From the NCBI GenBank assembly GCA_050742335.1, contig JBOGIR010000122.1:1-62480 (forward strand): 62,480 nucleotides of DNA, read 5' to 3'. This stretch comes from Vicinamibacterales bacterium (GTDB lineage Bacteria; Acidobacteriota; Vicinamibacteria; Vicinamibacterales; UBA2999). Of the stretch, positions 1 through 62,480 are shown one piece after another. Position 1 is the stretch's first letter. Every line of letters starts with the position of its first letter. Made by a program: the position numbers and the translations under genes. The notes beneath the pieces were generated by a model. The model worked only from the letters and a program-made list of their open reading frames with translations. It was not told the DNA's origin and searched no databases.

Positions 1-1
1 T

Positions 2-310
2 GGAACGGTCGCGCACTGCGAGCTCGGATTTGGCGACGCGGTTCTGATGATGGGAAGCCCGATGCCGCCCCGGTTCCCGCAGAGGAAGGCCTGCCTGGCG
101 ATCTACGTCAAGAACTGCGATACGACATACAACGAGGCGTTGAGCGCGGGCGCGCGCTCGCTGCAAGAGCCCACGGACCAGTTCTACGGCGATCGCAATG
201 CGCGATTCGAGGACCCTTTCGGCAATGAATGGTCCGTAATGACCCACGTCAAGGACGTCAGTGAGAGGGAGATGAAGAAGGCCATGGCGCAGATGGGAAA
301 CGCCGGCTGA
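2..310 (+). CDS. VOC/glyoxalase-family protein, C-terminal part (5' end outside window)
   Basis: The frame stays open to the window edge (GTVAHCELGFGDAVLMMGSP...). The C-terminal 'DQFYGDRNARFEDPFGNEWSV' is typical of glyoxalase/bleomycin-resistance fold proteins. Confidence 0.7.
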   Translation, partial: GTVAHCELGFGDAVLMMGSPMPPRFPQRKACLAIYVKNCDTTYNEALSAGARSLQEPTDQFYGDRNARFEDPFGNEWSVMTHVKDVSEREMKKAMAQMGNAG

Positions 311-692
311 TTGTCGCCACGCATCGACAGCGAGAATCGGTCCCGTGTAACGCCGCAGTGTCTACCGATCGGGAAAGGTGGCTGTACGTACACCGCCCGA
401 GCGCCGCGAGGCGCCAGCCGAGCGAGTAACCTGCTCCAGCGATCCCAACCGCGTGCGAAATTGGCAATTGGCGCCCGTGGCCTATCCAGGGAATCCCAGC
501 TCGATGACGCCAGCGCCAATTGACGGGTCGAGCACGCTGCCGTTCGTGCCCCCCCCTGGCACCAACTGCGGTTGACCGGGCGGACGATGCCGGTAGAATG
601 GCCCCACGCGACGGCATCGTCGGGGAGGCATCCAATGAACGATAGCGTTCCGGTTACTCGCCGCACCGCTTAGAAAGCACACGGCGATCTTC

Positions 693-1211
693 ATGCTTTG
701 CTGTCGAATGTTCTTGGCGGCCTCGTTCGTCCTCCTCGTTGTCCCAGACCGCTTGGTCAGTGCCGCACTGCAGCAGCAGCCGCCTATACCAAGGACGCTG
801 TCGAGTGAGGTTCGCGCCGCCTGTGATGCAGCCTACGCAATTGCCGCGAAGACTCCTGGCGTCTCGATCCAACGACGCATCGGTACCTTCAGCGACGAGA
901 CACTTCCAGGGCCGGTCATCGGATGTGGGTTGGCGATTTCGGGATCGTTCGCTCGGGCACAGGCGACTGGCGACGCGGCGTTGCGCCTGCGTCAGGACTT
1001 TTCGACTCGCGCGTGGCAGGAAATGCCGGCGTACAGCGCTGACGGAACCGACGGGACGTCGTTCGCGTTTCGCAAGGTGGGAGTGGCGTGCCTGGTTCGA
1101 GGCACATGGGACGGCGGAGCCGCCGACGACCCTACGATCCCCGCAGAGGATTGGTACAAGGTTGCAGTGTTTTGTACGAGTCCAGTATTCCCAGAGAACA
1201 AGTCGCCGTAA
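693..1211 (+). CDS. hypothetical secreted protein
   Basis: 172-aa ORF with a hydrophobic N-terminal signal-like segment (FLAASFVLLVVP). No family recognised. Confidence 0.45.
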   Translation: MLCCRMFLAASFVLLVVPDRLVSAALQQQPPIPRTLSSEVRAACDAAYAIAAKTPGVSIQRRIGTFSDETLPGPVIGCGLAISGSFARAQATGDAALRLRQDFSTRAWQEMPAYSADGTDGTSFAFRKVGVACLVRGTWDGGAADDPTIPAEDWYKVAVFCTSPVFPENKSP

Positions 1212-1526
1212 GTGCGGCCGCATCGATGGCCTAGAAACGAGTGGGAGGTCCTTCCCGCCCGTCAGGATTTCTCGGCAGGTCGCCGGTGCCGTCGCGCAAG
1301 CGGCGCGAGGCGCAGCCGAGGCAGCTCGCCGATCCATTCTGCAAGGGTTCGCGGTACGTACCGCGCGAGCGCCGCGAGCGAAGCGAGCAAGCGAATGCGC
1401 GGTTAAAGGCTGCGCCACGGCCCACGGAATCGAGCCTGGTACCGCCACGGCGTGGCGAAAATCCCGCCGATGAGGCACGGTTCGCCTCCTTCGCCCGTCC
1501 GGTCGATCATCGCGTAAGCTCTCGCC

Positions 1527-1883
1527 GTGGTGTTCACCAAGCACCTGCGCGAGGGAATTCGCCGCGGCAGGATCAGGTGCAGTGTCCGCATCTGGATGCG
1601 ACCCCACGTCAAGGTGGGTGGTCGCTACCGGATGGACGACGGGCACATCGTCATCGAATCGATCCAGCCCATTGAGTTGGCTGACGTCACGCAGGACCTG
1701 GCGCGCGAGTCAGGTTTCGCGAGCGTGGAAGACCTCCTTCAGACCGCGAAACACGGCCGCGGCAACAACGTCTATCTGATTCGGTTCCACTACCTGCCCC
1801 CGGGCGGCTGGGACGCGCCGGCCGAAGGCGGACGCCAGGTCGAACAGGTATACAGACGACCGGGTGGGTCGAGACGGCGATGA
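1527..1883 (+). CDS. ASCH-domain-like protein
   Basis: 118-aa ORF. The 'RCSVRIWMRPHVKVGGRYRM..GHIVIESI..' pattern resembles small ASCH/PUA-like proteins. GTG start. Confidence 0.5.
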   Translation: MVFTKHLREGIRRGRIRCSVRIWMRPHVKVGGRYRMDDGHIVIESIQPIELADVTQDLARESGFASVEDLLQTAKHGRGNNVYLIRFHYLPPGGWDAPAEGGRQVEQVYRRPGGSRRR

Positions 1884-1963
1884 GTGCAACGCTGTTGCGA
1901 AAGTGGCTCCAGCCAACCCGTCAGGAATCGCTGGGCGTCCACTCGAGAGTAGTCTGACAGGCG

Positions 1964-2368
1964 ATGTCGAATCTTGAACTCGTCACGTTGGTGGTTCGGG
2001 ACTACGATGCCGCTATCCGTTTCTTTGTTGACGTCCTGCAGTTCCAATTGGTGGAAGACACGGCGTCGCTGACCAATTACGGTCGCCCGAAACGTTGGGT
2101 CGTCGTTCGTCCCGAGGGAGGCCAAACAGGCATACTGCTCGCGCGTGCCGACGGCGAACACCAAGCAAGCATCGTGGGCCAGCAGTTCGCCGGTCGCGTC
2201 GGACTGTTCCTGCGCGTCGATGACTTCAACACTACCTACCGCCGCATGACCGCCGCTGGTGTGCAGTTCGTCTCGCCGCCTCGCGATGAACCGTACGGCC
2301 GACTTGCAGTGTTTCTGGATCTTGAGGGGAACCGCTGGGACCTCTTGGGACGAGACCCGCGGCGATAG
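1964..2368 (+). CDS. VOC/glyoxalase-family protein
   Basis: 134 aa. Shows 'VTLVVRDYDAAIRFFVDVLQF' and 'PRDEPYGRLAVFLDLEGNRWDL', the paired beta-alpha-beta-beta-beta motifs of the VOC superfamily. Confidence 0.8.
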   Translation: MSNLELVTLVVRDYDAAIRFFVDVLQFQLVEDTASLTNYGRPKRWVVVRPEGGQTGILLARADGEHQASIVGQQFAGRVGLFLRVDDFNTTYRRMTAAGVQFVSPPRDEPYGRLAVFLDLEGNRWDLLGRDPRR

Positions 2369-2379
2369 GCGCCAGTCTA

Positions 2380-3951
2380 GTGACCACGATGATCGCTAGG
2401 CCGCCATGCGACGCCGGAGCGGTCCTGGGTGGATCGGTTGCAGCGCCTTGTTCACCGCTGACGAGCCGCTGGGTCCTCGCCGCCACGATCCTCGCGAGCA
2501 GCATGGTGTTCATCGACAGCTCCGCCGTGAACGTGGCGCTGCCGGTGCTGCAGAACAGCCTCGATGCTTCCGTGACAGAGGTCCAGTGGGTCATCGAGGT
2601 GTACATGCTCTTTCTCGCTGCACTGATCCTGGTTGGCGGTGCGCTGGGCGACCGTCTGGGACGACGACGCGTGTTCATCTGGGGCGTGGGCATCTTTGCA
2701 TTGGCCTCGTTCTGGTGCGGCCTTGCGCCCTCCCCGGCGCAGCTGATTGCCGCGCGCGCGGTGCAAGGCGTTGGCGGCGCACTGCTCGTACCTGGCAGTC
2801 TGGCGATCATCAGCGCGTCGTTCGATGAGGCCTCGAGGGGCGCGGCCATCGGCACATGGTCCGGCGTCACGGCGATGACAATGGCTGCGGGCCCCGTTGC
2901 TGGCGGCTGGCTGGCCGACCACGTGTCGTGGCGGTGGGTGTTCCTGCTCAATATTCCATTCGCGCTTGCGGTGGTGCTGATTGCAGTCACACGGCTTCCC
3001 GAGTCGCGCGACCCATCCGCCACCGGCCGACTCGACTGGGCTGGTGCCGGCGTGAGCGTCGCGGCATTGGGGCTGCTCGTGTACGGCCTGATCGAGTCCG
3101 CGAACCTCGGACTCACACATCCACTCGTGCTCGCGACGATTGCCGGAGGCGTGGTGCTTCTCGGAGTCTTCATCATCATCGAACAGTCCGTCGGCACTCC
3201 GATGATGCCGCTTGGTCTGTTCAGGTCCAGAAACTTCGCTGGCGCAAACCTGTTGACGCTTCTGTTGTACGGGGCGCTCGGCGGCGCCCTCTTTTTTCTG
3301 CCGTTCAATCTGATTCAGGTCCACGGGTACACGCCAGCCGAGGCAGGGGCAGCATGGCTTCCGTTCATCCTCACGATTGCATTGCTGTCGGGCTGGGCGG
3401 GAGCGCTCGTGCCTGTCGTTGGTGCCAGAGTGCTTCTGGTGGCCGGCCCACTGATCACGGCTGCGGGATTTGTACTGGCGGCCCTGCCAGGCACGGACGG
3501 TGACTACTGGACGACGTTCTTCCCGGCGTTCGTCGTCATGGGACTGGGCATGTCCGTGGCCGTCGCTCCATTGGTGACGGTCGTCATGGGCTCAGTGGAA
3601 TCACGCCGCGCGGGGATCGCGTCCGGGATCAACAACGCGGTGTCGCGCGCCGCAGGGCTGCTGGCGCTCGCCGCGATGGGCGTGCTCGTCCTGACGGTCT
3701 TCAATCGCGAGCTCGACCGTCGTCTCGCTGCCTCCCAGGTGCGGCCCGCCGTCGTGGAGCAGCTTGTGCAGCAGGGAGTCAATCTCGCGGCTACCAGGCC
3801 TCCGGCGTCGGCCACGCCTGAGGAAGCGCGCGAATTGCGGACGGCGATCAACGAGTCGTTCGTCGCCGGGTTCCGGTGGGCGATGTTGACTGCGGCTGGG
3901 CTGGCCGTTGGCAGCGCACTAGTCGCGGCGCTGGCGATCAGAGGAGGATAA
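2380..3951 (+). CDS. MFS transporter, DHA2 (EmrB/QacA-like, 14-TMS) family
   Basis: 523 aa with many TM segments. Carries the MFS motif A-like 'GALGDRLGRRRVF'. Length and topology are typical of drug:H+ antiporter-2 proteins. Confidence 0.85.
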   Translation: MTTMIARPPCDAGAVLGGSVAAPCSPLTSRWVLAATILASSMVFIDSSAVNVALPVLQNSLDASVTEVQWVIEVYMLFLAALILVGGALGDRLGRRRVFIWGVGIFALASFWCGLAPSPAQLIAARAVQGVGGALLVPGSLAIISASFDEASRGAAIGTWSGVTAMTMAAGPVAGGWLADHVSWRWVFLLNIPFALAVVLIAVTRLPESRDPSATGRLDWAGAGVSVAALGLLVYGLIESANLGLTHPLVLATIAGGVVLLGVFIIIEQSVGTPMMPLGLFRSRNFAGANLLTLLLYGALGGALFFLPFNLIQVHGYTPAEAGAAWLPFILTIALLSGWAGALVPVVGARVLLVAGPLITAAGFVLAALPGTDGDYWTTFFPAFVVMGLGMSVAVAPLVTVVMGSVESRRAGIASGINNAVSRAAGLLALAAMGVLVLTVFNRELDRRLAASQVRPAVVEQLVQQGVNLAATRPPASATPEEARELRTAINESFVAGFRWAMLTAAGLAVGSALVAALAIRGG

Positions 3952-3954
3952 AGG

Positions 3955-5292
3955 GTGATGTCTGCGACATCCTGTTCGTCCATTGATCGCGCGGAAGCGG
4001 CGAATCGATTTATCAGGACGCGCGAGCGTTCACGCCGGTTGTTCGACCTGCTCGCTCCGGACGCCTATTATTCGCAGCCGATTCTACTTCGGCATCCGAT
4101 CGCCTTTTACGAAGGGCATCTTTCGGCGTTCAGCTTCAACACGCTGATCAAGCGAGCACTCGGCGAGCCAGGAATCGATGCCGGCCTCGAGCGTCTGTTC
4201 GCGCGCGGCATCGATCCCGGGCAGGCCTCTGCATCGTCGGGAGGTCCGCAGTGGCCGGCGCGCGACGAGGTTCGTGCGTTTGTGGACGAGGCGGATCGGC
4301 GCGTGCTCGATGCGCTCCTTACGGCGTCGATCGAGCAGCCGGGTCATCCACTCCTCGATCGCGGGCAGGCGGTGCATGCCATTCTCGAGCACGAGGCGAT
4401 GCATCAGGAAACACTGCTGTACATGTGGCATCAGTTGCCCTACGATCAAAAGCGGCCCCCCGCAGGCATCCTGGTGAACACCGGAGGATCGCCTCCGCGC
4501 GCGGAGACGATCGACGTGCCGGCCGGCCGCACGACGGTTGGGGCGAGGAGCGGAGCAATCGCGTTCGGATGGGATAACGAGTTCGAAGCCGTCGACGTGG
4601 ACGTGGCGGCGTTTGCGATCGATCGGTACGACGTCACGAATGCCGCGTTTCTCGAGTTCGTCGAAACCGGCGGGTACCGCGATGCGCGATGGTGGACGCC
4701 GGACGGCTTTGCATGGCTCCGCGCTGACGGCATCGAGCACCCGCGGTTCTGGACTCAGCACGAGGGCCGATGGTGGTGGCGCGGGATGTTTCAGGCGTTC
4801 CCGCTTCCAGCCTCATGGCCGGTCTATGTCAGTCATGCCGAGGCCTCTGCGTACGCGCGCTGGCGCGGCCGGCGCCTGCCGACCGAGGCCGAGTACTGCC
4901 GGGCCGCGTTCGGCACACCAGCCGGCGTCGAGCTTTCGTATCCATGGGGTGACGACCCGCCTGACGGCGTCCGCGGCCACTTCGATTTCGCGGGATGGGA
5001 CCCGCAGCCAGTCGGCCAATATCCCGCAGGTCAGAGCGCATGGGGCGTCGATGACCTGCTCGGGAACGGGTGGGAGTGGACGTCGACGGTGTTTGCGCCC
5101 CTGCCCGGCTTCGCGCCGTTGCCGTCGTATCCCGAATACTCCGCGGACTTTTTCGACGGCCAGCACTACGTCATGAAAGGGGCATCATCGGCCACCGCGC
5201 GCGACCTGCTGCGCCCGAGCTTTCGCAACTGGTTCCGGCCGCACTATCCGTACGTGTATGCAGCATTCCGCTGCGTCTCGGAACGTGCATGA
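3955..5292 (+). CDS. egtB: ergothioneine biosynthesis sulfoxide synthase EgtB (DinB_2 + FGE-sulfatase domains)
   Basis: N-terminal DinB-like 'FYEGHLSAF...ILEHEAMHQETLLYMWHQL'. C-terminal FGE-like 'GNGWEWTSTVF...YVMKGASSATARDLLRPSFRNWF'. Starts 4 nt after the MFS stop, with AGGAGGA upstream. Confidence 0.85.
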   Translation: MMSATSCSSIDRAEAANRFIRTRERSRRLFDLLAPDAYYSQPILLRHPIAFYEGHLSAFSFNTLIKRALGEPGIDAGLERLFARGIDPGQASASSGGPQWPARDEVRAFVDEADRRVLDALLTASIEQPGHPLLDRGQAVHAILEHEAMHQETLLYMWHQLPYDQKRPPAGILVNTGGSPPRAETIDVPAGRTTVGARSGAIAFGWDNEFEAVDVDVAAFAIDRYDVTNAAFLEFVETGGYRDARWWTPDGFAWLRADGIEHPRFWTQHEGRWWWRGMFQAFPLPASWPVYVSHAEASAYARWRGRRLPTEAEYCRAAFGTPAGVELSYPWGDDPPDGVRGHFDFAGWDPQPVGQYPAGQSAWGVDDLLGNGWEWTSTVFAPLPGFAPLPSYPEYSADFFDGQHYVMKGASSATARDLLRPSFRNWFRPHYPYVYAAFRCVSERA

Positions 5293-6263
5293 GCGCTGAG
5301 GCGCGATCGGCGGCTGCCCACGCCATCACCGGTCGAGACGTCGAAGAGATTCACTACTATCTGGCCCAGTCTCCGCGGCAGCTTCCGTCGCGCCTGCTCT
5401 ACGACGTCCTCGGGTCGAGCCTCTTTGAAGCCATCTGCCTGCTGCCGTGGTACCACATCACACGTGCGGAGATGCGTCTCCTCGTCGAGCACGGCGCGGC
5501 GATCGGTCGGCGTGTCTCAGCGACCGAGCTCGTGGAACTGGGATGCGGCAACGGCCAGAAGCTTGAAGCGCTGATGCGCGCACTGGCGCCGACCAGGCCG
5601 GACGTGCACCTGATCGATGTGTCGCGGGAGGCGCTTGACCGAACGACGCAGGTACTGCGTGCCGTAGGTGCCACGCGCATTACCGCCGCTCAGGCCACGT
5701 ACGAGGACGGACTCATGCAGCTGCCCGCGGCGCCGCAACACGGGCGCCGTCTCATTCTGTTTCTCGGGTCGAACATCGGTAACTTCGATCCGCCAGCGGC
5801 ATCGGCTTTCATACATCTCACCCGAAGAGCGCTGCGCCCGCGAGATTGGCTGCTGCTCGGTGTCGATCTTGTGAAGCCCGAGCGCGACCTGACGCTGGCC
5901 TATGACGATCCGCTCGGTGTGACGGCTGCCTTCAACAAGAATCTGTTGTTGCGCCTCAACACAGAAGCCGGCGCCAACTTCGATCTGGACGGATTCCGCC
6001 ACGAGGTGCGCTGGAATCGGCACGCGTCGAGGATTGAGATGCACCTCGTGAGCCGGCGGCGCCACGACGTCGTCGTTCCCGGTCCCACCGGCCCGTTGGC
6101 GTTCACTCTCGAGCCGGGTGAGTCGATCTGGACCGAGAGCTCGTACAAGTACGAGCCCGACGGCGTGCGGGCGCTGATGGAATCCGGCGGTTTCGAGTTG
6201 CGTTCGCAGTGGATCGAGGACGAGGCACGGGTTCTGCTGTCGCTCTTCGAGGCGGTCACGTGA
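5289..6263 (+). CDS. egtD: L-histidine N-alpha-methyltransferase EgtD
   Basis: The ATG overlaps the egtB stop (ATGA). Shows 'LPSRLLYDVLGSSLFEAICLLPWYHITRAE', 'ELGCGNGQKL' and 'FLGSNIGNFDP', typical of EgtD. The track ORF 5070..6263 is an upstream extension of this frame that overlaps egtB. Confidence 0.85.
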   Translation: MSAEARSAAAHAITGRDVEEIHYYLAQSPRQLPSRLLYDVLGSSLFEAICLLPWYHITRAEMRLLVEHGAAIGRRVSATELVELGCGNGQKLEALMRALAPTRPDVHLIDVSREALDRTTQVLRAVGATRITAAQATYEDGLMQLPAAPQHGRRLILFLGSNIGNFDPPAASAFIHLTRRALRPRDWLLLGVDLVKPERDLTLAYDDPLGVTAAFNKNLLLRLNTEAGANFDLDGFRHEVRWNRHASRIEMHLVSRRRHDVVVPGPTGPLAFTLEPGESIWTESSYKYEPDGVRALMESGGFELRSQWIEDEARVLLSLFEAVT

Positions 6264-6323
6264 ACGCGCGATTCCGAATGATGCTCTCGCGTGAGTGTCG
6301 TCGCGGTGGCGGCGACGTAAGAT

Positions 6324-6343
6324 GTCAACGGTTACCCGTTGAC
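6324..6343. terminator. perfect 8-bp hairpin GTCAACGG-ttac-CCGTTGAC downstream of egtD
   Basis: The inverted repeat was read directly. It lies 60 nt after the egtD stop and has no T-tract, so it could be a terminator or an operator. Confidence 0.3.
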
Positions 6344-6520
6344 CCTGCCTAGTCACTCTGATAAGGTCCCGACCGCCGTTTCCTCTCGTCGTGTCGCCAC
6401 CGGTCCCCCTCACCAGCCTCACCAGCCACAGGAGGGTACGATGACGCGTCGTCGAATCACGGGTGCCGCCGCTTTCGTCTGCCTGATTTCGGACCCGCTA
6501 TCGCCGGAAAGAGGTGCCGG

Positions 6521-7453
6521 ATGATGACTCGTCTTCTGGATTGCACGATACTGCTGGCGGCGTGCCTGGCGATCGTGATGCTGATGCCGGCGCGCCCCGC
6601 CAGCCAGGCGCTGTATCCGCGCGACGCCCCCAAGCAGCCGGGCGCGCCGAGTTGGGCGCGCGAGCGCGCGACGCTCCCTCCCTTCACCCCGCCGCGCACG
6701 CCGGAGGGGACTCCGAACCTGCAGGGACGCTGGGGCGGGCCGGCCGGAGGCGATGACATCGAAGAACACGACTACGTGGACGTGAGCTCGCCGCCCGAGG
6801 AGACCTACATCTCCGACCCGCCGGGCGGGACGATTCCGTACCAGCCGTGGGCCAAGGCGGTGCAAGCCGAGCATCGAACCGGGCTGGCGCGGGGATGGCC
6901 CGGCGAAAAGGGGCGGCTCTATCCGGACCCGCAGACGTTCTGTCTCTACAGCGTCCCGCGCGCGACGTATCGCGGCGGCTTCGAGATCGTGCAGGTCCCC
7001 GGCTACGTGATGATGCTCTACAACTTTGGCCACTACTATCGCTTCATCCCGACCGACGGGCGTCCGCACGATGTCCCCGCGCACGTCAAGCTGTGGATGG
7101 GCCATTCGCGCGGTTCGTGGCAGGGCAACACGCTCGTGGTCGACGTGACCAATCTCAATGGCAAGAACTGGCTCGACCAGGTAGGAAACTTCTTCAGCGA
7201 GAACGCCCACGTCGTCGAGCGCTTCACGCTCGCCGACGCGGACACGATCGACTACGAGACGACGATCGACGATCCAACGGTCTTTACGAGGCCGTGGACG
7301 ATCCGGTTGCCGCTGCGACGTGCCCGCGGCGGCAGCGGCGATCGCTACGCGAACGAGACCTGGGAGAACGCGTGTCACGAAGGGAACCAGGCGACCGAGC
7401 ACAATCGCACGCTCGGGTTCAAATGGTTCAGGGGGGTCACGCCCCCGAAGTGA
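6521..7453 (+). CDS. secreted protein, uncharacterised paralog family (copy D1)
   Basis: Has a signal peptide and the family motifs 'RTPEGTPNLQGRW', 'IPYQPWA', 'IPTDGRPH', 'WMGHSRGSWQGNTLVVDVTNLNGKNWLD' and 'DDPTVFTRPWT'. Confidence 0.8.
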   Translation: MMTRLLDCTILLAACLAIVMLMPARPASQALYPRDAPKQPGAPSWARERATLPPFTPPRTPEGTPNLQGRWGGPAGGDDIEEHDYVDVSSPPEETYISDPPGGTIPYQPWAKAVQAEHRTGLARGWPGEKGRLYPDPQTFCLYSVPRATYRGGFEIVQVPGYVMMLYNFGHYYRFIPTDGRPHDVPAHVKLWMGHSRGSWQGNTLVVDVTNLNGKNWLDQVGNFFSENAHVVERFTLADADTIDYETTIDDPTVFTRPWTIRLPLRRARGGSGDRYANETWENACHEGNQATEHNRTLGFKWFRGVTPPK

Positions 7454-7510
7454 GCTCGCGGAGGCACCACTGTATTCTCTCGGCGCCCTCGATGGAGAGG
7501 AGGTTATGTC

Positions 7511-8323
7511 GTGAACCGATGGTCTGATGGATGGAGGATCGCGCTGGGTACGGTGGGACTCATCGTCGCGCTGGCGCCGGCGCCGCCAGCGGCGCAGGGC
7601 GCGGCGGGGACGACCTACACGCCGCCACGGACGCGGGACGGGCATCCGGATCTGCAAGGTGTGTGGCAGGTCCTCAATGCCGCCGCGTGGAACGTTGAGG
7701 ATCATGCGGCGCGGATCGGCGTGCCTGGCGGCTACGGCGTCGTCGACGGCGGCGCGATCCCCTATCAGCCGTGGGCGCTCGCCAGGAGGCAGGAGAATTT
7801 TGCGAATCGCGCGACGCTCGATCCCGAGACGAAGTGTTACCTCCCTGGGGTCCCTCGCATTACCTACATGCCGCATCCGTTTCGCATCGTGCAGCAGGCC
7901 AACCGGGTGACGATCCTGTACGAGTACCTACACGCGGTCCGCTACGTCTTCATGAACGGCAACCCGCATCCCGAAGGACCGATCGAGTGGTGGATGGGCG
8001 ACTCACGCGGCCGCTGGGAGGGCAACACGCTCGTCGTCGACGTGATCCACCTGAGCGACAGGACCTGGCTCGATCGCGCCGGCAATTTCCACAGCGAGGC
8101 GCTGCACGTGGTCGAGCGCTACACGCCGAGCGGTCCCGATCACATCCTGTATGAGGCGACGCTCGACGATCCGAAGGTGTTCACGCGTCCCTGGACGATG
8201 AGCATGACGCTCTATCGACGCCAGGGAAAGAACGGCGACCTCATGGACTCGGAATACGACTGTTATCCCGACCTGCTGGAGCAGGAGTGGGACAAGCCGG
8301 GTTCGACCTTCTTCGCACACTGA
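7511..8323 (+). CDS. secreted protein, uncharacterised paralog family (copy D2)
   Basis: GTG start after GGAGAGGAGG. Motifs 'RTRDGHPDLQGVW', 'IPYQPWA', 'CYLPGVPR', 'WMGDSRGRWEGNTLVVDVIHLSDRTWLD' and 'DDPKVFTRPWT'. Confidence 0.8.
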   Translation: MNRWSDGWRIALGTVGLIVALAPAPPAAQGAAGTTYTPPRTRDGHPDLQGVWQVLNAAAWNVEDHAARIGVPGGYGVVDGGAIPYQPWALARRQENFANRATLDPETKCYLPGVPRITYMPHPFRIVQQANRVTILYEYLHAVRYVFMNGNPHPEGPIEWWMGDSRGRWEGNTLVVDVIHLSDRTWLDRAGNFHSEALHVVERYTPSGPDHILYEATLDDPKVFTRPWTMSMTLYRRQGKNGDLMDSEYDCYPDLLEQEWDKPGSTFFAH

Positions 8324-8342
8324 GCGGCCATCGATACCCGAA

Positions 8343-9029
8343 TCATGGGTTGCCGGGGTTCTCCTGGCCGGGCGGCGCGCCTCGCGGCGGCGCCGGGAAC
8401 GCGTGGTTGTACAGTGACTGGTAACGCACCTCCTTGCCGTTCTCGTCGAGCCACCCGAACGACTGCTGGAAGAGCGCCGGCTCCGGATACCCTGCGGGAA
8501 CGGTCCCCTCGATGACGTACAGCTTCTGATTGTGCATGTAGACCGCCGCCATCGTGCGCGATCCGTCGCGGTTCGTCAGATGCACCTGATGACCGCCAAC
8601 CCCATACGTGCTATTCCATGTCAACTGCGTCACCTTCGCGTCGCGCTCCAGGAACTTCCACGTCGCATGGAGGAGCGCACCGTGATAGTCGAGCCGCCAG
8701 TGTCCCACACCCGAGAACCCGGTGCCTCCATAGCACCCTTCGGAGCGTACCGGGCACGACTGCGCCTTCTTGGTCAGGATCTTCTCAATCTGGCTGTAGT
8801 CGACCACGGTCATCGAGTAGCGGCCCGGCCCCTGCTCGGCGCTGTAGACACGCGCCGGCAGGTCGGCGCCGTACTGCGACTGGTAGGTGGTCTGCGTCAC
8901 CTTGGGCTGGCTTGGGAAATTGCCGGTAAACCGATCTTCCCGGCTGGTAAATTCGATCCATTCCTGAGCGAGCGCAGAACCGGAAAGGGTCAGGGTGAGT
9001 GTCGCGGCGACAAGTGGAGTGAAACGCAT
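8343..9029 (-). CDS. hypothetical secreted protein
   Basis: 228 aa with a clear signal peptide (MRFTPLVAATLTLTLSGSALAQE). GC-rich third codon positions. No family recognised. Confidence 0.65.
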   Translation of the reverse strand: MRFTPLVAATLTLTLSGSALAQEWIEFTSREDRFTGNFPSQPKVTQTTYQSQYGADLPARVYSAEQGPGRYSMTVVDYSQIEKILTKKAQSCPVRSEGCYGGTGFSGVGHWRLDYHGALLHATWKFLERDAKVTQLTWNSTYGVGGHQVHLTNRDGSRTMAAVYMHNQKLYVIEGTVPAGYPEPALFQQSFGWLDENGKEVRYQSLYNHAFPAPPRGAPPGQENPGNP

Positions 9030-9283
9030 GGTACTTCCTCGACTTTCAGGTCCGGTCCAAGCCGAACACTACGTGAATGCATGATGATACAGCGTCTGAT
9101 AGCGGAAGGGCGAAGGCGGGCAGGCTCGCGGTGACAGCTCCTTTCCGCGCAGCGGGACGGCCGCTTCGACCGACGGCATGAGCTGGAGGCAGACAGGACA
9201 TGCGAAACGCATTGGCGTTGAGCCAGCCAGATGGCTGTTGTCGGATCGCCGAATCGTGAGTATCTCTCGGGTGTCATCCATTT

Positions 9284-9342
9284 GGACCGCTATACGGTCC
9301 CGAACGCGAATTTTGTACTCGTTGTGGACCGTATAGCGGTCC
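9284..9342. repeat. ~60-bp palindromic element, copy P1 (GGACCGCTATACGG...CCGTATAGCGGTCC)
   Basis: 14-bp terminal inverted repeats around a conserved core, AACGCGAATTTTGTACTCGT. Near-identical copies sit at 22847 and 62256 in the same orientation. Confidence 0.85.
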
Positions 9343-9675
9343 TAGACCTCTGGCTCGGTTCTTGACATAGACCGAGCGGAGGTGTCCCATGGGAACACGA
9401 CTCAATGTGGGCAGAAGGTCGGAGTGGGGCGTCTTCAACCTGTCGTTGCTGGCATTGCAGGTGGACCCTGAGGCGTGGTGGCTGGCTTACCTGTGGGCGG
9501 CCTATCGGGAAAGAGTGTCGGCGAACGTTCGCGGACGTTCGGAGCCCAGTCATTTTGAAGGGTTCATCGTAGAGGACGGATCGCCATGACCTCATATCCG
9601 ACGGGTTCTCGAGAAGGGCGCTGATGGCTGGGTCGAGTCGTTCGACAGGTCCACTATGGCGCCGGCGCGTCCGGT

Positions 9676-11769
9676 CTACTTGAGGCCGCGTTCGATGAGC
9701 AGGGCGTCGGCCGAGGCGTCCCTGCCGCGGAACTCGCGATACATGGCGGCCGCCTCCCTGGTGCCCCCCCGAGACAACACCATGTCCCGGAAGCGCTGGC
9801 CGTTCTCGCGGGTCAATCCGCCACGCTCCTTGAACCAGTCGTAGGCGTCGGCGTCCAGCACCTGGCTCCAGAGGTATGAGTAGTAGCCCGCCGAGTAGGC
9901 CAGCATCCAGATGTGCTGGAAGTACCGTGTGCGGTACCGAGGCGGCACTTCGCGGACAGCCAGCCCGTGTTTTCGCAGGGCCGCTTCTTCGAATGCATCC
10001 ACGTCGGTGGGGATCGTGTCCGCGGTCAGCGCGTGCCATTCGAGATCGACAAACGACGCCGCGAGCTGTTCCGTGAGCGCATAGCCGCCGTTGAACAACC
10101 GGGCCCGATCGATCTTGTCCTTCAACGTGGCGGGCATCACGTCGCCAGTCCGGTAATGGCGGGCATAGTTCGCGAACACCGACGGTTCCATCGCCCAGTG
10201 CTCGTTGAACTGCGACGGCATCTCGACGAAATCGCGGGGCACACTGGTGCCGCTCAGCGACGGGTACCGGACATCCGAGAACAACCCGTGCATCGCATGG
10301 CCGAACTCATGAAACATCGTCCTCACCTGGTCGAGCGTGAGGAGCGCGGGGTTTCCGGCGGATGGCTTGGGGAAGTTGGCCACGTTGGTGACCACCGGCC
10401 TGGTCCCGAGCAGGTCTGACTGCACGCTCAGGGAATTCATCCATGCGCCGCCCTGTTTGCTGGGACGGGCGAAATAATCGAGGTACAGCAGGCCGAGCGC
10501 AGATCCGTCGGCGTGGGCGACGTCAAAGACGCGCACGTCCGGGTGATACGCCGGGATGTCCTGCCGCTCGCGGAACGTGATGCCATACAGCTTCGTCGCC
10601 GCGAAGAACACGCCATCACGAAGCACGCGGTCGAGCTCGAAGTACTGACGCACCTCGGACTCGTCGAGCGCGTAGTCCGCCCGGCGTACGATCTCCGCGT
10701 AATACTGCCAGTCCCACGGCTCGAGCGTTGCGCCGGGCAGATCCATCCGGAGCCTGACCTGCAGCCGTGCGGCCTCGTCGCGCGTGCGCGCGGTGGTCGC
10801 GGCGACCATCCCCCGCATCAGCGCCAGCGCGTTCTCCGGCGTCTTCGCCATCTGGTCATCAAGCGTGAACACCGCGTGCGTGGCGAAGCCCTGCAGCTGT
10901 GCACGGTCGGCGCGGAGCCGCGCCAGGCGGAGGGCCAGTGATGTCGTATCGTTCTCCCCGCTGGCGTTCCTGCTGGTCGAGGCCTTGAAGAGCCGTTCTC
11001 TCAGCGCGCGATTGCGGAGGTACGCCAGCGCCGGCTGCTGCGTCGTGTTCTGGAGCGGGAGGACCCACTGACCCTGGAGCCCCCGGGCCGCCGCCGCCGC
11101 TTCGGCCGCGGCGATGTCCTGCTCCGGCAGCCCGTCGAGCATCACCTTGTCGTCCACGACCACGGCGGCGGCATTCACCTCCGCGAGCACCTGCCGGCGG
11201 AAGGTGCTCACCAGCTGGGCGCGCTCCTGGTTGATGGCCCGCACCGAATCCTTGTCCGCGTCGGACAGCGCCGCGCCTGCGCGCACGAACGTCCGATAGC
11301 GCTCCTCGACGAGCCTGAGCTGCTCCGCGTCGAGTCCAAGCGTCTGCCGGCGGTCGTATATCGACTTCACGCGTGCGAACAACTCCGGGTTCAGATCGAT
11401 CGCGTCGCGCTGGGCCGCGAGCTTCGGGGAATACTCGGCGTCGATGGCCTGAATCGTGGCGTCGCTGTGCGCGCCGAGCAGGACGTTGAAGATGCGCTGC
11501 GTCTGGCGAAGCAGCGATCCCGATCGTTCCAGCGCTTCGAGGGTGTTGGCGAACGTCGGAGGCTGCGGCGCTGCTGCGATCTCCTGAACGTCGGCCAGTT
11601 CCTCCTTCATGCCCTGGTCGAATGCGGCACGAAAGTCGGCGCTGGCAATACGACTGAAGGGTGGCGCGCCATGCGGCAGCGGGCTGGGCTGCAGCAGCGG
11701 GTTGTCGCGCGCCGGCGGTTGCTGCGCAGCAGGATGGACGACAGGGAGCGCGCCGAGGATCAGAAGCAT
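9676..11769 (-). CDS. dcp: M3-family zinc metallopeptidase (peptidyl-dipeptidase Dcp / oligopeptidase A-like)
   Basis: Carries the HEFGH zinc motif ('MFHEFGHAMHGLF') and M3 length and architecture. The start is placed at the ATG giving 'MLLILGALPVVHPAAQQ'; the upstream part of the track ORF reads through a repeat. Confidence 0.85.
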   Translation of the reverse strand: MLLILGALPVVHPAAQQPPARDNPLLQPSPLPHGAPPFSRIASADFRAAFDQGMKEELADVQEIAAAPQPPTFANTLEALERSGSLLRQTQRIFNVLLGAHSDATIQAIDAEYSPKLAAQRDAIDLNPELFARVKSIYDRRQTLGLDAEQLRLVEERYRTFVRAGAALSDADKDSVRAINQERAQLVSTFRRQVLAEVNAAAVVVDDKVMLDGLPEQDIAAAEAAAAARGLQGQWVLPLQNTTQQPALAYLRNRALRERLFKASTSRNASGENDTTSLALRLARLRADRAQLQGFATHAVFTLDDQMAKTPENALALMRGMVAATTARTRDEAARLQVRLRMDLPGATLEPWDWQYYAEIVRRADYALDESEVRQYFELDRVLRDGVFFAATKLYGITFRERQDIPAYHPDVRVFDVAHADGSALGLLYLDYFARPSKQGGAWMNSLSVQSDLLGTRPVVTNVANFPKPSAGNPALLTLDQVRTMFHEFGHAMHGLFSDVRYPSLSGTSVPRDFVEMPSQFNEHWAMEPSVFANYARHYRTGDVMPATLKDKIDRARLFNGGYALTEQLAASFVDLEWHALTADTIPTDVDAFEEAALRKHGLAVREVPPRYRTRYFQHIWMLAYSAGYYSYLWSQVLDADAYDWFKERGGLTRENGQRFRDMVLSRGGTREAAAMYREFRGRDASADALLIERGLK

Positions 11770-11802
11770 GAACACCGCCGTTCTACCGCGTCTCAGCAGG
11801 CT

Positions 11803-11829
11803 GTGGCGAAACTCACCAAGGCGCCACGG
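11803..11829. repeat. half-copy (flank only) of the CACAGAGG-hairpin element
   Basis: GTGGCGAAACTCACCAAGGCGCCACGG matches the flank of the full element at 12881. Confidence 0.6.
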
Positions 11830-11833
11830 GCTG

Positions 11834-12841
11834 TTAGGGCTGCCGCGCGTAGCGGTAGCCCCCCGACACGTGAATTTCGACGACGTGGGTCGCCGGACCG
11901 TTGCCGTCGACGATGAATTGGTAGCCCAGCCCGCTTTCGAACAGCGTCTGGCTGCGTGGCACCAGCCGCTGCAGCTCGCCGCCGCCACTTGTGACGAACA
12001 ACCGGCCGTCCGAGAGCGATATCCGCGCCGTCCGCGGGTTCCCCTGATAGATCCCGCTATAAACGCCGGCGTACCGGGCCAGCACCTCAGGCGGCACGTG
12101 GACCGCCGTCTCCGTCGTGCGGGCGCTCCAGTGGTCGCTGCTGCGCTCGCACACCAACTCGAGCATCTCCGTATCGGCCGCCAGCGTCTTTTCCACCGTA
12201 TAGCTCCAGGGCTTCGCGTACGCGCCCGGATCGGTGACGGTCACTTCGATCTCCAGGTGGCCGAAGTCCCGGCGGCGGTAGCGCTCCCGCATCCGCAGCG
12301 CCTCGGTATGCGACAACCCGCGCCGGCTCACCCACGTCTTGTCGTTGAAGCCGACGCTGTCGACGACGAGCGTGTCACCGTCCCAGCGGCCCACCGAATA
12401 TCCCATCCAACTCGGAGCAGGGTTGGCTTCCAGCTCGCGACCGTCCATGAAGATCAGGCGATGGGTCAAGTCGTCGTTCAGGATGGCAATGGCGGTGGGT
12501 GTCTGGAGGACACGCTTCCAGCCCCCGAATTTCTCGGCCTCGGGCCCGTTCGGCAGACACCGGTACGCGGGACGCATCTTGAAGAACTCTTCCTGCTGCT
12601 GTCGGGCGAGGTCCCTGACCCCCGGCTTCATGTCGGTGGGGTCAGGCCGTGGCGCAGGATCTTCGCCGTTCCAGATCCCCGACAGATCCGGCTTGTCGTC
12701 GGGTCCGCGCGGCGCCGGCGCCATCAGGTTCGGCTTGCCATCGGCCGTGCGCGGGATGCCGGGCCAGGGACGATCCAGCCACTGAGCCGCCGCGGGCATC
12801 GTGCCTGCCACGAGAACAAGTGTCGCCAGAAACAGCTTCAT
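11834..12841 (-). CDS. secreted paralog-family protein with DUF3471-like C-terminal domain (array copy A1)
   Basis: The start gives 'MKLFLATLVLVAGTMPAAAQWLDRPWPGIPRTADGKPNL'. Shows 'WMGYSVGRWDGDTLVVDSVGFNDKTWV' and a C-terminal 'LARYAGVYSG...LVPRSQTLFE...QFIVDGNG'. Confidence 0.85.
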   Translation of the reverse strand: MKLFLATLVLVAGTMPAAAQWLDRPWPGIPRTADGKPNLMAPAPRGPDDKPDLSGIWNGEDPAPRPDPTDMKPGVRDLARQQQEEFFKMRPAYRCLPNGPEAEKFGGWKRVLQTPTAIAILNDDLTHRLIFMDGRELEANPAPSWMGYSVGRWDGDTLVVDSVGFNDKTWVSRRGLSHTEALRMRERYRRRDFGHLEIEVTVTDPGAYAKPWSYTVEKTLAADTEMLELVCERSSDHWSARTTETAVHVPPEVLARYAGVYSGIYQGNPRTARISLSDGRLFVTSGGGELQRLVPRSQTLFESGLGYQFIVDGNGPATHVVEIHVSGGYRYARQP

Positions 12842-12880
12842 ACGCCTCTCCGATTGTGTCGCCGTGTCGGTTAACAGGCT

Positions 12881-12997
12881 ATGGTGAAACTCACCAAGGC
12901 GCCACGGAGACACAGAGACACGGAGTCTTTTCCAGATGTTTTCTCTGTGCCTCTGTGCCTCTGTGCCTCTGTGGCCCTGCCGGGACTTGTGCCACGG
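12881..12997. repeat. CACAGAGG-type hairpin element (full copy, inverted orientation)
   Basis: Arms are GCGCCACGGAGACACAGAGACACGGAG and CTCTGTGCCTCTGTGCCTCTGTGCCTCTGTGGCCC around a T-rich loop. Fills the gap between A2 and A1. Confidence 0.85.
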
Positions 12998-13001
12998 GTT
13001 G

Positions 13002-14038
13002 TTAACGCTCCCGTGCGTACCGATAGGGGCCCGAGATGTGAACCTCCACGAGGGCGGTCGCGGCACCCGTACCGTCGACGATGAATTGATAGCCGAGTCC
13101 CAGCCCTTCGAACAGCGTCTGCGATTGCGGCACCAGCGGCCGCATCTCGCCGCCGTCGACGGCGGCGGAGCCGATCACTCTGGCGATCAGCTGGCCGCCT
13201 GAGAGCGAGACTTCGACGGTCCGCGGGCGTACCCCGTAGAACCCGCGGTAGACGCCAACGTACCGTGCCAACACGTCGGACGGAACGGTCACCGCCCTGC
13301 CTGCGGCATCCGAGAGGCTGCCGGCCCAGTGATCGCTGCTGCGTTCGCAGACGGCCTCGAGCATCTCTGTGTCGGGGGCCAGCGCCATGTTCGCCGTGAA
13401 TCCCCAGGGCTTCACGTACGCACTCGGATCGGTGTACGTGACCTCGATCTGCAGGTGGCCGACGTCCGTGCGGCGGTATCGCTCCGTCACCCGCAGCGCC
13501 TCCGTGTGCGCCTGCCCGTAGCGGCTCAGCCACGTCTTGTCGTTGAAGCCGTTGCTCTCGACGACGAGCGTGTCGCCCTCCCAGCGGCCCACGGAGTACC
13601 CATCCAGCTCGGCGCGGGCTCGGCCTCGAGCGCGCGGCCGTCCATGTGGATCAGGCGGTAGGTGAGGTCATCGCTCAGGATCGCGACGGCGGCCGGCGTC
13701 TGGAGGATGCGCTTCCATCCGCTGAATTCGTCAGCCTCGGGACCGCTCGGCCGGCACTGAAACGAGGGACGCCCTCTGTGGTACTCGCGTTGACGCTGAC
13801 GGACGAGGTCGTTGACCCACGGCTTCGCGTTGGCGGGGTCGAGGGGGGCCTCGGGATTCGGCCCGTTCCATATCCCCGTCAAGTCAGGCCTGCCGTCGGG
13901 CCCGCGCGGCGCCGGCGCCGTCAGGTTCGGCTTGCCGTCGGCCGTGCGCGGAATGCCTGACCAGGGGCGATCCAGCCATTGGGCCGCCGCCGGTATCGTG
14001 CAGGCCGCGAACATGATCGCCATGAGCAACAGCCTCAT
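13002..14038 (-). pseudogene. array copy A2, interrupted by a 1-nt deletion (two track ORFs 13002..13592 and 13526..14071)
   Basis: The N-terminal ORF ends its homology at '...APSWMG' and the C-terminal ORF resumes at 'GRWEGDTLVVESNGFNDKTWL'. At 13596-13605 the plus strand reads GTACCCATCC where paralogs read GTACCCCATCC. Confidence 0.75.
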
Positions 14039-14050
14039 AGGCCCCCTCCA

Positions 14051-14094
14051 ATTCGTGATTTGAAGCCGCAAATCATAAATCGCAAATCACGAAT
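14051..14094. repeat. hairpin ATTCGTGATTTG...CAAATCACGAAT built from AAATCNCN-type tandem units
   Basis: 12-bp perfect inverted repeat inside a low-GC tandem tract (aaatcataaatcgcaaatcacgaatcacaaatcgc). Lies between A3 and A2. Confidence 0.75.
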
Positions 14095-14117
14095 CACAAA
14101 TCGCATGATTCATCAGG

Positions 14118-15155
14118 TCACCGCTGCCGAGAAAACCGCCAAGGGCCTGATATGTGAATCTCGTCGACGCCGGTCGCGACGCCTTTGTCGTCGACGATGA
14201 ATCGATAGCCGAGTCCCAATCCATCGAACAGCGTCTCGGATTGCGGTACCAGCGGTCGAGACTCGTCGCCAGCGATGGTGCCGCCGACGACGATCTTGGC
14301 GATCAATTGGCTGCCAGAGAGCGATACTTCCACGGAGCGCCAGGTTTGCCCCCAAAAGCCATTGTAGACACCGACGTACCGCGCCAGCACGTCGGGCGCC
14401 ACGGTCACCGCCGAGTTGGCGGCATCCGAGACACTGCCGGGCCAGTGCTCGCTGCTGCGTTCGCAGACCGCCTCGAGCATCTCCGTGTCGGGCATCAGCG
14501 TCATGTTCGCCGTGATTCCCCACGGCTTCACGTACGCACCCGGATCGGTAAACGTGACGTCGATCTGCAGGTGGCCGAAGTCAGTACGCCGGAAGCGCTC
14601 CGTCACGCGCAGCGCCTCCGTGTGCGCCCGTCCGTCGGCGCTCAGCCACGTCTTGTCGTTGTAGCCGTTGCTCTCCACGACCAGCGTGTCGCCGTCCCAG
14701 CGACCCACGGAGTACCCCATCCAGCTCGGCGCGGGGTCGGCCTCCAGCACGCGGCCGTCCAGGTGGATCACACGGTGGGTGAGGTTGTCGTTCAGGATCG
14801 CCAGGGCGGCCGGTGTCTGGAGGATGCGCTTCCACCCGGCCCACCTGTCGGCCTCAGGTCCGCTCGGCCGGCACTGGAAGGACGGGCGCGCCCTGAAGTA
14901 GTCCCGGTGATGCCGTTGGACAAGGTCGTTGACCCACGGTTGTGCGTTGGCGGCGTCGTAGGCGGGGCGGGGAACCGGTCCGTTCCATATCCCCGTCAAG
15001 TCAGGCTTGCCGTCGGGTCCGCGCGGCGCCGGCGCCATCAGGTTCGGCTTGCCATCGGCCGTGCGCGGGATGCCGGCCCAGGGGCGATCCAGCCATTGGG
15101 CCGCCGCCGGCATCGTTCCGGCCGCGAGGATGAGCGCCGTGAGAAACAGCCTCAT
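14118..15155 (-). CDS. secreted paralog-family protein with DUF3471-like C-terminal domain (array copy A3)
   Basis: Shows 'MRLFLTALILAAGTMPAAAQWLDRPWAGIPRTADGKPNL', 'WMGYSVGRWDGDTLVVESNGYNDKTWL' and C-terminal 'LARYVGVYNG...LVPQSETLFD'. Confidence 0.9.
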   Translation of the reverse strand: MRLFLTALILAAGTMPAAAQWLDRPWAGIPRTADGKPNLMAPAPRGPDGKPDLTGIWNGPVPRPAYDAANAQPWVNDLVQRHHRDYFRARPSFQCRPSGPEADRWAGWKRILQTPAALAILNDNLTHRVIHLDGRVLEADPAPSWMGYSVGRWDGDTLVVESNGYNDKTWLSADGRAHTEALRVTERFRRTDFGHLQIDVTFTDPGAYVKPWGITANMTLMPDTEMLEAVCERSSEHWPGSVSDAANSAVTVAPDVLARYVGVYNGFWGQTWRSVEVSLSGSQLIAKIVVGGTIAGDESRPLVPQSETLFDGLGLGYRFIVDDKGVATGVDEIHISGPWRFSRQR

Positions 15156-15192
15156 AGCCCCTCCGTTTCTGCCTACTTGGTCCGTCTAACCA

Positions 15193-15236
15193 CCTTCGCC
15201 AAGGCTACGGTGGTCCGCCGTAGCTTTAGCGAAGGC
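15193..15236. terminator. imperfect 17-bp hairpin between A4 and A3
   Basis: CTTCGCCAAGGCTACGG-tggtccg-CCGTAGCTTTAGCGAAG, about 20 nt after the A4 stop on the coding strand. Confidence 0.45.
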
Positions 15237-15255
15237 GGAGCCGGACGCTACGTAC

Positions 15256-16299
15256 TCAACGCTGCCGCGCGAAGCGGTACGGTCCCGTGATGTTGATCTG
15301 CACGACGTCCGTCGCGATGCCTTTGTCGTCGACGATGAACTCGTAGTACAGGCCCGCGCCCTCGAAGAGCCTCTCCGACTGCGGCACCAGCGGCCGGATT
15401 TCGCCGCCGTCGACAAGGGCGCCGCCGATCACCCTGGCGATCAACTGGCCGCCCGAGAGCGTCACTTCGACGGTGCGCGCTCTCGACAGGTAGTTCCCGC
15501 TGTAGACGCCGACGTACCGCGCCAGCACCTCAGGAGGCACGGTCACCGCCCGGCTCGCGGCTTCCGAACGCGTGCCGGTCCAGTGATCGCTGCTGCGCTC
15601 GCAGATGGCTTCGAGCACTTCCGTGTCGGGCGCGAGCGCCATGTTCGCCGTGAATCCCCACGGCTTCGCGTAGGCACGCGGATCGGTGTACGTCACCTGG
15701 ATCTGCAGGTGGCCGAAGTCGGTGCGCCGATAGCGCTCGGTCACGCGCAGCGCTTCGGTGTGCGCCTGCCCGTAGCGGCTCAGCCACGTCTTGTCGTTGT
15801 AGCCGTTGCTCTCCACGACGAGCGTGTCGCCCTCCCAGCGGCCCACGGCGTACCCCATCCAGCTCGGCGCGGGCTCGGCTTCGAGCGCGCGGCCGTCCAT
15901 GTGGATCGTGCGATAGGTCTGATCGTCGTTCAGGATCGCGATGGCCGCCGGCGTCTGGAGGATGCGCTTCCACCCGGCAAACCGGTCGGACTCGGGCCCG
16001 CTCGGCAGACACTGGTACGACGGACGGTCCTTGTGGTAGTCGCGCTGCCGCTGGAGGACGAGGTCATGGACCCACGGCAGCTCGATGGTTGGGTCGGGAA
16101 GCGACTCGGGATTCGGCCCGTTCCACACGCCGGTGAGATCCGGCTTGCCGTCGGGTCCGCGCGGCGCGGGCGCGGTGAGGTTCGGTTTTCCATCAGTCGT
16201 GCGGGGAATGCCCGGCCAGGGACGATCCAGCCATTGGGCCGCCGCGGGCGTCGTGCCCACGACGAGGGCGAGCGCGGCGAGACACAACCTCATACACAC
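15256..16299 (-). CDS. secreted paralog-family protein with DUF3471-like C-terminal domain (array copy A4)
   Basis: Shows 'MRLCLAALALVVGTTPAAAQWLDRPWPGIPRTTDGKPNL' and 'WMGYAVGRWEGDTLVVESNGYNDKTWL'. The start may be 16293 instead. Confidence 0.9.
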   Translation of the reverse strand: MCMRLCLAALALVVGTTPAAAQWLDRPWPGIPRTTDGKPNLTAPAPRGPDGKPDLTGVWNGPNPESLPDPTIELPWVHDLVLQRQRDYHKDRPSYQCLPSGPESDRFAGWKRILQTPAAIAILNDDQTYRTIHMDGRALEAEPAPSWMGYAVGRWEGDTLVVESNGYNDKTWLSRYGQAHTEALRVTERYRRTDFGHLQIQVTYTDPRAYAKPWGFTANMALAPDTEVLEAICERSSDHWTGTRSEAASRAVTVPPEVLARYVGVYSGNYLSRARTVEVTLSGGQLIARVIGGALVDGGEIRPLVPQSERLFEGAGLYYEFIVDDKGIATDVVQINITGPYRFARQR

Positions 16300-16308
16300 C
16301 TTTCGACG

Positions 16309-17334
16309 CTACTTCTTGCGTGCGAACCGGAATGAGCCCGATATGTGAATCTCCACGAGCTCGGTCGCGGTTCCGCTATCGTCGACGACGAATTGATAGC
16401 CCAGCCCGATCCCTTCGAACAGCGTCTGCGTTTCCGGCACGAGCGGCCGTATCTCGCCTCCGTCGAGGAACGCAAAGCCAATGACCCTGGCGATCAACTG
16501 ACCGCCTGACAGCGACACTTCGATAGTACGGGGGCGTGTCCCATAGGCCCCGACATAGGTGCCGACATACCGGGCCAGCACCTCGGGTGGGACGGCCACC
16601 GGCGTGTCCAAACGGACCGACCAGTGGTCGGTGCCGCGCTCGCAGACGGATTCGAGCATCTCCGTATCGGCCGCCAGCGTCTTCTCCACCGTGAAGCCCC
16701 ACGGCCGCGCGTACGCACCCGGATCGCTGAAGGTGACTTCGATCTGCAGGTGGCCGAAGTCCGTGCGGCGGTAGCGCTCCGTCGCGCGCAGCGCCTCGGT
16801 ATGCGCCAGCCCTTCGGGGGTCAGCCAGGTCTTGTCGTTGAACCCGTTGCTCTCCACGACGAGCGTGTCGCCCTCCCAGCGCCCGACGGAGTAGCCCTGC
16901 CAGCTTGGCGCGGGATCGGCCTCCAGCTCACGGCCGTCCATGTGGATCACGCGATACGTGAGGTCATCGTCCAGGATGACGAGAGTGGCAGGCGTCTGCA
17001 GGATGCGCTTCCACCCGCCGAATTCGTCAGCCTCGAGCCCGCTCGGCCGGCACTGAAAGGAGGGACGCCCCCGATGGTAGTCCTGGTCACGTTGACGCAC
17101 GAGGTCGTTGACCCACGGCTGCGCGTTGGCCGGGTCGAGGAGGGGATCGGGAGTCGGCCCGTTCCAGATCCCCGTCAAATCGGGCTTGCCGTCGGGACCG
17201 CGCGGCGCGGGCGCGGTCAGGTTCGACTTCCCATCAGCCGTGCGCGGAATGCCCGCCCACGGACGATCCAGCCACTGGGCCGCGGCGGGGGTCGTGACCG
17301 CGACGAGCGCGAGTGCCGTGAGAAACAGCTTCAC
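16309..17334 (-). CDS. secreted paralog-family protein with DUF3471-like C-terminal domain (array copy A5)
   Basis: Shows 'MKLFLTALALVAVTTPAAAQWLDRPWAGIPRTADGKSNL' and 'WQGYSVGRWEGDTLVVESNGFNDKTWL'. Lies 9 nt upstream of A4. Confidence 0.9.
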   Translation of the reverse strand: MKLFLTALALVAVTTPAAAQWLDRPWAGIPRTADGKSNLTAPAPRGPDGKPDLTGIWNGPTPDPLLDPANAQPWVNDLVRQRDQDYHRGRPSFQCRPSGLEADEFGGWKRILQTPATLVILDDDLTYRVIHMDGRELEADPAPSWQGYSVGRWEGDTLVVESNGFNDKTWLTPEGLAHTEALRATERYRRTDFGHLQIEVTFSDPGAYARPWGFTVEKTLAADTEMLESVCERGTDHWSVRLDTPVAVPPEVLARYVGTYVGAYGTRPRTIEVSLSGGQLIARVIGFAFLDGGEIRPLVPETQTLFEGIGLGYQFVVDDSGTATELVEIHISGSFRFARKK

Positions 17335-17338
17335 ACCG

Positions 17339-18397
17339 TCACTTCACGCGCGCGTATCTGTAGGGACCGGAGATGTGAATCACGATGAGGGCCGTTGCCG
17401 GGCCCTTGTCGCCGACCTCGAACTGATAGCCGAGCCCCAGGCCTTCGAACACCGTCTGGGAAATCGGCACCAGCGGCCGCGGCGTGCCGTCCTCGAGGCC
17501 GGCGGCGCCGAGGCCCCCCTCGATGGCCGGGCCGACGATCGTGGCAACCAGCTCGTTGCCGGAGAGCGACACTTCGTACGTCCGCTCGCGTCCGCCATAG
17601 ATCCCTTTGTAGACGCCGACGTACCGGGCGAGCTGGTCGCGCGGCACGCTCACCCTCGCGCTAGCGGCATCCGAGAGGCTGCCCCAGTGCTCGCTGCTGC
17701 GTTCGCAGACCGCCTCGAGCATTTCCGTATCGGCGGTGAGCCTCATGGTCGCCTTGAAGCCCCACGGCTTCGTGTACGCGCGCGGGTCGGTGTAGGTGAC
17801 CTCCACCTGGAGACTGCCGAAGTTGGTACGCCGGTAGCGTTCGGTGATCCGCAGCGCATCCGAATGCGAGACCCCGTAGCGGCTCGTCCACACCTTCTCG
17901 TTGTATCCGTTGCTCTCCACGACGAGCGTGTCGCCTTCCCAGCGGCCCACCGAGTACCCGGTCCAGCTTGGCGCGGGCTCGGCTTCGAGCGTGCGGCCGT
18001 CCATGTGGATCACGCGATATGTCAGGTCGTCGTTCAGGAAGGCGATGACGGTCGGCGTCTGGAGGACGCGCTTCCAGCCGCCATACCGCTCCGCCTCGGG
18101 TCCGCTCGGCCGGCACTGGTAATAGGGACGCGAGCGGTGGTACTCCTGCTGATGCTTGCGGGCGAGATCCAGGACCCACGGCTGCAGGTCGGAGGGCTCC
18201 GGACGGCCGAGGATCTGTCCGGCGTTCCATATCCCCGTCAAATCCGGCTTGCCGTCGGGCCCGCGCGGCGCGGGCGCCGCCAGGTTCGGCTTGCCGTCGG
18301 GAGTCCGCGGGATGGCCGGCCATGGACGATCCAGCCATTGGGCCGCCGCGGGCATCGTGCCCGCGATCAGAACGAGTGCCGCGAGAAAGAGCGTCAT
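17339..18397 (-). CDS. secreted paralog-family protein with DUF3471-like C-terminal domain (array copy A6)
   Basis: The start gives 'MTLFLAALVLIAGTMPAAAQWLDRPWPAIPRTPDGKPNL'. Shows 'WTGYSVGRWEGDTLVVESNGYNEKVWT'. Lies 4 nt upstream of A5. Confidence 0.85.
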   Translation of the reverse strand: MTLFLAALVLIAGTMPAAAQWLDRPWPAIPRTPDGKPNLAAPAPRGPDGKPDLTGIWNAGQILGRPEPSDLQPWVLDLARKHQQEYHRSRPYYQCRPSGPEAERYGGWKRVLQTPTVIAFLNDDLTYRVIHMDGRTLEAEPAPSWTGYSVGRWEGDTLVVESNGYNEKVWTSRYGVSHSDALRITERYRRTNFGSLQVEVTYTDPRAYTKPWGFKATMRLTADTEMLEAVCERSSEHWGSLSDAASARVSVPRDQLARYVGVYKGIYGGRERTYEVSLSGNELVATIVGPAIEGGLGAAGLEDGTPRPLVPISQTVFEGLGLGYQFEVGDKGPATALIVIHISGPYRYARVK

Positions 18398-18481
18398 ATC
18401 CGTCCTCCAGCGTTGGGCGGGATCGTAACACGCCGGCACGGCGGCGGATGCTTGCTTGGATCCTTTCTTCGCGGCCTCGTG

Positions 18482-18574
18482 GATCGGCGGAGCGACGTGT
18501 GGGCGTTTGGGGCCGTGCTGTTCGAGATGTTGACGGGGCGGCGGGCATTCGGGGGAGACGACCTCTCCGACACG
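18482..18574 (+). pseudogene. 31-codon relic of a Ser/Thr protein kinase (subdomain IX only)
   Basis: Translates to DRRSDVWAFGAVLFEMLTGRRAFGGDDLSDT. Compare intact copies 'TRTDIWAFGCVLYEMLTGRRAFGGEGVTDT' (20134 gene) and 'RRADLWAFGVVVWEMLTGRRLFEGATVSDT' (59859 gene). No start and no other kinase subdomains are present. Confidence 0.7.
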
Positions 18575-18603
18575 GGCGGCCCTTGGCCTTCTTATTATGT
18601 CAA

Positions 18604-18645
18604 TCAAACATTATGTTTGACCGTCATCAAGATATTCTCGATACT
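18604..18645 (+). promoter_or_regulatory. AT-rich putative promoter with perfect palindrome TCAAACAT-t-ATGTTTGA overlapping a TTGACC -35 box
   Basis: Palindrome at 18604-18620. TTGACC at 18617-18622, a 17-nt spacer, then GATACT at 18640-18645. The ATG of the ATPase gene follows at 18657 with no obvious SD. Confidence 0.35.
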
Positions 18646-18656
18646 GCCGATCGAGC

Positions 18657-19922
18657 ATGGAGTTCGTCAACCGGGCGGCGGAGCTGCGCGAACTGGACGC
18701 GGCGGCCACGCGAGGTGGTCTGTTGGTGATGTTCGGCCGGCGGCGCGTCGGCAAGACGCGACTGCTCCGGCAGTGGCTGCACGCGCGCGACGGGCTCTAC
18801 AGCCAGACCATCGAGGCGCAGCGCGACCTGCAGATCCAACAGGTGTTCTCCGACCTCCGCCCGCAACTCGACACGCAGCTGGTTCCCAGGGCGTGGCCGG
18901 AACTCTTCGAAATCCTCGCGCTGCACAAGCGGCGCTGGGTGCTGTGCCTCGACGAGTTCCCCTACCTGACGGCGGTGGACTCGTCGCTGCCGAGCCAGTT
19001 GCTGAAGTGGCTGGACCATTCGCTTCCGCGCGGCTGCCTGGTCATCGTCACGGGCTCGAGCACGCGCATGATGAACGACCTGTTCCTCCACCGGGCGGCG
19101 CCGTTGTACGGCCGCGCGCGAAAGCTCCTGCATGTCCAGCCCATGGACTACGTCGCATTCTGCGCCGCCTGCGACCTTCGAGCCGCCGACCCGGATGCAT
19201 TCGAGACGTTCGCTTGTGTCGGCGGCATCCCGAAGTATTGGGAGTTCGTCGAAGCAGGGCAGGATGCCGTGGCGCTCGCCGAGTCGCTCTACTTCGATTA
19301 CGCGCCCTACATGGAGCAGGAGCCGCAGCGGATCCTGCGCGACGAAGGCGTCATCGGCCTGAACGCCGTCGCCGTGCTCGAGGCCGTGGGCCGAGGCGCG
19401 GAGCGACCGTCGGAAATCGCCGGCCGGCTCGGCACCGCGCAGACCAACCTGTCGCGACTGCTCCAGCAGCTGCTCGATGCCTCCATCCTGATCCGCGAGC
19501 TTCCATTCGGCGAGAGCGTGCGTTCGACGAGGAAGAGTCTCTACCGTATTCAGGATCCGGCCATGCGCTTCTGGTACCGGGTCTTCTCGCCACACCGGAG
19601 CCGCTGGCGCACCTACACGGCAACGGACAAGCGCTCGCTCATTCATGCTCACGCAGCGACCGTGTTCGAAGACGTGTGCCGCGCCCGCATTCCGGGCGCG
19701 CAGCGGTATTGGGAACGCCACGTCGAGTTGGACCTGGTCGCGCCCGACCCCGAAGACCGCCGGAGGTTGCTCGTGGCGGAAGTCAAATGGCGTCGCCTGA
19801 CCGTCGCGGAGCGAAGGCACGTGCTCCGTCAGCTCGAGAGCAAGTGGTCGCGCTGTTCCCTGCGCACACGCCACCCCAAGGTGCGCTTCGCCGTGCTCGA
19901 TGCCGGCGCCCTGAGCGGCTGA
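18657..19922 (+). CDS. ATP-binding protein, Arch_ATPase (AAA+) N-terminus with DUF234-like C-terminus
   Basis: Walker A 'GRRRVGKT', Walker B 'VLCLDEF', a wHTH-like 'PSEIAGRLGTAQTNLSRLLQQL' and a C-terminal 'ELDLVA...VAEVKW' nuclease-fold-like motif. Confidence 0.8.
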   Translation: MEFVNRAAELRELDAAATRGGLLVMFGRRRVGKTRLLRQWLHARDGLYSQTIEAQRDLQIQQVFSDLRPQLDTQLVPRAWPELFEILALHKRRWVLCLDEFPYLTAVDSSLPSQLLKWLDHSLPRGCLVIVTGSSTRMMNDLFLHRAAPLYGRARKLLHVQPMDYVAFCAACDLRAADPDAFETFACVGGIPKYWEFVEAGQDAVALAESLYFDYAPYMEQEPQRILRDEGVIGLNAVAVLEAVGRGAERPSEIAGRLGTAQTNLSRLLQQLLDASILIRELPFGESVRSTRKSLYRIQDPAMRFWYRVFSPHRSRWRTYTATDKRSLIHAHAATVFEDVCRARIPGAQRYWERHVELDLVAPDPEDRRRLLVAEVKWRRLTVAERRHVLRQLESKWSRCSLRTRHPKVRFAVLDAGALSG

Positions 19923-20133
19923 GCGTCGCCTTCGACACGGCCGATCGCGATTGTGACCGGCCAGGTGCAAGGCGTCCGTCAAGCCGCGTCTCGCTCCCGC
20001 TCGGCGCGAGCATGCACGAGTCCTCCCCATGTGCAGTGCTTCCAGCGGTCCGGTCCTGCCTACCGGGCGGATCTGGCTCGAGCTCCTGTCCGGCGTCCAC
20101 GCAGTAGAATTGCGCCAAGGCCTCCAACTCCAG

Positions 20134-22818
20134 ATGGCCCTTCCTCCCGGCACCCGGATCGGGTCCTATGAAGTCACCGCCCAGATTGGCGCAGGCGGGA
20201 TGGGGGAGGTGTACCGCGCGACGGACACTAAACTCCGTCGACAGGTCGCTCTGAAAGTCCTGCCAGACGCTTTTGCGCAGGATGCTGACCGCCTCGCTCG
20301 CTTCGAGCGTGAAGCACGTACGCTCGCCTCGATGAACCACCCGAATATCGCCGCCATCTTCGGTCTCGAAGACGCTGCAGACGTGCATGCCCTCGTCATG
20401 GAACTGGTCGAGGGGCCGACGCTGGCGGACCAGATCGCGCGGGGCGCGATTCCCTTTGACGAGGCGTTGCCTATCGCGCGGCAGGTGGTGGACGCCCTCG
20501 AAGCGGCGCATGGGCAGAGCGTCATTCATCGCGACCTGAAGCCCGCGAACATCAAGCTGCGGCCGGATGGCGTGGTGAAGGTCCTCGACTTCGGGCTTGC
20601 GAAGCTCGTGGACACGAGTGGGCCTGATGCCACTGCTGGGGATGAAGTCGCAACCTACTCGCCCACGCTCTCGCTTGCTGCGACGCGCGCTGGCGTCATT
20701 CTCGGCACTGCCGCCTACATGAGTCCTGAGCAGGCGCGCGGCAAACCCGTCGACACGCGAACCGACATTTGGGCATTCGGCTGCGTGTTGTACGAGATGC
20801 TGACGGGCCGCCGCGCCTTCGGCGGCGAGGGTGTGACCGACACGCTGGCGTCGGTGGTCCGTGCCGAACCCGACTGGAACACGCTGCCCGCAGCGACGCC
20901 TCCCGGGACGCGGCGGCTGCTTCGCCGCTGCCTGCGGAAGGATCCACGCGAGCGGCTACGCGATGTCGGTGACGCCCGCCTGGAGCTTGCCGAGGCCGAG
21001 GAACCGCCTCCCACCGTTCCGGGTAGTTCTACACAGCGCCTGAAGTGGTCGAACGCGGTCGTGCTCCTCGCGGCGCTGGTGGCCGGAATCGGCGGCTGGC
21101 TGCTGCGATCGAATGTGGCAGGCGGAGCCTCCGTGCGGACGGTGCAGGTACAGCGCTTGACGGACCTGGTCGGCGTCGAGGAAGCGCCGGCGCTCTCGCC
21201 GGATGGGAGGGCCGTGGCGTTCGTGGCCGCCGCAGCGGGCGGCCGGCGGCAAATCTGGGTCCGCCTGGTCGCGGGTGGCGCACCGCTGGTGTTGACCCAC
21301 GACGAGATGGACCACTACGGACCGCGCTGGTCGCCCGATTCGGCCAGTCTCATCTACTTCACGCCGGGCGCGCAGCCCGGGGACGCGGGGGCCATCTGGG
21401 AGATTCCCGCGCTCGGCGGCACGGCACGGCGCCTCGTCAACGCGCTGGCCCCTGGTGATCTGAGTCACGACGGTCGGAGTCTGGCCTTCTTCCGGTTTCA
21501 GGAGGGCGCCACCGAGTTGGCGGTTGCCGCGCGCGATCAATCCAGTATCCGTCCGATCGCGAGGCTTCCCACCGGCTGGTATTCGAATCTGCGTTGGTCG
21601 CCTGACGATCGCCGGCTCGCCTATATCTACGAGGGGGGCAGCGCGGCGTTTTCAACGACGCTGTTCGTCGTCAGCGCTTCCGGGGGAGAGTCACGAACCC
21701 TGGCAGACGATTTCTATTATCAAGGCGCTGCGTGGCTGCCGGATGGCTCCGGGTTTGTCGTCAGCTCCGCGCAAGGCAGCCTCATGTCCTATCCGCCCAC
21801 CTACAATCTGTGGACGGTACCGCTCGACGGCGGCCCTCCAGCGCAGTTGACCTTCGGCGAGTACTCGTACGAGTCGCCCGATCTGGGGCCGGCGAGCGGC
21901 CTGGTCGTCAGCCGCGTGCGTGCGCAATCCGACGTGTGGAAGTTCCCCGTGACCGGGGAGCCGGCGGAGAACGCGCGCAATGGGACACGGATCACGCGGC
22001 AGACCGGATTGCTGCAGACCGTGTCCGTCAGCCCGGATGAATCCGAGGTCGTGTTTCTGTCCGACAACGGGGGACACGCCAATGTATGGACCGCTCGTGT
22101 GGCAAATGGCGAGATGCGGCCCATCACGCGCGAGTTCGATCCACGCGTGATCGTCGCCGTGCCCGTCTGGTCTCCCCGAGGCGACTGGATCAACTTCCTG
22201 TCGACCCGGAATTCCGGCACGACCGACGTCACACTCTGGCTGGCGCGGCCGGACGGCAGCGACCCGCGCGATCTCGGTATCGTCGGTGTGTGGGCATGCT
22301 GGTCCGGTGACGGCCAGTGGCTCTACTACACGGCTGTCGAAGCGGGAAGGTACCGCATGCGAAAGGTACGGATCGACAGTGGCGAGCCCGGCATCGTGCG
22401 AGACGATGATGCGATTGGATGCTCCATATCGCCCGACGGATCGGCCCTGTACTACGCGAAAATCTTGACGCAGGCTGCCGCGGCGTGGGATCTCGAGCTT
22501 CGCGCTGCGAGCCCCGAGAACGGCCCGTCGAGGGTCCTCGGCCGCGTGTCCGGATCGCGCGTGCCGTCGGGCTCGGCCAACTTTCAGGCCCTGCTGTCGC
22601 CCGACGGACGCTGGCTGGCGATGCCCCTCCTCGACGGTTCGACTACGAATCTCTGGGCGATTTCCACCGACACCGGTGAGTGGCGGCGGCTCACCGATTT
22701 TGGCGAGCGCAACGTGATGATCGCGCGGCGGATTGCGTGGTCGCGAGACGGCAGACACTTGTACGCGTCGGTATCCGACGTCGACTCGGACGTCATCATG
22801 CTCGCCGGTTTGCCGTAG
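20134..22818 (+). CDS. Ser/Thr protein kinase with TM segment and C-terminal TolB-like (PD40/WD40-like) beta-propeller
   Basis: Shows 'IGAGGMGEVYRA', 'HRDLKPANI', 'DFGLAK' and 'YMSPEQ'. One TM segment (VVLLAALVAGIGGWLL), then repeated 'SPDG..LAF/ SPDD..' PD40 motifs. Confidence 0.9.
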   Translation: MALPPGTRIGSYEVTAQIGAGGMGEVYRATDTKLRRQVALKVLPDAFAQDADRLARFEREARTLASMNHPNIAAIFGLEDAADVHALVMELVEGPTLADQIARGAIPFDEALPIARQVVDALEAAHGQSVIHRDLKPANIKLRPDGVVKVLDFGLAKLVDTSGPDATAGDEVATYSPTLSLAATRAGVILGTAAYMSPEQARGKPVDTRTDIWAFGCVLYEMLTGRRAFGGEGVTDTLASVVRAEPDWNTLPAATPPGTRRLLRRCLRKDPRERLRDVGDARLELAEAEEPPPTVPGSSTQRLKWSNAVVLLAALVAGIGGWLLRSNVAGGASVRTVQVQRLTDLVGVEEAPALSPDGRAVAFVAAAAGGRRQIWVRLVAGGAPLVLTHDEMDHYGPRWSPDSASLIYFTPGAQPGDAGAIWEIPALGGTARRLVNALAPGDLSHDGRSLAFFRFQEGATELAVAARDQSSIRPIARLPTGWYSNLRWSPDDRRLAYIYEGGSAAFSTTLFVVSASGGESRTLADDFYYQGAAWLPDGSGFVVSSAQGSLMSYPPTYNLWTVPLDGGPPAQLTFGEYSYESPDLGPASGLVVSRVRAQSDVWKFPVTGEPAENARNGTRITRQTGLLQTVSVSPDESEVVFLSDNGGHANVWTARVANGEMRPITREFDPRVIVAVPVWSPRGDWINFLSTRNSGTTDVTLWLARPDGSDPRDLGIVGVWACWSGDGQWLYYTAVEAGRYRMRKVRIDSGEPGIVRDDDAIGCSISPDGSALYYAKILTQAAAAWDLELRAASPENGPSRVLGRVSGSRVPSGSANFQALLSPDGRWLAMPLLDGSTTNLWAISTDTGEWRRLTDFGERNVMIARRIAWSRDGRHLYASVSDVDSDVIMLAGLP

Positions 22819-22846
22819 CGTCACACACGGAGAACAGGAACTGACT

Positions 22847-22903
22847 GGACCGCTATACGGCTCCAAACGCGAATTTTGCACTCGTGAATCCGTATAGCGG
22901 TCC
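22847..22903. repeat. ~60-bp palindromic element, copy P2
   Basis: GGACCGCTATACGGCTCCAAACGCGAATTTTGCACTCGTGAATCCGTATAGCGGTCC, 29 nt after the kinase stop. Confidence 0.85.
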
Positions 22904-23018
22904 TGGGTACGCGGATGACACCTGTCAATGAGAGTCGGCAGGCCGACCTGCCATGACATCGTATCGCCCGGCGGAAGCCTGAAACTTGTGTGACGGGTGC
23001 CGGGGGCGCGCCCAGGAG

Positions 23019-23375
23019 TCAGGCGGCGCGCAACGTGAATTCGACGCGGATGGCGTCGAACGGGAACGCCACCCGGTTCGCCTCGGTCCTCTCCAGAAGG
23101 CCAGCGTCGATCAGCGCATGCACGTCGCCATGGACGGCTTTCACATCGCGTGCGACCCGTCGTGCGACCTCACGGATGGTCAGTGGCCCTTGACCGGCCA
23201 TGGCCTTGAGCACGTCCCATCGCTTCGCCGTGAGGACCTTCCAGAGCAGTTCGGGCGTGGCGAAGCTAATCCGGGCTCGCTGCTTCTTGCCTCTGAACGC
23301 CTCGAGTGCTCGACGCGTCACGTCGTCGCGGGAGGCGACCTCCAACGTCACGGTCTTCATTGTCGCTGCCTCCAT
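23019..23375 (-). CDS. winged-helix DNA-binding protein, putative antitoxin partner of the TumE-like gene
   Basis: Shows 'LTAKRWDVLKAMAGQGPLTIREVARRVARDVKAVHGDVHALIDAGLL', a MarR/ArsR-like wHTH. Abuts or overlaps the upstream gene's stop. Confidence 0.7.
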   Translation of the reverse strand: MEAATMKTVTLEVASRDDVTRRALEAFRGKKQRARISFATPELLWKVLTAKRWDVLKAMAGQGPLTIREVARRVARDVKAVHGDVHALIDAGLLERTEANRVAFPFDAIRVEFTLRAA

Positions 23376-23701
23376 GCGTCCACGTCCGCCCAGAAATCGG
23401 CCAGGAGTGTTTCGTAGCTGCTGAACGAATAGACGGTTGCGACGTCGCCGACGTGCCGGTGATCACCTTTGCCGGTCTCGTTGTCGTAGCGCAGCACACA
23501 TTCGCCGGCGACGACGAGCGCCAGGCGGTACTTGAAGCGGTGCGTCGAACCCTTGACTGGGTGTGGAACACGCCAGACGACCACTTCGGCGAAGGCATCC
23601 TCGGCCAGGACATGGCGCTCCTGGGTCAGCGCCTCCGCCTTCATGTTGGAGATTATGCCAACACCCTGGGTTGTTGTCAAACACTCCAACATTGCTGGCA
23701 A
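23357..23701 (-). CDS. TumE-like (DUF6516-like) toxin-family protein
   Basis: 'HRFKYRLALVVAGECVLRYDNETGKGDHRH' matches my recollection of the RYDN...H-x-H signature of DUF6516/TumE. The start may be the internal ATG at 23644. Confidence 0.55.
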   Translation of the reverse strand: MPAMLECLTTTQGVGIISNMKAEALTQERHVLAEDAFAEVVVWRVPHPVKGSTHRFKYRLALVVAGECVLRYDNETGKGDHRHVGDVATVYSFSSYETLLADFWADVDAWRQRQ

Positions 23702-23927
23702 CGGTCATGACCATTGCTCGGCTGTGGGACTGACAGCACTCAGCCGCCCCGCATTTCGGGCACGAGGCGCGACTTCGAGCGGCGTCGGGGTCGGCTGCGT
23801 GAATCCGAGGATCCTCCCGGTCGTGACGCGCTGGATCATCTCTACGGCAGAGCGTCGTGACGCGGCTGCTCGAAGCCGGTGAACCGACCCGAGTGACACC
23901 GGTCGATCTCCATGGCGCACGCTGAAT

Positions 23928-24365
23928 CTACGATGGGATGTGCGCGGTGGTCATCCCACGCGCCGCCGCCGCAGTCGTCTGTCGAGCGTCAGCGCTCACG
24001 AAGATGAAGGCAGACGGGGCCAAGCGAGTGGCGAACAACTGCGCGGATGCCACGTGAATGGCGTCGAGCGCTCGCAGGGGATGGGTCGCAGCTAGCGTCT
24101 CCGCAGCGGCGAGTGCCTCGCTGGAGACTTCGACAAAAGTCCAGAAGGCTCGGTCGGCGGTGACGCGTTTCAGGATCGTGGGTATCTGCTCCTCATCGAG
24201 CGTGCCGTCGGACACTCGGCGCCGCAAGGCGCTGCGTACCTCAATCGGCAGGACCGCCGAGACGACGCAATCGTTCTTGCGGAGAAGCTGCAGCACCTCG
24301 CGGCGGCCGATCTCGTCGACGTAGCGCTTGATGAGGGCGCTCGTGTCGAAGTACGCCCAGGCCAC
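23928..24365 (-). CDS. vapC: PIN-domain ribonuclease toxin VapC
   Basis: N-terminal 'YFDTSALIKRY', plus 'LRALDAIHVASA' and the conserved acidic residues of a PIN domain. Lies 7 nt downstream of the antitoxin gene. Confidence 0.85.
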   Translation of the reverse strand: MAWAYFDTSALIKRYVDEIGRREVLQLLRKNDCVVSAVLPIEVRSALRRRVSDGTLDEEQIPTILKRVTADRAFWTFVEVSSEALAAAETLAATHPLRALDAIHVASAQLFATRLAPSAFIFVSADARQTTAAAARGMTTAHIPS

Positions 24366-24372
24366 AGCTACG

Positions 24373-24660
24373 TTAGAAACGATCCTCGCGGTCTTCGATG
24401 ATCGTGTGCGAGAGCGACTTGCCCTTCAGTCTGATCGGCTTCCAGCGGGGCGACGGCAGCCGACCTTTGCGAGAGGGCAAGGTAATCAGCCCTTTGTCGG
24501 CCATCCCTGTGAGGGTGGCCTCCAAGGCCTGCTCTTCCTTGATCGGTTTGATGACTGCGATGGGGTGTCCACGCTCGGTCAAGATGACTTCGTTGCCGGC
24601 GCGGACCGCCTTGATGGCTTTCGAGAAGTGCTGGTTGGCTTCGCGCAGTCCAAGCTTCAT
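24373..24660 (-). CDS. Phd/YefM-type antitoxin (VapB partner)
   Basis: 'MKLGLREANQHFSKAIKAVRAGNEVILTERGHPIAVIKP' is the classic Phd/YefM N-terminal fold signature. Confidence 0.8.
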   Translation of the reverse strand: MKLGLREANQHFSKAIKAVRAGNEVILTERGHPIAVIKPIKEEQALEATLTGMADKGLITLPSRKGRLPSPRWKPIRLKGKSLSHTIIEDREDRF

Positions 24661-24828
24661 GTAGTGATGTTACTACATTCAGACCCAGTCTGCCGTCGAA
24701 CTTGAAGCACACCCACGTATTCTCCACGTGCGACGCCTCGAGCGCTCGACGCGTTCCACCTATCGCTCCTGCTATCATTCCGCCCGTGCGCTGAAGCGGG
24801 CGCATCGGAACAGCGGCTGGAGGGAACT

Positions 24829-25848
24829 GTGATGATGGACCGGAGAAAGTTCGTCGCTGCTGCCGCGGCTGGGCTCGGTGCTCAGCTGGTTCACCCGTCC
24901 CGTGGCGCCCTCGCGCACACCACGACACAAGCCCCGATCGCAACGCCGCGCCTTCCGCCCGATGCGGGTCTGTTCCCAGGCTTCGAAGCCCGATGGGTTC
25001 GTACCCAGGGCGCCGACATTTTTCTGAGGCATGGTGGTGAAGGCCCGCCACTCCTCCTGCTGCACGGCAATCCCCTCACGCACGCCTCCTGGCACAAGGT
25101 GGCCGGGGTCCTGGCCAGGCGATTCCACGTGGTGGCGGCCGATCTTCGGGGTTACGGCGACAGCGTCGGCCCGGCCGACGGAGGCGTCAATCACGTCAAC
25201 TACTCGTTTCGCACCATGGCGCAGGATCAGGTCGACGTCATGACCGCACTCGGATTCGACCGGTTCTTTCTGGCTGGTCATGACCGGGGCGCGAGGACGG
25301 CGCATCGTCTGGCGCTCGATCACCCGGATCGCGTGCGAAAAGTGGCGCTGCTGGACATCGTCCCCACCCGCTACGTGTGGGCGCATACGTCGCGCGAGTG
25401 GGCGCTCGGGTCCTGGCACTGGTCCTTCATGGCGCAGCCCGACGAGCTGTTCGAGCGCATGATGGCGGCGGTTCCCGCGCGCGAGTACGTGCTGCGCCAC
25501 CTGAGCCGCACTGGCAAACCGGCGTTTTTCGACGATCGCGCGCTCGCCGAGTACGTCCGCTGCTTCACGTCGAAGACGATCCACGGCTCCTGCGAGGACT
25601 ACCGTGCCGCGGCAAGCATCGACCTCGAGCACGACGACGCCGATCACCAGGCCGGGCGTAAGATTGCCGCGCCGGCTCTCGTGATGTGGGGACGCCGCAG
25701 CGCCGTCGGACAGTTGTACGGCGACGTGCTGGCGATCTGGCGCGAGGTGGCGAGTGACGTGACCGGCGGCGCCGTCGAGAGTGGCCACTATCCTGCGGAG
25801 GAAGCCCCGCAGGCCGTCATGGAGGCGTTCGAGCGCTTTTTCGCGTAG
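24829..25848 (+). CDS. alpha/beta hydrolase, haloacetate-dehalogenase/epoxide-hydrolase-like, Tat-signal
   Basis: Twin-arginine leader 'MDRRKFVAAAAAGLGA'. Shows 'LLLHGNPLTH' and an Asp-nucleophile elbow 'AGHDRGARTAHRLALDHPDRV'. Confidence 0.8.
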   Translation: MMMDRRKFVAAAAAGLGAQLVHPSRGALAHTTTQAPIATPRLPPDAGLFPGFEARWVRTQGADIFLRHGGEGPPLLLLHGNPLTHASWHKVAGVLARRFHVVAADLRGYGDSVGPADGGVNHVNYSFRTMAQDQVDVMTALGFDRFFLAGHDRGARTAHRLALDHPDRVRKVALLDIVPTRYVWAHTSREWALGSWHWSFMAQPDELFERMMAAVPAREYVLRHLSRTGKPAFFDDRALAEYVRCFTSKTIHGSCEDYRAAASIDLEHDDADHQAGRKIAAPALVMWGRRSAVGQLYGDVLAIWREVASDVTGGAVESGHYPAEEAPQAVMEAFERFFA

Positions 25849-25981
25849 GCGTGCAACCTCTGCTTTGACACAAAGCATTGAAGTCGCCTCGGCGAAGCTC
25901 GACAGTTTGCCTACTCAAGCCGGAAACCGTGAATAGACACGCCTCCTCTCGACCGGTACATCCATTGCTCGGTTCCATGGC

Positions 25982-27028
25982 GTGCTGGCCGAGCTCAAGA
26001 GCGCCGCGTTCCTGGTGTCCCGCCAGGCCGGGCTGACGCGATGGATCGCCAATAGCCGCTGGCGCCGCACACGGCTGCTCGTGCTCTGCTATCACGGCGT
26101 CTCGCTCGTGGACGAGCACGAATGGAATCCTGAGCTGTACATCTCACGCGCGACGCTGGCGCGTCGCTTCGCGCTGCTGCAGCGCGCGGGCTGCAGCATC
26201 CTGTCATTAGACGAGGCGGTCCGGTGTCTGTATGCCGGCAGGCTTCCGGACCGCGCCGTCACCATTACCTTCGACGATGGCTACTGCGATTTCACGGCCG
26301 GCGCCCTGCCGTTGCTGACTGCGTATGGCTGGCCGGCCACGGTGTATGTCACAACGCACCAGTGCGATCGCCGGCGGCCGGTGGTGCACCTGCTTGCCTC
26401 CTACGCGCTGTGGAAACATCGGCATCAAACGCTCGACGCACGCGGGATAGCCGGGCTCGATCGCATCTATCCGCTCGCCTCTTCTGCCGCACGCCAGAGA
26501 GCCGTTGCGGACATGCAGGCTCGGATGTCCAGTGACGGAATGAACCCCGACGACGAACGGTTGTTCGCACGCCAGGTGCTGGAACGCCTGGGCATTGAAG
26601 ATGGCGATCTTTCGACGATCCCTGTTCTGTGCCTCATGACCGCCGCGGACCTTGCCGATGTGGCACGGCGCGGCATCGCGATCGAGCTGCACACCCATCG
26701 CCATCGCGTGGCGGCAGACGGCGACGATCTCATGGAGGAAATCCGTGTCAACCGCGCGACCGTTCGCGCGGCGACCGGATGCACGCCACGCCACTTCTGT
26801 TATCCGAACGGCACGTACCGCGCGTCGCATCTCCCGGCGCTCGAACGCGAAGGCATCGAGAGCGCCACGACGTGCGATCCGGACCTCGCGTCGCCGGCAT
26901 CACACCGGCTGCTGCTGCCACGTCTTGTCGACAATGAGATGGGTACCGATCTCCGGTTCGAAGCGTGGGTCACCGGCCTGGCGACGTGGCTGCCCCGCCG
27001 CACGCGGAAGGCCGATGTCGTCGATTGA
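25982..27028 (+). CDS. polysaccharide deacetylase (NodB-homology) family protein
   Basis: Shows 'LCYHGVS' and 'VTITFDDGYCDF' (NodB motif 1), and later 'ELHTHRH'. GTG start. Confidence 0.75.
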   Translation: MLAELKSAAFLVSRQAGLTRWIANSRWRRTRLLVLCYHGVSLVDEHEWNPELYISRATLARRFALLQRAGCSILSLDEAVRCLYAGRLPDRAVTITFDDGYCDFTAGALPLLTAYGWPATVYVTTHQCDRRRPVVHLLASYALWKHRHQTLDARGIAGLDRIYPLASSAARQRAVADMQARMSSDGMNPDDERLFARQVLERLGIEDGDLSTIPVLCLMTAADLADVARRGIAIELHTHRHRVAADGDDLMEEIRVNRATVRAATGCTPRHFCYPNGTYRASHLPALEREGIESATTCDPDLASPASHRLLLPRLVDNEMGTDLRFEAWVTGLATWLPRRTRKADVVD

Positions 27029-27983
27029 AGCGATTCGCCCGGTTCTTGCCGGCTGGCTCGACTGCGATGCTGCGCACGCGACGCGGCTCGCGATCGAGTC
27101 GACTGGTGTCTCACCGGACGAGGCCCGTTCGTGGCTGCGGTCGGTCACCGAAGAGCCCTCCTCGAGCGCGCGCATCCTCTGTCTCGTGTCCGCCGCCCGT
27201 CGCCGCGGTGCGATTCCTGAAGGCAGCGTGGCTATCGAGCGATGGCTGCTGGTGCGGCAAGGGCTGGATGCGATCGACTCAGAGGCGATGGCCACGCTCG
27301 GCGATCACGCTCGCCGGCTGACCTCTCAGGAGATCGCCACGCTTGTCGAGGATGACCCCTGGCTGCAGACAGGACTCGTCGCCTCGAACGTGCGGTTCCG
27401 TGAGTTCGCGAAGATCGTAACGGGGCGGCGCTTCTGCGCCGGGCTGTTTCATTGGGAGGAGTGCGGCGTTCGCCGGTCGTGGCTGTTCAGGGTGCCGCCG
27501 CGCGATTGGATGAGCCTCGGAACTACGCTCCTGCACATGGGAGGGCTCGGTCCCATGATGTTTCCGCACCTGAATCCACGCCGGCGCTCGCCGCATCTCC
27601 AGGAGCCGGACATCAACCAATCGCTGGCGGTACTCGCCGAATCGCTGGATCGGCGGCCCGATCTGCGCGGCATGGCCGCCGCGTCATGGCTCCGGTCGCC
27701 AGACACGCACCGCGTTTCGCCGAAGCTCGCCGCGGTGAACGCGCCGATTCTTGCCGGTGGCGGGTTCGTCACCACCGTCGGCGCAGCTCCAGACGACTGC
27801 GGTGTCTTGGCGAACAGCCAACGCCGGAGCCTTCTCTATCAGGAGGGTAAGTTCAAGCCGACGATCGGCCTCGTGCTCTGGCCGCGCGATGCGATGCTCC
27901 GCTGGTGGCGCGCGCACCCCACGCTCGCGAGCGGGTCGTGGCTCAGCGGTCCAGCCGCATACGGCGAAGGAGATCTCAATTAG
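27015..27983 (+). CDS. hypothetical protein (322 aa), translationally coupled to the deacetylase
   Basis: The ATG at 27015 overlaps the deacetylase 3' end by 14 nt. GC-rich third codon positions. No family recognised. The track ORF 26652.. is an out-of-frame 5' extension. Confidence 0.6.
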   Translation: MSSIEAIRPVLAGWLDCDAAHATRLAIESTGVSPDEARSWLRSVTEEPSSSARILCLVSAARRRGAIPEGSVAIERWLLVRQGLDAIDSEAMATLGDHARRLTSQEIATLVEDDPWLQTGLVASNVRFREFAKIVTGRRFCAGLFHWEECGVRRSWLFRVPPRDWMSLGTTLLHMGGLGPMMFPHLNPRRRSPHLQEPDINQSLAVLAESLDRRPDLRGMAAASWLRSPDTHRVSPKLAAVNAPILAGGGFVTTVGAAPDDCGVLANSQRRSLLYQEGKFKPTIGLVLWPRDAMLRWWRAHPTLASGSWLSGPAAYGEGDLN

Positions 27984-28004
27984 ATCGGCAGCACACCGAC
28001 ACGA

Positions 28005-28107
28005 CAAGACCACGAAACACACGAAGGTCGCGAAGACCACGAGTAATAAAACCAAGCTAAATGTGGTGATCTTCCTGATCTTCGTGGCCTTCGTGGTTCG
28101 CGTGGCG
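28005..28107. repeat. hairpin element built from ACGAAGG-type tandem units
   Basis: Left arm ACCACGAAACACACGAAGGTCGCGAAGACCACGAG. AT-rich loop (taataaaaccaagctaaatg). Right arm GATCTTCGTGGCCTTCGTGGTTCGCGTGG. Confidence 0.8.
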
Positions 28108-28149
28108 ACGGGACGCGCTACACTGTCGCCGTTGACCGGGAGGGGTGCC

Positions 28150-29052
28150 ATGACGATGAGAGCCGGGACAGTTGTCGCGTCTGCGCTGTTGCTCGCAACG
28201 CCCTCGTGGGCCCAGGACCTCGGGCCGCACTTCCGCAAAATCGCAGACGGCATCTACGTGCAGACCGCGCGCGAGGTCAATTCCAACGTCGGGATCATTC
28301 TCACGAGCGACGGCGTGGTGCTCATCGACAGTGGCCAGACGCCGATCGATACGCGTGAAGTGGCGGAGGTCGTGAAGAAGCTCACGCCGCTGCCGGTCAA
28401 GTACATCATCGATACCGAGGTACATCCCGACCACACCACCGGCCACTTCGTGTTCTCGCCTCCTGCGATCGTCGTCAACCACCAGGGCGCCGGCGACGCC
28501 ATGCGGAAAGCGGAGAACCCGAACCGGTCGCAGACGCTTGCCGCGCAGTCTCCCGAGATGGCGCAGGCCTCACAGGGTTACCGGCTCGTCGTGCCCCACA
28601 TCGAGTACCAGCAGAAGATGACGTTGCGCGTGGGGGAGCGAACCCTCGAGCTCATGCACCTGAAGAACGCCCACAGCGAAGCGGATACCGCCGTGTGGCT
28701 GCCTGCTGAACGCGTCCTGTTCGCCTCGTCGGTCGCGATTCCAAACAGCCTCAACAACGTGCGGGCCTTCGTCACGATTCCCGAGATGCTGGCTGCGACG
28801 CGCATGCTGCGATCGTTGAACCCGGCCGCCGTCATCCCGGGACACGGCTCGTTCGGGACAACCGCGATCTTCGATGCGAGTGAGAAGTACTACACGCTCC
28901 TGGTGGAGCGCGTGCGCGCGATGGTCATGCAGGGACGAACGCGCGACGAGATTACCAAGGAGCTCAAGATGCCGGAATCGGCGAGCTGGGCCTACCAGGA
29001 CCGGTGGCCGAGCAACGTGGATGCGGCGTATCGCGCCGCGACACAGAAGTAG
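28150..29052 (+). CDS. MBL-fold metallo-hydrolase, secreted
   Basis: Signal peptide 'MTMRAGTVVASALLLATPSWAQ'. Shows 'VVLIDSGQTP' and a metal motif that reads 'TEVHPDHTTG' (E-x-H-x-D-H). Confidence 0.8.
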   Translation: MTMRAGTVVASALLLATPSWAQDLGPHFRKIADGIYVQTAREVNSNVGIILTSDGVVLIDSGQTPIDTREVAEVVKKLTPLPVKYIIDTEVHPDHTTGHFVFSPPAIVVNHQGAGDAMRKAENPNRSQTLAAQSPEMAQASQGYRLVVPHIEYQQKMTLRVGERTLELMHLKNAHSEADTAVWLPAERVLFASSVAIPNSLNNVRAFVTIPEMLAATRMLRSLNPAAVIPGHGSFGTTAIFDASEKYYTLLVERVRAMVMQGRTRDEITKELKMPESASWAYQDRWPSNVDAAYRAATQK

Positions 29053-29142
29053 GAATCGTAGTGACGTTGATCGTGACCGGCTGTTCCATAAAACAGTGGT
29101 TCGGTCCTACAATGCGCCGAAGCCGTCGGCGCAGGAACAGAG

Positions 29143-30048
29143 ATGGGAGTTCCGACAATGCCACATCCTGGTTGGGTTGTAATGGCCGTCCTTTTCGTTG
29201 CAACGCTGGGCCTCCCCGCTGAGACACTCGCCCAGGCGAATGCTTCGGGTGGCTGGTTGGTTCCGGAGTGGAACAAACCGCCGGTCACGGATGCGAACAG
29301 GAAGCCGGCGCCGCGGCGCAGCCTGGCCGGCACGTGGGGGCCGGCAGCGGGAGCGGGCGCAGGGACCCAGGCAAGTGGTGTGCAGTTGAAGCCGAACAAC
29401 GGCAGGCCGGAAAATCAACTTCCGTATACTCCCTACGGCCTGGAGCTGTACAAGTCCCACAAGGCGCTCGAGGGGATCGACGCGGTGCTGCCTTCCCAGG
29501 ACAACGATCCCAGAAATCGCTGCGAGCCGTTGGGAATGCCGCGCTACAACCACTACAACGTCAGGCTCACGCAGTTCTTTCAAGACGAGCACAAGATTGT
29601 GATCCTGTATCACTACGACAACCGCTGGCGCGTCATCTGGACCGACGGTCGCCAGCTTCCCACCTTGGTGGATGGCGGCGTCGCCATCGCCGGTGAAATC
29701 CGGGAGCCGCGGTTCTTCGGCTACTCGGTGGGCCGGTGGATAGACGACTACACGTTCCAGGTCCAGACGGTAGGCGCGATGCCGGAAGACCGCGTGTGGC
29801 TCGATTCGACGGGCCGGCCCATCAGCGACCAGGTCCGCGTCACCGAGACATTTCAGCGCGTGGACTATGACACGCTGGTGTGGTCGGAAACGATCGACGA
29901 TCCGAAGGTGTATGCCAGGCCGTGGGAGACCTTGAAACTCCCGATGCGCTTGCACGATCCCCGTACCGACATCCAGGAGTACTACTGCTCACCGGCCGAG
30001 CAGGAGAACTACAACAAGCTGTTCGGCAACACGGCGAGCGGCAAGTAG
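29143..30048 (+). CDS. secreted protein, uncharacterised paralog family (divergent copy B1)
   Basis: Shows 'LPYTPYG', 'RCEPLGMPR', 'WTDGRQL', 'FFGYSVGRWIDDYTFQVQTVG', 'RVWLDSTGRPISDQVRVTETFQR' and 'DDPKVYARPWE'. Confidence 0.8.
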   Translation: MGVPTMPHPGWVVMAVLFVATLGLPAETLAQANASGGWLVPEWNKPPVTDANRKPAPRRSLAGTWGPAAGAGAGTQASGVQLKPNNGRPENQLPYTPYGLELYKSHKALEGIDAVLPSQDNDPRNRCEPLGMPRYNHYNVRLTQFFQDEHKIVILYHYDNRWRVIWTDGRQLPTLVDGGVAIAGEIREPRFFGYSVGRWIDDYTFQVQTVGAMPEDRVWLDSTGRPISDQVRVTETFQRVDYDTLVWSETIDDPKVYARPWETLKLPMRLHDPRTDIQEYYCSPAEQENYNKLFGNTASGK

Positions 30049-30057
30049 GCTATATAG

Positions 30058-30122
30058 AGTCTTTGGTCTTTGGTCTCTGGTCTTTGGGCGCGACTAAAGA
30101 CCAAAGACTAAAGACTAGAGAG
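30058..30122. repeat. hairpin element built from GGTCTTT/CAAAGAC 7-mers
   Basis: AGTCTTTGGTCTTTGGTCTCTGGTCTTTGG-gcgcga-CTAAAGACCAAAGACTAAAGACTAGAG. Lies between B1 and the DUF6152-like gene. Confidence 0.85.
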
Positions 30123-30147
30123 AGGCACTTCCAGGAAAGAGGGCGCC

Positions 30148-30552
30148 ATGAGAAATCGGCCGGTCGTCGTGTTGGCTCTCGCCGTCGGGCTGCTGATGCC
30201 ATGGCCCCTGCTCGCGCACCACGGCAGCGCGGCGTTTGACACCGGGAAAAAGGTGACGCTGAAAGGGACTGTGAAGGAATGGGTGTACTCCAATCCCCAC
30301 TGTCTGCTGAGACTGGACGTCACAGGCGAGGACGGCCAGGTGGTGCCGTGGGTTGCGGAGGGTCAGGCTCCGAATGTCATCTTTCCCGCCGGCTACCGCA
30401 AGGATTCGTTCAAGGCTGGAGACCAAGTGACAGTCATTGTGGAGCCCGTCAAGAATGGTCGGCCCTTGGGGCGCATCCTCCAGTCCGTGCTCGCCGATGG
30501 CAAAGTCCTGGGCGTTGCGTCATCTGCCGGGACAGCACCACCGCAGCCATAA
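30148..30552 (+). CDS. small secreted protein, DUF6152-like, mature N-terminus His-His
   Basis: The signal peptide ends '...PWPLLA|HHGSAAFD'. Shows 'VTLKGTVKEWVYSNPHCLLRLDV'. A paralog sits at 58161. Confidence 0.8.
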   Translation: MRNRPVVVLALAVGLLMPWPLLAHHGSAAFDTGKKVTLKGTVKEWVYSNPHCLLRLDVTGEDGQVVPWVAEGQAPNVIFPAGYRKDSFKAGDQVTVIVEPVKNGRPLGRILQSVLADGKVLGVASSAGTAPPQP

Positions 30553-30591
30553 TTCGGGGCCCGCAAGCGGCAAGAGGCCAGCGAGGGATTC

Positions 30592-31446
30592 ATGAAGAAG
30601 GTGCCGTACCTGTTCGCCGCGCTGCTGGCGCTGGCGCTCGCGCCTGCAGCGGAGTCGCAGCAGGTCGGCGGCGCCGCGCCCGGGCCCGCGGCCGGCGAGG
30701 TGCCGTTCATCTTTCTGCCCAGTCCGACGATCCCCGACGCAGACGCCGCGCGTCAGCCGATTCCGCGGCTGCCCGATGGCACCGTGGATCTCACCGGCCC
30801 CTGGGTGGGCGGCGGCTCCAACGTCGACATCGAGCTCGAGGGTGGATTGAAGCCTGGAGATCTGCCACTCCTCCCCTGGGCGAGCGAGGTCAGGGCCAGG
30901 CGAAACAAGGCAGAGGAACCCTACACGGCGTGCCTGCCGATGGGGGTCCCGCGTGTCAACCCGTACCCGTGGAAATTCGCGATGTCCTACACCGCGAAGG
31001 GACTGTCGCATATCTACGTGCTGCACGAGACCGGCGACGCGGGCGCGCATCGCGTCGTCTACATGGACGGCCGCACGCATCCTGCGGACCCGATCCCGAC
31101 GTGGTGGGGGCACTCGATCGGCCGGTGGGACGACGACACGCTCGTCGTCGACACCGTGGGCTACAACGACAAGTTCTGGTTCGACAGCCGCGGCACGCCG
31201 CACACCGAGCAACTGCACACGGTGGAGCGGTATACGCGCATCAACTGGGGACGACTGCGCCACGTGTTCCGCCTGGACGACCCGGGCGCGTTCTCGAGAC
31301 CGGTGACGTTGAACTTCGTGGCGCGGCTGCTGCGCCCGGACCTGAAGACGGGCGGCGGCGAGCTGATGGAGTTCATCTGCCTCGAGGACAATCAGTACGG
31401 CTCCGCGGCGGGGCTGAGGCCGGGCACCGGGACCAGCCTCAAGTAG
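30592..31446 (+). CDS. secreted protein, uncharacterised paralog family (copy B2)
   Basis: Shows 'LPDGTVDLTGPW', 'ACLPMGVPR', 'YMDGRTH', 'WWGHSIGRWDDDTLVVDTVGYNDKFWFD' and 'PHTEQLHTVERYTR'. Lies 39 nt after the DUF6152-like gene. Confidence 0.85.
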   Translation: MKKVPYLFAALLALALAPAAESQQVGGAAPGPAAGEVPFIFLPSPTIPDADAARQPIPRLPDGTVDLTGPWVGGGSNVDIELEGGLKPGDLPLLPWASEVRARRNKAEEPYTACLPMGVPRVNPYPWKFAMSYTAKGLSHIYVLHETGDAGAHRVVYMDGRTHPADPIPTWWGHSIGRWDDDTLVVDTVGYNDKFWFDSRGTPHTEQLHTVERYTRINWGRLRHVFRLDDPGAFSRPVTLNFVARLLRPDLKTGGGELMEFICLEDNQYGSAAGLRPGTGTSLK

Positions 31447-31472
31447 AGAGGACCGCGTCGAGCGGGTTGACG

Positions 31473-31772
31473 ATGCCGATTCACGAATACGCATGCAAGG
31501 CGTGCGGCAGCCAGTTCGAGCATCTCTTGCTCCCGGCCGCGAAGACCGAGCCCGTCTGCCCGGCCTGCGGGAGCCGGGACCTCGAGAAGCTGATGTCCGG
31601 GTTCGCGTTGAGCACACGCGAACTGACGAAGGCGCGCGTCAAGGCGGCGCGGACACAGATGGCGCAGAGCAAGGACCACAAGGACAAGCAGGTCGCGGAA
31701 GCCGAGTACCACAAGCACCACATCGAGGACCACCTGCCACCCTCCGATACTCCGCCACGCCGAAGCAAATGA
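31473..31772 (+). CDS. FmdB-family zinc-ribbon protein
   Basis: 'MPIHEYACKACGSQFEHL....CPACGS' is the canonical FmdB/CxxC-x-CxxC N-terminus. Confidence 0.8.
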   Translation: MPIHEYACKACGSQFEHLLLPAAKTEPVCPACGSRDLEKLMSGFALSTRELTKARVKAARTQMAQSKDHKDKQVAEAEYHKHHIEDHLPPSDTPPRRSK

Positions 31773-33139
31773 CTTCCGGATCGTGGCGGATGGTCATCCT
31801 CGCCAGCCTGGGCGGCACGCTGGAGTACTTCGACTTCATGCTGTTCGCCATCTTCGCGCAGCAGATTGGCCAGGCGGTGTTCCCCAGCAGCGATCCGCTC
31901 GTGTCGCTCATGCTGGCCTTCACCACGTTCGCCGTGGGGTACCTGGCGAGGCCGATTGGCGGCGTGATCCTCGGCAACCTTGGCGACCGGTTCGGGCGGC
32001 GCGGCGTGTTCCTCGCCTCAATCTTCATCACCTCTGCCGCCACGCTCGGCATCGGGCTGGTGCCGGCCTACGCCTCGTGGGGCATCGCGGCCAGCATCAC
32101 GGTCGTGGCGCTGCGCATCATCCAGGGGTTCTGCCTGGGAGGAGAGCTGCCGGGCGCCGTGACCTACGTCGTCGAGTCGGCGCCCCGGTTGGCGCCCTTC
32201 GTCTGCAGCGTCGTCTATGCGTGTGTCACTGCCGGCGTGGCGATCGCCACGGGGATCGCGCTGGTCGTGGGCCGCGTGATGACTCCAGAGGAGGCGGTGC
32301 AGTACGGATGGCGCATCGCGTTCATCGCCGGCGGCGTCATGGGGCTGGCCGGCTACTGGCTGCGCCGTTCCTTTGAAGAGTCGGCCGAGTTCGCGGAGCT
32401 GAAGCGGCTCAAGGCGGTGTCGACGCACCCGTTTCGCGATCTCGTTCGCACGCACCCCTGGCAGATTGTGGCCGCCATGGCGGTGCAGTGCTCGACCGCA
32501 GGTTTCAACGGTCTGTTCTTCGCCCATATGCCGGCGTACCTGATCGGCGTGCTCCAGTACGACCAGCAGACGGCCGTGTTCGCGCAGACCTACGGCGTGG
32601 TGTTGCACGCGATGCTGATTCTCGCGGCCGGCTGGCTCGCCCTGCGTGTGGCGCCGCACCTGTTGCTGCGGGCCGGAGCGGTGATGCTGGCCGTCGGCGC
32701 CTACCCCTTCTACGCCGCACTGTCCAGCCGGCCGGCGGACCTCGTCCTGCTCATGACCGTGGCGGCAGCCGGAGGGGCGTTCGTGAATGCAACGTTCGCG
32801 TTCGTCACCGCCGACCTGTTTGCCACGCGCGTCAGGTTCAGCGGCATCGCGGTGGCGCAGAACATCACTCAATCGGCATTCGGCGGCACGACGCCACTCA
32901 TCGCCACCGCATTGATCGCGACGCTGGGAACGGCGGCGGCGCCTGCCGCGTATCTGATTGGGTGCGCCGTCATCACGTTTCTAGGCAGTCTCGCGGCCAC
33001 CCGGTTCAGCAGTCAGCTTCGCCGTGCCGGAGACGGGTCGCGCATGAGCGCCACGCCGGCAACGCCGGCAGATCTACGGAGCGGCGGAGTGGGTGCGTTG
33101 CGCCAGGCGCCGGCCCATATGCGGCAACCGGCGCCGTGA
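31769..33139 (+). CDS. MFS transporter, metabolite:H+ symporter (MHS) family
   Basis: The ATG overlaps the zinc-ribbon stop (ATGA). Shows 'LEYFDFMLFAIFA' and 'RPIGGVILGNLGDRFGRRGVF', MHS hallmarks. Confidence 0.85.
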   Translation: MTSGSWRMVILASLGGTLEYFDFMLFAIFAQQIGQAVFPSSDPLVSLMLAFTTFAVGYLARPIGGVILGNLGDRFGRRGVFLASIFITSAATLGIGLVPAYASWGIAASITVVALRIIQGFCLGGELPGAVTYVVESAPRLAPFVCSVVYACVTAGVAIATGIALVVGRVMTPEEAVQYGWRIAFIAGGVMGLAGYWLRRSFEESAEFAELKRLKAVSTHPFRDLVRTHPWQIVAAMAVQCSTAGFNGLFFAHMPAYLIGVLQYDQQTAVFAQTYGVVLHAMLILAAGWLALRVAPHLLLRAGAVMLAVGAYPFYAALSSRPADLVLLMTVAAAGGAFVNATFAFVTADLFATRVRFSGIAVAQNITQSAFGGTTPLIATALIATLGTAAAPAAYLIGCAVITFLGSLAATRFSSQLRRAGDGSRMSATPATPADLRSGGVGALRQAPAHMRQPAP

Positions 33140-33142
33140 TAC

Positions 33143-33222
33143 GGGCCACAGAGACACAGAGGCACAGAGAACATCTTGAAAAACTCTGTGTCTCTGCGTC
33201 TCTGTGGCGCCTTGGTCGCTTG
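33143..33222. repeat. CACAGAGG-type hairpin element (full copy)
   Basis: GGGCCACAGAGACACAGAGGCACAGAG-aacatcttgaaaaa-CTCTGTGTCTCTGCGTCTCTGTGGCGCC. Confidence 0.85.
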
Positions 33223-33281
33223 CACCGCAGGACGCATCGAGGATAATTCATCTGTCCCTTCACTAAGAAAGGAGCACTGCG

Positions 33282-34355
33282 ATGTCTGCTTCACGTTTCG
33301 CGAGGTTCCTGCTGACGGCGCCGGTCGTCGCATGGATTGTCCTGCAGGGTGTCCACACGCAGGAGGCGCAGCAACCCGTGAACAGCGGCGCCAACCCGTA
33401 CCGGGTCATGCGGGACTGGGGCAAGCTGCCCGACCGGCCATGGGGCGGGTCCAACGGCGTCGCGATTGACCGCGACGGCAAGTCCGTCTGGGCGGTCGAC
33501 CGATGCTCGCCGGGCACCACGCCGGGCTGTCTGGGGACCAAGGTCAACCCTGTTCACAAGTTCGATGAATCCGGCAAGGAAGTCAGAAGCTTTGGCGGTG
33601 GCATGTTCGTGTGGCCGCATGGCCTTCACGTCGACCAGGATGGAAATGTCTGGGTCGCCGACTCAGGTCATACGACTCCGGACCTGCTCAAGAAGTTTCC
33701 TGGAGAAAAAGACAAGGGGAGCGTCGTGGTGAAATTCAGCCCCGAGGGGAAGGCGCTCATGACGCTGGGGAAGGCCGGTGTGGCTGGAAACCCGCCCGAT
33801 GCCCTGACCGACCCGACGAACGTGTTGACCGATTCAAACGGCGACATCTACGTCGCAGAGAGCCATACCGACGTCGAGAATCCGAATCTCGTCGGACGCA
33901 TCTCGGTGTTCGACAGGACCGGGAAGTTCCTCAGGACGATCGGGAAGACGGGGACCGGGCCGGGCGAGTTCCGGACGCCGCACGCCCTCGTGTTCGATTC
34001 CCGGGGCCGGCTCATCGTCGCCGACCGGCACAATCACCGCATTCAGATCCTGACGAAGGAAGGGAAGTACATCGGGGAATATCGGGAGTTCAGTCGCGCG
34101 AGCGGGGTCGCGATCGACAAGAACGACACCATCTATGCGGCCGACTCCGAATCAGATGCGCGGAGACATCCTGGCTGGCTCAAGGGGATCCGGATCGGGA
34201 GCCTCAAGGACGGCAAGGTAACGATGTTCATTCCGCCGCACAAGACCGACGGGCCAGACGGCGCGATGGGCGAGGGGATCGCCATCGATGCCGCCGGCAA
34301 CTTGTACACGGCGGAAGCCACCGTGAGGGGCGTCACGAAATACAGTAGGCAGTAG
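33282..34355 (+). CDS. NHL-repeat six-bladed beta-propeller protein, secreted
   Basis: Repeated 'P.G..VD..GN.WVAD', 'GEFRTPHALVFDSRGRLIVADRHNHRIQIL' and 'GVAIDKNDTIYAADS'. The last 4 codons lie inside the next repeat. Confidence 0.8.
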   Translation: MSASRFARFLLTAPVVAWIVLQGVHTQEAQQPVNSGANPYRVMRDWGKLPDRPWGGSNGVAIDRDGKSVWAVDRCSPGTTPGCLGTKVNPVHKFDESGKEVRSFGGGMFVWPHGLHVDQDGNVWVADSGHTTPDLLKKFPGEKDKGSVVVKFSPEGKALMTLGKAGVAGNPPDALTDPTNVLTDSNGDIYVAESHTDVENPNLVGRISVFDRTGKFLRTIGKTGTGPGEFRTPHALVFDSRGRLIVADRHNHRIQILTKEGKYIGEYREFSRASGVAIDKNDTIYAADSESDARRHPGWLKGIRIGSLKDGKVTMFIPPHKTDGPDGAMGEGIAIDAAGNLYTAEATVRGVTKYSRQ

Positions 34356-34495
34356 GCAGTAGGCAGGCAGTAGACAGTCGACAGCAGGCAGTAGAGGCAG
34401 TAGGCAGAGGCCGTGGGAGGACGCCGTCAGTGACTGAGGTGCTGATGCTGCCTACCGCTTACCGCTTACTGCTTACTGCCTACTGCCTACTACAG
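34343..34495. repeat. large hairpin element built from AGTAGGC 7-mers
   Basis: Left arm CAGTAGGCAGTAGGCAGTAGGCAGGCAGTAG...GGCAGTAGGCAG. Right arm CTGCCTACCGCTTACCGCTTACTGCTTACTGCCTACTGCCTACTAC. Confidence 0.85.
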
Positions 34496-34520
34496 AGAAA
34501 CATCTATTGGGAGGTGTGTC

Positions 34521-35159
34521 ATGCGTCGCACTCGTGTCCTCGTTGTGCTCGTCTTCGCTCCGCTGGCGGCCATTCTGATCGACCAGGCCGCGGCACAGCA
34601 GCCGGCTCGTCCGCCGGTGGGTTTCTTCATAACCAGCTCTACCTCCGGTACGGGCAACCTCGGGGGACTGGCCGGCGCCGACAAGACGTGCCAGACGCTG
34701 GCCGCGGCGGCCGGCGCGGGCAATCGAACGTGGCGGGCCTACCTCAGCACGAACGGCGCCGGCAGCGTCAACGCCCGCGACCGGGTTGGGTCCGGCCCCT
34801 GGTACAACGTCAAGGGCGTGCTCGTCGCGCAGAACCTGGCCGAGCTGCACTCCGACAAGGCGAACATCAACAACGACACGGCGCTTGACGAGCAGGGCCG
34901 GACGATCAATTCGCAGGGCGCGCCGAACCGTCACGACATTCTGACCGGCTCGACGACCGAGGGCCGGGCGACAGAGATGACATGTGAGAACTGGACGAGC
35001 AGCGGCGCGGGCAGCGCCATGCTTGGACATCACGATCGCCTGGCCCGCGGAAATCCAGGCTCGCCGTGGAACTCGGCCCACCCGTCGAAGGGGTGCTCGG
35101 CGGACAACCTGATAGCCACAGGCGGTGCGGGATTGGTGTATTGCTTCGCGGCGAAGTGA
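34521..35159 (+). CDS. secreted endostatin-like / DUF1554-like (C-type-lectin-fold) protein
   Basis: Signal peptide. Shows 'GNLGGLAGADKTCQTLA', 'TWRAYLST', 'GSTTEGRATEMTCENWTSS' and C-terminal 'LVYCFA'. Four Cys residues are spaced as in endostatin. Confidence 0.6.
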   Translation: MRRTRVLVVLVFAPLAAILIDQAAAQQPARPPVGFFITSSTSGTGNLGGLAGADKTCQTLAAAAGAGNRTWRAYLSTNGAGSVNARDRVGSGPWYNVKGVLVAQNLAELHSDKANINNDTALDEQGRTINSQGAPNRHDILTGSTTEGRATEMTCENWTSSGAGSAMLGHHDRLARGNPGSPWNSAHPSKGCSADNLIATGGAGLVYCFAAK

Positions 35160-35196
35160 TCAGATCGTTCACGCTTCTCGGCGGGATTCCAATTGC

Positions 35197-35224
35197 GTGG
35201 GGCGAACCGCTGGGTTCGCCCCAC
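35197..35224. terminator. perfect 11-bp hairpin GTGGGGCGAAC-cgctgg-GTTCGCCCCAC between convergent genes
   Basis: Read directly. Sits in the 84-nt gap between the 35159 (+) and 35244 (-) stops. Confidence 0.6.
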
Positions 35225-35243
35225 ACAATTCGCTATCGCTCCG

Positions 35244-36833
35244 TCAGTTCGTGCCCGGCTTGGCGCTGCTGACGAACTTCGCGAAGTCCGCCCACGGGAA
35301 CGTACGACCCCCGTGGATGGGCGCGATCGTCGTGACATCCAGCTTCAGCCGCTGCACGTTGTTGTAGAACGTCCTGTGCGACGCCGTGACCATCGCCGGC
35401 ATCGGCGCGCCCTGTGCCGGCGGCGTGAACAGGTCAGCCTCGATGACCATCTTCTCCTGCGGCAGGTACGCGATCACCATGCCCTGCGCGTGCTGGAGAC
35501 CCTGGACGTTGTAGATCTCCATGGTTCGTGTCCCGTCGCTCAACACGTGCTTCTGGCCCACCGCCTCGAACGTGTACCCCTCCGACACCTCTTCGGGCGG
35601 GAAGAGCGCCAGGCGGTCGGGCTGCAGCGTCCACGGCCGGATCCAGAGCACCTCCGCGTAGTACGGCAGATTGTTCTGCTGCATGACGATCGTCAGGTTC
35701 TCCGACGCGACGTAGGCGCGGAGGCCGCCGAGGTGATCCCAGTGGTGGTGCGAGCTCACGACGTACCGGATCGGCTTGTTGGGAATCGCCCTCTTGATTT
35801 CGCGAATCACGGCGAGCGAGCGCGCCTCGTTGAGCGGCGCATCGAACACCGTGATGTGGTCGCGGAACTCGACAGCGACGCTGGCGTGTGTTCCGCCGCC
35901 CATGTAGAAGATACCGTTCCCGATCTTCTGCACGTCGACCTGCACGGGCGGCACCTTGGCCGTCCGTACCGCGTCGGGGACGGCAGGCGCGGCGTCGGGC
36001 ACGTTCGCCCGGAGGTTCGAGACGGTGAGGCCGAACGAGTTGTGCCCGCCGCTCACGTTCACGCCCTGCCCCTCCAGGTCGTCATCGAGATCGTGATGCG
36101 CGTGGAAGTTGGTCGGGAACATCACGCCGCCAAAGTCCTTGTAGCCCCCGTAGACGAGCTCGTGATACAGGTCGCCGACGACCGGATTCGGGAGCCACGT
36201 CTGCACGCGCTCCACCAGGTTCTTGCTGTTGATGCCGCACTGCACGCGGTACTTGCCGAGCGCCATGAACGACACGCCGATGATGCGGCCCTTGTTCTGC
36301 TCGTTCCGTTCGGCGGCGATCGGATTGGCCCCCGGCGCCAGCGCCGCCTTGAGGCAGCCGTGCGGTGTCAGCCAGATTTCGAGCTGTCGCACCTCGGCCA
36401 CCGCCGGCTGCGGGACGATATTGGTGCCGTCCACGTTCCAGGCGAAGGTGCCGCTGACGACCCAGTTCCGGCGCTGCTCCCCGACGATCGGGGTGGTGAT
36501 GACCGGTGCGTTGGCGCCGCCGATCGGGCCGCCCTGTCCGGTGCTCGTCCTGAGCCCGTACTCCTCGCGAGAGGACCTGGCCTCGTAGTCGATCGTGCGC
36601 GTATACGTAGTGATGATGGGGGCCGGCCAGTCCATCGCCGGGTTGTAGTTCTGTCCCACTGCGGCCACATACCCCTCAGTCCCGGAGTACTGGATACTGC
36701 GAAGGTTCTCGCCGCCCATCGCCTTGAGGGCGGCCTGCAGCACGGTCCGGGCATCCGGCTCCTGGGCGATCCCCGGCATGCAGACCAGGGCCAGCGGAAG
36801 ACCAACAAGGAGAATCCACAATCTGCCTCTCAT
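35244..36833 (-). CDS. MBL-fold metallo-hydrolase with N-terminal extension, secreted
   Basis: The start gives 'MRGRLWILLVGLPLALVCMPGIAQE'. Canonical 'VVSSHHHWDHLGG' (HxHxDH). Confidence 0.8.
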   Translation of the reverse strand: MRGRLWILLVGLPLALVCMPGIAQEPDARTVLQAALKAMGGENLRSIQYSGTEGYVAAVGQNYNPAMDWPAPIITTYTRTIDYEARSSREEYGLRTSTGQGGPIGGANAPVITTPIVGEQRRNWVVSGTFAWNVDGTNIVPQPAVAEVRQLEIWLTPHGCLKAALAPGANPIAAERNEQNKGRIIGVSFMALGKYRVQCGINSKNLVERVQTWLPNPVVGDLYHELVYGGYKDFGGVMFPTNFHAHHDLDDDLEGQGVNVSGGHNSFGLTVSNLRANVPDAAPAVPDAVRTAKVPPVQVDVQKIGNGIFYMGGGTHASVAVEFRDHITVFDAPLNEARSLAVIREIKRAIPNKPIRYVVSSHHHWDHLGGLRAYVASENLTIVMQQNNLPYYAEVLWIRPWTLQPDRLALFPPEEVSEGYTFEAVGQKHVLSDGTRTMEIYNVQGLQHAQGMVIAYLPQEKMVIEADLFTPPAQGAPMPAMVTASHRTFYNNVQRLKLDVTTIAPIHGGRTFPWADFAKFVSSAKPGTN

Positions 36834-37040
36834 ATCTCCTCCTATTTCCAAATTCGCCGATTTCAACGAGCGCCCGGTGCGGCAATCACGCCTGTGCCGA
36901 ATTCGTAGCGAGACGCGCGCCGCGCTCGGCCATTTTGCTGCACCAACACTACTCCAACTACCCCCGCGGCATACAGCAGCACCCGATCGCGCCGCCAGAC
37001 CTTCCTCTTCCGCGCGCGGGCCACGGCTCAAGACGCTCCG

Positions 37041-37757
37041 TCAGGGGACGAGCGGCGCGAGTGGAAACACGAAGACGAACGACAGCGACCACGGGCTGGC
37101 ATCGTCGATGAAGCGTTCCCCGGCGACAACGTCTCCCGCTTTGGGCAGTCCCGTGGCGACGTAGTCCAGCGACACTTCGGCTTCGACATTGCGAAGCCAG
37201 TGACCCTCCCTCAGTCTGTTGAACACGTGGAACGCCGTGTCCCACTCGAAGTTGAGCTTGTGGGTATACACGCTGCCGGCACTGGGCGTCGCGCCGGGGC
37301 TGAACTTGTCCACGACATCAACGTGCGACGAGACCCAGCCGCCGGTATGGCCGGTGTCGAAGAGGTCGAAGTTCACTTCCGTCTCGATCTCGATGCCGTT
37401 GTCGCGAATCCCGCTGCGGCCGGACTCGGTGACCGTTGTGCCCGTGAACGGATGTTCCGCGGTGGTGCCGAAGGGCAGGAAAATCGCCTCCAGTGTGAGA
37501 CCGACGCGCGGAACCGTCGTGGGCACCTCGAGGGCGAAGATCAACTCGAACACCGTGTCTCGCGGTGCGCGCTCGACGACGCCGTCGGCCTCGACGCGGG
37601 GCCGGCTTCCGAGGTTCTCGATTGTCCAGGTCGGCTCGATCTTCAGCTCCGGCGCACAGAGAAACACGCAGCGGGTGTTCTGCGCCACCGCGGGAGTGGA
37701 GACGAGCACGAGCGCGGCCATCGTGAGTCCAACGCGCAGTGCGCGCCACCGAGTCAC
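37041..37757 (-). CDS. hypothetical secreted protein
   Basis: The GTG start gives the signal peptide 'VTRWRALRVGLTMAALVLVSTPAVAQ'; the alternative ATG is at 37721. No family recognised. Confidence 0.5.
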   Translation of the reverse strand: MTRWRALRVGLTMAALVLVSTPAVAQNTRCVFLCAPELKIEPTWTIENLGSRPRVEADGVVERAPRDTVFELIFALEVPTTVPRVGLTLEAIFLPFGTTAEHPFTGTTVTESGRSGIRDNGIEIETEVNFDLFDTGHTGGWVSSHVDVVDKFSPGATPSAGSVYTHKLNFEWDTAFHVFNRLREGHWLRNVEAEVSLDYVATGLPKAGDVVAGERFIDDASPWSLSFVFVFPLAPLVP

Positions 37758-37928
37758 GTCCGGCGCTGGAACGTCAGTTGTTTCATGGCGCAAGCTACGC
37801 AAGCAAAGAGCCGATTTCGCGCCACGTACCTTAACACGGCGTACCAAGAGGCTGGGCCCCGCGAGCCCCCGAGCCGGGCGCCGGCCGAGCATCACGTAGT
37901 TGTGCTACTGTCCCTCGGACGATCCGAC

Positions 37929-38984
37929 GTGCGCCTGCGTACACTCGTCCCGCCACTGATCGCGCTCATCACGCTCGCTATCGCACGCGAAGCCTCGGCG
38001 CAGCCGCTCGGCGTCGAACGGCTGCCGCCAGAGGTGTTCGCGGTCGTGCCGCCGTCCGCCCGCGTGCGCGGTGAGCCGGGCGCGATGACCGTTCAGCCGC
38101 GGGCGTGCCGGACACTGCCGACCGGCGACACGAGACGTCGCATCGTCGACGTCGCCGTCCAGGAATGGGGCTTCTTCGGGTTTCGGGTGGCCGACCCGGC
38201 CGATGTCGAGGATGATGCGCCCGGAAACGGTACGGCCAACGCCGATGGTCCTTCACCCGACGGCCGCCGCGGCCGCCGTGGGCGGCTTCCCCCGGCGGAA
38301 GCGGCGCGCGTCGCCGCCTCGATTGCCGGGTACTGGGCCGTCACGCCCGAAGGACCCTGGATCGTGCAGAGGCAGAACGACCGGTGGGAGGGACCGGACG
38401 GCATCGCCGCGCGATGGAACGCCCCGTGGTCGGCTGCGTTCGTGTCGTGGGTGATGTGCGAGGCGGGCCTCGGCGCGACGCATCAGTTCCAACGCGCCAT
38501 CGCCCATCACACCTATATCGACCAGGCGATTCGTGCCCGCGCCGGACGGGCGCCACAGGCGGCCTTTGTAGCCTACGACGCGGGCGAGACGACGATCGCG
38601 CCGGGCGACCTGTTGTGTTCATCGCGCCGCCCCGCCTACCGCACGATTGCGGAGCGCCGCCAGCAGATGGGGGTCGGCGCACGAAGCCATTGCGACGTGG
38701 TGGTCAAGGTGGACGAGGCGCGCGCGCGCATTCACGCCATTGGCGGCAACGTACGGGGAGTCGTCAGCCTGAAACAGCTCCCCGCGATTGACGAGGCAGG
38801 GAGACCGCTGCGGCTGCGCACCGGCGACGGTGAGCGCCCGATGTTCGCCCACCTAAAGCTGCGCGCCGCGCCGATCGACGCGAACGCGCTGGATACGAGC
38901 CCCACCATCGCAGCTCGCTCGCGCCGAGACGTCATCTCCACGGCGCGGCCTCCGGGCAGACCTGGAGCTCAACCCGGTTCCTGA
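37929..38984 (+). CDS. DUF2272-like secreted protein
   Basis: The GTG start gives 'VRLRTLVPPLIALITLAIAREASAQ'. 'WSAAFVSWVMCEAG', 'GDLLCSSR' and 'HCDVVVKVD...IHAIGGNV' match my recollection of DUF2272 (CHAP/NlpC-like). Confidence 0.6.
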   Translation: MRLRTLVPPLIALITLAIAREASAQPLGVERLPPEVFAVVPPSARVRGEPGAMTVQPRACRTLPTGDTRRRIVDVAVQEWGFFGFRVADPADVEDDAPGNGTANADGPSPDGRRGRRGRLPPAEAARVAASIAGYWAVTPEGPWIVQRQNDRWEGPDGIAARWNAPWSAAFVSWVMCEAGLGATHQFQRAIAHHTYIDQAIRARAGRAPQAAFVAYDAGETTIAPGDLLCSSRRPAYRTIAERRQQMGVGARSHCDVVVKVDEARARIHAIGGNVRGVVSLKQLPAIDEAGRPLRLRTGDGERPMFAHLKLRAAPIDANALDTSPTIAARSRRDVISTARPPGRPGAQPGS

Positions 38985-39130
38985 TTTCCTCACGACACGA
39001 TTGTTGTCGGCTTGCCTTGATAACTGGCGGGGCGTAGAGTTGGCACCAGGTTGTCCGGAAACGCGCAAGGACCTTTGACTTTTGGCTTACGCACAGGAGT
39101 CACCCCAGCCGGTTGTGTTGATAGGGATAC

Positions 39131-39192
39131 GGAACACCGAGACACCGAGACACGCTAGTGGATTGGCCTCGGTGCCTCTGTGCCTCGGTGGT
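39131..39192. repeat. hairpin element, CACCGAG/CACAGAG variant
   Basis: AACACCGAGACACCGAGACACG-ctagtggattgg-CCTCGGTGCCTCTGTGCCTCGGTGG. Confidence 0.8.
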
Positions 39193-39247
39193 TCGTGATC
39201 ATCAAGTGAAGTGAGCTCCGGGATTAAGGGCCTGAGGTGAGCGGACC

Positions 39248-41113
39248 ATGACACGAGCAGGGATCGGAGTGCTGATGCTGGCGGCGATCGTTGCCGGCCT
39301 GGGTGGACGATCGAGCGGTGCTGCACCGCAGGCGGTGGCGCAGGCGTCCGGCGCCGGAGGCGGCGGCGCGCGGGTCGTGTCGAGCCTCGTCGGCGCCGCG
39401 CGAGCGATGGACGGAACCCTTCTGGGGGGCGTCGTCGTCTCGGCGCGCGCGGTGGCGAAGAGCGTCACGACCTCGGTGTTCACCGACGATCGAGGCGAGT
39501 ACGTGTTTCCGTCGCTCGAAAACGGCCAGTACCACGTGTGGGCGCAGGCGGTGGGATATGAGACGGCGCGAGCCACGGTGACCATCGAGGCGACGCGCCA
39601 GGCCCGCCAGGCCTTCACGTTGAGCACGATCGAAGACATTACGCCGCACGTCTCGGGATCGGAATGGCTCGCGGCACTGCCCGAGGACACCAAGGAGCAG
39701 CGCCGCGCGAAGGAGATCTTCCGCGCCAACTGCACCGCCTGCCATAGCCCCGCCTATGCGCTGCAGAACCGGTTCGACGAAAGCGGCTGGCGCGCGGTGA
39801 TCATGTTCATGGAGCGAAACACGGGCACAGGCGGGATCAACCGGCACTCGACCATCGTCCATCACCGGGACGACCTGGCCCGGTACCTCGCGGCCGTGCG
39901 CGGACCGTCATCCCCCCCGCTGACATTCAAGCTCCAGCCGCGGCCGGCCGGCGACGCCGCCCGAGTCGTGGTCACCGAATACGACATCCCCCTGGCCGGG
40001 GCGAGAACGGAGCGGGCGTGGAACGACGGCAGCGACTGGTCGCTGGGGTGGCCGACCGCGTCGCTGGGCGCCCGGTGGATCCACGACGTGCTCGCCGACG
40101 ACACCGGCAACGCGTGGGGGACCAGGGACAGAGGCCCGGCGGACATGACGCTCTTCAAGGTCAACACCACGACCGGACAGGTCACCGGGTTCAGCGTGAA
40201 GAACGGCCAGAACACCCGGCGGTCGCACTCGATCGCCAAGGACCGGAACGGCATCATCTGGTTCGATGGCGGGGACGGCACGCTGGGCCGGCTCGATCCC
40301 AAGACGGAGGCATTCGAGATGTTCACGCCTCCGCTGAACATGGGTGGTGGCCAGCTCACCACAGTGGATGTGGACGCGCAGGGCAAGATCTGGGGTGCGA
40401 CCACGGGCGGCGCGAACCGCTTCGACCCGGTCACCAGGACATGGATGCACTTTACGAGCCTGTCTTTCGCCCGCAACTTCGTGTACGGCACGGCCGGCGA
40501 CGCCGAGGGCAATGGCTGGTGGACCCAATACACCCTGGACCGCGTGGTCAAGGCCGATCCGAGGACGGGCAAGACGTACGAAGTGGTGATACGGCCGCCC
40601 TGGCTGGACAAACGCGAAGACGTGATCACGGCAGCCGATCGCGAGTGGTACACGTCGATGGGGGCGATGTCCTGGGGCAACATCAACACCATTCCGTACG
40701 GGCAGCAGCCCCGCCGGCTCGGGGCGGACAAGCGCGGCGATTCGGTGTGGGTGCCGAACAATGCAGCCAGCAACTTGGCAAAGATCAACATCCACACACT
40801 CGAAACGAAGTACTACCCGGTTGAAGGCAATCCCTATTTCGTGACGGTCGACAAGGATTCCAACGTCTGGACGAATCTGTTCATCGACGCAAAAGTCGGA
40901 AAGTTCAATCCGCGAACGGAACAGTGGACGTATTACACGCTGCCCAGCCGCTGCGAGTCGCGCAACATCTCGGTTGACGACATCCGCGGCGATGTGTGGA
41001 TCCCCTGCGCCAACACGAGCCGCGTGATTCGCCTGCGGTTCAGGACGGCGGCAGAGATCCAGATCGGGGCAGACCCCAGTGATGCGTCGACTCAATGCAT
41101 CACTGGGGTCTGA
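39248..41113 (+). CDS. CarboxypepD_reg-like domain + heme-c (CxxCH) motif + beta-propeller (Vgb-lyase-like repeats) protein
   Basis: Shows 'GGVVVSARAVAKSVTTSVFTDDRGEYVFPSLENGQYHVWAQAVGY' and 'CTACH'. The C-terminal 400 aa carry repeated 'D..GN.W' strands. Confidence 0.75.
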   Translation: MTRAGIGVLMLAAIVAGLGGRSSGAAPQAVAQASGAGGGGARVVSSLVGAARAMDGTLLGGVVVSARAVAKSVTTSVFTDDRGEYVFPSLENGQYHVWAQAVGYETARATVTIEATRQARQAFTLSTIEDITPHVSGSEWLAALPEDTKEQRRAKEIFRANCTACHSPAYALQNRFDESGWRAVIMFMERNTGTGGINRHSTIVHHRDDLARYLAAVRGPSSPPLTFKLQPRPAGDAARVVVTEYDIPLAGARTERAWNDGSDWSLGWPTASLGARWIHDVLADDTGNAWGTRDRGPADMTLFKVNTTTGQVTGFSVKNGQNTRRSHSIAKDRNGIIWFDGGDGTLGRLDPKTEAFEMFTPPLNMGGGQLTTVDVDAQGKIWGATTGGANRFDPVTRTWMHFTSLSFARNFVYGTAGDAEGNGWWTQYTLDRVVKADPRTGKTYEVVIRPPWLDKREDVITAADREWYTSMGAMSWGNINTIPYGQQPRRLGADKRGDSVWVPNNAASNLAKINIHTLETKYYPVEGNPYFVTVDKDSNVWTNLFIDAKVGKFNPRTEQWTYYTLPSRCESRNISVDDIRGDVWIPCANTSRVIRLRFRTAAEIQIGADPSDASTQCITGV

Positions 41114-41135
41114 CCCCGTTAGGCCGTTAGGAGCG

Positions 41136-41576
41136 ATGGAGATGAGCCGACGGTGCTTGTGGTGCGTGGCGGTGCTCGTGACGATGACACCGCTCGCCAT
41201 GACGTCAGGGGGCCGGGCCCAGCAGAACGGAGAAGCCCGGGCGACAGTCCCCACCGTCGTCCGTGAGGAGTACGATATGCGGACGTTCATGGCCCCGCTC
41301 GCGCTGACCGAGACGGAGCTGAAGGGCCGTGCGCTCGTCGCCCAGCGCTGCGCCAATTGCCACGGGGGCGCGCCGCCGCGAAACCCCGGTCCACTCCTCG
41401 GGCGCGAGACCGTCGAGAAGCGGGGCGAGGCCTTCATCCGCGAGAAGGTCCGGAAGGGGTCGCCGGTCATGCCCGGCTTCGAGTACACCCTGGAGCCGGC
41501 GCAGATCGACCAGATCGTTGCATTCCTGAAGACCTTCACGCCGTCCCCACGCGGTCAGGCCGCCGCGCAGGATTAG
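41136..41576 (+). CDS. c-type cytochrome (monoheme)
   Basis: Signal peptide, 'CANCH' heme-binding motif and a downstream 'GSPVMPGF' Met ligand region. Confidence 0.8.
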   Translation: MEMSRRCLWCVAVLVTMTPLAMTSGGRAQQNGEARATVPTVVREEYDMRTFMAPLALTETELKGRALVAQRCANCHGGAPPRNPGPLLGRETVEKRGEAFIREKVRKGSPVMPGFEYTLEPAQIDQIVAFLKTFTPSPRGQAAAQD

Positions 41577-41610
41577 TCGCGGCCGCCGGCCTTTTCGAGG
41601 AAGGTGAATC

Positions 41611-43290
41611 GTGCGCGAGTCTCTCGTCACGGCGTCGTTAGTGGCCGTCTTCAGCATCGCGGCCGCGACATCCGCATCGGCGCAGGCCGTTGACACCGTC
41701 CTCCTCAACGGCAAGATCCTGACCGTCGATGCACAGTTCTCCACGCACAGCGCGCTCGCCGTGCGGGAGGGGCGGGTCGTTGCGCTCGGCCGCGACGAGG
41801 ATATGCGCAGGCTTGCCGGCCCCACCACGCGCACGATCGATCTGCAGGGACGGACGGTCATCCCCGGCCTCATCGATTCCCACATGCACGCCACGCGCGC
41901 GGCGCTGAGCTTCAGCACCGAAGTGAACTGGATCGGGGCCGCGAGTCTGGCCGGGGCGTTGAACCGCCTTCACGAGGCGTCGCTCAGAGCCAAGCCCGGT
42001 GCATGGCTGATTGTGGCCACGCCTCCCGCCACGCTGGACACATTCAAGGAACGGCGCCGGCCCACGCAGGCCGAGCTGGTGGCCGCCGCGCCCAACCACC
42101 CCGTCTACGTGCAGCTCGCCTACGGCTGGGCGATGTTGACGCCGCTCGCCCTGAAGGCGCTGAACATTACGACCGACGCCGACTTGCCCCGCGGAAACCG
42201 GCTCGAACGGGACGCAGCCGGAAAGCTGACGGGAGCCGTCACCGGCAACCTCGTAGAGTTGTTCGACCGCCTGCCCAAACCGACCTTCGAACAACAGGTC
42301 GAGGGCACGAAGGTCTTTTTCCGCGAGCTCAACCGCCTGGGCCTGACGGGCGTCGTTGATCCGGGCGGCAACAATGTCACGCCGCGTGAATACCAGGCGC
42401 TGTTCAAGGTGTGGCGCGACAAACAGTTGACGCTGCGCGTCGCCTACAGCCTGTGCGGCATCACCGACGGCTCGGAGTTCGAGGAATATCAGCGGTACCT
42501 CGCGATGATGCCGCAGGGGTTCGGGGACCAGATGCTGCGGTTCAACGGCATCGGCGAGCGAATCACTTGGGCGATGAACGGCATCAACGGCATCCCGCCA
42601 GACGCCGACAAGGAGAAGTACTACGCGATCGTGCGCTGGGCCGCCGAGCGCCGTCTGACCGTGACGATGCACTGGAACAGCGAGGCCAATGTCGATCAGC
42701 TCCTCGGCATCTGGGAGCGCGTGAACCGGGAATTTCCGATCGCGCCGCTTCGGTGGACGATTGCGCATCTCAACGACGCGTCGCCCGGCACGCTTCAGCG
42801 CATGAAGGCGCTTGGGATCGGCTGGACCGTACAGGACGCGCGGTACAACTCCATCGACGCCACGCTCACGGGCGAACAGGCGGAAAAGGCTCGCCACGAG
42901 CCGCCCGTCGTCACGGGCAGCAAGCTTGGCGTCGTCATCGGCGCGGGCACCGACGCCCATCGCGTGTCCACGTACAACCCGTTCACCGTGCTCCAGTGGC
43001 TCCTCGACGGGAAGAACGCCAGCGGCACTGCGTTGCGTGGGCCCGAGGAAACGCCCAGTCGCGCCGACGCGCTTCGCTTCTACACGTCGGGAAGCGCCTG
43101 GGTCTCGCACGACGAAGGCGTTCGCGGCTCCCTCGAGGTCGGCAAACTCGCCGACCTGGCGGTGCTGTCGAAGGATTACATGAGCGTTCCGGTCGACCAG
43201 ATCGGCGGCATCGAGTCCGTGCTCACGATGGTGGGCGGTAGCGTCGTGTATGCCGCCGGGCCGTACACGGCGCTCGAACACACCCGCTGA
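41611..43290 (+). CDS. amidohydrolase-family (Amidohydro_3 / YtcJ-like) metal-dependent hydrolase, secreted
   Basis: Shows 'VIPGLIDSHMHA', 'TVTMHWNSE' and 'GAGTDAHRV'. About 560 aa. GTG start. Confidence 0.8.
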   Translation: MRESLVTASLVAVFSIAAATSASAQAVDTVLLNGKILTVDAQFSTHSALAVREGRVVALGRDEDMRRLAGPTTRTIDLQGRTVIPGLIDSHMHATRAALSFSTEVNWIGAASLAGALNRLHEASLRAKPGAWLIVATPPATLDTFKERRRPTQAELVAAAPNHPVYVQLAYGWAMLTPLALKALNITTDADLPRGNRLERDAAGKLTGAVTGNLVELFDRLPKPTFEQQVEGTKVFFRELNRLGLTGVVDPGGNNVTPREYQALFKVWRDKQLTLRVAYSLCGITDGSEFEEYQRYLAMMPQGFGDQMLRFNGIGERITWAMNGINGIPPDADKEKYYAIVRWAAERRLTVTMHWNSEANVDQLLGIWERVNREFPIAPLRWTIAHLNDASPGTLQRMKALGIGWTVQDARYNSIDATLTGEQAEKARHEPPVVTGSKLGVVIGAGTDAHRVSTYNPFTVLQWLLDGKNASGTALRGPEETPSRADALRFYTSGSAWVSHDEGVRGSLEVGKLADLAVLSKDYMSVPVDQIGGIESVLTMVGGSVVYAAGPYTALEHTR

Positions 43291-43358
43291 CAAACCGGGA
43301 CCCCGAAGCTCGACCTTTCCCTTCCGAGCCGAACGGCCGCGCGGCTGAGCTGGCAACG

Positions 43359-43393
43359 TTGGACCAAAGTCCTACATTGGACCAAAGTCCTAC
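43359..43393. repeat. tandem direct repeat 2 x TTGGACCAAAGTCCTAC
   Basis: Read directly. Lies upstream of the TonB-dependent receptor gene. Confidence 0.7.
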
Positions 43394-43467
43394 TTGTCAG
43401 GCGCATCCCTGGTAGGTATTGATCCCCCGACAGATCTCTGCCAGGCACCGACCGCGCCGCTCAGCCA

Positions 43468-46400
43468 ATGACACGCACATACGACACTCGAGACTGTTCC
43501 TGGACGTTGGCCTTTGGTCTCATGCTGCTCAACATCGTCCCACTCCACGCCCAGTCGAGCGCGACGCTGGAGGGGCGCGTGTTCGATCCCTCGGGCGCGC
43601 TCGTTTCCGGCACGTCGATCCTGATGCGTCACCGCGCTACAGGCACCGAGAGAGGAGTCGTGACCGACACCGGCGGGGGGTACCAGATTGTCGCACTACC
43701 GGCTGGTGAGTACCGGGTCGAGGTACGGGCACCACGCTTCAACACTCAGATCCTCGAGAGGCTCATCGTGGAAGCCGCTCGAACGATCGTGCAGGATTTT
43801 CACCTAGCGCTCGGCAATGTGGCCGAGGACATTACCGTTGCGGCTCGTCTGTCGCCGATCGATCGAGCGAGCATCGCGGTTGGCCATGTGATGAACGAAC
43901 GGCTCGTGCAGGATTTGCCGCTGAACGGACGACGATTCGTCGATCTCGGTTTTCTTCTCCCGGGATCGGTCACGCCCGCGCAGGGCGGATATCTGACGGC
44001 CCCAAGCCGCGGCGACGGGTTCTACGGATTCAATACTGCGGGGAGCCGGGAGGACGCCGTCAATGTCCTGGTCAATGGAGTGACCGTCAACGAGCAGTTC
44101 AACGATCTGACCTTACAGACCTCGGTCTCGACGGTTCAGGAGCTGAAGGTCGACAACTCGACCTTCAGTGCCCAATACGGACGAAACTCGGGCGCAATTG
44201 TCAACATCGTGACGCGGTCGGGCACGAATACGGTGCGCGGCGAGGCGTTCGAGTTCTTTCGAGACGATGCACTGGATGCCCGCAATTTTTTCAACCTCAC
44301 GGGTGCACCTGAACTCTTTCGCCGCCATCAGTTTGGTGCCGCCGTCGGTGGTCCGCTCGTCAGGAACCGGCTGTTCCTCTTCGCAGCCTACGACGGTCAA
44401 CGCCAGCGTCAGGGCCTCGACGTCAACAGCCTCGTCCTGAGTGACGCCGAGCGCGCAGCGGTGCGTGCCCCTCAGGTGGTCGAATTGCTTCGGTTCATTC
44501 CTCGCGCGAATCTCGTTGACGCGCGAGGTATTCCACGGTTCGTCGGCTTTGCAATCGCGCCTTTCGGAGCCAACCAGGGGTCCGTTGACCTGACCGTCAC
44601 GCCGAGCGGGAACGGGCGCCTGCATGCCTACTACTGGCACTTTCGAGACCAGCGGAGCGAACCGCTCTTGCAGGGCAACACCATTCCAGGGTTCGGCGAC
44701 ATCCGCCGGCGCCGGCGCCACGTCTTCACTCTGAACGAGATGAGAGTCATGGGCCCTGCGCTTGTCAACGAGGCGCGCTTCGGCGTTCTCAACAGTGCAG
44801 GCCGGGCTTCTCCGGCCCAGTTGCTCGATCCAACCGAGTTCGGCATCCACGTCGGCGTCGAGGAACCAATTGGACTACCGCAGATCAGCGTCGGCGGCGG
44901 GCTGAATTTCGGCGGGCCGGCGAACTTCCTGATGGGGCGTCGGGGTTGGACGTTCGTCGCGTCCGATACGATCAGCTATCAACGGCCCCGGCACTCGCTT
45001 CGGCTGGGCAGCGAGTATCGGTGGTACACGAATGAGAGTTATACGAGAGACCCGGGGCGGTTCAACTTTCCGGCCGTGTCGGATTTCATCGTCGGCACGG
45101 GTAACGCCTTCAGCGTGATTCTTGGCGATCGCAGCGCTCACATTTCACAAGACGCGGTTGGGCTGTTCGTTCAGGATCAGTTTGGGCTGCGGCCGAACCT
45201 CACGATAGAGTTCGGGCTTCGCTACGACTGGACCCTGTCCCCAACCGAACGTGACGATCGCTTCGTCGTATTCGATCCAAGGAGCGTTGCTCTCGTTCGC
45301 GTCGGCACACACGTTGACGAGATCTACCAGAGCAACACGGACCTGCAGCCGCGCTTCGGTATTGCCTGGGATCCATCGGGGAACGGGGGCGCGGTGGTGC
45401 GCGCCGCGTATGGCGTGTATATCAACCAGCCAATCACCAATATGCTGGTGGGTGCGACCGCCAACCCCCCTCTGGTGACGCCTCTCACGTACAGCGGTCC
45501 CATCGGCCTCGACAATGCCGTGCAGCTTGCACGGGCCGCGGGCTTGGCGCCTTCGACCGTCGATCCCGCATTCGAGAACGCAACGACCCAATCGTGGAAC
45601 GTAAATGTGCAGCGAGAGGTGACACGCAATGTCGCGGTCATGGTCGGGTATTTTGGAGCCAGAGGATCCGATCTTCGAATCGCCCGGAACATCAACCAGC
45701 CAATCGACGGACGGCGCCCGTTTCCCTCGCTCCTGGAGTCGAGCCCGATTCTGCCCGGAACATCTCTCGGCAACGTCACGCAGATTGAGAGCGCGGGCCG
45801 CTCGTCCTATCGAGCACTTTGGATTTCGTCGCGCGGTCGGTTGTCGGACACGCTGCAGCTCACGGCTTCGTACACATTGGCGAAGTCGACCGACTACAAC
45901 TCCCTCAACACACAAGGCGTCGTTGTGCAGAATGGCTACGATTTGCGTGCGGAGCTGGGACCTTCGGACTACGACGCCCGACACCGAGCCGTCATAACGG
46001 CCATCTACCAGCTTCCACTTCGGGGCAACAAGCTTGTCGAAGGCTGGCAGGTAGCGGCGATCGTGCAGGCGCAAAGCGGAAGCCCGGTAAACATCGTGAC
46101 GAGCAACAGTACCCTTAACGGGGTCGCGAACACGGTGCGGCCGGACGTCACCGGCCCCGTGCGGACGATCGGCCGCCTCGACACATGGTTTGACACCTCG
46201 GTCTTCGTGGCCGCCAACCATTTCGGGAACCTCGGCCGCAATGCTGTCGTCGGCCCGAGGTTCGACAACACCGACCTCTCGATCGCGAAGACGACGGCCA
46301 TGCACGGTCTGCGGCTGGAGCTCCGCGCGGAGTTGTTCAACCTGTTCAACCATCCGAACTTCGGTCAACCCGGAAACGTCGTTGGCAGTCCGAATCTCGG

Positions 46401-46482
46401 GGTGATCACCAGCACGCGGTTCCCCACTGGCGAACTCGGTTCGTCCCGTCAGATTCAGTTCGCGGCCAAGCTGATCTTCTGA
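43468..46482 (+). CDS. TonB-dependent receptor with N-terminal carboxypeptidase-regulatory-like domain
   Basis: Shows 'LEGRVFDPSGALVSG...GGYQIVALPAGEYRVEV'. About 1000 aa of beta-barrel. The C-terminal residue is Phe ('AAKLIF'). Confidence 0.85.
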   Translation: MTRTYDTRDCSWTLAFGLMLLNIVPLHAQSSATLEGRVFDPSGALVSGTSILMRHRATGTERGVVTDTGGGYQIVALPAGEYRVEVRAPRFNTQILERLIVEAARTIVQDFHLALGNVAEDITVAARLSPIDRASIAVGHVMNERLVQDLPLNGRRFVDLGFLLPGSVTPAQGGYLTAPSRGDGFYGFNTAGSREDAVNVLVNGVTVNEQFNDLTLQTSVSTVQELKVDNSTFSAQYGRNSGAIVNIVTRSGTNTVRGEAFEFFRDDALDARNFFNLTGAPELFRRHQFGAAVGGPLVRNRLFLFAAYDGQRQRQGLDVNSLVLSDAERAAVRAPQVVELLRFIPRANLVDARGIPRFVGFAIAPFGANQGSVDLTVTPSGNGRLHAYYWHFRDQRSEPLLQGNTIPGFGDIRRRRRHVFTLNEMRVMGPALVNEARFGVLNSAGRASPAQLLDPTEFGIHVGVEEPIGLPQISVGGGLNFGGPANFLMGRRGWTFVASDTISYQRPRHSLRLGSEYRWYTNESYTRDPGRFNFPAVSDFIVGTGNAFSVILGDRSAHISQDAVGLFVQDQFGLRPNLTIEFGLRYDWTLSPTERDDRFVVFDPRSVALVRVGTHVDEIYQSNTDLQPRFGIAWDPSGNGGAVVRAAYGVYINQPITNMLVGATANPPLVTPLTYSGPIGLDNAVQLARAAGLAPSTVDPAFENATTQSWNVNVQREVTRNVAVMVGYFGARGSDLRIARNINQPIDGRRPFPSLLESSPILPGTSLGNVTQIESAGRSSYRALWISSRGRLSDTLQLTASYTLAKSTDYNSLNTQGVVVQNGYDLRAELGPSDYDARHRAVITAIYQLPLRGNKLVEGWQVAAIVQAQSGSPVNIVTSNSTLNGVANTVRPDVTGPVRTIGRLDTWFDTSVFVAANHFGNLGRNAVVGPRFDNTDLSIAKTTAMHGLRLELRAELFNLFNHPNFGQPGNVVGSPNLGVITSTRFPTGELGSSRQIQFAAKLIF

Positions 46483-46493
46483 TCGATTCTGCA

Positions 46494-49151
46494 ATGCTCC
46501 TCTACTCCATGCGGTCGATCTGGCGTTCCGGCGGACTGTTTCGTGGAATCCACGGCGGCGTGGTCGCGACGGTGGCGACACTGCTCGTGTGCGGATCCTC
46601 TCCGGCAGTCGCACAGGATTCCCGAGACGCCAGGCATGTGCTTGCCCTCTACTGGTACGCCCGCGAATACCCGTCGAACGTCCAGTTCGAGCAGGGCTTG
46701 CTGCGGGCGCTGCGTTCGGACCCGCGAGGAGCGCCTGAGTACTATTCGGAGTATCTCGAAATCGATCGGTTTCCGCCGGAGGCGCACGCTCGTGTTCTTC
46801 GTGACTTCCTTCGCCGGAAATACAAGGACGTCAAGATTGACGTGATCGTGGCCGAGGCATGGGAACCCTTCCAGTTCCTGCTTGCCGACCGCAGCCTGTT
46901 TCCCGGCGTTCCGATTGTCTACAACAGGTCGGTTGCGCCTCCAGACGCGTCCGCTGAGCGCCCCGCGCCGGGCGCCGTAGGGATCTTCACCGCAGGTGTC
47001 TACCGCAAGACGCTGGAAATGATGCGGTCGATTCATCCCGAGACCGAACAGGTGCTCATCATCACCGGTCTGCCGGACAACGGGGGGAAGAACCGGGAGC
47101 GCCTCGTACGAGAAGAGCTTGCGCCTCTGGAACGCGAGCTCACGCTGACGTACCTGACCGACCTCGAGACGGATGTCCTTCTCGGTGAGATCTCGCGCGC
47201 TCCGGCACGTTCGATCGTGTTGTACGTTCGGCACTCCGAGGAGTCGATGGGCAGCGCCCTCGATCCGATTGAGGCCGTGTCGCTCTTTGCCCGTTCTTCG
47301 AATGTGCCGATCTACGGGGTCGCCTCATCCCACTTGGGCCATGGAATCGTCGGAGGGTACCTATTCGACCTGGAGGCCATTGGCATGCAGTCCGGGCAAC
47401 TCGCGCTGCGCCTGTTGGCCGGCGCGCGGCCGGAGGAACTGCCCGCCACCAGCGCCGCCGTTATCTCGCCGATGTTCGACTGGCGTCAACTTCGGCGTTG
47501 GGGTATCGACCCGTCTCGGCTCCCACCAGGATCGGATATCCGATTCAGAACGCTGACAACGTGGGAAGTGTATCGCTGGTACATCGTCGGCGCGCTCGCG
47601 GTGGTTGCTTTCCAAGGGCTGATGATCGCGTCGCTGGTCATCCAGCGCTCGCGCCGCCGCGAGAGTGAGGCCCGCTTCCAGCGCCTGGTGGACCACGCGC
47701 CCGTGCTGGTCTGGATGTCCGGGCCGGACAAGCTGTGCACCTATTTCAACAAGCCGTGGCTCGACTTCACGGGCCGGACGTTGGCGCAGGAACTGGGGAA
47801 TGGGTGGGCCGAGGGTGTGCATCCCGACGATTACCACCGGTGCCTCGACACGTACGTGCGCGCGTTCGACGCCCGTCACTCGTTCCGCATGGAGTACCGG
47901 TTGCGGCGTTACGACGGCCGGTTCCGCTGGATCCTCGACGAGGGCGCGCCGAGGACGACCCCGGCCGGCGACTTCGCCGGCTACATCGGATCTTGTATTG
48001 ACATCACGGAACGCAAAGAGGCCGAGGACGCGCTGCGTGACAGCCAGGAACGGTACGCCCTTGCCACTGTGGCCGCCGGTGTCGGCGTGTGGGACTGGGA
48101 CCTCGAGACAAACGAGATCTATCTGGATCCGGCGCTGAAAATCATCCTCGGGTACGACGATCACGAGATCGCCAATCACCTGGACGACTGGTGGCGGCTC
48201 GTCCACCCGGACGATGCCCCCGCCGTGATGGAGCGCGCGCGGGAGCACATCGACGGCAAGAGTCCCTTCTACGAGTTGGAATACCGGCGGCTACACCGCG
48301 ACGGCAGCATCCGCTGGTTCCTGGCTCGCGGCTCGGCGGTACGGCGAGACGGCCGGGCGGTGCGCATGATTGGCACCGACACGGACATCACCGAACGAAA
48401 GATAACGGAGCAGGCGCTGCACGAGGTGCAGGCCGAGCTCACGCGCGTGTCGCGGCTCACCGCCCTTGGCGAGTTTGCGGCCTCCGTGGCCCACGAAGTC
48501 CGCCAGCCGCTCACGGCGATCCTCATGAATGCGAAAGCCTGTCTCCGGTGGTTCGCCAGCGGCACGCCCGACCTCACCGAGATCCAGGCCGCGTTGTGGG
48601 ATGTGGTCGACGCGAGCCGACGGGCCGATGAAGTGATCCGCCGCAACCACGAGTTGTTCAGACATCACGCGGTGCAGAAGGCGCCGTTCGATATCAACGG
48701 GATCATTCGGGACGTGGCCGTTCTGGCCAGGACGCGGCTGCAGGGCAGCCAGGTCATGCTCGTCACCTCGCCGGCGGCCAGTCTGCCGGCGGTCGAGGGT
48801 GATCGCATCGAGCTGCAGCAGGTGCTGCTGAACCTCGTGGCCAACGCCATCGATGCGATGGAGAACAGCGATCCCGCGTCGCGACGCATCGAAATCATTT
48901 CATCCCTTGCACCTGCAGGCATGGTGGAAGTGTCGGTGACCGATCGCGGCGTCGGCCTCGACGGCGTCGACATGCAGCGGATGTTCACTCCTTCTTACAC
49001 GACGAAAGCGGACGGCACGGGTGTGGGCCTCTCGATCAGCCGCTCGATCGTCGAGGCCCACGGCGGCCGGCTGTGGGCCGAACAGAACTCCGACCGCGGG
49101 GCGACGTTCTTCTTCACCGTTCCCGTCTCCTCCACTGTGGCTGCGGCCTGA
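46494..49151 (+). CDS. sensor histidine kinase (periplasmic domain, TM, 2 PAS, HisKA, HATPase_c)
   Basis: Two 'EYRLRRYDGRFRW'/'EYRRLHRDGSIRW' PAS cores, H-box 'SVAHEVRQPL', N-box 'LLNLVANAIDA' and G-box 'DRGVGL...GTGVGL'. Starts 11 nt after the TBDR stop. Confidence 0.9.
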   Translation: MLLYSMRSIWRSGGLFRGIHGGVVATVATLLVCGSSPAVAQDSRDARHVLALYWYAREYPSNVQFEQGLLRALRSDPRGAPEYYSEYLEIDRFPPEAHARVLRDFLRRKYKDVKIDVIVAEAWEPFQFLLADRSLFPGVPIVYNRSVAPPDASAERPAPGAVGIFTAGVYRKTLEMMRSIHPETEQVLIITGLPDNGGKNRERLVREELAPLERELTLTYLTDLETDVLLGEISRAPARSIVLYVRHSEESMGSALDPIEAVSLFARSSNVPIYGVASSHLGHGIVGGYLFDLEAIGMQSGQLALRLLAGARPEELPATSAAVISPMFDWRQLRRWGIDPSRLPPGSDIRFRTLTTWEVYRWYIVGALAVVAFQGLMIASLVIQRSRRRESEARFQRLVDHAPVLVWMSGPDKLCTYFNKPWLDFTGRTLAQELGNGWAEGVHPDDYHRCLDTYVRAFDARHSFRMEYRLRRYDGRFRWILDEGAPRTTPAGDFAGYIGSCIDITERKEAEDALRDSQERYALATVAAGVGVWDWDLETNEIYLDPALKIILGYDDHEIANHLDDWWRLVHPDDAPAVMERAREHIDGKSPFYELEYRRLHRDGSIRWFLARGSAVRRDGRAVRMIGTDTDITERKITEQALHEVQAELTRVSRLTALGEFAASVAHEVRQPLTAILMNAKACLRWFASGTPDLTEIQAALWDVVDASRRADEVIRRNHELFRHHAVQKAPFDINGIIRDVAVLARTRLQGSQVMLVTSPAASLPAVEGDRIELQQVLLNLVANAIDAMENSDPASRRIEIISSLAPAGMVEVSVTDRGVGLDGVDMQRMFTPSYTTKADGTGVGLSISRSIVEAHGGRLWAEQNSDRGATFFFTVPVSSTVAAA

Positions 49152-49208
49152 CCCCTTCCCGGGCACCCGCTGCGTACTCGGGCAGGGACCCGCTATATTG
49201 GGGCGGCC

Positions 49209-50822
49209 GTGAGTGATACGGGCGTGGAAATCGCCACACGACGCCGCGCCTTCGCCGCCCTGGTCCTCGCAGTGGCATTCGCGTGGTCGCTCCTGACCGT
49301 CGAGCTGCTGAACGACCATTTCGATCGCATCTCGCGCGGCCGGCAGATCCTGGTCTACGGCGAGCGGCCGTTCGCCGATTTTCGCGACCCCGGCTACTTC
49401 CTGACGCTCTATGCCTCGGCCGCCACGCAGGCGGCGTCGGGAGGCAGCCTGCTTGGCGAGGCGGTGATCAGCAGCGCGGGGATGGCCGCGGCTGTGGCTC
49501 TCACGTTTCTGCTGGCGGCCCATGCCGCCCAGTCGACGGGGATCGGTCTGGTGGCGGCTGTCTTCACCCTCGTGGTCGCACCGCGCTACTACGACTATGA
49601 CAAGGTGCTCTTGTACACGTCCGGTCTGGCGCTGGCGTGGCGCTACGCCGATCGGCGTGACCTCGGCACGCTCATCGTTGCAGCGGTCGTCACGGCCGTC
49701 GCAAGCCTGTTCCGATACGACAACGGCATCATCCTGTTCGGCGTCACGGCAACGACGCTCCTGACGTGTCACTGGCGAGAGCCCTGGACGCTCGCACACC
49801 GCACGACGGCGTACGGCGTGGGTGTGGTGCTGGTGCTGACGCCCGTGGCGATCGCATGGCAGCAGACCATCGGTCTGCGAGAAGTCGCGCGTCAGATTCG
49901 GACGTACGCGCAGGTGGAGGGGGCGAGAACCGGCATCTTCACACTGCCGGGGTTGAACCTCGACACGCTCCTCTACTATGCGATCGTTGCGCTCCTGCCA
50001 CTTGCGTCGGCGAGACTCGTGTGGCGAGCGTCTCGAGCACACCGCGAGAAGGGTGTGCTGCACGAGGCGCCGAAGATTGCGCCGGTGATTGTGCTCGGTG
50101 CGCTCGTCGCGGCGTTCATCCTGCGTGACCCGGTTGCCGCTCGCCTCGGGGCAGCCGCTCCAATGGCTGCGATCCTCGCCGCCTGGCTGGCGGGCCCCGT
50201 GGTGCCGCCGCGTGGCGCACGGTACCGCGCCCGCCCTCTCGTCATCCTGCTCGGCGGCGTCATCGCCCTGGGGTTGGCGCTCACGCTGACGGGACGCTCA
50301 CCGGCTCATGTGTTGCGGGTCTCGCCAACCGTGACTGCGGGCCTCACGATGCTGCGCGAGCTCGCGCGTGTGCCACCCAGCCTGGCGCTGTTGCCCGACG
50401 TCCAGGGGATGGCGGGGTACGTCCGGGCGTGCACGCCGCCGGGGAGCCGCGTGCTCGTGAGCGGGTTCGTGCCCGAACTGTATGTGCTCGCCGAGCGGGG
50501 CTTCGCCGGAGGGATGCCGGTTTTCTTCGGTGGACACTGGACGAGCGTGCGCGACCAGGAACGCACGATCGATCAGTTGCGGCGCCAGTTCGTTCCGCTC
50601 GCGATCGTGGACGCCGGCTTCACCTCCACCTACGATCGCGTGAACGCCTACCTCACGTCGGCCTTCGTGTCGGCTGGTATCAGCAGCTTTGGGAATCCGC
50701 GCGCTCCTGCCGGCGGCTACCATGTTCTTCTGCGGCAGGGCGTCGGACCCACGACCCTCGACAGCCGCTGGAATCTCCCGTGCCTCTCGGGCTGGACACC
50801 CGCAGGAGCCGGTCGCTCCTGA
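49209..50822 (+). CDS. polytopic integral membrane protein, function unknown
   Basis: 537 aa with at least 8 hydrophobic segments followed by a soluble C-terminal domain. GTG start. No family recognised. Confidence 0.6.
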   Translation: MSDTGVEIATRRRAFAALVLAVAFAWSLLTVELLNDHFDRISRGRQILVYGERPFADFRDPGYFLTLYASAATQAASGGSLLGEAVISSAGMAAAVALTFLLAAHAAQSTGIGLVAAVFTLVVAPRYYDYDKVLLYTSGLALAWRYADRRDLGTLIVAAVVTAVASLFRYDNGIILFGVTATTLLTCHWREPWTLAHRTTAYGVGVVLVLTPVAIAWQQTIGLREVARQIRTYAQVEGARTGIFTLPGLNLDTLLYYAIVALLPLASARLVWRASRAHREKGVLHEAPKIAPVIVLGALVAAFILRDPVAARLGAAAPMAAILAAWLAGPVVPPRGARYRARPLVILLGGVIALGLALTLTGRSPAHVLRVSPTVTAGLTMLRELARVPPSLALLPDVQGMAGYVRACTPPGSRVLVSGFVPELYVLAERGFAGGMPVFFGGHWTSVRDQERTIDQLRRQFVPLAIVDAGFTSTYDRVNAYLTSAFVSAGISSFGNPRAPAGGYHVLLRQGVGPTTLDSRWNLPCLSGWTPAGAGRS

Positions 50823-50864
50823 TCTCTGAGCTCGATTGTGTGGGTGATGATGAAGCCCTATGGA

Positions 50865-50891
50865 GGTCAGGCCGATACGGGTCGCCTGACC
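50865..50891. terminator. hairpin GGTCAGGC-11 nt-GCCTGACC between convergent genes
   Basis: Read directly in the 115-nt convergent gap. Confidence 0.3.
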
Positions 50892-50937
50892 GCGCGAGAA
50901 GGCTGAGGGAACCGAGCTCCTGGATATTCGTGCAAGC

Positions 50938-52002
50938 TCAGCGAACCTCAGCACGAACGGGCTCCTCACACGGCGTCACTGTTCGCCGTGCGCGCTTCGG
51001 CAGGAGCGCGCAGGCCACGTTCCGGAACGGTACCCAGTAGAGGCCGATGCAGGAGGTGAACTCCTCGTCGTCCCGATCGCTCAGGCCGAACTTCACGTCG
51101 GCATTGGTCGCAGGCATCTCGAAGGTGCCGAACAGCAGATCCCACACTGGAAACATGAACGCGAAGTTCTTGTTGATGTGTGTTGGATGATAGCTGTGAT
51201 GGACCTGGTGATGTGCGGGGCACCCGAACAGGTAGACGAGCGGTCCCGGCCACTTGAGCCAGATGTGAGAGTGTCGCAGGTTGTAGCCCAGGGCGTTGTA
51301 GACGAACACGAATATCCCGACACCCAACACGGTCGGCTCTGTCGGCACGTACCCGAGCAGTGCGGAGACAATCGCCGCCACGACTCCTGTGGATGCGGCA
51401 AGGCCCGCGGCGTACACGATGTTGTCAACGGGGTGCTCACGGTAATTCGTCAGCGGGTGCATCACTCTGGCCGAGTGGTGCACCTTGTGAAACTCCCACA
51501 AGAGCGGAATCCTGTGCTGGCCATAGTGAAGCGCATAGGCCACGAAATCGAGCACGGCAACGGACAGGACGGCGCACCCGAGCTCCACCGGCCAGGCGAA
51601 CGCGGCCGTCGGGTCCGCGCCTGATCGGGACCTCGGCGAGTTGCCGAGAAGATCCGCAGCCGTCTGGAACGTCCAGTCCGACACCATCAGCGCAAAGCTG
51701 CCGTAGAGGAACACTCTGAAGATCTGATGAAGGAAGAAATAGCGGACGTCCAGCCACGCCGAGGGCGTGTGCCAGATGCGGCGCGGGAACAGGAACTCCC
51801 TCAAAGAGATCGACTGGCCGCTTGGGTGCGACCGGCGCCGAGCGAGATACCACCAGATGGCGACCGCCATCACCAGCGATGTTGCCAGGTAGAGGACGAA
51901 GAGCCGTTCGCCCGGATTGATGGGGTAGACCAGCACCTGCAGGAACGTCCTGCCGAGGCCGTCCAACAGACGGTGCAGAGAATCGTAGAGGAGCTCAATC
52001 AT
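50938..52002 (-). CDS. sterol desaturase / fatty-acid hydroxylase superfamily membrane protein
   Basis: Histidine boxes 'HKVHHS' and 'HHQVHHS', plus 'HYGQH'. Multiple TM segments. Confidence 0.8.
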   Translation of the reverse strand: MIELLYDSLHRLLDGLGRTFLQVLVYPINPGERLFVLYLATSLVMAVAIWWYLARRRSHPSGQSISLREFLFPRRIWHTPSAWLDVRYFFLHQIFRVFLYGSFALMVSDWTFQTAADLLGNSPRSRSGADPTAAFAWPVELGCAVLSVAVLDFVAYALHYGQHRIPLLWEFHKVHHSARVMHPLTNYREHPVDNIVYAAGLAASTGVVAAIVSALLGYVPTEPTVLGVGIFVFVYNALGYNLRHSHIWLKWPGPLVYLFGCPAHHQVHHSYHPTHINKNFAFMFPVWDLLFGTFEMPATNADVKFGLSDRDDEEFTSCIGLYWVPFRNVACALLPKRARRTVTPCEEPVRAEVR

Positions 52003-52219
52003 TGTTCGCGGCCAGCGCCGGCGTTTCAGGGACCGGCGTACAGCAGCTCATGTGCCATTTCAGTCGCTTGCCCAGGATGAAGGCCTGCGCCCTCAGCTCA
52101 TTGCGCAGGCCCGACTGCTCGATGGTCCACTCCCGCTTCTTTCGAGGGGGAAGTTACGGAGTTGTCATCGCCGGGGCACACGCCTTGCTTCAGGCGGCGC
52201 GGTCGAGAGTGAGGGTGTG

Positions 52220-54997
52220 ATGGCCAGAACAAACCGCCGGGCGGATGCCGAGTGCCAGCGACTGACCGAGGCGCGCGACCCGCAGGTGCCCTGGCGGAAG
52301 TGGGGACCCTACCTGAGCGAACGGCAGTGGGGCACCGTGCGGGAGGACTACAGCGATTCGGGCGACGCCTGGAATTACTTCAGTCACGATCAGGCGCGCT
52401 CCAGGGCCTACCGGTGGGGCGAAGACGGCCTGGCGGGCATCTCGGACGACAGGCAGCTGCTCTGCGTGGCGCTTGCGCTGTGGAACGGCCGCGACCCCAT
52501 CGTCAAGGAGCGCCTGTTCGGCGTGACAAACGGCGAGGGGAACCACGGCGAGGACGTGAAGGAGTACTACTTCTATCTCGATTCGACGCCCACCCACTCG
52601 TACATGAAGTATCTCTACAAGTACCCCCAGTCCGCCTACCCGTACGACGACCTCATCAGCATCAACCGAAGCCGGAGCCGGAGCGAGCTGGAGTACGAGC
52701 TCGCCGACACTGGGGTGTTCGATGAAAATCGCTACTTCGACGTACTGGTGGAATACGCGAAGGCGTCGCCGGAAGACATTCTGATCCGAATCACGGTCAC
52801 CAACCGCGGTCCCGAACCTGCCACGCTGCACGTGCTGCCGACGATCTGGTTCCGCAACGTGTGGTCGGATGCGGAGGACCGTCCACGGCCGACGCTGAAG
52901 CAGGTCGACGCCGGGATCCTCGTGGCGTCGCATCCTGATCTTGGAGAGCGATTCTTCTACGCCGACGGCGCCCCCGCGCTGCTCTTCACCGAGAACGACA
53001 CGAACACCGAACGCCTCTTCCACGTCGCCAACCGCATCCCTTACGTCAAGGACGGGATCAACGACTACCTCGTGCACGGCCACCAGCATGCCGTCAATCC
53101 TGGCCAGATTGGGTCGAAGGCGTCAGCCCACTACCTGCTCACGGTCGGAGCTGGAGCGTCACAGGTGCTTCGGCTGCGAATGTCCGACGAGGCTCCGGCA
53201 GTCAACGCGTCAGCGGCCGCGCGCGGTGGCCCCTTTGGCATCGACTTCGATGCCGCCATGAAGGACCGCCAGCGGGAGGCCGACGAGTTCTACGCCACGG
53301 TTATACCGTCGACGCTCGGAGACGACTCTGCCAACGTGATGCGACAGGCGCTGGCCGGCATGCTCTGGTCCAAGCAGTTCTACTACTACGACGTCGACAA
53401 GTGGCTCGTCGAGCGCGGTGCCGATCCGTTCAAGCCCAGCCGTCGCGCGGCTCCCCGCAATGACCACTGGCATCACATGCAGAATGCGGACATTTTCTCG
53501 ATGCCGGACAAATGGGAGTACCCCTGGTACGCGGCGTGGGATCTGGCCTTCCACGTCCTCGCGCTGACGCTGGTCGACGAAGACTTCGGCAAGCAGCAGC
53601 TCGACCTGATCCTCCGGGAGCGCTACCTGCACCCCAGCGGGCAGATTCCCGCCTACGAATGGAACTTCGGCGACGTCAACCCGCCCGTGCACGCCTGGTC
53701 GACGATCTTCACCTACCGGCTCGAAAAAACCCGGCGAGGGCAGGGCGATCTCGACTGGCTCGAACGGTCCTTCCTCAAGCTCCTGCTCAACTTCACCTGG
53801 TGGGTGAACCGGAAGGACCGTACCGGCAACAACGTCTTCGAGGGCGGCTTCCTGGGGTTGGACAACATCGGCGTGTTCGATCGCAGCGCGCCGCTGCCGA
53901 CCGGCGGGTACCTGGAGCAGGCGGACGGCACGGCCTGGATGGCGCTCTTCTGCCAGAACATGCTCGAGATTTGCGCGCAACTGGCGCTCGACAAGCCCGC
54001 GTACGTCGACATGTGCCTCAAGTTCGTCGAGCACTTCCTCTGGATCGCCTCGTCAATGATGCATGCCGGTGGCGATGTCGGCATGTGGGATGAGGAGGAC
54101 GGGTTCTTCTACGATGTGCTCAGGCTGCCGGACGGCCGGGCGGAACGGTTGAAGGTGCGCTCGATGGTCGGACTGCTGCCTCTGTGTGCCGTGACGGTGT
54201 TCGAGCGCGAGCTTTCCGACAAGTATCCCGATCTCGCCCGCCGCTTCCGTGCGTTCATCGAGGCGCGTCCCGAGCTGACGGCCTTTATCCAGGATCCGGG
54301 CAGACGCGGGGAGGGAGACCGGCTGCTCGCGTCGATTCTGAACGAAACCAAGCTGCGCCGCGTGCTGGCCAGGATGCTCGACGAGAACGAATTCCTCAGC
54401 CCTTACGGCATCCGCTCCATGTCACGGTACCACGCCGATCATCCGTACGTGTTCCGTGTCGGAGAGCAGGAGTATCGCGTGTCGTACCTTCCGGCGGAAT
54501 CGGACACCGGCATGTTCGGCGGCAACTCCAACTGGCGCGGGCCGATATGGATGCCCGTCAACGGGCTGATCATCCGGGCCCTGCTCCATTACTACGCGTA
54601 CTACGGCAACAGCTTCACGGTGGAGTGTCCCACCGGCTCCGGGCGTCAGATGACGTTGTACGAAGTCGCCGAAGAGATCGGGCGACGGCTGGCCAGCATC
54701 TTCCTGAAGGACGGCGAGGGGCGGCGACCGGTTCATGGAGGGGCCCGGACGTTTCAGGAGGACCCCCACTGGCGCGACCTCCTGCTGTTCTATGAGTACT
54801 TCCACGGCGACAACGGCGCGGGCATCGGGGCCAGTCACCAGACCGGATGGACGGGCATCATTGCGCGCAGCATGCACCTGTTTGCGACGACGTCGGCCGA
54901 GCAGATGCTCGAGCTGGGCAAGAAGGCGGGCGTGACGGAGATTCGCAAGGCGGCCGCCAAACGACCGCCCAGAGCCGCCGCAGCCGAGCGAAGTTAG
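52220..54997 (+). CDS. GH63-like / MGH1-like six-hairpin glycoside hydrolase
   Basis: Shows 'WRKWGPYLSERQWGTVREDYS..GDAWNYF' and 'RAYRWGEDGLAGI'. About 925 aa. Assigned from my recollection of this glucosidase family. Confidence 0.6.
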   Translation: MARTNRRADAECQRLTEARDPQVPWRKWGPYLSERQWGTVREDYSDSGDAWNYFSHDQARSRAYRWGEDGLAGISDDRQLLCVALALWNGRDPIVKERLFGVTNGEGNHGEDVKEYYFYLDSTPTHSYMKYLYKYPQSAYPYDDLISINRSRSRSELEYELADTGVFDENRYFDVLVEYAKASPEDILIRITVTNRGPEPATLHVLPTIWFRNVWSDAEDRPRPTLKQVDAGILVASHPDLGERFFYADGAPALLFTENDTNTERLFHVANRIPYVKDGINDYLVHGHQHAVNPGQIGSKASAHYLLTVGAGASQVLRLRMSDEAPAVNASAAARGGPFGIDFDAAMKDRQREADEFYATVIPSTLGDDSANVMRQALAGMLWSKQFYYYDVDKWLVERGADPFKPSRRAAPRNDHWHHMQNADIFSMPDKWEYPWYAAWDLAFHVLALTLVDEDFGKQQLDLILRERYLHPSGQIPAYEWNFGDVNPPVHAWSTIFTYRLEKTRRGQGDLDWLERSFLKLLLNFTWWVNRKDRTGNNVFEGGFLGLDNIGVFDRSAPLPTGGYLEQADGTAWMALFCQNMLEICAQLALDKPAYVDMCLKFVEHFLWIASSMMHAGGDVGMWDEEDGFFYDVLRLPDGRAERLKVRSMVGLLPLCAVTVFERELSDKYPDLARRFRAFIEARPELTAFIQDPGRRGEGDRLLASILNETKLRRVLARMLDENEFLSPYGIRSMSRYHADHPYVFRVGEQEYRVSYLPAESDTGMFGGNSNWRGPIWMPVNGLIIRALLHYYAYYGNSFTVECPTGSGRQMTLYEVAEEIGRRLASIFLKDGEGRRPVHGGARTFQEDPHWRDLLLFYEYFHGDNGAGIGASHQTGWTGIIARSMHLFATTSAEQMLELGKKAGVTEIRKAAAKRPPRAAAAERS

Positions 54998-55015
54998 AAC
55001 CGTTCTCTCTTCGAC

Positions 55016-55090
55016 GGGCCACAGAGTCACAGAGACACGGAGGTCAACAAAAAAAGGATCTCCTTCGTGTCTCCGTGTCTCCGTGGCGCG
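55016..55090. repeat. CACAGAG-type hairpin element (full copy)
   Basis: GGGCCACAGAGTCACAGAGACACGGAGG-tcaacaaaaaaaggat-CTCCTTCGTGTCTCCGTGTCTCCGTGGCGCG. Confidence 0.85.
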
Positions 55091-55124
55091 TGGAAGTGAA
55101 CTCGCCACGTGGGACAATCCTGGC

Positions 55125-55643
55125 ATGCCGTTGAAGTCGATTCGCGCCTGGCTGGGTGTTGACACGTCCGGCACGCACGAGTTTGCGCCGCTCCGCGAGA
55201 CGCTCGAGGCGCTCGATCATCTCGAGCCCGACCGGGCGCGGTATCTCGCGGCGTTTGCGTACATTCTCGGGCGCGTGGCGCATGCCGATCAGCACGTGTC
55301 GACGGACGAAACGCGCGCCATGGAAGCGCTCGTGCGGGAACACGGGCAGCTGTCGCAGGACCAGGCGATGGTCGTCGTGCAGCTGGCGAAGGCCAGCAAC
55401 CTGCTGTTCGGCGGCACGGCGAACTTTCTCGTCGCGCGGGAGTTCTCGACGCTGGCGACCTACGAGCAGAAACTGGCGCTGATGCGGTGCCTGTTCGCGG
55501 TGTCGGCAACCGATCAGGCGATCTCGACGGCCGAAGAAGGCGAGATCCACCGCATCGCGAAAGAGCTTCGCATCGACCATCCGGATCTGGTCGCCCTGCG
55601 CGTCGCGCACCAGCGGCACCTCCCGGGCCTGTCGCGCGGCTGA
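55125..55643 (+). CDS. TerB-like (tellurite-resistance TerB fold) protein
   Basis: Two 'A.AD..vs..E....' helical repeats ('VAHADQHVSTDETRAMEAL', 'VSATDQAISTAEEGEIHRIAKEL'). Confidence 0.55.
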   Translation: MPLKSIRAWLGVDTSGTHEFAPLRETLEALDHLEPDRARYLAAFAYILGRVAHADQHVSTDETRAMEALVREHGQLSQDQAMVVVQLAKASNLLFGGTANFLVAREFSTLATYEQKLALMRCLFAVSATDQAISTAEEGEIHRIAKELRIDHPDLVALRVAHQRHLPGLSRG

Positions 55644-55681
55644 CGCGAGACCCTAGACAGTTCGTGGCGATAGTCGCGGCC

Positions 55682-55708
55682 GGGCCACAGAGGCACAGAG
55701 AAAACATC
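55682..55708. repeat. half-copy (left arm only) of the CACAGAGG hairpin element
   Basis: GGGCCACAGAGGCACAGAGAAAACATC with no right arm. Confidence 0.6.
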
Positions 55709-55726
55709 GACGGGTAGGCGATCGCT

Positions 55727-56101
55727 TTACGCAGGTTTGCCCGCGACGGTCACGATGCGCCAACACGCAACGCATCGAAACGGGGCGAATGCCCTACCAG
55801 GCTTGACGGCCCGGTCGGCGCTGACGACGTTCAAGTGATGACAATGAGGGCAGCGCACCGCAGACGACGTGTCGGCCGCTGCTGCTTTCATCATCTTGCC
55901 CCCTGGTTTGGGCAAGGCGATGAACGCACCTGAGGCACTCCGACGGAGGAAACCTTCCTCGACCAGCGCCTCCAGCGCCGCCAGACACTTCGTTTCATCG
56001 GCGTGCCACAGACGGCATGCCTGCGCGAAGGTGACCTTGAGGCCTGGAAGCTCGCCGAACTCAGCACGGATGCGATCGGTCAGCCTGTCGAGAGAGGGCA
56101 T
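55727..56101 (-). CDS. hypothetical protein with C-terminal zinc-ribbon (CxxC...CxxC)
   Basis: The start gives 'MPSLDRLTDRIRAEF'. Shows 'CPHCHH...CVAC'. The N-terminal half is wHTH-like. Confidence 0.5.
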   Translation of the reverse strand: MPSLDRLTDRIRAEFGELPGLKVTFAQACRLWHADETKCLAALEALVEEGFLRRSASGAFIALPKPGGKMMKAAAADTSSAVRCPHCHHLNVVSADRAVKPGRAFAPFRCVACWRIVTVAGKPA

Positions 56102-56236
56102 GGTGCAACCTCCAGCTGCTGACAGCGCGACTGGGAAGGAAGCGCATCTTACAGTATTCTTCCTGACGAAATCCACCAGGATTCACGCTGATCCACATGT
56201 GACATTGGACTCCTCGCGAACGAAACGGAGGTCGCG

Positions 56237-56713
56237 ATGACATCGATCACGAAACTACTCGCCGGGGCCGTCCTCGTTGTCTTGTTCGTCCTCGCGTGGG
56301 GCGCGCAGACCGACCGGGATGTGGTCGGCGCCCAGACACGCAAGCCAATCATGGTGACGCGGATTTACACAGGCACCGATGGCCAGAGTCATGCGGAAGA
56401 GGTCGAGCTGAACATCACGAACGGCAACGCGTCCGACATGATCAAAGCCACCGGCGTGCAGTTTCGCCGGACGCCGCCCGGGACGTTCAGCGATTGGCAC
56501 GTCGGTCCCCGGCGCCAGTTCGTCATTACGCTCAGTGGCCGGGGAGAGATTGAAGTAGCGGGAGGCAGGAAAATTACCCTCGAATCCGGCCGCATCGAGC
56601 TGATCGAAGACACGACCGGCAAAGGTCACACGACGAGGGCGGTGGGCAGCGAGGATCGGATATCGATCGCCATCCCGATCGCAGATCAGACGCTTGGCGC
56701 GCCCCTTCGGTGA
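56237..56713 (+). CDS. cupin-like small protein with N-terminal TM/signal anchor
   Basis: 'FVITLSGRGEIEVAGGRKITLESGRIELIEDTTGKGHTT' is a cupin beta-barrel-like pattern. Confidence 0.55.
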   Translation: MTSITKLLAGAVLVVLFVLAWGAQTDRDVVGAQTRKPIMVTRIYTGTDGQSHAEEVELNITNGNASDMIKATGVQFRRTPPGTFSDWHVGPRRQFVITLSGRGEIEVAGGRKITLESGRIELIEDTTGKGHTTRAVGSEDRISIAIPIADQTLGAPLR

Positions 56714-56735
56714 GCGAATTTACTGGATCCTGCCG

Positions 56736-56829
56736 CTTAGTCTTTAGTCTCTAGTCTCTGGTCTTTGGTGGTGCTCCGTCAGGTTCAAACCAAAGACCAA
56801 AGACGAAAGACCAAAGACCAAAGACGAAC
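56736..56829. repeat. hairpin element built from GGTCTNT/CAAAGAC 7-mers
   Basis: CTTAGTCTTTAGTCTCTAGTCTCTGGTCTTTGGT ... AAACCAAAGACCAAAGACGAAAGACCAAAGACCAAAGACGAAC. Confidence 0.85.
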
Positions 56830-56846
56830 GAGGCCGCGAAGCCCTT

Positions 56847-57551
56847 TCAGCGCAGGAACCGGATCCGAAGCAGGACCGCATTCCACGGCACGCGCGCCAT
56901 GTCGCGCGCTGTAGAGCCGTGACGGCGCACAGAAAGGCGGCCCAGGCGACCAATCCGTTCCAACAACGGATCCGGACGAGCCTGGGGGACACCTGCCTTC
57001 TGCCAGCGTCTCCAGCTTCGATCGACCACCCATCGTGTGCCGAAGCTGCACCCAAGCCACGCCGTGGCGATCGAGTAATACCCAAGCGCGGCAAGAGCCA
57101 CGCTCGCCCAGACGCTGGCCTGAAGCAGCGACGCCGCTGCGCCAGACAAGACCAGCACGATACCGGCATCGAAGGTCGCCGCCAGCAGCCGATTGCCTGC
57201 CCTGGCGCGCCGGTCCGCCCGATCGTCGCCGAGCGTCATGGCGAGGGCGGGCCGCTCGCTCTCGTCGCCATCGATGACTGGATCGGCGACTGGAGCGTTC
57301 CCTTCCGGAAACAGGCGGAGAAACTCCGACACAGTCGCATCGACGGGTAGGTCTACTGCCCTCAGGTAGTCACGAAGGTAGGAGCGACGGAACAGCCCAG
57401 TCGGCCAACGCGACAGGTCGTTGCGTTCGAGGTCCTTCAAGAACGCCGCTCTGATCTTCGTCGACGCGGCGATCTGTTCGAGCGACACACCTTTCTTCTC
57501 TCGCGCCGCCTTCAGGCGGTTGCAGAAGTTCGCTCGACCTTCCATGGTCAC
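56847..57551 (-). CDS. HTH (RodZ/HTH_25-like) domain protein with C-terminal RDD-like membrane domain
   Basis: Shows 'LKAAREKKGVSLEQIAASTKIRAAFLKDLERND' and a C-terminal 'RLLAATFDAGIVLVL...' region with 2 TM segments. Confidence 0.7.
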   Translation of the reverse strand: MTMEGRANFCNRLKAAREKKGVSLEQIAASTKIRAAFLKDLERNDLSRWPTGLFRRSYLRDYLRAVDLPVDATVSEFLRLFPEGNAPVADPVIDGDESERPALAMTLGDDRADRRARAGNRLLAATFDAGIVLVLSGAAASLLQASVWASVALAALGYYSIATAWLGCSFGTRWVVDRSWRRWQKAGVPQARPDPLLERIGRLGRLSVRRHGSTARDMARVPWNAVLLRIRFLR

Positions 57552-57570
57552 CGATCCATCCTAACGGTCC

Positions 57571-57672
57571 GTGGCACAAGTCCCGGCCGGGCCACAGAGG
57601 CACAGAGGCACAGAGAAACATCTAAAGAAAAACTCTGTGTCTGTGTCTCTCCGTGGCGCTTTGCTGACTTTC
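57571..57672. repeat. CACAGAGG-type hairpin element (full copy with long flank)
   Basis: GTGGCACAAGTCCCGGCCGGGCCACAGAGGCACAGAGGCACAGAG-aaacatctaaagaaaaa-CTCTGTGTCTGTGTCTCTCCGTGGCGC. The flank matches the reverse complement of the 12881 copy. Confidence 0.85.
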
Positions 57673-57916
57673 ACTACAGCCTACTTGCCCCGGGTACTTG
57701 ACGTTCGCCGACGGATGGGCGCACGACCGGCTGCCAGGCCAGGTCGCGCGCCGGTTGAGGCTACGGCTCACTGTCGCGGGATGTTGCGGCTCCAGCAAGA
57801 ATCGGGCTGTTTCAGGTATGCCCATTGGCCGCGCAGATCATGCCGACAAGGAACGCGTGATGAAGATTTTTCTACGAGTTCGTCGGCAACTGCTACACAG
57901 CTCGCAGACACCTTCA

Positions 57917-58085
57917 CCAGAGACCAGAGACCAGAACCGGTTTCATGACCATGTTGGCCGACTTCGCCACGTCGCTCCGCAAACCGGGAACTGACGCTGC
58001 AGAGCACGGTTTGCTTCGGACGTGGCGCAAGTCGGCTTCCGCACCGGGTTATGAAACCGGCTCTAGAGGACCAAGGCCCAGAGCC
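57917..58085. repeat. ~170-nt extended imperfect hairpin (possible structured RNA/MITE) upstream of the second DUF6152-like gene
   Basis: Pairing segments are CCGGTTTCAT/ATGAAACCGG, GGCCGACTTCGCCACGTC/GACGTGGCGCAAGTCGGC and CCGCAAACCG/CGGTTTGC. Outer arms are CCAGAGACCAGAGACC / GGACCAAGGCCCAGAG. Confidence 0.7.
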
Positions 58086-58160
58086 TGATGAACTCACAAT
58101 CGCCCTCTTGACACCGTCGTGACTGCCCGCAATACTCCGCCACGACGTGAGGGCTGGGGC

Positions 58161-58571
58161 ATGATGGTGCGACGGGGAGGGCGTGTGGGACGACCCGCAG
58201 GCATGGGCACGGGCCAAGGCTGGCTGCTGGTGGCACTCTTATTCACCGTTGTCGTTGCGCCGGCCGCGGCGCATCATTCACACTCCATGTTCGACACCAG
58301 CCGGGAAGTACCGATCACGGGGACGGTGACGGACTATTCCTACAGGAATCCGCACGTGTTCCTCTACCTCGACGTCAAAGGCGAGGACGGTCAGGTCGCG
58401 TCGTGGGCCGTCGAGATGTCGAACATTACGAACATGCAGCGGCGCGGCATCCATCGCTCGACGTTCAAGGCGGGCGACATCGTGATGGTGAGGGTCAACC
58501 CGCTGAAGGACGGGCGGCCCGGCGGGAACTACACCTCGGTGACGGCGGCCGACGGCAAGACCTACGAGTGA
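58161..58571 (+). CDS. small secreted protein, DUF6152-like, mature N-terminus His-His
   Basis: Shows '...VVVAPAAA|HHSHSMFD' and 'ITGTVTDYSYRNPHVFLYLDV'. Paralog of the 30148 gene. The start is ambiguous (58119, 58161 or 58203). Confidence 0.8.
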   Translation: MMVRRGGRVGRPAGMGTGQGWLLVALLFTVVVAPAAAHHSHSMFDTSREVPITGTVTDYSYRNPHVFLYLDVKGEDGQVASWAVEMSNITNMQRRGIHRSTFKAGDIVMVRVNPLKDGRPGGNYTSVTAADGKTYE

Positions 58572-58580
58572 GCTGATGCC

Positions 58581-59657
58581 ATGAAGAAACGCCGGACCAG
58601 GCGTGCGGCCGTCGCGGCTCTTGCCTGGAGCCTGTTGCTCGCGACAGCGGCTGCCGCGCAGACAACATTGTTCACAACACAGGATTATCGGCAGGACCAG
58701 GCGCGTTGGACTGACCCCGCGTACTACCTCTACAACACGGCTCGCCAGCTCACCGACATGCAGGTCGACAACCGGTTCGGCCAGAAGGGATCCGGCGCCG
58801 AAAAATACGACATCAGGACACCCTATCCGTTCCGGACCTCGAGGGAGCATTACCAGGCCTGGCGCGAGAAGGCCGAGGGCGGGACGAAGCACACAGCGGC
58901 GACGCTGCCGAACTGGGATGGCGTCTGGACCGGAGGTGGGGCCACCTGGCTCGACAGCGACGACATTCAGGCCAGCACGGTGGCGGCGGCGTTGACGCCC
59001 CAGTACCGCGAGTACTACGTGCAGCAGGCCAAAGCCGAAGCTGAGGGGCGCCATTGGTGGGCCGCCGCGTTCTGCCTGCCCGACGGCTTCATTCGCGGTC
59101 TCTGGCGCACGCCCCAGCAGATGGTCATCCGTCCGAATGAGATCGTGATGCTGACCGACACGCTGGTCTCGACCCAGGTTCGCTGGGTCTACACGGATGC
59201 CCGAGGGCACCGGCCCGAGGACCAGCAGTTTCCCCAGTGGCTCGGCGAGTCGATCGGCTTCTGGGACGGCGCGGCGCTCGTCATCCACACCAATCAGATC
59301 AGACAGTGGAATGCCACCCATTCATTGTTCGAGTGGAGCGATCAGCTGACGGCGGTCGAGCGCTACGAACGCGTCGGGAACGAGATCGTGGGCGAGGTCA
59401 CACTGTACGACCCGGTGGCGTTCCTCCATCCGCTGCACGCCCGCTTCCGGTTCAGGCGGGACGATAAGACCGATCGCATGGTCTACAGTACGTGCACGGA
59501 CACGAACGGACCGTCCAGCAACATCTACGCGCGGCCGAACGGGATCGTCGACGAGCGCGTGCCGGGCGACGCCGGCTATTGGGACCCGAACGACCCGCGG
59601 CCGTGGGCGAAGCACTACGCGATTGGGGAACGATCCCCGAGCCGCACCGGCAGATGA
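58581..59657 (+). CDS. secreted protein, uncharacterised paralog family (divergent copy C1)
   Basis: Lies 9 nt after the DUF6152-like gene. Shows 'FCLPDGFIR', 'WLGESIGFWDGAALVIHTNQIRQW', 'LTAVERYERV' and 'YDPVAFLHPL'. Confidence 0.8.
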   Translation: MKKRRTRRAAVAALAWSLLLATAAAAQTTLFTTQDYRQDQARWTDPAYYLYNTARQLTDMQVDNRFGQKGSGAEKYDIRTPYPFRTSREHYQAWREKAEGGTKHTAATLPNWDGVWTGGGATWLDSDDIQASTVAAALTPQYREYYVQQAKAEAEGRHWWAAAFCLPDGFIRGLWRTPQQMVIRPNEIVMLTDTLVSTQVRWVYTDARGHRPEDQQFPQWLGESIGFWDGAALVIHTNQIRQWNATHSLFEWSDQLTAVERYERVGNEIVGEVTLYDPVAFLHPLHARFRFRRDDKTDRMVYSTCTDTNGPSSNIYARPNGIVDERVPGDAGYWDPNDPRPWAKHYAIGERSPSRTGR

Positions 59658-59662
59658 TCGAT

Positions 59663-59838
59663 TGCGGATTTCAGATCGGTCGATTGCAGATTGTTGTCGA
59701 ATGACGATTTCCTGATTTTCGAAGTGAGTTTCGATTGACTGCGAATTCCCTCAATCGCCAATCAGTTCGAACGATCGTCATTCAGAAATCGTCAACAATC
59801 ATGAATCGAGCACTCATAAATCTGCAATGACCGGCGGT
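59663..59838. mobile_element. ~175-bp low-GC palindromic MITE-like element, copy R1
   Basis: Aligns along its whole length with 60934-61109. Both share an identical 54-bp core, TTCGATTGACTGCGAATTCCCTCAATCGCCAATCAGTTCGAACGATCGTCATTC. The arms are imperfect inverted repeats (CGGTCGATTGCAGATT / AATCTGCAATGACCG). Confidence 0.75.
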
Positions 59839-59858
59839 TTCCCTGACATGCAGCCTGC

Positions 59859-60986
59859 ATGACCCTGACTCCGGGAACGCAGCTCGGACCGTATGAAGTC
59901 GTCGGCGCTCTCGGCGCCGGCGGCATGGGAGAGGTATATCGTGCCCGCGACACGAAGCTGCAGCGGGACGTCGCGCTGAAGGTCCTCCCCGAGAAGTTCG
60001 CCCTCGATCCTGCGCGCCTCGCGCGATTCAGGCGCGAGGCGCAGATCCTCGCCTCGCTCAACCATCCGAACATCGCCGCCATCTATGGACTCGAGGAACA
60101 GCCAGTCGTAGTGTCCGGCTTCCCGCCTCCGCCGAAGGCTCCGGCGAGGCTCGCCGAAGCGCGCGTCGCGCGCGAAGGCGGCAGCCGGACGGTTTGTGCA
60201 CTCGTGCTCGAGTTGGTCGAAGGTCCGACGCTGGCCGACCGCATCACGCAGGGCCCGATCCCGCTCGAAGCGGCGCTGCCGGTCGCCCGCCAGATCGTGG
60301 AGGCGCTCGCCGCCGCCCACGAGAAGGGGGTGATTCATCGCGACCTCAAGCCCGCCAACATCAAGGTGCGCGACGATGGCACGGTCAAGGTGCTCGACTT
60401 TGGTCTGGCGAAGCTGACCGAGCCGGCGGGAACCGACGAAGCGGCCGCCACGCACCTACCGACGATCACGAGCCCGGCGGTGGTGACGGGCGCGGGTGCG
60501 TTGCTCGGCACCGCGGCGTACATGGCGCCCGAGCAGGCAAGAGGGTCTGTGGCCGATCGGCGTGCCGATCTGTGGGCGTTCGGGGTGGTCGTCTGGGAGA
60601 TGCTCACCGGCCGCCGATTGTTCGAGGGCGCCACCGTGTCCGACACGCTTGCCTCTGTGCTGAAGACGGATCCGGATTGGAGCGCTCTGCCGGTGGATAC
60701 ACCGTCGGCCCTCCGGCGGCTCCTGCGGAGGTGCCTGGAAAAAGATCGCAATAGGCGGCTCGATTCTGCGGCAGATGCGAGGATCGAAATCGACGATGCA
60801 GCGAGCCGCGAGTTGGCCGGTGCCGATCCGTCGCAACCGTTTCCGCACCGCCCACGGATCGCCTGGATGTCGGCGCTCGCGCTTGTCATGGTCGTGGGGA
60901 CGGCACTCACCCTGAGTCCCGCGGCGCGCGGAATGCGGATTTCAGAGTGGTCGATGGCAGATCGTTGTCGAGTGACGATTTCATGA
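59859..60986 (+). CDS. Ser/Thr protein kinase, kinase domain + TM only (apparently truncated; 3' end runs into repeat R2)
   Basis: Shows 'LGAGGMGEVYRA', 'HRDLKPANI', 'DFGLAK' and 'YMAPEQ'. One TM segment (MSALALVMVVGTALTL). The last ~18 codons are encoded by R2. Confidence 0.8.
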   Translation: MTLTPGTQLGPYEVVGALGAGGMGEVYRARDTKLQRDVALKVLPEKFALDPARLARFRREAQILASLNHPNIAAIYGLEEQPVVVSGFPPPPKAPARLAEARVAREGGSRTVCALVLELVEGPTLADRITQGPIPLEAALPVARQIVEALAAAHEKGVIHRDLKPANIKVRDDGTVKVLDFGLAKLTEPAGTDEAAATHLPTITSPAVVTGAGALLGTAAYMAPEQARGSVADRRADLWAFGVVVWEMLTGRRLFEGATVSDTLASVLKTDPDWSALPVDTPSALRRLLRRCLEKDRNRRLDSAADARIEIDDAASRELAGADPSQPFPHRPRIAWMSALALVMVVGTALTLSPAARGMRISEWSMADRCRVTIS

Positions 60987-61109
60987 TTGTCGAACTGAGG
61001 TTCGATTGACTGCGAATTCCCTCAATCGCCAATCAGTTCGAACGATCGTCATTCGGAACTCGTCAACAGTCGTCAATCGATCAATCTGAAATCAGCAATG
61101 AGCCGCCGG
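60934..61109. mobile_element. ~175-bp low-GC palindromic MITE-like element, copy R2
   Basis: Same orientation and same 54-bp core as R1. Confidence 0.75.
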
Positions 61110-61139
61110 ATGATAGTAGACTCCCCTTCAGAAGGAGAC

Positions 61140-62081
61140 GTGACCGTGCGCAACCAGTTCTCCGGATGGATCATCCCGCTGGCGCTCGTTGCGGGGCTCA
61201 TGTCGCTGCCGCAGGTACCAGTCGCCGCCCAGCGCCCGTATTACGTGACGCCCCCGCCGGGCTCGGGCCCGACCCCGATGGCGCCGTACGGGCAGTCGGG
61301 CGGCTGTTCCGAGGACCCCGCGATCTTCCACAAGTGCGCGCTGGATGCGGCAAAGGCCTTTTCCCCGCCGCGCACGCCCGACGGCCGGCCCAACTTCCAG
61401 GGTTTCTGGAACCGTATCGTCGCCCGCAACGCGGAAAACGTCGAGGAGCATCCCCAGGGGATGGACGGGTCGGGCGGAAAGACCCTGATCGTCGATCCCC
61501 CGAACGGCCGGATTCCGTACCAGGCATGGGCCGCGGCGAAGGTGGAGACGCACTTCGCGACCTACTGGAATCCGGTCCAGCAGTGCATGCCGGACTCGCC
61601 GCCGAGGCAGGCGTACACCGCCGGCAGCTTTCAGATCGTGCAGACGCCCGGCAACGTGTTCTTCATGACGGAACAACTCCGCACCTACCGCGCGATCCCG
61701 ACCGACGGGCGGCCGCATCTCCCCGCATCCATTCGCCTCCACATGGGCGACTCGCGGGGCCGCTGGGAGGGAGACACACTCGTCGTCGACGTGACGAACC
61801 TGAAGGACCGGGTGTGGCTCGACCACGTAGGCAACTTCTACAGCGAGTCGGTCCACATCGTCGAACGCTGGACGATGTTTCATCAGGACGTCATCCACTA
61901 TCAGGCGACCATTGACGATCCGAAGGTCTACACGCGCCCCTGGACGATGATGTTGGGATGGCGGCGCAACACCCAGCCGGGATTCGAGACGTTCGAGAGC
62001 GCGTGCTGGGAAGGCGTGCAGGGCGGCCAGGAGCGGCTCCAGAACGAGCTCAAGATCTACACGGGCGCGTTCTCCAAGTGA
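61140..62081 (+). CDS. secreted protein, uncharacterised paralog family (copy C2)
   Basis: Shows 'RTPDGRPNFQGFW', 'IPYQAWA', 'QCMPDSPPR', 'IPTDGRPH', 'HMGDSRGRWEGDTLVVDVTNLKDRVWLD' and 'DDPKVYTRPWT'. I placed the start at GTG 61140 (or 61146) after GAAGGAGA; the track ATG at 61098 lies inside repeat R2. Confidence 0.8.
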   Translation: MTVRNQFSGWIIPLALVAGLMSLPQVPVAAQRPYYVTPPPGSGPTPMAPYGQSGGCSEDPAIFHKCALDAAKAFSPPRTPDGRPNFQGFWNRIVARNAENVEEHPQGMDGSGGKTLIVDPPNGRIPYQAWAAAKVETHFATYWNPVQQCMPDSPPRQAYTAGSFQIVQTPGNVFFMTEQLRTYRAIPTDGRPHLPASIRLHMGDSRGRWEGDTLVVDVTNLKDRVWLDHVGNFYSESVHIVERWTMFHQDVIHYQATIDDPKVYTRPWTMMLGWRRNTQPGFETFESACWEGVQGGQERLQNELKIYTGAFSK

Positions 62082-62255
62082 CGCTCGAATAGCGCCGCGG
62101 CAACAAGTCTCACGACGACACACCGGGGACTTTTTTCGTGCGGCGGGGAAAATTTCGCGCGTATCCACGATGCCGTGTCGCGGCGTGGACTTCAATCGCC
62201 TGACAAACCGACACCTTTGCACCGCCAGTCTCTCGGGCATCGTACTTGCCACATG

Positions 62256-62315
62256 GGACCGCTATACGGCTCCCAACGCGAATTCGTACTCGTTGTGAAT
62301 CCCGTATAGCGGTCC
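62256..62315. repeat. ~60-bp palindromic element, copy P3
   Basis: GGACCGCTATACGGCTCCCAACGCGAATTCGTACTCGTTGTGAATCCCGTATAGCGGTCC. Confidence 0.85.
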
Positions 62316-62407
62316 CAGGCGCGCGGAGCGCGCCAAGAAGACGCTGCTAGCCACCCAAGGGCATCCTCGACCGGGGGATATCAAGAGCGAGCCCTTGGCT
62401 GGTTTCA

Positions 62408-62480
62408 TCACCCGCGCGACAGGACGGCACCGACCATCGTGATCAACGCGGTGACGATGATGCCGACCAGCCAGACGAAC
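62408..62480 (-). CDS. 3' end of a gene running off the window (C-terminal TM segment ...FVWLVGIIVTALITMVGAVLSRG*)
   Basis: Open frame from the window edge to TGA at 62408-62410. The peptide is hydrophobic. Too short to classify. Confidence 0.3.
   Translation of the reverse strand, partial: FVWLVGIIVTALITMVGAVLSRG

Follow-up and report, generated by a model that had tools for sequence, protein, structure and literature searches.

Twelve diverged copies of a very large, unannotated family of predicted calycin-like exported proteins in a Vicinamibacterales contig

Small molecules are the usual ligands of calycin-sized barrels. ZinT, a zinc protein of the periplasm, is calycin-like with a His-rich N-terminus, and an N-terminal His left by signal-peptide cleavage is a hallmark of the copper histidine braces of LPMO, CopC and YcnI. 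DUF3471 is a C-terminal beta domain in some beta-lactamase/D-aminopeptidase-type proteins. That sulfur-starvation genes can be under sigma-54 control has a published precedent in SfnR (Endoh et al. 2003, 2005, as cited in PMC13352529). The stretch of DNA analysed here (the window, 62,480 nucleotides of a Vicinamibacterales bacterium) carries twelve genes of one protein family, their products recorded in NCBI as 'hypothetical protein' of a Vicinamibacterales MAG.

A family HMM built from 11 copies and run over all six frames matched exactly 12 loci in the window and none besides. Intact copies gave E-values from 7e-117 to 2e-81, whilst A2 was matched as two pieces in different frames (E 1e-55 and 1e-53). 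The twelve ORFs of the original prediction were each found where it had placed them or a few codons away, and its motifs proved real. The genes and their DUF6152 neighbours are as follows.

D1: 6521..7453, plus strand, D1-type protein of 310 aa that opens the D1-D2 pair (HMM E 4.5e-100)
D2: 7511..8323, plus strand, D2-type protein of 270 aa starting 57 nt after D1 (HMM E 2.2e-89)
A1: 11834..12841, minus strand, A-type, core plus C-terminal DUF3471-like domain, last of the six-gene array (HMM E 1.4e-115)
A2: 13002..14071, minus strand, A-type, broken by a 1-nt deletion (two HMM pieces)
A3: 14118..15155, minus strand, A-type, 345 aa, the modelled copy (HMM E 7e-117)
A4: 15256..16293, minus strand, A-type (HMM E 2e-116)
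A5: 16309..17334, minus strand, A-type (HMM E 7.7e-115)
A6: 17339..18397, minus strand, A-type, heads the array (HMM E 2.8e-116)
B1: 29143..30048, plus strand, divergent member opening the B1-DUF6152-B2 unit (HMM E 2e-81)
E1: 30148..30552, plus strand, DUF6152 gene (134 aa) between B1 and B2 (DUF6152 HMM E 1.6e-36)
B2: 30592..31446, plus strand, member following DUF6152 (HMM E 2.6e-88)
E2: about 58161..58571, plus strand, DUF6152 gene directly upstream of C1, start codon approximate (Pfam PF19649 E 5.3e-28)
C1: 58581..59657, plus strand, most divergent member, 10 nt after DUF6152 (HMM E 7.4e-84)
C2: 61098..62081, plus strand, D1-type without an adjacent D2-type partner; start ambiguous between ATG 61098, GTG 61140 and ATG 61166 (HMM E 6e-103)

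The A copies share 63-72% amino-acid and 77-83% DNA identity with one another, A1 being 63-67% identical to the rest. D1, D2 and C2 share 42-45% amino-acid identity (D1 is 44% identical to D2 and 45% to C2), B1 and B2 match other copies at about 30-37%, and C1 does so at 20-26%. Identities of 20-72% indicate paralogues rather than collapsed or expanded repeats. Mis-assembly or duplication of repeats might be suspected as A2 is frameshifted and as the contig of a second assembly (GCA_975306755.1; L001) stops within the array, showing that the array is hard to assemble. However, copies differ by 17-23% in DNA and 28-80% in protein, and five array members stand in the same order in the independent L001 assembly, which has the same A array at 99.95% identity over 10 kb. 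Comparable arrays also occur in other genomes, one of them with four A-type genes (L090), and loci hold up to 8 members per 17 kb. Assembly duplication is thus refuted by sequence divergence and the independent assembly, and we give it practically no credence. The A2 deletion, at about 13598/13599, leaves GGTAC in place of GGC TAC; as the L001 counterpart is intact (345 aa), it is a sequencing error or a very recent mutation. The twelve window genes are real, well-diverged paralogues of one family.

The family is very large, unannotated and unnamed. Counted as clusters at 50% identity, it has 22,599, 12,666 and 2,688 members at E<=1e-3, 1e-10 and 1e-30, respectively, and the 90%-identity cluster of B2 alone has 134 members. 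It spans Acidobacteriota and Proteobacteria (Vicinamibacterales, Bryobacterales, Terriglobia, Alpha-, Beta- and Gammaproteobacteria). The core domain has no match in Pfam-A, NCBIfam or PDB sequences, and our literature search found no experiment or paper on it, so the proposal of a single uncharacterised family holds. The accompanying idea of a lineage-specific expansion is not supported: the family comprises about 22,600 clusters in several phyla, and clustering is its usual state, with 2-8 copies per 17 kb at 68 of 80 loci.

The core domain is about 230 aa long. The AF2 model of A3 (pLDDT 91.9, pTM 0.85) shows a nine-strand barrel followed by a second all-beta domain; the D2 model has a pLDDT of 71. 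In Foldseek searches the only consistent matches were calycins (FABP, CRBP, SAHS, NanoLuc and nitrophorin), with probabilities of 0.9-1.0 and TM-scores of 0.45-0.58 normalised to the target but 0.2-0.3 on the query. Matches never reached E<1e-3 and no close solved relative was found, so that 'calycin-like' is a statement of fold class only. In these terms the core is modelled as a calycin-like (lipocalin/FABP-type) antiparallel beta-barrel, opened by the invariant 'PDLxGxW' strand. Invariant columns in D1 numbering are G69, W71, C141, R174, G194, G198, W200, W217, E233, D251, P252, P258 and C285. Among 293 non-redundant domains, the conserved polar residues are R174 (99%), E233 (96%), R234 (94%), D251 (96%), S196 (92%) and Q158 (86%). 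No conserved His or Met was found in the barrel domain across the same set, and any metal chemistry would thus rest on DUF6152. The C-terminal 90 or so residues of A-type copies resemble DUF3471 (Pfam PF11954), a domain that 26 of 131 family members carry (best E 8e-9). A4 matches it over residues 250-331 (E 1.3e-3), window A-type copies score 19.6 bits, under the Pfam cut-off of 29.3, and the top Foldseek match of the A3 model is D-aminopeptidase 1ei5.

All copies have an N-terminus with a short charged segment, a run of hydrophobic residues (mean Kyte-Doolittle 2.3-3.3 across 10 residues) and small-x-small sites. By this crude heuristic on N-terminal composition, which supports the signal peptides originally proposed for all copies, the proteins are predicted to be exported by the Sec pathway. 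Of 607 domains, 569 have both conserved Cys and 7 have neither, where independent loss would give about 0.5. Such co-loss fits a disulfide, in line with the disulfide-bonded exported protein first suggested. The bond would probably staple a helical insertion to the C-terminal end of the domain. In a sulfur-spared clade, described below, D1-type proteins kept exactly these two Cys and D2-type proteins lost both.

In sampled loci the dominant arrangement is a D2-type gene followed by a D1/C2-type gene, although the sample was chosen with a D1-centred pattern, which biases subfamily and architecture frequencies. The two types are fused in Bryobacteraceae proteins of about 520 aa, whose N-terminal domain is about 48% identical to D2. 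Because of this fusion in some lineages, D2-type and D1-type proteins most likely form a heterodimer.

DUF6152 (PF19649) is the one tightly conserved operon partner. Of 79 loci, 52 carry it, and 69 of its 77 genes are no more than 300 bp from a family gene and share its strand. Two DUF6152 genes belong with the family in the window, both overlooked in the original prediction; eight of the twelve window copies have no adjacent DUF6152. The order of B1, DUF6152 and a further member is repeated in two other loci (L026 and L054). Searches for DUF6152 itself gave no PDB sequence match and no paper; we infer an OB-like fold. Its invariant residues are H24, H25, D31, N49-P50-H51, W68 and E71, and the His-His falls at the predicted signal-peptide cleavage site, forming the mature N-terminus (PLLA/HHGSAAFD...NPH in E1, PAAA/HHSHSMFD...NPH in E2). 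The His-His, the NPH His, Asp and Glu look like a putative metal site. Other neighbours named in the original prediction fared less well: TonB-dependent receptors and MBL hydrolases are only loosely associated (10-11 of 79 loci, four operonic each) and kinases are not conserved. The neighbours of the window copies are mixed. Some neighbours of family genes suggest redox partners over uptake, namely PQQ dehydrogenases, IorAB-like Moco enzymes, cytochromes and a cytochrome c fusion.

In one clade of beta- and gammaproteobacteria, to which operons of Duganella, Massilia and Methylotenera belong, DUF6152-D2-D1 adjoins sbp and TonB/TonB-dependent receptor genes. Sigma-54 promoters (TGGCAC-N5-TTGC) were found in all four loci with an upstream intergenic region, and a gene for an enhancer-binding protein is adjacent to the operon. 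The substrate-binding proteins of this island score 529-559 bits against a sulfate-binding-protein model (cut-off 288). Mature D2-type orthologues contain 0.07% Met and 0.12% Cys, 90 of 120 having none. Met and Cys are both absent from the island's substrate-binding protein, TonB, DUF6152 and DUF6644; three TonB-dependent receptors (854-935 aa) have 1 Met and 0 Cys, and a fourth (L086, 754 aa) contains 2 Met and 4 Cys. For flanking genes the figure is 2-7.6%. The island is thus nearly free of both residues, indicating sulfur sparing, and its composition is that expected of a sulfur-starvation response. This is limited to one clade: most other family members lack it, and the window copies, at 1.2-4.2% Met plus Cys, are similar to their neighbours and not sulfur-depleted.

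Our preferred reading, held tentatively and at a little under an even chance, is a periplasmic module that captures or processes scarce nutrients. Family members would act in the periplasm, D2-type and D1-type together with DUF6152. The barrel pair would use the conserved Arg, Glu-Arg, Asp, Gln, Ser and Trp set to bind a small molecule, probably anionic or with a polar head, once it is across the outer membrane. DUF6152 would supply a metal or redox centre and process the molecule or hand it on. In the proteobacterial clade, the island, which is sigma-54-controlled and sulfur-spared and holds sbp, TonB-ExbBD and a TonB-dependent receptor gene, would serve sulfur scavenging under sulfate limitation. 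Most simply, the twelve copies on the Vicinamibacterales contig would be variants of this module that have diversified for other scarce substrates.

The many diverged copies on one contig had suggested a fast-evolving surface, defence or interaction family, polymorphic, under diversifying pressure and expanded in this lineage. The most variable A segments (residues about 61-90 and 286-315, dN/dS 0.68-0.75) speak for this, but dN/dS for pairs of the six A copies runs from 0.25 to 0.46 and the top 30-codon window reaches 0.75, so that diversifying selection is unsupported, with no window above 1. Family orthologues also keep 70-96% identity between proteobacterial genera, thousands of metagenome proteins are A-type homologues at 70-90% identity, the family occurs in several phyla, and Pfam scans of window genes and recurrent neighbours tied no toxin, immunity or mobile-element context to family genes. 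We regard this account as very improbable. A role as accessory or redox subunits, in which barrels dock to, or shuttle substrate or electrons for, periplasmic PQQ/molybdenum-cofactor oxidoreductases and c-type cytochromes, with DUF6152 as a small metal redox centre, has more in its favour. At 12 of 79 loci (a raw count) there is a PQQ dehydrogenase no more than 8 kb away, though only two of the twelve are operonic and these genomes are rich in PQQ dehydrogenases, cytochromes and MBLs. Two PQQ dehydrogenases lie near the fused protein P0012, an A-type gene is 27 nt upstream of Fer2_2 and MoCoBD in L091, and a fused gene is divergent from Fer2 and MoCoBD in L082. P0185 joins a cytochrome c (CxxCH) to a D2-type domain, genes for cytochrome c' and cytochrome b561 lie within the sulfur-spared island, and the MBL gene upstream of B1 best matches 'quinoprotein relay system zinc metallohydrolase 2', although its 127 bits fall short of the 280 required. 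However, the barrel has no conserved redox-cofactor ligand and most family genes have no oxidoreductase neighbour, and we consider this role unlikely.

Slightly less likely again is a periplasmic module that acquires or chaperones a metal, be it copper, zinc, iron or a rare one. Here DUF6152 would bind metal through an N-terminal histidine-brace-like site, and the barrels would be ZinT-type lipocalin-like binders of metal or metallophore serving a TonB-dependent receptor. The invariant N-terminal His-His, NPH, Asp and Glu of DUF6152 and the precedents of histidine braces and ZinT are in keeping with this, as are the proteobacterial loci, which carry TonB-dependent receptors (five of six), TonB-ExbBD, PepSY_TM, a CsoR-like repressor, DsbD with a thioredoxin-like protein, and DUF6644/DUF2214-like membrane proteins. 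By contrast, island composition and sbp indicate sulfur, not metal, limitation; Fur, Zur or CueR-type context was not found; the receptors have no close counterpart among solved metal or siderophore receptors; and the barrel has no conserved His, Met or Cys ligands save the Cys pair, which is dispensable in D2-type proteins. The nutrient-capture module remains our preferred, if tentative, reading.

Compared with known systems, the predicted barrel is closest to the calycin superfamily, with which it shares a roughly 110-residue antiparallel beta-barrel of the up-and-down type, an invariant G-x-W at its first strand and predicted export. It resembles no lipocalin or lipocalin-like family of Pfam in sequence, and it further differs in a 50-residue helical insertion with a conserved Cys between the first strand and the remaining barrel, a long N-terminal 'PRTxDGxPDL' arm, and occurrence as hetero-pairs or fusions. 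Unlike in known DUF3471 proteins, that domain is joined here to a new barrel and not to a serine hydrolase. E1 and E2 are bona fide members of PF19649, itself uncharacterised, and are separate proteins not homologous to the twelve ORFs. ZinT/YodA would resemble the module as a periplasmic calycin-like protein working with a His-rich N-terminus, and CopC, YcnI and LPMOs would resemble it in using the mature N-terminal His as a metal ligand; neither a sequence nor a fold match supports these likenesses, and here the His-His is on a separate small protein in a sulfur, not zinc or copper, context. None of DUF6152, D2 and D1 resembles a known sulfatase, sulfonatase or sulfur carrier, and the window copies are not sulfur-spared. 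The proteobacterial operon is nevertheless like sulfate-starvation-induced systems (Sbp/CysP and SfnR-controlled genes) in its position beside sbp, its sigma-54 promoters and its enhancer-binding protein, and like classical sulfur-spared proteins in its near absence of Met and Cys.

A profile HMM built from 11 of the copies and run against all stop-to-stop ORFs of the window in six frames recovered exactly the 12 loci of the original prediction and no others. The source contig belongs to a Vicinamibacterales MAG, in which NCBI labels these copies 'hypothetical protein'. The intact copies were found at E 7e-117 to 2e-81. A2, a member of the minus-strand array A1-A6, was recovered as two pieces in different frames, with one base missing at about 13598/13599 (GGC TAC to GGTAC). 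Locus L001 of assembly GCA_975306755.1 matches window 12768-22847 at 99.95% identity with a single gap, and carries A2 as an uninterrupted 345-aa gene. Because A2 is intact in so close a relative, its frameshift is an error or a very recent event. Amino-acid identity is 63-72% among the A copies (77-83% at the DNA level) and 42-45% among D1, D2 and C2, falling to about 30-37% for B1 and B2 against the other copies and to 20-26% for C1. This divergence, together with the independent assembly of L001, excludes duplicated assembly, and the probability of an assembly artefact behind the copies is negligible.

The window also contains small repeats. A 74-bp palindromic insert at 22848-22921 (GGACCGCTATACGG...CCGTATAGCGGTCC) is absent from L001 and is a MITE-like indel between two near-identical strains. 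Two types of hairpin were found, the first intergenic and made of tandem 8-mers (CACAGAGG)n facing their own reverse complement (16 matches, 0.16 expected), the second of tandem 7-mers (TCTTTGG)n with their complement (11 matches, 0.02 expected):

12903-12973, CACAGAGG hairpin
33147-33206, CACAGAGG hairpin
39168-39190, CACAGAGG hairpin
55020-55042, CACAGAGG hairpin
55686-55700, CACAGAGG hairpin
57593-57615, CACAGAGG hairpin
30060-30114, (TCTTTGG)n hairpin
56755-56831, (TCTTTGG)n hairpin

One of the 8-mer hairpins lies between A2 and A1 and another between an MFS and an NHL gene, whilst one of the 7-mer hairpins lies exactly between B1 and a DUF6152 gene. The 8-mer hairpins resemble REP-like elements or terminators of the kind typical for Acidobacteriota, and give rise to spurious 'TEAQRHRGTE...' ORFs.

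The motifs that had been read from the translations proved to be conserved columns of the family alignment. A crude heuristic placed a signal-peptide-like segment at the start of every copy, as had been proposed, and on these predicted signal peptides we regard the family as exported. A lipoprotein signal in D1 ('LAAC' within the hydrophobic region) was considered but is ambiguous, and the proteobacterial orthologues have no lipobox.

The shared core domain of about 230 aa gave no match at E<=1 in Pfam-A (2025) or NCBIfam (2026) for the eight window copies scanned. When 131 diverse members were scanned singly, only DUF3471, in the C-terminal domain, and scattered chance matches were returned, and the core fell into no consistent family. 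Among all PDB sequences, the best match to the profile was a 30-residue piece of integrin-linked kinase (E 1.4). With no match for its core in Pfam-A, NCBIfam or PDB sequences, the family is indeed uncharacterised. Its only recognisable piece is the C-terminal ~90 residues of A-type proteins, which matched DUF3471 (PF11954) in 26/131 members (best E 8e-9); A4 scored 19.6 bits, below the Pfam cut-off of 29.3.

The family is also very large. A word-indexed search found at least 3,120 members, each labelled 'hypothetical' and none with a Pfam domain. When 1.84 billion representatives were scanned exhaustively with HMMER, the family came to 22,599 clusters (at 50% identity) at E<=1e-3, 12,666 at E<=1e-10 and 2,688 at E<=1e-30. 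Homologues of the A-type alone number over 7,700 at E<=1e-20, most of them 345 aa long and 70-90% identical. A single peptide pattern, applied to one genome per GTDB species, confirmed more than 588 loci, mostly in Vicinamibacterales, Bryobacterales and Terriglobia, with others in Rhodospirillaceae, Rariloculaceae, other Gammaproteobacteria and the cultured Duganella fentianensis. The loci used for comparison were picked with a D1-centred pattern taken from the 11-copy alignment. A core domain with about 22,600 clusters and no Pfam, NCBIfam or PDB entry is a sizeable annotation hole in soil metagenomes, and the Vicinamibacterales and Bryobacterales, dominant soil bacteria, carry several copies per genome.

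These numbers, and the occurrence of loci in both Acidobacteriota and Proteobacteria, contradict the lineage-specific expansion put forward in the original prediction. Its suggestion of diversifying pressure fared no better. Compared in pairs by the Nei-Gojobori method, the six A copies gave dN/dS of 0.25-0.46, and the 30-codon windows with the highest values, located around residues 61-90 and within a DUF3471-like domain loop, reached only 0.68-0.75. The A copies are thus under purifying selection with relaxed segments, and no diversifying signal was found at this resolution. What stands of the earlier interpretation is an uncharacterised, exported, Cys-linked family, without the lineage specificity or the diversifying selection.

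To describe the fold we used an AlphaFold2 model of A3 built from a 131-sequence alignment (pLDDT 91.9, pTM 0.85), which replaced an earlier D2 model (shallow alignment, pLDDT 71). The predicted layout of A3 is as follows:

N-terminus, extended arm
residues 55-58, short first strand bearing the invariant G-x-W
residues 73-94, helical insertion, carrying Cys95
residues 109-220, eight further antiparallel strands
after Cys231, short helices
residues 262-343, second domain, all-beta

The modelled core is thus nine consecutive strands of antiparallel length. Foldseek searches of the PDB with the D2 and A3 models returned nothing below E 1e-3. The top match of the A3 model was D-aminopeptidase 1ei5, which we attribute to its DUF3471-like part. 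The only recurrent high-probability matches were calycins (FABP, CRBP, SAHS, NanoLuc and nitrophorins), and these were weak, with probabilities of 0.9-1.0 but E-values of 5e-3 to 6e-2 and target-normalised TM of 0.45-0.58. 'Calycin-like' is therefore a tentative fold class for the core and not a family assignment. LolA/LolB-like and TbpB/fHbp-like barrels were rejected (Foldseek probabilities 0.08-0.38, TM <0.25).

Residue conservation was computed over 293 non-redundant domains, and no conserved His or Met was found in their core.

Conservation of core residues (293 non-redundant domains, D1 numbering)
G69, 100%
R174, 99%
W200, 98%
C141, 98%
E233, 96%
D251, 96%
R234, 94%
W71, 94%
S196, 92%
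C285, 90%
Q158, 86%

That the Arg/Glu-Arg/Asp/Gln/Ser/Trp set is nearly universal suggests a shared polar or anionic group, or a shared chemistry, rather than diversified pockets. A functional link between the two Cys was borne out by their loss together: both were present in 569 cases, only the first in 30, only the second in 1 and neither in 7, against about 0.5 double losses expected. From this paired loss we infer a disulfide, and one joining the helical insertion to the C-terminal end of the domain would fit.

Clustered copies are the rule for this family, at least two being found within about 17 kb in 68/80 fetched loci, and up to eight in some. The usual unit is a D2-type gene followed by a D1/C2-type gene (subfamilies are named after the window copies), with gaps of -50 to +150 nt. 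The window pair D1-D2 has the reverse order, which was also found elsewhere, and C2 is a D1-type gene without a pair partner. The best 120 database matches were ~520-aa Bryobacteraceae proteins in which a D2-like domain is fused to a D1-like domain, in that order. Because their adjacency is conserved and the domains are fused in Bryobacteraceae, the D2- and D1-type proteins probably form a heterodimer. Arrays of the A-type also occur elsewhere: locus L090 has a run of four, spaced by 28 nt, and about 4-8 kb upstream the same strand carries genes for DUF6152 and a multihaem cytochrome.

When neighbouring ORFs were grouped into families by all-against-all clustering, DUF6152 (PF19649) was the only tightly linked one. 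It was present in 44/79 loci by BLAST clustering and 52/79 by HMM, and 69 of the 77 DUF6152 genes lay on the same strand as a family gene and within 300 bp of it, upstream or downstream. The window has two:

30148-30552, E1, between B1 and B2, found with a DUF6152 HMM built from the loci (a representative of which scores 114.6 bits in Pfam)
about 58161-58571, E2, 10 nt before C1, 97.4 bits (cut-off 27)

Mature DUF6152 is ~110 aa long. In 14/14 aligned sequences His-His comes right after the predicted AxA cleavage site, and D31, N49-P50-H51, W68 and E71 are also invariant. Histidine-brace metal sites typically use an N-terminal His freed when the signal peptide is cleaved off, and by this analogy we predict a metal site in DUF6152. 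In our reading its strand/helix pattern looks OB-like. A profile search of PDB sequences found no relatives of DUF6152, and literature searches for DUF6152, PF19649, DUF6644 and PF20349 found nothing relevant; DUF2214 had one mention in each of two generic DUF surveys, with nothing on DUF6152 or the barrel module.

A clue to function came from Proteobacteria, where the operon DUF6152 - D2-type - D1-type is common to six loci (L059, L084, L086-L089). Orthologues of the Duganella D2-type protein, 70-96% identical, occur in Pseudoduganella, Massilia, Methylotenera, Methylophilaceae, Methylobacter, Rhodocyclales and Steroidobacteraceae. TonB-dependent receptors lie near the operon in 5/6 loci. Its surroundings also include TonB-ExbB-ExbD, an SBP_bac_11 binding protein, a YghX/dienelactone-hydrolase-like protein, cytochrome c', cytochrome b561, two DUF6644 membrane proteins, an HbpS-like protein, a rhodanese-like protein, PepSY_TM, DsbD, a peroxiredoxin and a receiver-less sigma-54 enhancer-binding protein. 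The SBP_bac_11 proteins are in fact sulfate-binding proteins (529-559 bits on NF008022, cut-off 288). A molybdate role, raised by SBP_bac_11 and TOBE, was dropped, as these binding proteins are clearly of the Sbp type. Canonical -24/-12 sigma-54 promoters (TGGCAC-N5-TTGC) precede the operon in 4/4 loci with an upstream intergenic region. The sigma-54 activator SfnR regulates sulfur-starvation genes, according to Endoh et al. (2003 and 2005) as cited in PMC13352529. Inverted repeats CTGCTGC...GCAGCAG lie upstream of the sigma-54 promoters (L059 6309-6640, L086 8086-8580, L088 8782-9010) and may be sites for the adjacent enhancer-binding protein.

The proteins of this island are almost free of sulfur amino acids. 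Beyond residue 30, Met makes up 0.07% and Cys 0.12% of 120 D2-type orthologues, and 90/120 have neither, against ~2.1% Met and ~0.9% Cys in other family groups. The island Sbp, TonB, DUF6152 and DUF6644 lack Met and Cys altogether; three of the receptors (854-935 aa) contain a single Met and no Cys, and a fourth (L086, 754 aa) 2 Met and 4 Cys. Cytochrome c' retains Cys only in CxxCH, whilst unrelated genes flanking the island encode 2-7.6% Met+Cys. Near Met/Cys-free islands of this kind are found in L084 and L086-L089 (for example L087 1128-12908), and their rhodanese-like protein has no Cys beyond residue 30. Elemental sparing is reportedly a signature of proteins abundant under sulfur starvation. 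Sbp genes, sigma-54 promoters and Met/Cys depletion together would tie the island to sulfur limitation. Island D1-type proteins retain exactly the two conserved Cys while the D2-type has lost both, and their retention under sulfur sparing argues that the Cys pair is functionally important in the D1-type. When two of the receptors were compared with solved receptors for their substrate, only generic plug-domain similarity was found, and the literature searched for sulfur sparing together with TonB offered nothing specific. No earlier description appears to exist of a dedicated sulfur-spared TonB system with its receptor.

This sulfur link belongs to one clade of the module and not to the whole family, since the window copies (1.2-4.2% Met+Cys, the same as their neighbours) and other acidobacterial and most other proteobacterial members have a normal sulfur content. 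In the window, three one-mismatch matches to the sigma-54 promoter were found where chance predicts 4.2, none upstream of a family gene. The proteobacterial clade may nevertheless show the job of the module, which would be exported, TonB-associated scavenging induced by nutrient limitation.

Other neighbours are more loosely associated.

Looser neighbours of family genes (79 loci)
PQQ dehydrogenase, 12 loci, 2 operonic
NHL propeller, 11 loci, 4 operonic
TonB-dependent receptor, 11 loci, 4 operonic
MBL hydrolase, 10 loci, 4 operonic
DUF6644, 8 loci, 4 operonic

The window stretch MBL - B1 - DUF6152 - B2 - MFS - NHL is partly conserved (compare L026 and L054), and MBL genes adjoin B-type modules repeatedly in other genomes. 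Scans of the window for Rfam families and tRNAs gave no match. Further genes of the window are:

3955-6263, EgtB-like (DinB_2 + FGE-sulfatase) and EgtD-like (histidine-specific methyltransferase) genes of ergothioneine synthesis, directly upstream of D1-D2 and after an MFS transporter; the sulfur-compound link may be coincidental
8343-9029, minus strand, 228-aa predicted protein with signal peptide and no Pfam/NCBIfam match
27751-29052, MBL-fold gene upstream of B1, nearest to NCBIfam 'quinoprotein relay system zinc metallohydrolase 2' (SoxH-related) at 127 bits, below the cut-off of 280
49209-50822, plus strand, 537-aa predicted protein with no Pfam/NCBIfam match

The explanation we favour, at close to even confidence, is that the barrel pair binds a small periplasmic molecule and that DUF6152 adds a metal or redox centre. 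A small molecule would enter the periplasm and be bound by the D2/D1 pair, and the DUF6152 centre would process it or hand it on; in the sulfur-spared clade, Sbp would receive the product. A role beside periplasmic PQQ or Moco dehydrogenases and cytochromes, whether accessory or redox, would account for the PQQ and Moco genes that neighbour the family, for the SoxH/'quinoprotein relay'-like MBL gene upstream of B1 and for P0185, a 330-aa metagenome protein in which a c-type cytochrome domain (CxxCH at residue 36) is fused to a D2-type domain. P0185 is the sole redox-domain fusion among 270 proteins inspected, and we consider this role unlikely. Lanthanide/PQQ uptake, prompted by the methylotroph hosts and the PQQ-dehydrogenase neighbours, found no specific evidence. 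A metal-acquisition module is somewhat less probable again, and we retain copper, zinc or iron uptake as a minor rival. A diversifying surface or defence family, of which the A copies gave no signal, is very improbable.

A fuller version of the small-molecule explanation, which we put forward only speculatively, is that DUF6152 and D2/D1 are an unrecognised periplasmic scavenging system behind a TonB-dependent receptor, possibly a His-His metalloenzyme with a calycin-like, substrate-holding heterodimer. It would take sulfur compounds in the sulfur-spared clade and other substrates in the acidobacterial paralogues. If true, one of the largest exported families of soil bacteria lacking a name or function would be a new component of the sulfur-starvation response; confirmation would add a periplasmic step to bacterial sulfur scavenging, and two DUF-level families would acquire a function together. 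Cultured Betaproteobacteria (Duganella, Pseudoduganella, Massilia, Methylotenera) carry the operon in its island, making the function experimentally approachable.

The family has thus gained a confident fold model, subfamilies (D1-, D2-, A-, B- and C1-type), a partner in DUF6152 and a fusion that predicts a heterodimer. In lipocalins, the first structurally conserved region (SCR1) is a G-x-W motif at the first strand. Like calycins, the family has G-x-W in its first predicted strand (G69 100%, W71 94% of the 293 non-redundant domains). On the model, the family is a new and very large variant among exported barrel proteins of calycin-like fold, with DUF6152 as its conserved partner.

Follow-up and report, generated by a model that had tools for sequence, protein, structure and literature searches.

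A head-to-tail array of six paralogous genes with conserved N-termini and a DUF3471-like tail in a Vicinamibacterales genome

That bacteria can widen a binding or uptake repertoire by arraying exported paralogues in tandem is well known, and the phenomenon itself is ordinary. The lpl cluster of S. aureus is described as a tandem series of exported paralogues whose gene ends share a conserved region, beside variable bodies, that is the site of exchange between neighbours (PMC2568036). The array reported here is alike in its tandem, predicted exported paralogues, in its conserved gene ends beside variable bodies, and in exchange between neighbours at those ends. On the other hand, it belongs to an unrelated family, its products have no lipobox, exchange is sporadic and the orthogroups are stable.

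At the level of single domains, DUF3471 usually occurs C-terminal to a beta-lactamase/PBP-type serine hydrolase domain. The PBP-type hydrolases SurE and Ulm16 (8fek) carry an eight-stranded antiparallel beta lipocalin-like C-terminal domain (PMC11735501). The tails of the array proteins resemble DUF3471 and the corresponding domains of SurE, Ulm16 and DAP (1ei5) in their length of ~100 aa and in a predicted helix followed by eight antiparallel strands; the array proteins differ in having no PBP catalytic domain, the tail following an unrelated all-beta core instead. No papers were found in a literature search for DUF3471 or DUF6152, the latter being a neighbour of related genes discussed below.

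The array and its family

The window, that is, the whole stretch of 62,480 nucleotides that was analysed, comes from a Vicinamibacterales MAG at NCBI, the genome of a soil member of the Acidobacteria. Its minus strand carries, between positions 11834 and 18397, six paralogous genes arranged head-to-tail (A1-A6), every one of them annotated as 'hypothetical protein'. The earlier note had described a six-gene minus-strand array, which is borne out by the ORFs and by tblastn among the copies (E 1e-136 to 1e-168). Pairwise amino-acid identity is 62-79%, with 18-28% difference at the nucleotide level, and the same array is present with one-to-one orthologues, 79-94% identical, in independent assemblies (L001 to L004).

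All six genes are read from the minus strand. The array's first gene, A6 (17339..18397, 352 aa; 92% identical to its orthologue L002_g1), is separated by 4 nt from A5 (16309..17334, 341 aa; 94% to L002_g2), whose GTG start lies 4 nt past the A6 stop codon. A4 (15256..16293, 345 aa; orthologues 90%) follows after 15 nt if the ATG at 16293 is used, or after 9 nt from an alternative GTG start at 16299, and it is with this GTG that the spacing given earlier (4, 9, 100, 79 and 160 nt) holds throughout. The longer gaps of 100 nt (A4/A3), 79 nt (A3/A2) and 160 nt (A2/A1) lead to A3 (14118..15155, 345 aa; 87% to L002_g5 and 88% to L001_g2), A2 (13002..14038, 345 aa after repair of a 1-nt deletion that splits it into two ORFs) and A1 (11834..12841, 335 aa; 82% to L002_g6 and 79% to L001_g4), the last being the most divergent copy, with a shorter tail. 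A1 is defined by an ORF with its start codon.

The proteins belong to a widespread, unnamed family of secreted two-barrel proteins that is without a sequence relative in Pfam, NCBIfam or the PDB. The superfamily comprises 22,048 clusters at E<=1e-3 (50% identity clusters), is common among soil Acidobacteriota and among some Gammaproteobacteria, and includes members fused to OmpA, CarboxypepD_reg or, in one member, cytochrome c domains. It is this very large family, annotated only as 'hypothetical protein', that deserves to be recorded.

Predicted architecture and possible function

Read by eye, all six sequences begin with a Sec-type signal of the form M-R-LFLTALILAAGTMP-AAA/QW, in which residue 2 is R, K or T, and which combines a basic n-region, a hydrophobic core and an AxA cleavage motif; the same reading revealed no lipobox cysteine in any of the six copies. 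In structure models built on copy A3 (full-length pLDDT 77.7; core-only pLDDT 81.7, pTM 0.81), the signal is followed by a proline-rich strap, mostly without regular secondary structure, which ends in an invariant GxW that opens the first strand. The predicted core is all-beta, ~190 aa long, with two invariant cysteines, and its model consists of a single strand, an eight-strand meander and short helices; after the core come a linker and a tail that forms a barrel of eight strands. Across 54 sequences, which include 30%-identical paralogues, C95 and C231 are invariant, and the polar residues R128, D133, R135, H178, E180, E186, R187 and D204 are invariant or nearly so, with H178 not preserved in every distant paralogue. 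Such residues would be no less fitting in an enzyme or at a metal site than in a passive binder.

Sequence searches of Pfam, NCBIfam and the PDB gave no match for the core, nor did Pfam or NCBIfam for the ~225 aa that precede the tail, and no catalytic family matched the array proteins. The Foldseek matches of the core are weak (best E 4.9e-3, TM 0.35/0.52; overall E >= 5e-3, TM 0.3-0.5) and include UnaG, streptavidin, nitrophorins, LpqH and Tp0751, together with the beta-barrel enzymes OlmO and CpeS, on which grounds the core may tentatively be called calycin-like. With calycin barrels (lipocalins, FABPs, avidins) it has in common the predicted strand plus eight-strand meander and these weak fold matches. 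It differs from them in lacking any lipocalin, FABP or avidin Pfam match, in TM values of only 0.3-0.5, in the conserved extended segment of ~35 aa that precedes the barrel, and in its many invariant polar residues. The invariant G-x-W at the first strand of the core presumably corresponds to that of the lipocalin signature, which we take as a lead and not as a test. Likewise, DUF3598 (2o62) and BFA1 (5yvf), also among the top fold matches of the full-length model, are similar in having two consecutive beta-barrels in a chain of ~300-350 aa, yet TM is ~0.15-0.21 and sequence similarity is absent. Between core and tail, hhalign detected no relationship (probability 0.2%).

The tail domain of A3 (aa 246-345; 14121..14420, minus strand) is modelled as one helix and then eight beta-strands, the latter between aa 262 and 343, and thus has, in the predicted structure, the eight strands of the SurE/Ulm16 lipocalin-like domain. 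The best fold matches of the full-length A3 model in Foldseek were 1ei5, 8fek (E 2.7e-4) and 6ksv (E 3e-3), hydrolases with C-terminal beta-barrel (lipocalin-like) domains. The tail follows the pattern LARYxGxY ... LSGGxL ... LxP ... TxF, which had suggested DUF3471 earlier, and the Pfam check leaves this assignment plausible and below threshold: matches to PF11954 in the window reach at most 19.6 bits against a gathering threshold of 29.3 bits. They have E of 1e-3 to 2e-2 in A1 (aa 245-318), A2c, A4 and A5, and A3 and A6 gave no match in this search. Consistent with the assignment, DUF3471 was the only recurrent Pfam family among the 54 scanned members, 23 of which matched at E<=0.1 (best E among relatives 2e-4), and the alignment spans profile positions 3-85 of the 103. 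A search of the tail profile against PDB sequences found nothing, and no copy had a match to a Beta-lactamase or peptidase domain, which places this DUF3471-like barrel outside its usual hydrolase context.

It had also been proposed that only the array copies carry the tail of ~100 aa. This holds within the window and fails beyond it: since Gammaproteobacteria and further orders of Acidobacteriota have single-copy homologues with a tail, the tail is not special to the array, and as judged from these homologues it is older than the array and not an addition tied to it.

On balance, we lean towards a reading in which an old tandem expansion, with a constrained N-terminus and local conversion, has diversified envelope ligand-binding barrels by duplication. 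The products would be exported to the cell envelope, a location favoured by the fusions to OmpA, CarboxypepD_reg and cytochrome c domains and by the invariant C95 and C231, and would act there as barrels that bind small molecules or other ligands. A fixed scaffold would be provided by the strap and the hairpin of aa 136-165, while specificity could be tuned by the variable loop (aa 59-95), by the linker and by the barrel of the tail, so that the array might supply a panel of related binders. With its one-to-one orthologues, the array is a natural experiment that sets the scaffold (N-strap, aa 136-165) apart from the diversifying parts (loop aa 59-95, tail), and this division can guide family definition and help to select targets for structural and ligand studies.

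Alternatively, and in our estimation somewhat improbably, the proteins could be enzymes or handlers of a metal or cofactor, with a polar site inside the core barrel and paralogues differing in substrate. The set of near-invariant polar residues listed above would fit this, as would the superfamily member fused to cytochrome c and the beta-barrel enzymes among the weak fold matches. Furthermore, tail-less paralogues directly adjoin DUF6152, a small protein predicted to begin with His-His in its mature form. The absence of any match to a catalytic family and the loss of H178 in some distant paralogues argue against it, as does the array's own surroundings, where neither a DUF6152 nor a redox gene was found adjoining the array. 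A wider version, which we regard as quite unlikely, would make the core the mark of a large superfamily of cell-envelope proteins that traffics a metal, cofactor or small molecule: tail-less members would pair with DUF6152, the array would consist of specialised carriers, and the DUF3471-like barrel, taken over from serine hydrolases, would serve as a second module for binding.

Constraint and exchange at the N-terminus

Among the six copies, the N-block of aa 21-58 has a mean pairwise identity of 89%; in A3 it lies at 14982..15095 on the minus strand (QWLDRPWAGIPRTADGKPNLMAPAPRGPDGKPDLTGIW), and its counterparts in the other five copies are found at identical positions. Within the block, PRTxDGKPNL and then PRGPDGKPDL make up a tandem motif. 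The near-identical N-termini of the earlier note are therefore real at this level of 89%, and the diverged bodies were overstated, as aa 136-165 form a further conserved block of 85% identity and the remaining core stands at 73-74%, except for the loop of aa 59-95 (50%); the tail stands at 60%. Positions G55 and W57 never vary among the 54 sequences, P42, P44, R45, G49 and D52 are nearly invariant, and the second half of the motif, PRxPDGxPDLxGxW, is kept in most of six paralogues of ~30% identity and across most of the superfamily.

Comparison of the paralogues places the strongest constraint of the whole protein on the N-block (dN/dS 0.05-0.24, against 0.21-0.45 in the core), and the tail has the highest dN/dS (0.28-0.82); between orthologues, values are 0.10-0.34 across all six copies. 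Because synonymous sites of the N-block have diverged no less than those of other regions, dN/dS is low and the motif persists in distant paralogues, the conservation of the N-terminus is best supported, from these alignments, as mainly protein-level purifying selection and not copy-correction, in agreement with the strong constraint on an N-terminal module suggested earlier.

What this selection acts upon could be a docking or targeting peptide lying outside the fold, recognised by an envelope partner or in an export or anchoring step and constant for that reason. The proline-rich character of the N-block, mostly without regular secondary structure, its tandem motif and its rank as the most constrained part of the protein would all be compatible with such a role. 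We nevertheless consider it distinctly unlikely, as no conserved partner gene was found in a search for conserved neighbour genes of the array, and the strap is confidently modelled (pLDDT 88-92 over aa 31-60 of A3). Because pLDDT there is high and the strap ends in the first barrel strand with the invariant G55 and W57, packing against the domain is suggested.

Another possibility, which we find very unlikely, is concerted evolution, in which recurrent conversion of the 5' ends, not selection on the protein, would keep the N-termini alike. A local signal of this kind is present. In A3, a probable short conversion tract at 15018..15075 (minus strand) has its partner in A1 at 12704-12761, with 13901-13958 of A2 partly similar; here A1 and A3 have derived states in common (CDS nt 81-138) that are absent from their orthologues. 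The tract forms a run of 18 concordant polymorphic sites, with pairwise p<0.0005 and a globally non-significant p of 0.15. It coincides with a 59-nt stretch that had been noticed to recur in A1, A2 and A3, and indeed occurs in these three only, with 0-1 mismatch. The N-block of A3 also has its nearest relatives in A2 and A1, not in its own orthologues. Between A6 and L004_g1, the N-block shows >=21 differences over 114 nt, against only 3 over 114 nt of a core window, and orthologues diverge more in the 5' 200 nt (12-30%) than in nt 241-540 (1-10%). This pattern hints at more exchange between paralogues at the 5' ends than the single demonstrated tract, and further replacements of 5' ends may have happened in relatives, such as L004_g1.

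As a general explanation, conversion fits poorly. Synonymous codon identity between paralogues in the N-block (0.65-0.70) is not raised above that of the core (0.65-0.73), and in the N-block it is almost equal for paralogues from the same genome (0.653) and from different genomes (0.629), as it is equal elsewhere in the gene; N-block dS spans 0.15-1.0 and is 0.4-1.0 for most pairs. Moreover, among paralogues too divergent for conversion, most still keep the second half of the motif. Over whole genes, paralogues of the same genome are not closer to each other (62-79%) than orthologues are (79-94%), the N-block of A1, A2 and A3 being the exception, and since every copy is matched by a separate orthologue in other genomes, the genes have not been homogenised as wholes. 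The sequence comparisons thus support conversion as a local process, the ~58 nt tract common to A1 and A3 and partly to A2, beside the purifying selection that we prefer.

Age of the array, the A2 frameshift and the intergenic gaps

Six-gene arrays with the same six orthogroups were found in L002/L003 and in L004, while L001 has four of the orthogroups; L002 is identical to L003, and the independent assemblies with these orthogroups number two to three. That the array is an inflated or mis-assembled repeat of the metagenome bin is extremely improbable even though the contig comes from a MAG and the homopolymer frameshift of A2 could be a sequencing error, because these independent assemblies have the same array with one-to-one orthologues and rule it out, the nucleotide difference among copies also being far too high for repeat collapse or inflation. 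For the same reason the duplications are old, as far as the sampled sequences reach. In the NJ tree, A6 groups with single-copy genes of other Vicinamibacterales and of Gammaproteobacteria, and two-gene arrays are intermediates. The array is a tandem expansion, specific to this lineage, of a single gene family: one A6-type ancestor was duplicated stepwise to six before the sampled relatives split, and each copy was retained afterwards as a separate orthologous line under purifying selection.

The A2 copy is broken because the run in TGGATGGG(G)TAC is one G short at 13599..13601 (minus strand), as seen in the codon alignment and in the raw sequence. The run reads GGG in A2, against GGGG in A3, in A4 and in L002_g4 and L002_g5, which are A2/A3 orthologues. 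The resulting ORFs are 13526-14038 and 13002-13592, and NCBI annotates two proteins at this place, a split that had been overlooked in the earlier note. Compared with its orthologue, A2 has a dN/dS of 0.25, like the intact copies, and an intact relative (P0018) is 95% identical; the frameshift is recent or artefactual.

Hairpin repeats had been reported in the three long gaps, and an inverted repeat is in fact contained in each, although one of them folds weakly and the three are mutually unrelated sequences, not a single repeat family. None of the three is accompanied by a T-tract. The A4/A3 gap holds a palindrome with 24-nt arms (15190..15238; dG -44.7, z -3.1), unique in the window. In the A3/A2 gap, A/T-rich GTGATTYG repeats with an inverted arm (14051..14094) stand directly before the A2 ribosome-binding site and fold weakly (z -0.6 against shuffles); this element is unique in the window, and a similar one lies upstream of two genes of the L004 array. 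The A2/A1 gap is occupied by a long imperfect hairpin of CACAGAGG-type units (12894..12989; dG -60.6, z -6.1 against shuffles), a unit found in five further places in the window. In relatives the intergenic gaps are short (-1 to 74 nt in L002, 27-28 nt in L001), which points to an ancestral array that would have been a tight operon, and the palindromic REP-like elements inserted in the three gaps here may modulate relative expression. A 20-mer, GTGGCGCCTTGGTGAGTTTC, is located just 3' of A1 (11808..11827, minus strand) and is repeated exactly at 12886-12905, downstream of A2.

Age and maintenance of the array

The array consists of six homologous genes on the minus strand, transcribed from A6 to A1: A6 at 17339-18397, A5 at 16309-17334, A4 at 15256-16293, A3 at 14118-15155, A2 at 13002-14038 and A1 at 11834-12841. 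Their pairwise identity is 62-79% at the protein level and 72-82% at the DNA level. In the source record, an NCBI 'Vicinamibacterales bacterium' MAG of which the window is an entire 62,480-bp contig, the genes bear the locus tags ACRD3C_05810 to 05840, every copy is annotated as 'hypothetical protein', and A2 is entered as two proteins. The spacing described in the earlier note was reproduced, with gaps of 4 nt, then 9 nt or 15 nt according to which A4 start codon is taken, and 100, 79 and 160 nt, as was the 59-nt stretch that it quoted, found in A1, A2 and A3 only. It had overlooked that A2 is split into two ORFs, the run in TGGATGGG(G)TAC at 13599-13601 being one G short. Despite this frameshift, the dN/dS between A2 and its orthologues is 0.25, like that of the intact copies, and an intact relative with 95% identity exists. 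Accordingly, the frameshift must have arisen very recently, or else it reflects a homopolymer error.

The same array was found on contigs of other samples, with six genes at loci L002, L003 and L004, the last belonging to a GTDB species representative, and four genes at L001; the arrays of L002 and L003, which stem from two different samples, are identical. A mis-assembly is thus ruled out, and the array is old. Each copy in the window has its own orthologue in these contigs, with 79-94% amino-acid identity, compared with 62-79% among paralogues, and six orthogroups were recovered in a neighbour-joining tree. In this tree the A1 group is the first branch, while A6 clusters with single-copy genes from other Vicinamibacterales and from Gammaproteobacteria. 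Two-gene arrays at two further loci, L006 and L012, look like duplication intermediates. In all six copies, dN/dS between orthologues falls within 0.10-0.34. The array is the product of an old, stepwise tandem expansion, with every copy maintained by selection.

The order of orthogroups is A4-A2-A3-A1 in L002 and L004, and A4-A3-A2-A1 in the window and L001, and this exchange of A2 and A3 between genomes means that the array has been internally rearranged. Comparisons of the window with L001, L002 and L004 gave no alignment of the flanks beyond the array itself.

Constraint and conversion at the N-terminus

The near-identical N-termini reported in the earlier note, for which gene conversion or constraint had been offered, were found in the segment of amino acids 21-58 (N-block), where mean pairwise amino-acid identity reaches 0.89. 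They are not the sole segment that stands out, as amino acids 136-165, EPAPSWMGYSVGRWEGDTLVVESNG, form a second block with 0.85. The corresponding values are 0.67 for the signal peptide, 0.50 for amino acids 59-95, 0.74 for 96-135, 0.73 for 166-240 and 0.60 for the C-terminal tail of about 100 residues. At conserved residues, codon identity is 0.70 in the N-block and 0.65-0.73 in the core, the domain of about 190 residues that precedes the tail, meaning that synonymous sites are ordinary. Paralogues differ in the N-block by a dS of 0.15-1.0, and across four genomes the synonymous identity of this block is higher between orthologues (0.76) than between paralogues, whether from the same genome (0.65) or from different genomes (0.63). 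Paralogue dN/dS is 0.05-0.24 in the N-block, against 0.21-0.45 for the core and 0.28-0.82 for the tail. Furthermore, the window has six other family genes, only 23-35% identical to A3, and most of them retain the second half of the N-block, PPRxPDGxP(D/N)LxGxW. Judged from the ordinary synonymous divergence, the low dN/dS and the presence of the motif in such distant paralogues, protein-level constraint is the main cause of N-block conservation, and the N-terminal motif is under the strongest constraint in the protein.

Gene conversion is also real, but local, in the form of short and sporadic events at the 5' end. A1 and A3 have common derived states within CDS nt 81-138 (ATC, GAT, the Met40 codon and GGA) that are absent from both sets of orthologues, and the N-block of A3 has its closest neighbours in A2 and A1 instead of in the orthologues of A3. 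A Sawyer-type run test gave a pairwise p<0.0005 and a global p of 0.15. Further exchange at the 5' ends, beyond the A1/A3 tract, is suggested by the comparison of A6 with the first gene of L004, where the N-block has at least 21 differences in 114 nt and a core window of the same length has 3. More generally, orthologues diverge by 12-30% in the first 200 nt and by 1-10% in nt 241-540, despite the N-block being the best-conserved part of the protein. Such a contrast is consistent with repeated exchange between paralogues at the 5' end, with an unusual conservation of mid-core DNA, or with both.

Intergenic repeats

The three long gaps of the array, described previously as hairpin repeats, all contain inverted repeats, each a different one, and only two of them form strong hairpins. 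These two lack T-tracts, and a terminator scan gave no match in the three gaps. An Rfam scan of 11600-18800 returned only spurious miRNA-hairpin matches on the long palindrome.

The hairpin built of CACAGAGG units is a member of a family dispersed over the contig, with units, often as inverted arms, at 12903-12973, 33147-33206, 39168-39190, 55020-55042, 55686-55700 and 57593-57615. Altogether, 16 matches were found, with 0.16 expected by chance, and the element has the appearance of a REP-like family of repeats in this genome. An A/T-rich tandem motif, GTGATTYG, with an inverted arm lies at 14051-14094, immediately ahead of the A2 ribosome-binding site. Its relatives precede two array genes of L004 (8815-8910 and 11033-11137 of that locus), and the element could be a regulatory site. 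An exact 20-mer, GTGGCGCCTTGGTGAGTTTC, is present downstream of both A1 (11808-11827) and A2 (12886-12905); the two copies diverge just 3' of it, and the A1 copy, which runs on to GCCAC, is able to fold into a small hairpin by itself. L002 and L001 have compact arrays, the genes lying -1 to 74 nt and 27-28 nt apart, respectively. It is likely that REP-like palindromes were inserted into a formerly tight operon.

Protein architecture, family context and possible function

As read from the sequence, every copy starts with a segment that resembles a signal peptide and has AAA|QW at its end, and none has a lipobox. The full-length AlphaFold model of A3 has a pLDDT of 77.7, and the core alone a pLDDT of 81.7 and a pTM of 0.81. 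In these models an extended, confidently placed N-terminal strap is followed by a core of one strand plus eight strands and two helices, a disordered linker, and a tail (amino acids 246-345) of one helix and eight strands. Residues C95, C231, G55, W57, R128, W170 and D204-P205 are invariant over 54 sequences. When the copies were scanned against Pfam, NCBIfam and PADLOC, the core had no match, and PDB sequence searches with A3, the core profile and the tail profile returned only noise. Fold matches of the core are weak (E >= 5e-3) and of the calycin type (UnaG, streptavidin, nitrophorins, LpqH and Tp0751), while the best matches of the full-length model are D-aminopeptidase 1ei5, Ulm16 8fek and SurE 6ksv. 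The assignment of the tail to DUF3471 gained consistent matches, in four window copies and 23 of 54 relatives, all below the threshold. An internal duplication relating core and tail was not detectable (profile-profile comparison probability 0.2%).

A profile search against 1.84 billion cluster representatives recovered 22,048 clusters at E<=1e-3 and 12,472 at E<=1e-10, including proteins with two cores. Some members are fused to an OmpA, CarboxypepD_reg or cytochrome c domain, which points to a putative location in the cell envelope. Twelve family genes lie in the window, the six of the array and six without a tail (6521-7453, 7511-8323, 29143-30048, 30592-31446, 58581-59657 and 61098-62081), two of the groups being tandem pairs. 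The tail had been regarded as an addition specific to the array, which does not hold, as the tailed architecture occurs in Vicinamibacterales, Bryobacterales, Terriglobia and several Gammaproteobacteria, mostly in one or two copies. The tail is therefore older than the array. A link between a doubled N-terminal motif and the tail fails as a rule, as 64% of the members with a tail and 24% of those lacking one have this motif.

DUF6152 is the one neighbour that is both specific and recurrent; it directly adjoins family genes, mostly tail-less ones, in about 12 loci and often overlaps them. In the window its gene (58119-58571; PF19649, E 5e-28) lies 9 nt upstream of the tail-less paralogue at 58581-59657; the array is not adjoined by DUF6152. 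The signal peptide of DUF6152 proteins ends in A-HH, giving a predicted mature N-terminus of His-His, and these proteins have an NPH motif in common, a pattern that suggests possible metal binding. Literature searches for DUF3471, DUF6152 or PF19649 found no papers. Of about 80 loci, 11 have TonB-type outer-membrane barrels at a distance of up to 10 kb, by our estimate no more than expected, such genes being common in Acidobacteriota.

We infer that the array encodes exported two-barrel binding proteins, whose specificity could have been diversified by a variable loop and the tail barrel. A serious rival is that they act as enzymes or handle metals, in view of their numerous invariant polar residues and of the associations with cytochrome c and DUF6152. 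Nothing in these findings is new in kind: the evolutionary pattern is familiar, the family is very large and uncharacterised, and the context of the DUF3471-like barrel is unusual.

The divergent neighbour of A6 (18657-19922) is an ATPase_2/DUF234 protein matching the PADLOC candidate defence model PDC-S27 (E 8e-33). At 3955-6263, adjacent genes carry FGE-sulfatase and DinB_2 domains and a Methyltransf_33 domain, a putative EgtB/EgtD ergothioneine pair.

Follow-up and report, generated by a model that had tools for sequence, protein, structure and literature searches.

The 62,480-nucleotide stretch analyzed here (the window) raises the question of whether two small, apparently secreted proteins form functional pairs with the members of an expanded protein family, FAM, encoded beside them, and of what a His-His dipeptide predicted at the mature N-terminus of both small proteins might do. 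The first of them, S1 (30148..30552, forward strand, 134 aa), carries a predicted signal peptide (30148-30216) with a leader ending in PLLA|HHGS, which would leave His24-His25 (codons 30217-30222) at the mature N-terminus, and bears a further histidine, His51 (30298-30300), in an Asn-Pro-His motif. The second, S2 (58161..58571, forward strand, 136 aa from its ATG), has a leader ending in PAAA|HHSH, a predicted mature N-terminus at His38-His39 (codons 58272-58277) and the Asn-Pro-His histidine at His65 (58353-58355). The mechanically called ORF of S2 begins at GTG 58119, and a promoter-like site at 58108-58136 favors the ATG over this start. The FAM genes next to them, all on the forward strand, encode the secreted proteins B1 (29143..30048, 301 aa) and B2 (30592..31446, 284 aa) and the diverged member C1 (58581..59657, 358 aa). 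The coordinates, lengths and spacers given in the preliminary description for both modules agreed with the recomputed ORFs throughout, with 39 nt separating S1 from B2 and 9 nt separating S2 from C1; B1, which precedes S1 by 99 nt, had been overlooked.

A ribosome-binding site (AGGAAAGAGGG) was found upstream of S1, and promoter and terminator scans around both modules returned counts at the chance level. Inspection of the S1 and S2 leaders revealed no twin-arginine consensus, which speaks against Tat export of either protein. The spacer between B1 and S1 harbors a palindromic element of GTCTTTG heptads (30059..30115, no strand assigned) forming a 27-bp hairpin with an RNA folding energy of -41.2 kcal/mol (z -7). 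The heptad palindrome pattern matched 11 times in the window against 0.03 expected. The element, which looks like a REP-like insertion, is missing from the orthologous loci, where B1 and S1 abut.

Profile searches assigned both small proteins to DUF6152 (Pfam PF19649), with 89.1 bits for S1 (E 2e-25) and 97.7 bits for S2 (E 4.5e-28) against a gathering score of 27 bits, which bears out the identity proposed in the preliminary description. The two are paralogs, as had also been proposed, sharing 45.5% identity over 101 aa (tblastn, E 8e-26), and the core motif described from this single pair, KGTV..W.Y.NPH..L.LDV.GEDGQ, was recovered in the homolog alignments. Across 62 single-domain DUF6152 proteins and 68 fusions, the near-invariant positions were the His-His dipeptide, which in S1 and S2 aligns to profile position 12, the Asn-Pro-His motif and the Glu of a W.vE motif; no conserved Met was present in either set, nor a conserved C-terminal His in the single-domain alignment. 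Literature searches for DUF6152 found no paper, and neither S1 nor the profiles built for the two families matched any PDB sequence.

The neighboring family is considerably larger, comprising about 22,000 clusters at 50% identity with no Pfam model, and is represented by 12 copies in the window. B1 and B2 are paralogs (E 6e-17), and B2 and C1 are distant ones (29% identity, E 2e-7). Pfam and NCBIfam searches with B1, B2, C1 and 115 further FAM members yielded no match to the FAM region itself, the sole profile match being DUF3471, which four members carry in their C-terminal extensions, and a literature search for the FAM motif WEGDTLVV found no paper. The family alignment revealed no invariant His, Met or free Cys. 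Since 10 of the 12 FAM genes in the window have no DUF6152 neighbor, FAM proteins also work without DUF6152, a point against the paired reading favored below.

Such an expansion gives any gene in the window sizeable odds of a FAM neighbor, and the two DUF6152 genes could in principle have landed beside FAM copies by chance. The survey of other genomes leaves this explanation a practically negligible probability. Of the 60 DUF6152 genes in 51 species-level genomes (Acidobacteriota, Sphingomonadales, Gammaproteobacteria and other groups), 50 are fused to FAM or have it as their neighbor on the same strand. Counted from the other side, 51 independent loci contain 71 FAM domains, of which 52 directly adjoin or are fused with DUF6152. 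Among the metagenomic relatives of S2, a FAM gene follows directly downstream in 59 of the 63 evaluable loci and lies upstream in none of 55; a C1 ortholog occupies this place behind an S2 relative in locus L023 as well. This same-strand pairing recurs in several phyla, its gene order is fixed within each DUF6152 subfamily, and natural DUF6152-FAM fusions number in the hundreds, the full-length ones forming at least 120 clusters (90% identity), all with Ala-His-His, some lineages joining signal peptide, His-His, OB domain, linker and FAM in one polypeptide. Chance adjacency is thus refuted, and the conserved adjacency together with the abundant fusions strongly supports a functional partnership between DUF6152 and FAM on comparative sequence grounds.

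The co-occurrence that the preliminary description had suggested looking for in other bacteria was therefore found, both in the 51 genomes and in metagenomes, and its proposal of a partnership with the expanded family is upheld. Its gene order, in which the small gene precedes the family gene, stood for the S2 subfamily, with C1 as the conserved downstream partner, and failed for the S1 subfamily, where the order is B1 followed by S1. In all 16 of the closest genomes (L001-L016) the gene immediately before the S1 ortholog is a B1 ortholog (61-82% identity), in some pairs with a 4-bp start/stop overlap, and a B2 ortholog follows S1 in only one of these 16 (L003). The evolutionarily conserved partner of S1 is consequently the upstream B1 (29143-30048) and not the downstream B2, which is a second, less conserved neighbor.

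The conservation around the predicted cleavage site is strict. Of 127 homologs, 126 have Ala immediately before His-His (position -1), and in the S2-like set this residue is Ala in 52 and Ser in 28, accounting for all 80; position -3 is small or aliphatic in every homolog, with a hydrophobic core upstream. The Ala-His-His junction directly after the predicted signal peptide is nearly invariant, and a cleavage exposing His-His, as the preliminary description had predicted for S1 and S2, would obey the (-3,-1) rule in practically all homologs. This strictness suggests that the free amino terminus matters. N-terminal Xaa-His peptides are tight Cu(II) binders. In every known class of histidine-brace proteins the N-terminal His is unmasked by signal-peptide cleavage, and the brace is defined by a T-shaped Cu coordination through the amino group and N-pi of His1 and the N-tau of a second His (PMC10952591). 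Candidates for this second ligand in DUF6152 are His2 and the histidine of Asn-Pro-His. A histidine-brace copper site in DUF6152, as raised in the preliminary description, has the standing of a hypothesis; a literature search joining the terms histidine brace and OB-fold found no paper.

As structural evidence, an AlphaFold2 model of the fusion homolog P0241 (pLDDT 86.4, pTM 0.82) was examined, in which the DUF6152 domain comprises strands at 29-46, 51-57 and 60-66, a helix at 69-74 and strands at 87-95 and 102-110. This is the five-stranded closed β-barrel with a helix between strands 3 and 4 by which OB folds are recognized, and a Foldseek search with the whole fusion matched only this domain, retrieving the OB domains of LysRS, Stn1 and RPA (E about 2e-4). 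Judged on the model of this homolog rather than on S1 or S2, DUF6152 is an OB fold. Two domains oriented freely to one another would not reach a pTM as high as 0.82, which lends further support to the pairing with FAM. From the strand pairing in the model we infer that the Asn-Pro-His histidine and the conserved Glu lie on neighboring strand ends. As a counterpoint to a site shared by His1/His2 and the Asn-Pro-His histidine, the canonical OB fold puts the start of strand 1 and the loop between strands 1 and 2 at opposite ends of the barrel. The B2 model (pLDDT 83.8) exhibits eight consecutive strands over residues 128-247, preceded in FAM by an N-terminal extension of some 100 residues that includes helices and a conserved pair of Cys. 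Its best Foldseek matches were weak, namely SAHS/FABP proteins, streptavidin and lipocalins (E 5e-3 or worse, target TM 0.48-0.56), with UnaG and nitrophorin among further nonsignificant ones, and FAM is accordingly predicted, from this model, to be an eight-stranded calycin-like barrel.

Known OB-fold families of the periplasm were considered as possible homes for DUF6152, and three were rejected. Membership in CusF/SilF fails because the His-x-Met-x-Met (plus Trp) site and any conserved Met are absent. Membership in CcmE (PF03100) fails on a sub-threshold profile match, the only one obtained (13.4 bits, E 0.1, in one gammaproteobacterial homolog), and on the missing conserved C-terminal His (HxxxY). 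Membership in BOF (PF04076) fails since S1 and S2 had no match to its profile and the OB domain of the fusion scored 17.6 bits (E 0.004), under the gathering threshold of 25.8 bits.

These weak resemblances nevertheless bear on two rival readings. DUF6152 might resemble BOF proteins in using its OB fold to bind a peptide, a glycan or some component of the envelope, and serve as an escort or regulator of FAM, with no cofactor and with His-His kept for processing, pH sensing or packing. The weak BOF match of the fusion OB domain, the label "YdeI (BOF family)" that one source attaches to a fusion, and surrounding genes that carry no consistent functional signal all point this way, as do BOF proteins like SipA and YdeI, which are reported to be metal-free binders of peptides and porins (PMC6370654). 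We consider this quite unlikely: BOF proteins lack the invariant N-terminal His-His, S1 and S2 themselves have no BOF match, and a near-absolute invariance of three His and one Glu across phyla would be unusual for a purely structural role. Alternatively, the OB domain could act in a CcmE-like manner: the FAM barrel would hold haem, a different tetrapyrrole or a quinone, and a terminal His of the OB domain would ligate it. Together the two proteins would then make up a b-type cytochrome of two subunits or a carrier of lipids or quinones. Calycin barrels commonly hold haem, bilins, fatty acids and isoprenoids, and the FAM matches to FABP, UnaG, nitrophorin and lipocalins, the weak CcmE match of one homolog and a YceI-like isoprenoid-binding protein encoded in the Sphingomonas cluster are consistent with such handling; a haem carrier would also fit the redox context described below equally well. 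This reading is nonetheless highly unlikely in our judgment, as one haem cannot be axially ligated by two neighboring histidines at once, haem ligation does not require the free amino terminus suggested by the strict Ala-His-His, the CcmE and BOF matches are sub-threshold, and the Foldseek matches of FAM are not significant (best E 5e-3).

The genomic context, as read from gene content, hints at periplasmic redox chemistry. In the protein P0410 a cytochrome c domain (CQACH) is fused to FAM, and genes for a PQQ dehydrogenase and a cytochrome c adjoin its operon, which also carries FAM and DUF6152. P0410 is the only protein with a CxxCH motif among the FAM- or DUF6152-matching ORFs of 51 genome loci and roughly 390 family proteins. 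Of 55 loci, 6 have a PQQ dehydrogenase at a distance of up to 5 kb, and in L031 it lies directly upstream. Ten S2-like loci show the arrangement iorA-iorB(Tat)-DUF6152-FAM, in which a [2Fe-2S] subunit gene is followed by the gene of a Tat-exported MoCo subunit and then by DUF6152-FAM; the IorB-like protein carries the twin-arginine motif SRRDFI, and no CxxCH ORF is present in these loci. In related iorAB operons the third gene encodes a cytochrome c (PMC6365646).

Neither iorAB nor a PQQ dehydrogenase is encoded in the window itself. An all-against-all ORF clustering of 51 and 80 loci revealed no universal third partner gene, and the neighbors are restricted to particular lineages: iorAB, TctA/B, MetE-like proteins, PQQ dehydrogenases, metallo-beta-lactamase folds, and TonB-dependent receptors with YceI. 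Several observations count against a redox or copper role: about 135 loci yielded no gene for copper homeostasis (cop, cus, sco), the cytochrome c-FAM fusion is one of 150 representatives, and the PQQ and IorAB contexts are confined to certain lineages. The same holds for the lack of an invariant His, Met or free Cys in FAM and for the presence of zinc enzymes (metallo-beta-lactamase-fold, MetE-like) among the neighbors. Furthermore, type-2 copper sites do not typically serve as electron carriers.

The zinc enzymes raise the alternative of metal capture without redox chemistry, in which DUF6152 would be a periplasmic Zn(II)/Ni(II) binder like ZinT, passing metal from a 3-His-1-Glu site to partner proteins or transporters, with FAM as its subunit for docking or as a carrier. 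Three invariant His and one Glu are a classic zinc ligand set, and E. coli ZinT also begins with His after signal cleavage. Metallo-beta-lactamase-fold proteins are encoded near the S1 module of the window (28141-29052) and in six other loci (L003, L014, L017, L025, L026, L055), genes for zinc-dependent MetE-like proteins directly adjoin solo DUF6152 genes in six Terriglobia loci, and TonB-dependent receptors lie upstream in the Sphingomonas loci. Yet znuABC, zur and COG0523 genes were not seen in the loci, FAM has no conserved metal ligands, a direct hand-over to the MetE-like neighbors is improbable because no signal peptides were found on them, and both the cytochrome c fusion and the IorAB/PQQ contexts would be left unexplained. 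Taken together, we regard metal capture as unlikely.

The reading that we favor, tentatively and with somewhat less than an even chance of being correct as a whole, is that of a periplasmic redox accessory built from a His-His metal site and a FAM complex. Signal peptidase I would cut after the invariant Ala, so that mature S1 and S2 begin with His-His, and the free amino group and the imidazoles would form a metal site, probably together with the Asn-Pro-His histidine and the conserved Glu; among candidate metals, Cu(II)/Cu(I) ranks first. Each small DUF6152 protein would form a complex with a secreted FAM protein, whose barrel, with the helical N-terminal segment wrapped around it and a Cys-Cys bridge probably pinning it, may hold a small-molecule ligand or substrate. 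Occupying the operon slot where such operons elsewhere carry cytochrome c, the pair would most likely take electrons from periplasmic dehydrogenases or act on their products. A more far-reaching version, which we consider rather doubtful, is that DUF6152 constitutes a new class of OB-fold, histidine-brace-type cuproproteins with a His-His terminus that works only with the FAM barrel. It would then be a widespread copper-dependent redox module of soil Acidobacteriota, Sphingomonadales and marine Gammaproteobacteria, replacing cytochrome c alongside molybdenum/PQQ dehydrogenases or oxidizing a small molecule bound in the barrel. If the redox accessory reading is true, it would provide the first functional lead for FAM, with its about 22,000 clusters, and a candidate electron partner or downstream enzyme for the periplasmic molybdenum/PQQ dehydrogenases of abundant, poorly studied soil bacteria.

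Several known systems share parts of this architecture. A parallel in operon structure is found in the iorA-iorB-cytochrome c operons, such as that of the deoxyribose dehydrogenase of Pseudomonas simiae; the ten S2-C1 relatives have DUF6152-FAM in the slot of the cytochrome c, and the S2-C1 pair of the window differs from these relatives in having no iorAB upstream. The FAM core resembles the calycin superfamily (lipocalins, FABPs, avidins, SAHS proteins) in its predicted eight-stranded antiparallel barrel, with weak Foldseek support (TM about 0.5 on the target), and departs from it in the N-terminal extension, the Cys pair and the lack of a profile or PDB sequence match. ZinT (YodA) is likewise a periplasmic metal binder with a His-rich mature N-terminus and a calycin-like barrel as in FAM. 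Its His-rich tail and its barrel, which contains a 3-His zinc site, belong to a single protein, whereas in the DUF6152-FAM pair the OB subunit carries the histidines, the FAM barrel has no conserved His, and there is no sequence similarity.

Among periplasmic OB-fold proteins, BOF (YgiW, YdeI, SipA) and CcmE are similar to DUF6152 in carrying a signal peptide and in their length of about 100-130 aa, but have no N-terminal His-His, Asn-Pro-His or calycin-like partner, and CcmE uses a C-terminal His for haem. CusF/SilF offer a precedent for a periplasmic OB-fold Cu(I)/Ag(I) chaperone (PMC10656224). These small proteins illustrate that the fold shared with DUF6152 can carry copper in the periplasm; their metal site, however, is His-Met-Met(-Trp) on strands 2 and 3, whereas the conserved putative ligands of DUF6152 are the N-terminal His-His, Asn-Pro-His and Glu, and no cusCBA context surrounds it.

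Histidine-brace proteins (LPMOs AA9-AA17, X325, Bim1, CopC, PmoF1, YcnI) offer a parallel to the putative site itself, being exported like DUF6152, with an invariant His first after the (predicted) cleavage and at least one further invariant His. Known LPMOs take electrons from PQQ or haem dehydrogenases, comparable to the PQQ and molybdenum dehydrogenases found near DUF6152 genes. The histidine-brace classes are built on an Ig/FnIII-like or cupredoxin-like β-sandwich, and the OB fold predicted for DUF6152 sets it apart from them, as do the His at position 2, the obligatory barrel partner and the lack of a cop operon. The DUF6152-FAM pair, as far as sequence comparison can tell, marks an uncharacterized two-part periplasmic system that probably binds metal and may have a redox role; if so, it would add a new fold and a two-subunit architecture to the few proteins that use an unmasked N-terminal His as a metal ligand.

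The two small-protein genes of the window, S1 (30148-30552, plus strand, 134 aa) and S2 (58161-58571, plus, 136 aa), are each followed by a gene of FAM, an uncatalogued family of secreted proteins with a predicted barrel: B2 (30592-31446, plus, 284 aa) starts 39 nt after S1, and C1 (58581-59657, plus, 358 aa) 9 nt after S2. The four ORFs have the coordinates, lengths, and spacers reported in the preliminary description, and its assignment of the small proteins to DUF6152 was confirmed by Pfam scores of 89 (S1) and 98 bits (S2), well above the threshold of 27; NCBI annotates the exact S1 protein as 'MAG: DUF6152 family protein [Vicinamibacterales bacterium]'. The contig, part of a Vicinamibacterales (Acidobacteriota) metagenome-assembled genome, is 65% G+C, and the third codon positions of all four genes are G+C-rich, as is typical of real genes here. 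Ribosome-binding sites are good for S1 and B2, and a promoter-like site at 58108-58136 favors starting S2 at its ATG over the upstream GTG. S1 and S2 share 45.5% identity (E 8e-26); the paralogs B2 and C1 are more distant from each other (29% identity, E 2e-7). S1 has FAM genes on both sides, the upstream one, B1 (29143-30048, plus), ending 99 nt before it. The spacer holds a palindromic GTCTTTG-heptad element (30059-30115; also at 56754-56825 and 57917-57931), a pattern with 11 matches in the window against 0.03 expected; it folds as a 27-bp hairpin (-41 kcal/mol, z -7), was inserted between two genes that abut or overlap in orthologous genomes, and looks like a REP-like mobile intergenic element.

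The window carries 12 FAM copies: B1, B2, C1, the genes at 6521-7453 and 7511-8323 (both plus), a tandem array of six paralogs (11834-18397, minus), and a gene at 61098-62081. Most array members bear a C-terminal extension of ~100 aa, with a DUF3471 match in four scanned family members, and none has a DUF6152 neighbor. One array copy (~13347-14038, minus) is frameshifted, either as a pseudogene or through an assembly error, so that ORFs 12871-13533/13002-13592 and 13526-14071 cover one gene. Directly upstream of the pair at 6521-8323 lie EgtB-like (3955-5292, plus; DinB_2 and FGE-sulfatase) and EgtD-like (5070-6263, plus; histidine-specific methyltransferase) genes, an ergothioneine biosynthesis pair. 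The neighbors of the two modules in the window are uninformative: a metallo-beta-lactamase-fold gene, an FmdB zinc-ribbon ORF, an MFS transporter, and an NHL propeller surround S1, and an HTH regulator, a cupin, and a Ser/Thr kinase surround S2. The zinc-ribbon ORF (31455-31772, plus), just after B2 and ahead of the transporter (~31778-33139), resembles the FmdB type and has two CxxC pairs (MPIHEYACKACGSQFE...CPACGS).

A one-genome-per-species scan with a DUF6152 alignment returned 51 loci spanning Acidobacteriota (Vicinamibacterales, Terriglobia, Bryobacterales), Sphingomonas, Caulobacter, Hyphomicrobiales, and several Gammaproteobacteria, whose six-frame ORFs were searched with HMMs built on the window's own sequences. 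Among their 60 DUF6152 domains, 31 had FAM directly upstream on the same strand, 8 directly downstream, and 6 on both sides, 5 were fused to FAM within one ORF, and 10 had no FAM within 700 bp; 52 of the 71 FAM domains adjoin or are fused to DUF6152. Gene order differs by subfamily and is specific to each. In the 16 closest relatives of S1, a B1 ortholog (61-82% identity) always lies immediately upstream, with overlapping stop and start codons in several, and a downstream B2 ortholog is present only in L003. Scanning metagenomes with S2 yielded 80 loci, 63 of which extend for at least 600 bp on the downstream side; FAM, mostly as C1 orthologs, follows directly in 59 of these 63, and it directly precedes in none of the 55 evaluable upstream regions. 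The order first proposed, small gene then family gene, thus holds for the S2 subfamily and fails for that of S1, where B1 is the constant partner. A search with one fusion further recovered at least 120 clusters of full-length DUF6152-FAM fusions (334-389 aa, 56-99% identical), all containing PF19649 and laid out as signal peptide, Ala-His-His, OB domain, Pro/Ala-rich linker, and FAM lacking its own signal peptide.

So many clusters of full-length proteins rule out fusion artefacts, and recurrent adjacency, fixed order, and fusions rule out chance adjacency from local FAM expansion. The functional partnership previously suggested is borne out by the neighborhood counts (50/60 and 59/63) and by the fusions. 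Because adjacency is conserved, order is subfamily-specific, and fusions are abundant, the partnership can be regarded as established as firmly as comparative genomics allows, and the two proteins almost certainly work jointly in the periplasm, as two subunits or as one fused chain. DUF6152 depends on FAM, and FAM is independent of DUF6152, since 10 of the window's 12 copies lack a DUF6152 neighbor.

An exhaustive FAM profile search, counted in representative clusters at 50% identity, yielded 21,987 clusters at E <=1e-3 and 12,657 at E <=1e-10, with no sequence match in Pfam, NCBIfam, or PDB. Members carry signal peptides and share the motifs 'PDL.G.W', 'C.P.G.P', 'DGR', 'G.S.GRWEGDTLVV', 'ER', 'DP...PW', and a C-terminal 'E..C'; the family's two near-invariant Cys suggest a disulfide. 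No His or Met is invariant, and conservation among polar residues falls on Arg, Asp, Glu, and Ser. At least 90% of 115 aligned members have Ala-Gln right after the hydrophobic leader (e.g., 30592-30670 and 58581-58665); this conserved Gln may be the mature N-terminus and could then form pyroglutamate. In the AlphaFold2 model of B2 (pLDDT 83.8, pTM 0.80), short helices precede eight consecutive strands (residues 128-247), and calycin-type barrels (SAHS/FABP, streptavidin, UnaG, lipocalins) are the top Foldseek matches, all weak (E >=5e-3, target TM ~0.5). Other architectures comprise FAM-FAM tandems, FAM followed by DUF3471, a carboxypeptidase-regulatory-like domain or an N-terminal barrel domain of unknown kind ahead of FAM, and one cytochrome c-FAM fusion (P0410, haem motif CQACH). 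FAM most likely provides the pocket for a ligand or substrate.

In DUF6152, Ala-His-His comes right after the hydrophobic leader in all 68 aligned fusions and in 59 of 62 single-domain homologs; the other three are truncated ORF calls or a degenerate copy. Among 127 N-termini, 126 have Ala at position -1 (the S2-like metagenome set has Ala in 52 and Ser in 28), every one has Leu, Ala, Val, Met, Thr, Ile, or Gly at -3, and a strongly hydrophobic stretch of 10 residues lies upstream. Judged by sequence, this residue pattern is characteristic of signal peptidase I sites, and together with the hydrophobic stretch it leads us to expect that the mature protein begins His-His. Near-invariance extends to a Gly of strand 1, to Asn-Pro-His in the turn between strands 1 and 2, and to the 'W.vE' Glu where strand 3 ends. 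In the AlphaFold2 model of a natural fusion (P0241; pLDDT 86.4, pTM 0.82), DUF6152 forms a barrel of five strands, with a helix following the third, and its only Foldseek matches in PDB were OB domains of LysRS, Stn1, and RPA (E ~2e-4). PDB sequence searches found no solved relative, and profile searches against periplasmic OB families gave only sub-threshold matches to BOF (E 0.004) and CcmE (E 0.1), beside which a cofactor-free, BOF-like role of DUF6152 has to be weighed, one that we consider distinctly unlikely. Judging by its hairpin registers, the model would place the Asn-Pro-His histidine next to the conserved Glu on one and the same face. In the canonical OB fold, strand 1 starts at the opposite barrel end from the strand 1-2 turn, so the N-terminal histidines may make up a site of their own or extend into the partner.

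N-terminal Xaa-His sequences chelate Cu(II) strongly, and CusF/SilF set a precedent for periplasmic OB-fold copper chaperones. In all known histidine-brace classes, His1 is unmasked by signal-peptide removal (PMC10952591). On these three grounds, the processed His-His terminus is probably a metal ligand. No universally linked third gene was found in the scanned genome and metagenome loci, and no cop, cus, or znu genes were seen there. Several lineage-restricted neighbors do point in one direction, redox. PQQ dehydrogenase genes lie within 5 kb in L009, L031, L043, L044, L048, and L055; the one in L031 is directly upstream of a DUF6152 gene that has no FAM neighbor. L055 runs FAM, cytochrome c, PQQ dehydrogenase (opposite strand), CMD-like protein, cytochrome c-FAM, FAM, and DUF6152; here P0410 (8001-8993) shares an operon with a second FAM and DUF6152, beside the dehydrogenase, the separate cytochrome c, a third FAM, and a metallo-beta-lactamase-fold gene. 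With such neighbors the pair might be thought to handle haem or a quinone, which appears quite improbable. In ten of the closest relatives of S2 (L061, L063, L066, L070, L072, L077, L080, L094, L096, and L105; e.g., L094 965-5370), the operon encodes an iorA-like [2Fe-2S] subunit, a Tat-exported IorB-like molybdopterin subunit (leader MTTSRRDFI...), DUF6152, and FAM, with no CxxCH ORF or cytochrome c gene. The conserved third gene of a published iorAB-like periplasmic dehydrogenase is a cytochrome c, the proposed electron acceptor (PMC6365646).

Other neighbors point in different directions. Metallo-beta-lactamase-fold genes occur in the window (28141-29052) and at six other loci, and in Sphingomonas (L025 174-6257, L026 838-5330) the module lies downstream of a TonB-dependent receptor, the L025 order being receptor, YceI-like, FAM, DUF6152, and FAM. 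A gene for a cytoplasmic MetE-like (Meth_synt_2) zinc enzyme adjoins a 'solo' DUF6152 in six Terriglobia/Bryobacterales loci (L018 7810-8847; L019 3626-4663; L032 5348-6511; L036 3814-4911 and 6079-7128; L037 5393-6445; L042 5516-6565). This DUF6152 is a 123-aa subtype with the mature start HHSTTMYNM, often without a FAM neighbor; DUF1684 genes lie upstream in two of the six loci. Zinc or nickel as the DUF6152 metal, to be weighed beside this zinc enzyme, seems unlikely. Copper is the leading, if tentative, candidate, given the redox neighbors and the replacement of cytochrome c by position. The DUF6152-FAM pair may act as an electron acceptor or shuttle, or as an enzyme oxidizing a barrel-bound molecule.

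DUF6152 is a catalogued but uncharacterized Pfam family that no paper in our literature search mentions, and FAM is uncatalogued; the pairing is robust, widespread, and unpublished, and the partner family is very large and unannotated. That the pair represents a genuinely new class of cuproprotein system is rather doubtful. Histidine-brace proteins resemble it only in the unmasked N-terminal His, DUF6152 having an OB fold instead of theirs. CusF, BOF, and CcmE share fold and compartment with DUF6152, but not its motifs, and their profiles stay below threshold. ZinT combines a His-rich N-terminus and a calycin barrel in one protein, whereas DUF6152-FAM splits these features over two. On these likenesses and differences, we would file DUF6152-FAM, as a putative member, with the exported proteins that have an N-terminal-His metal site.
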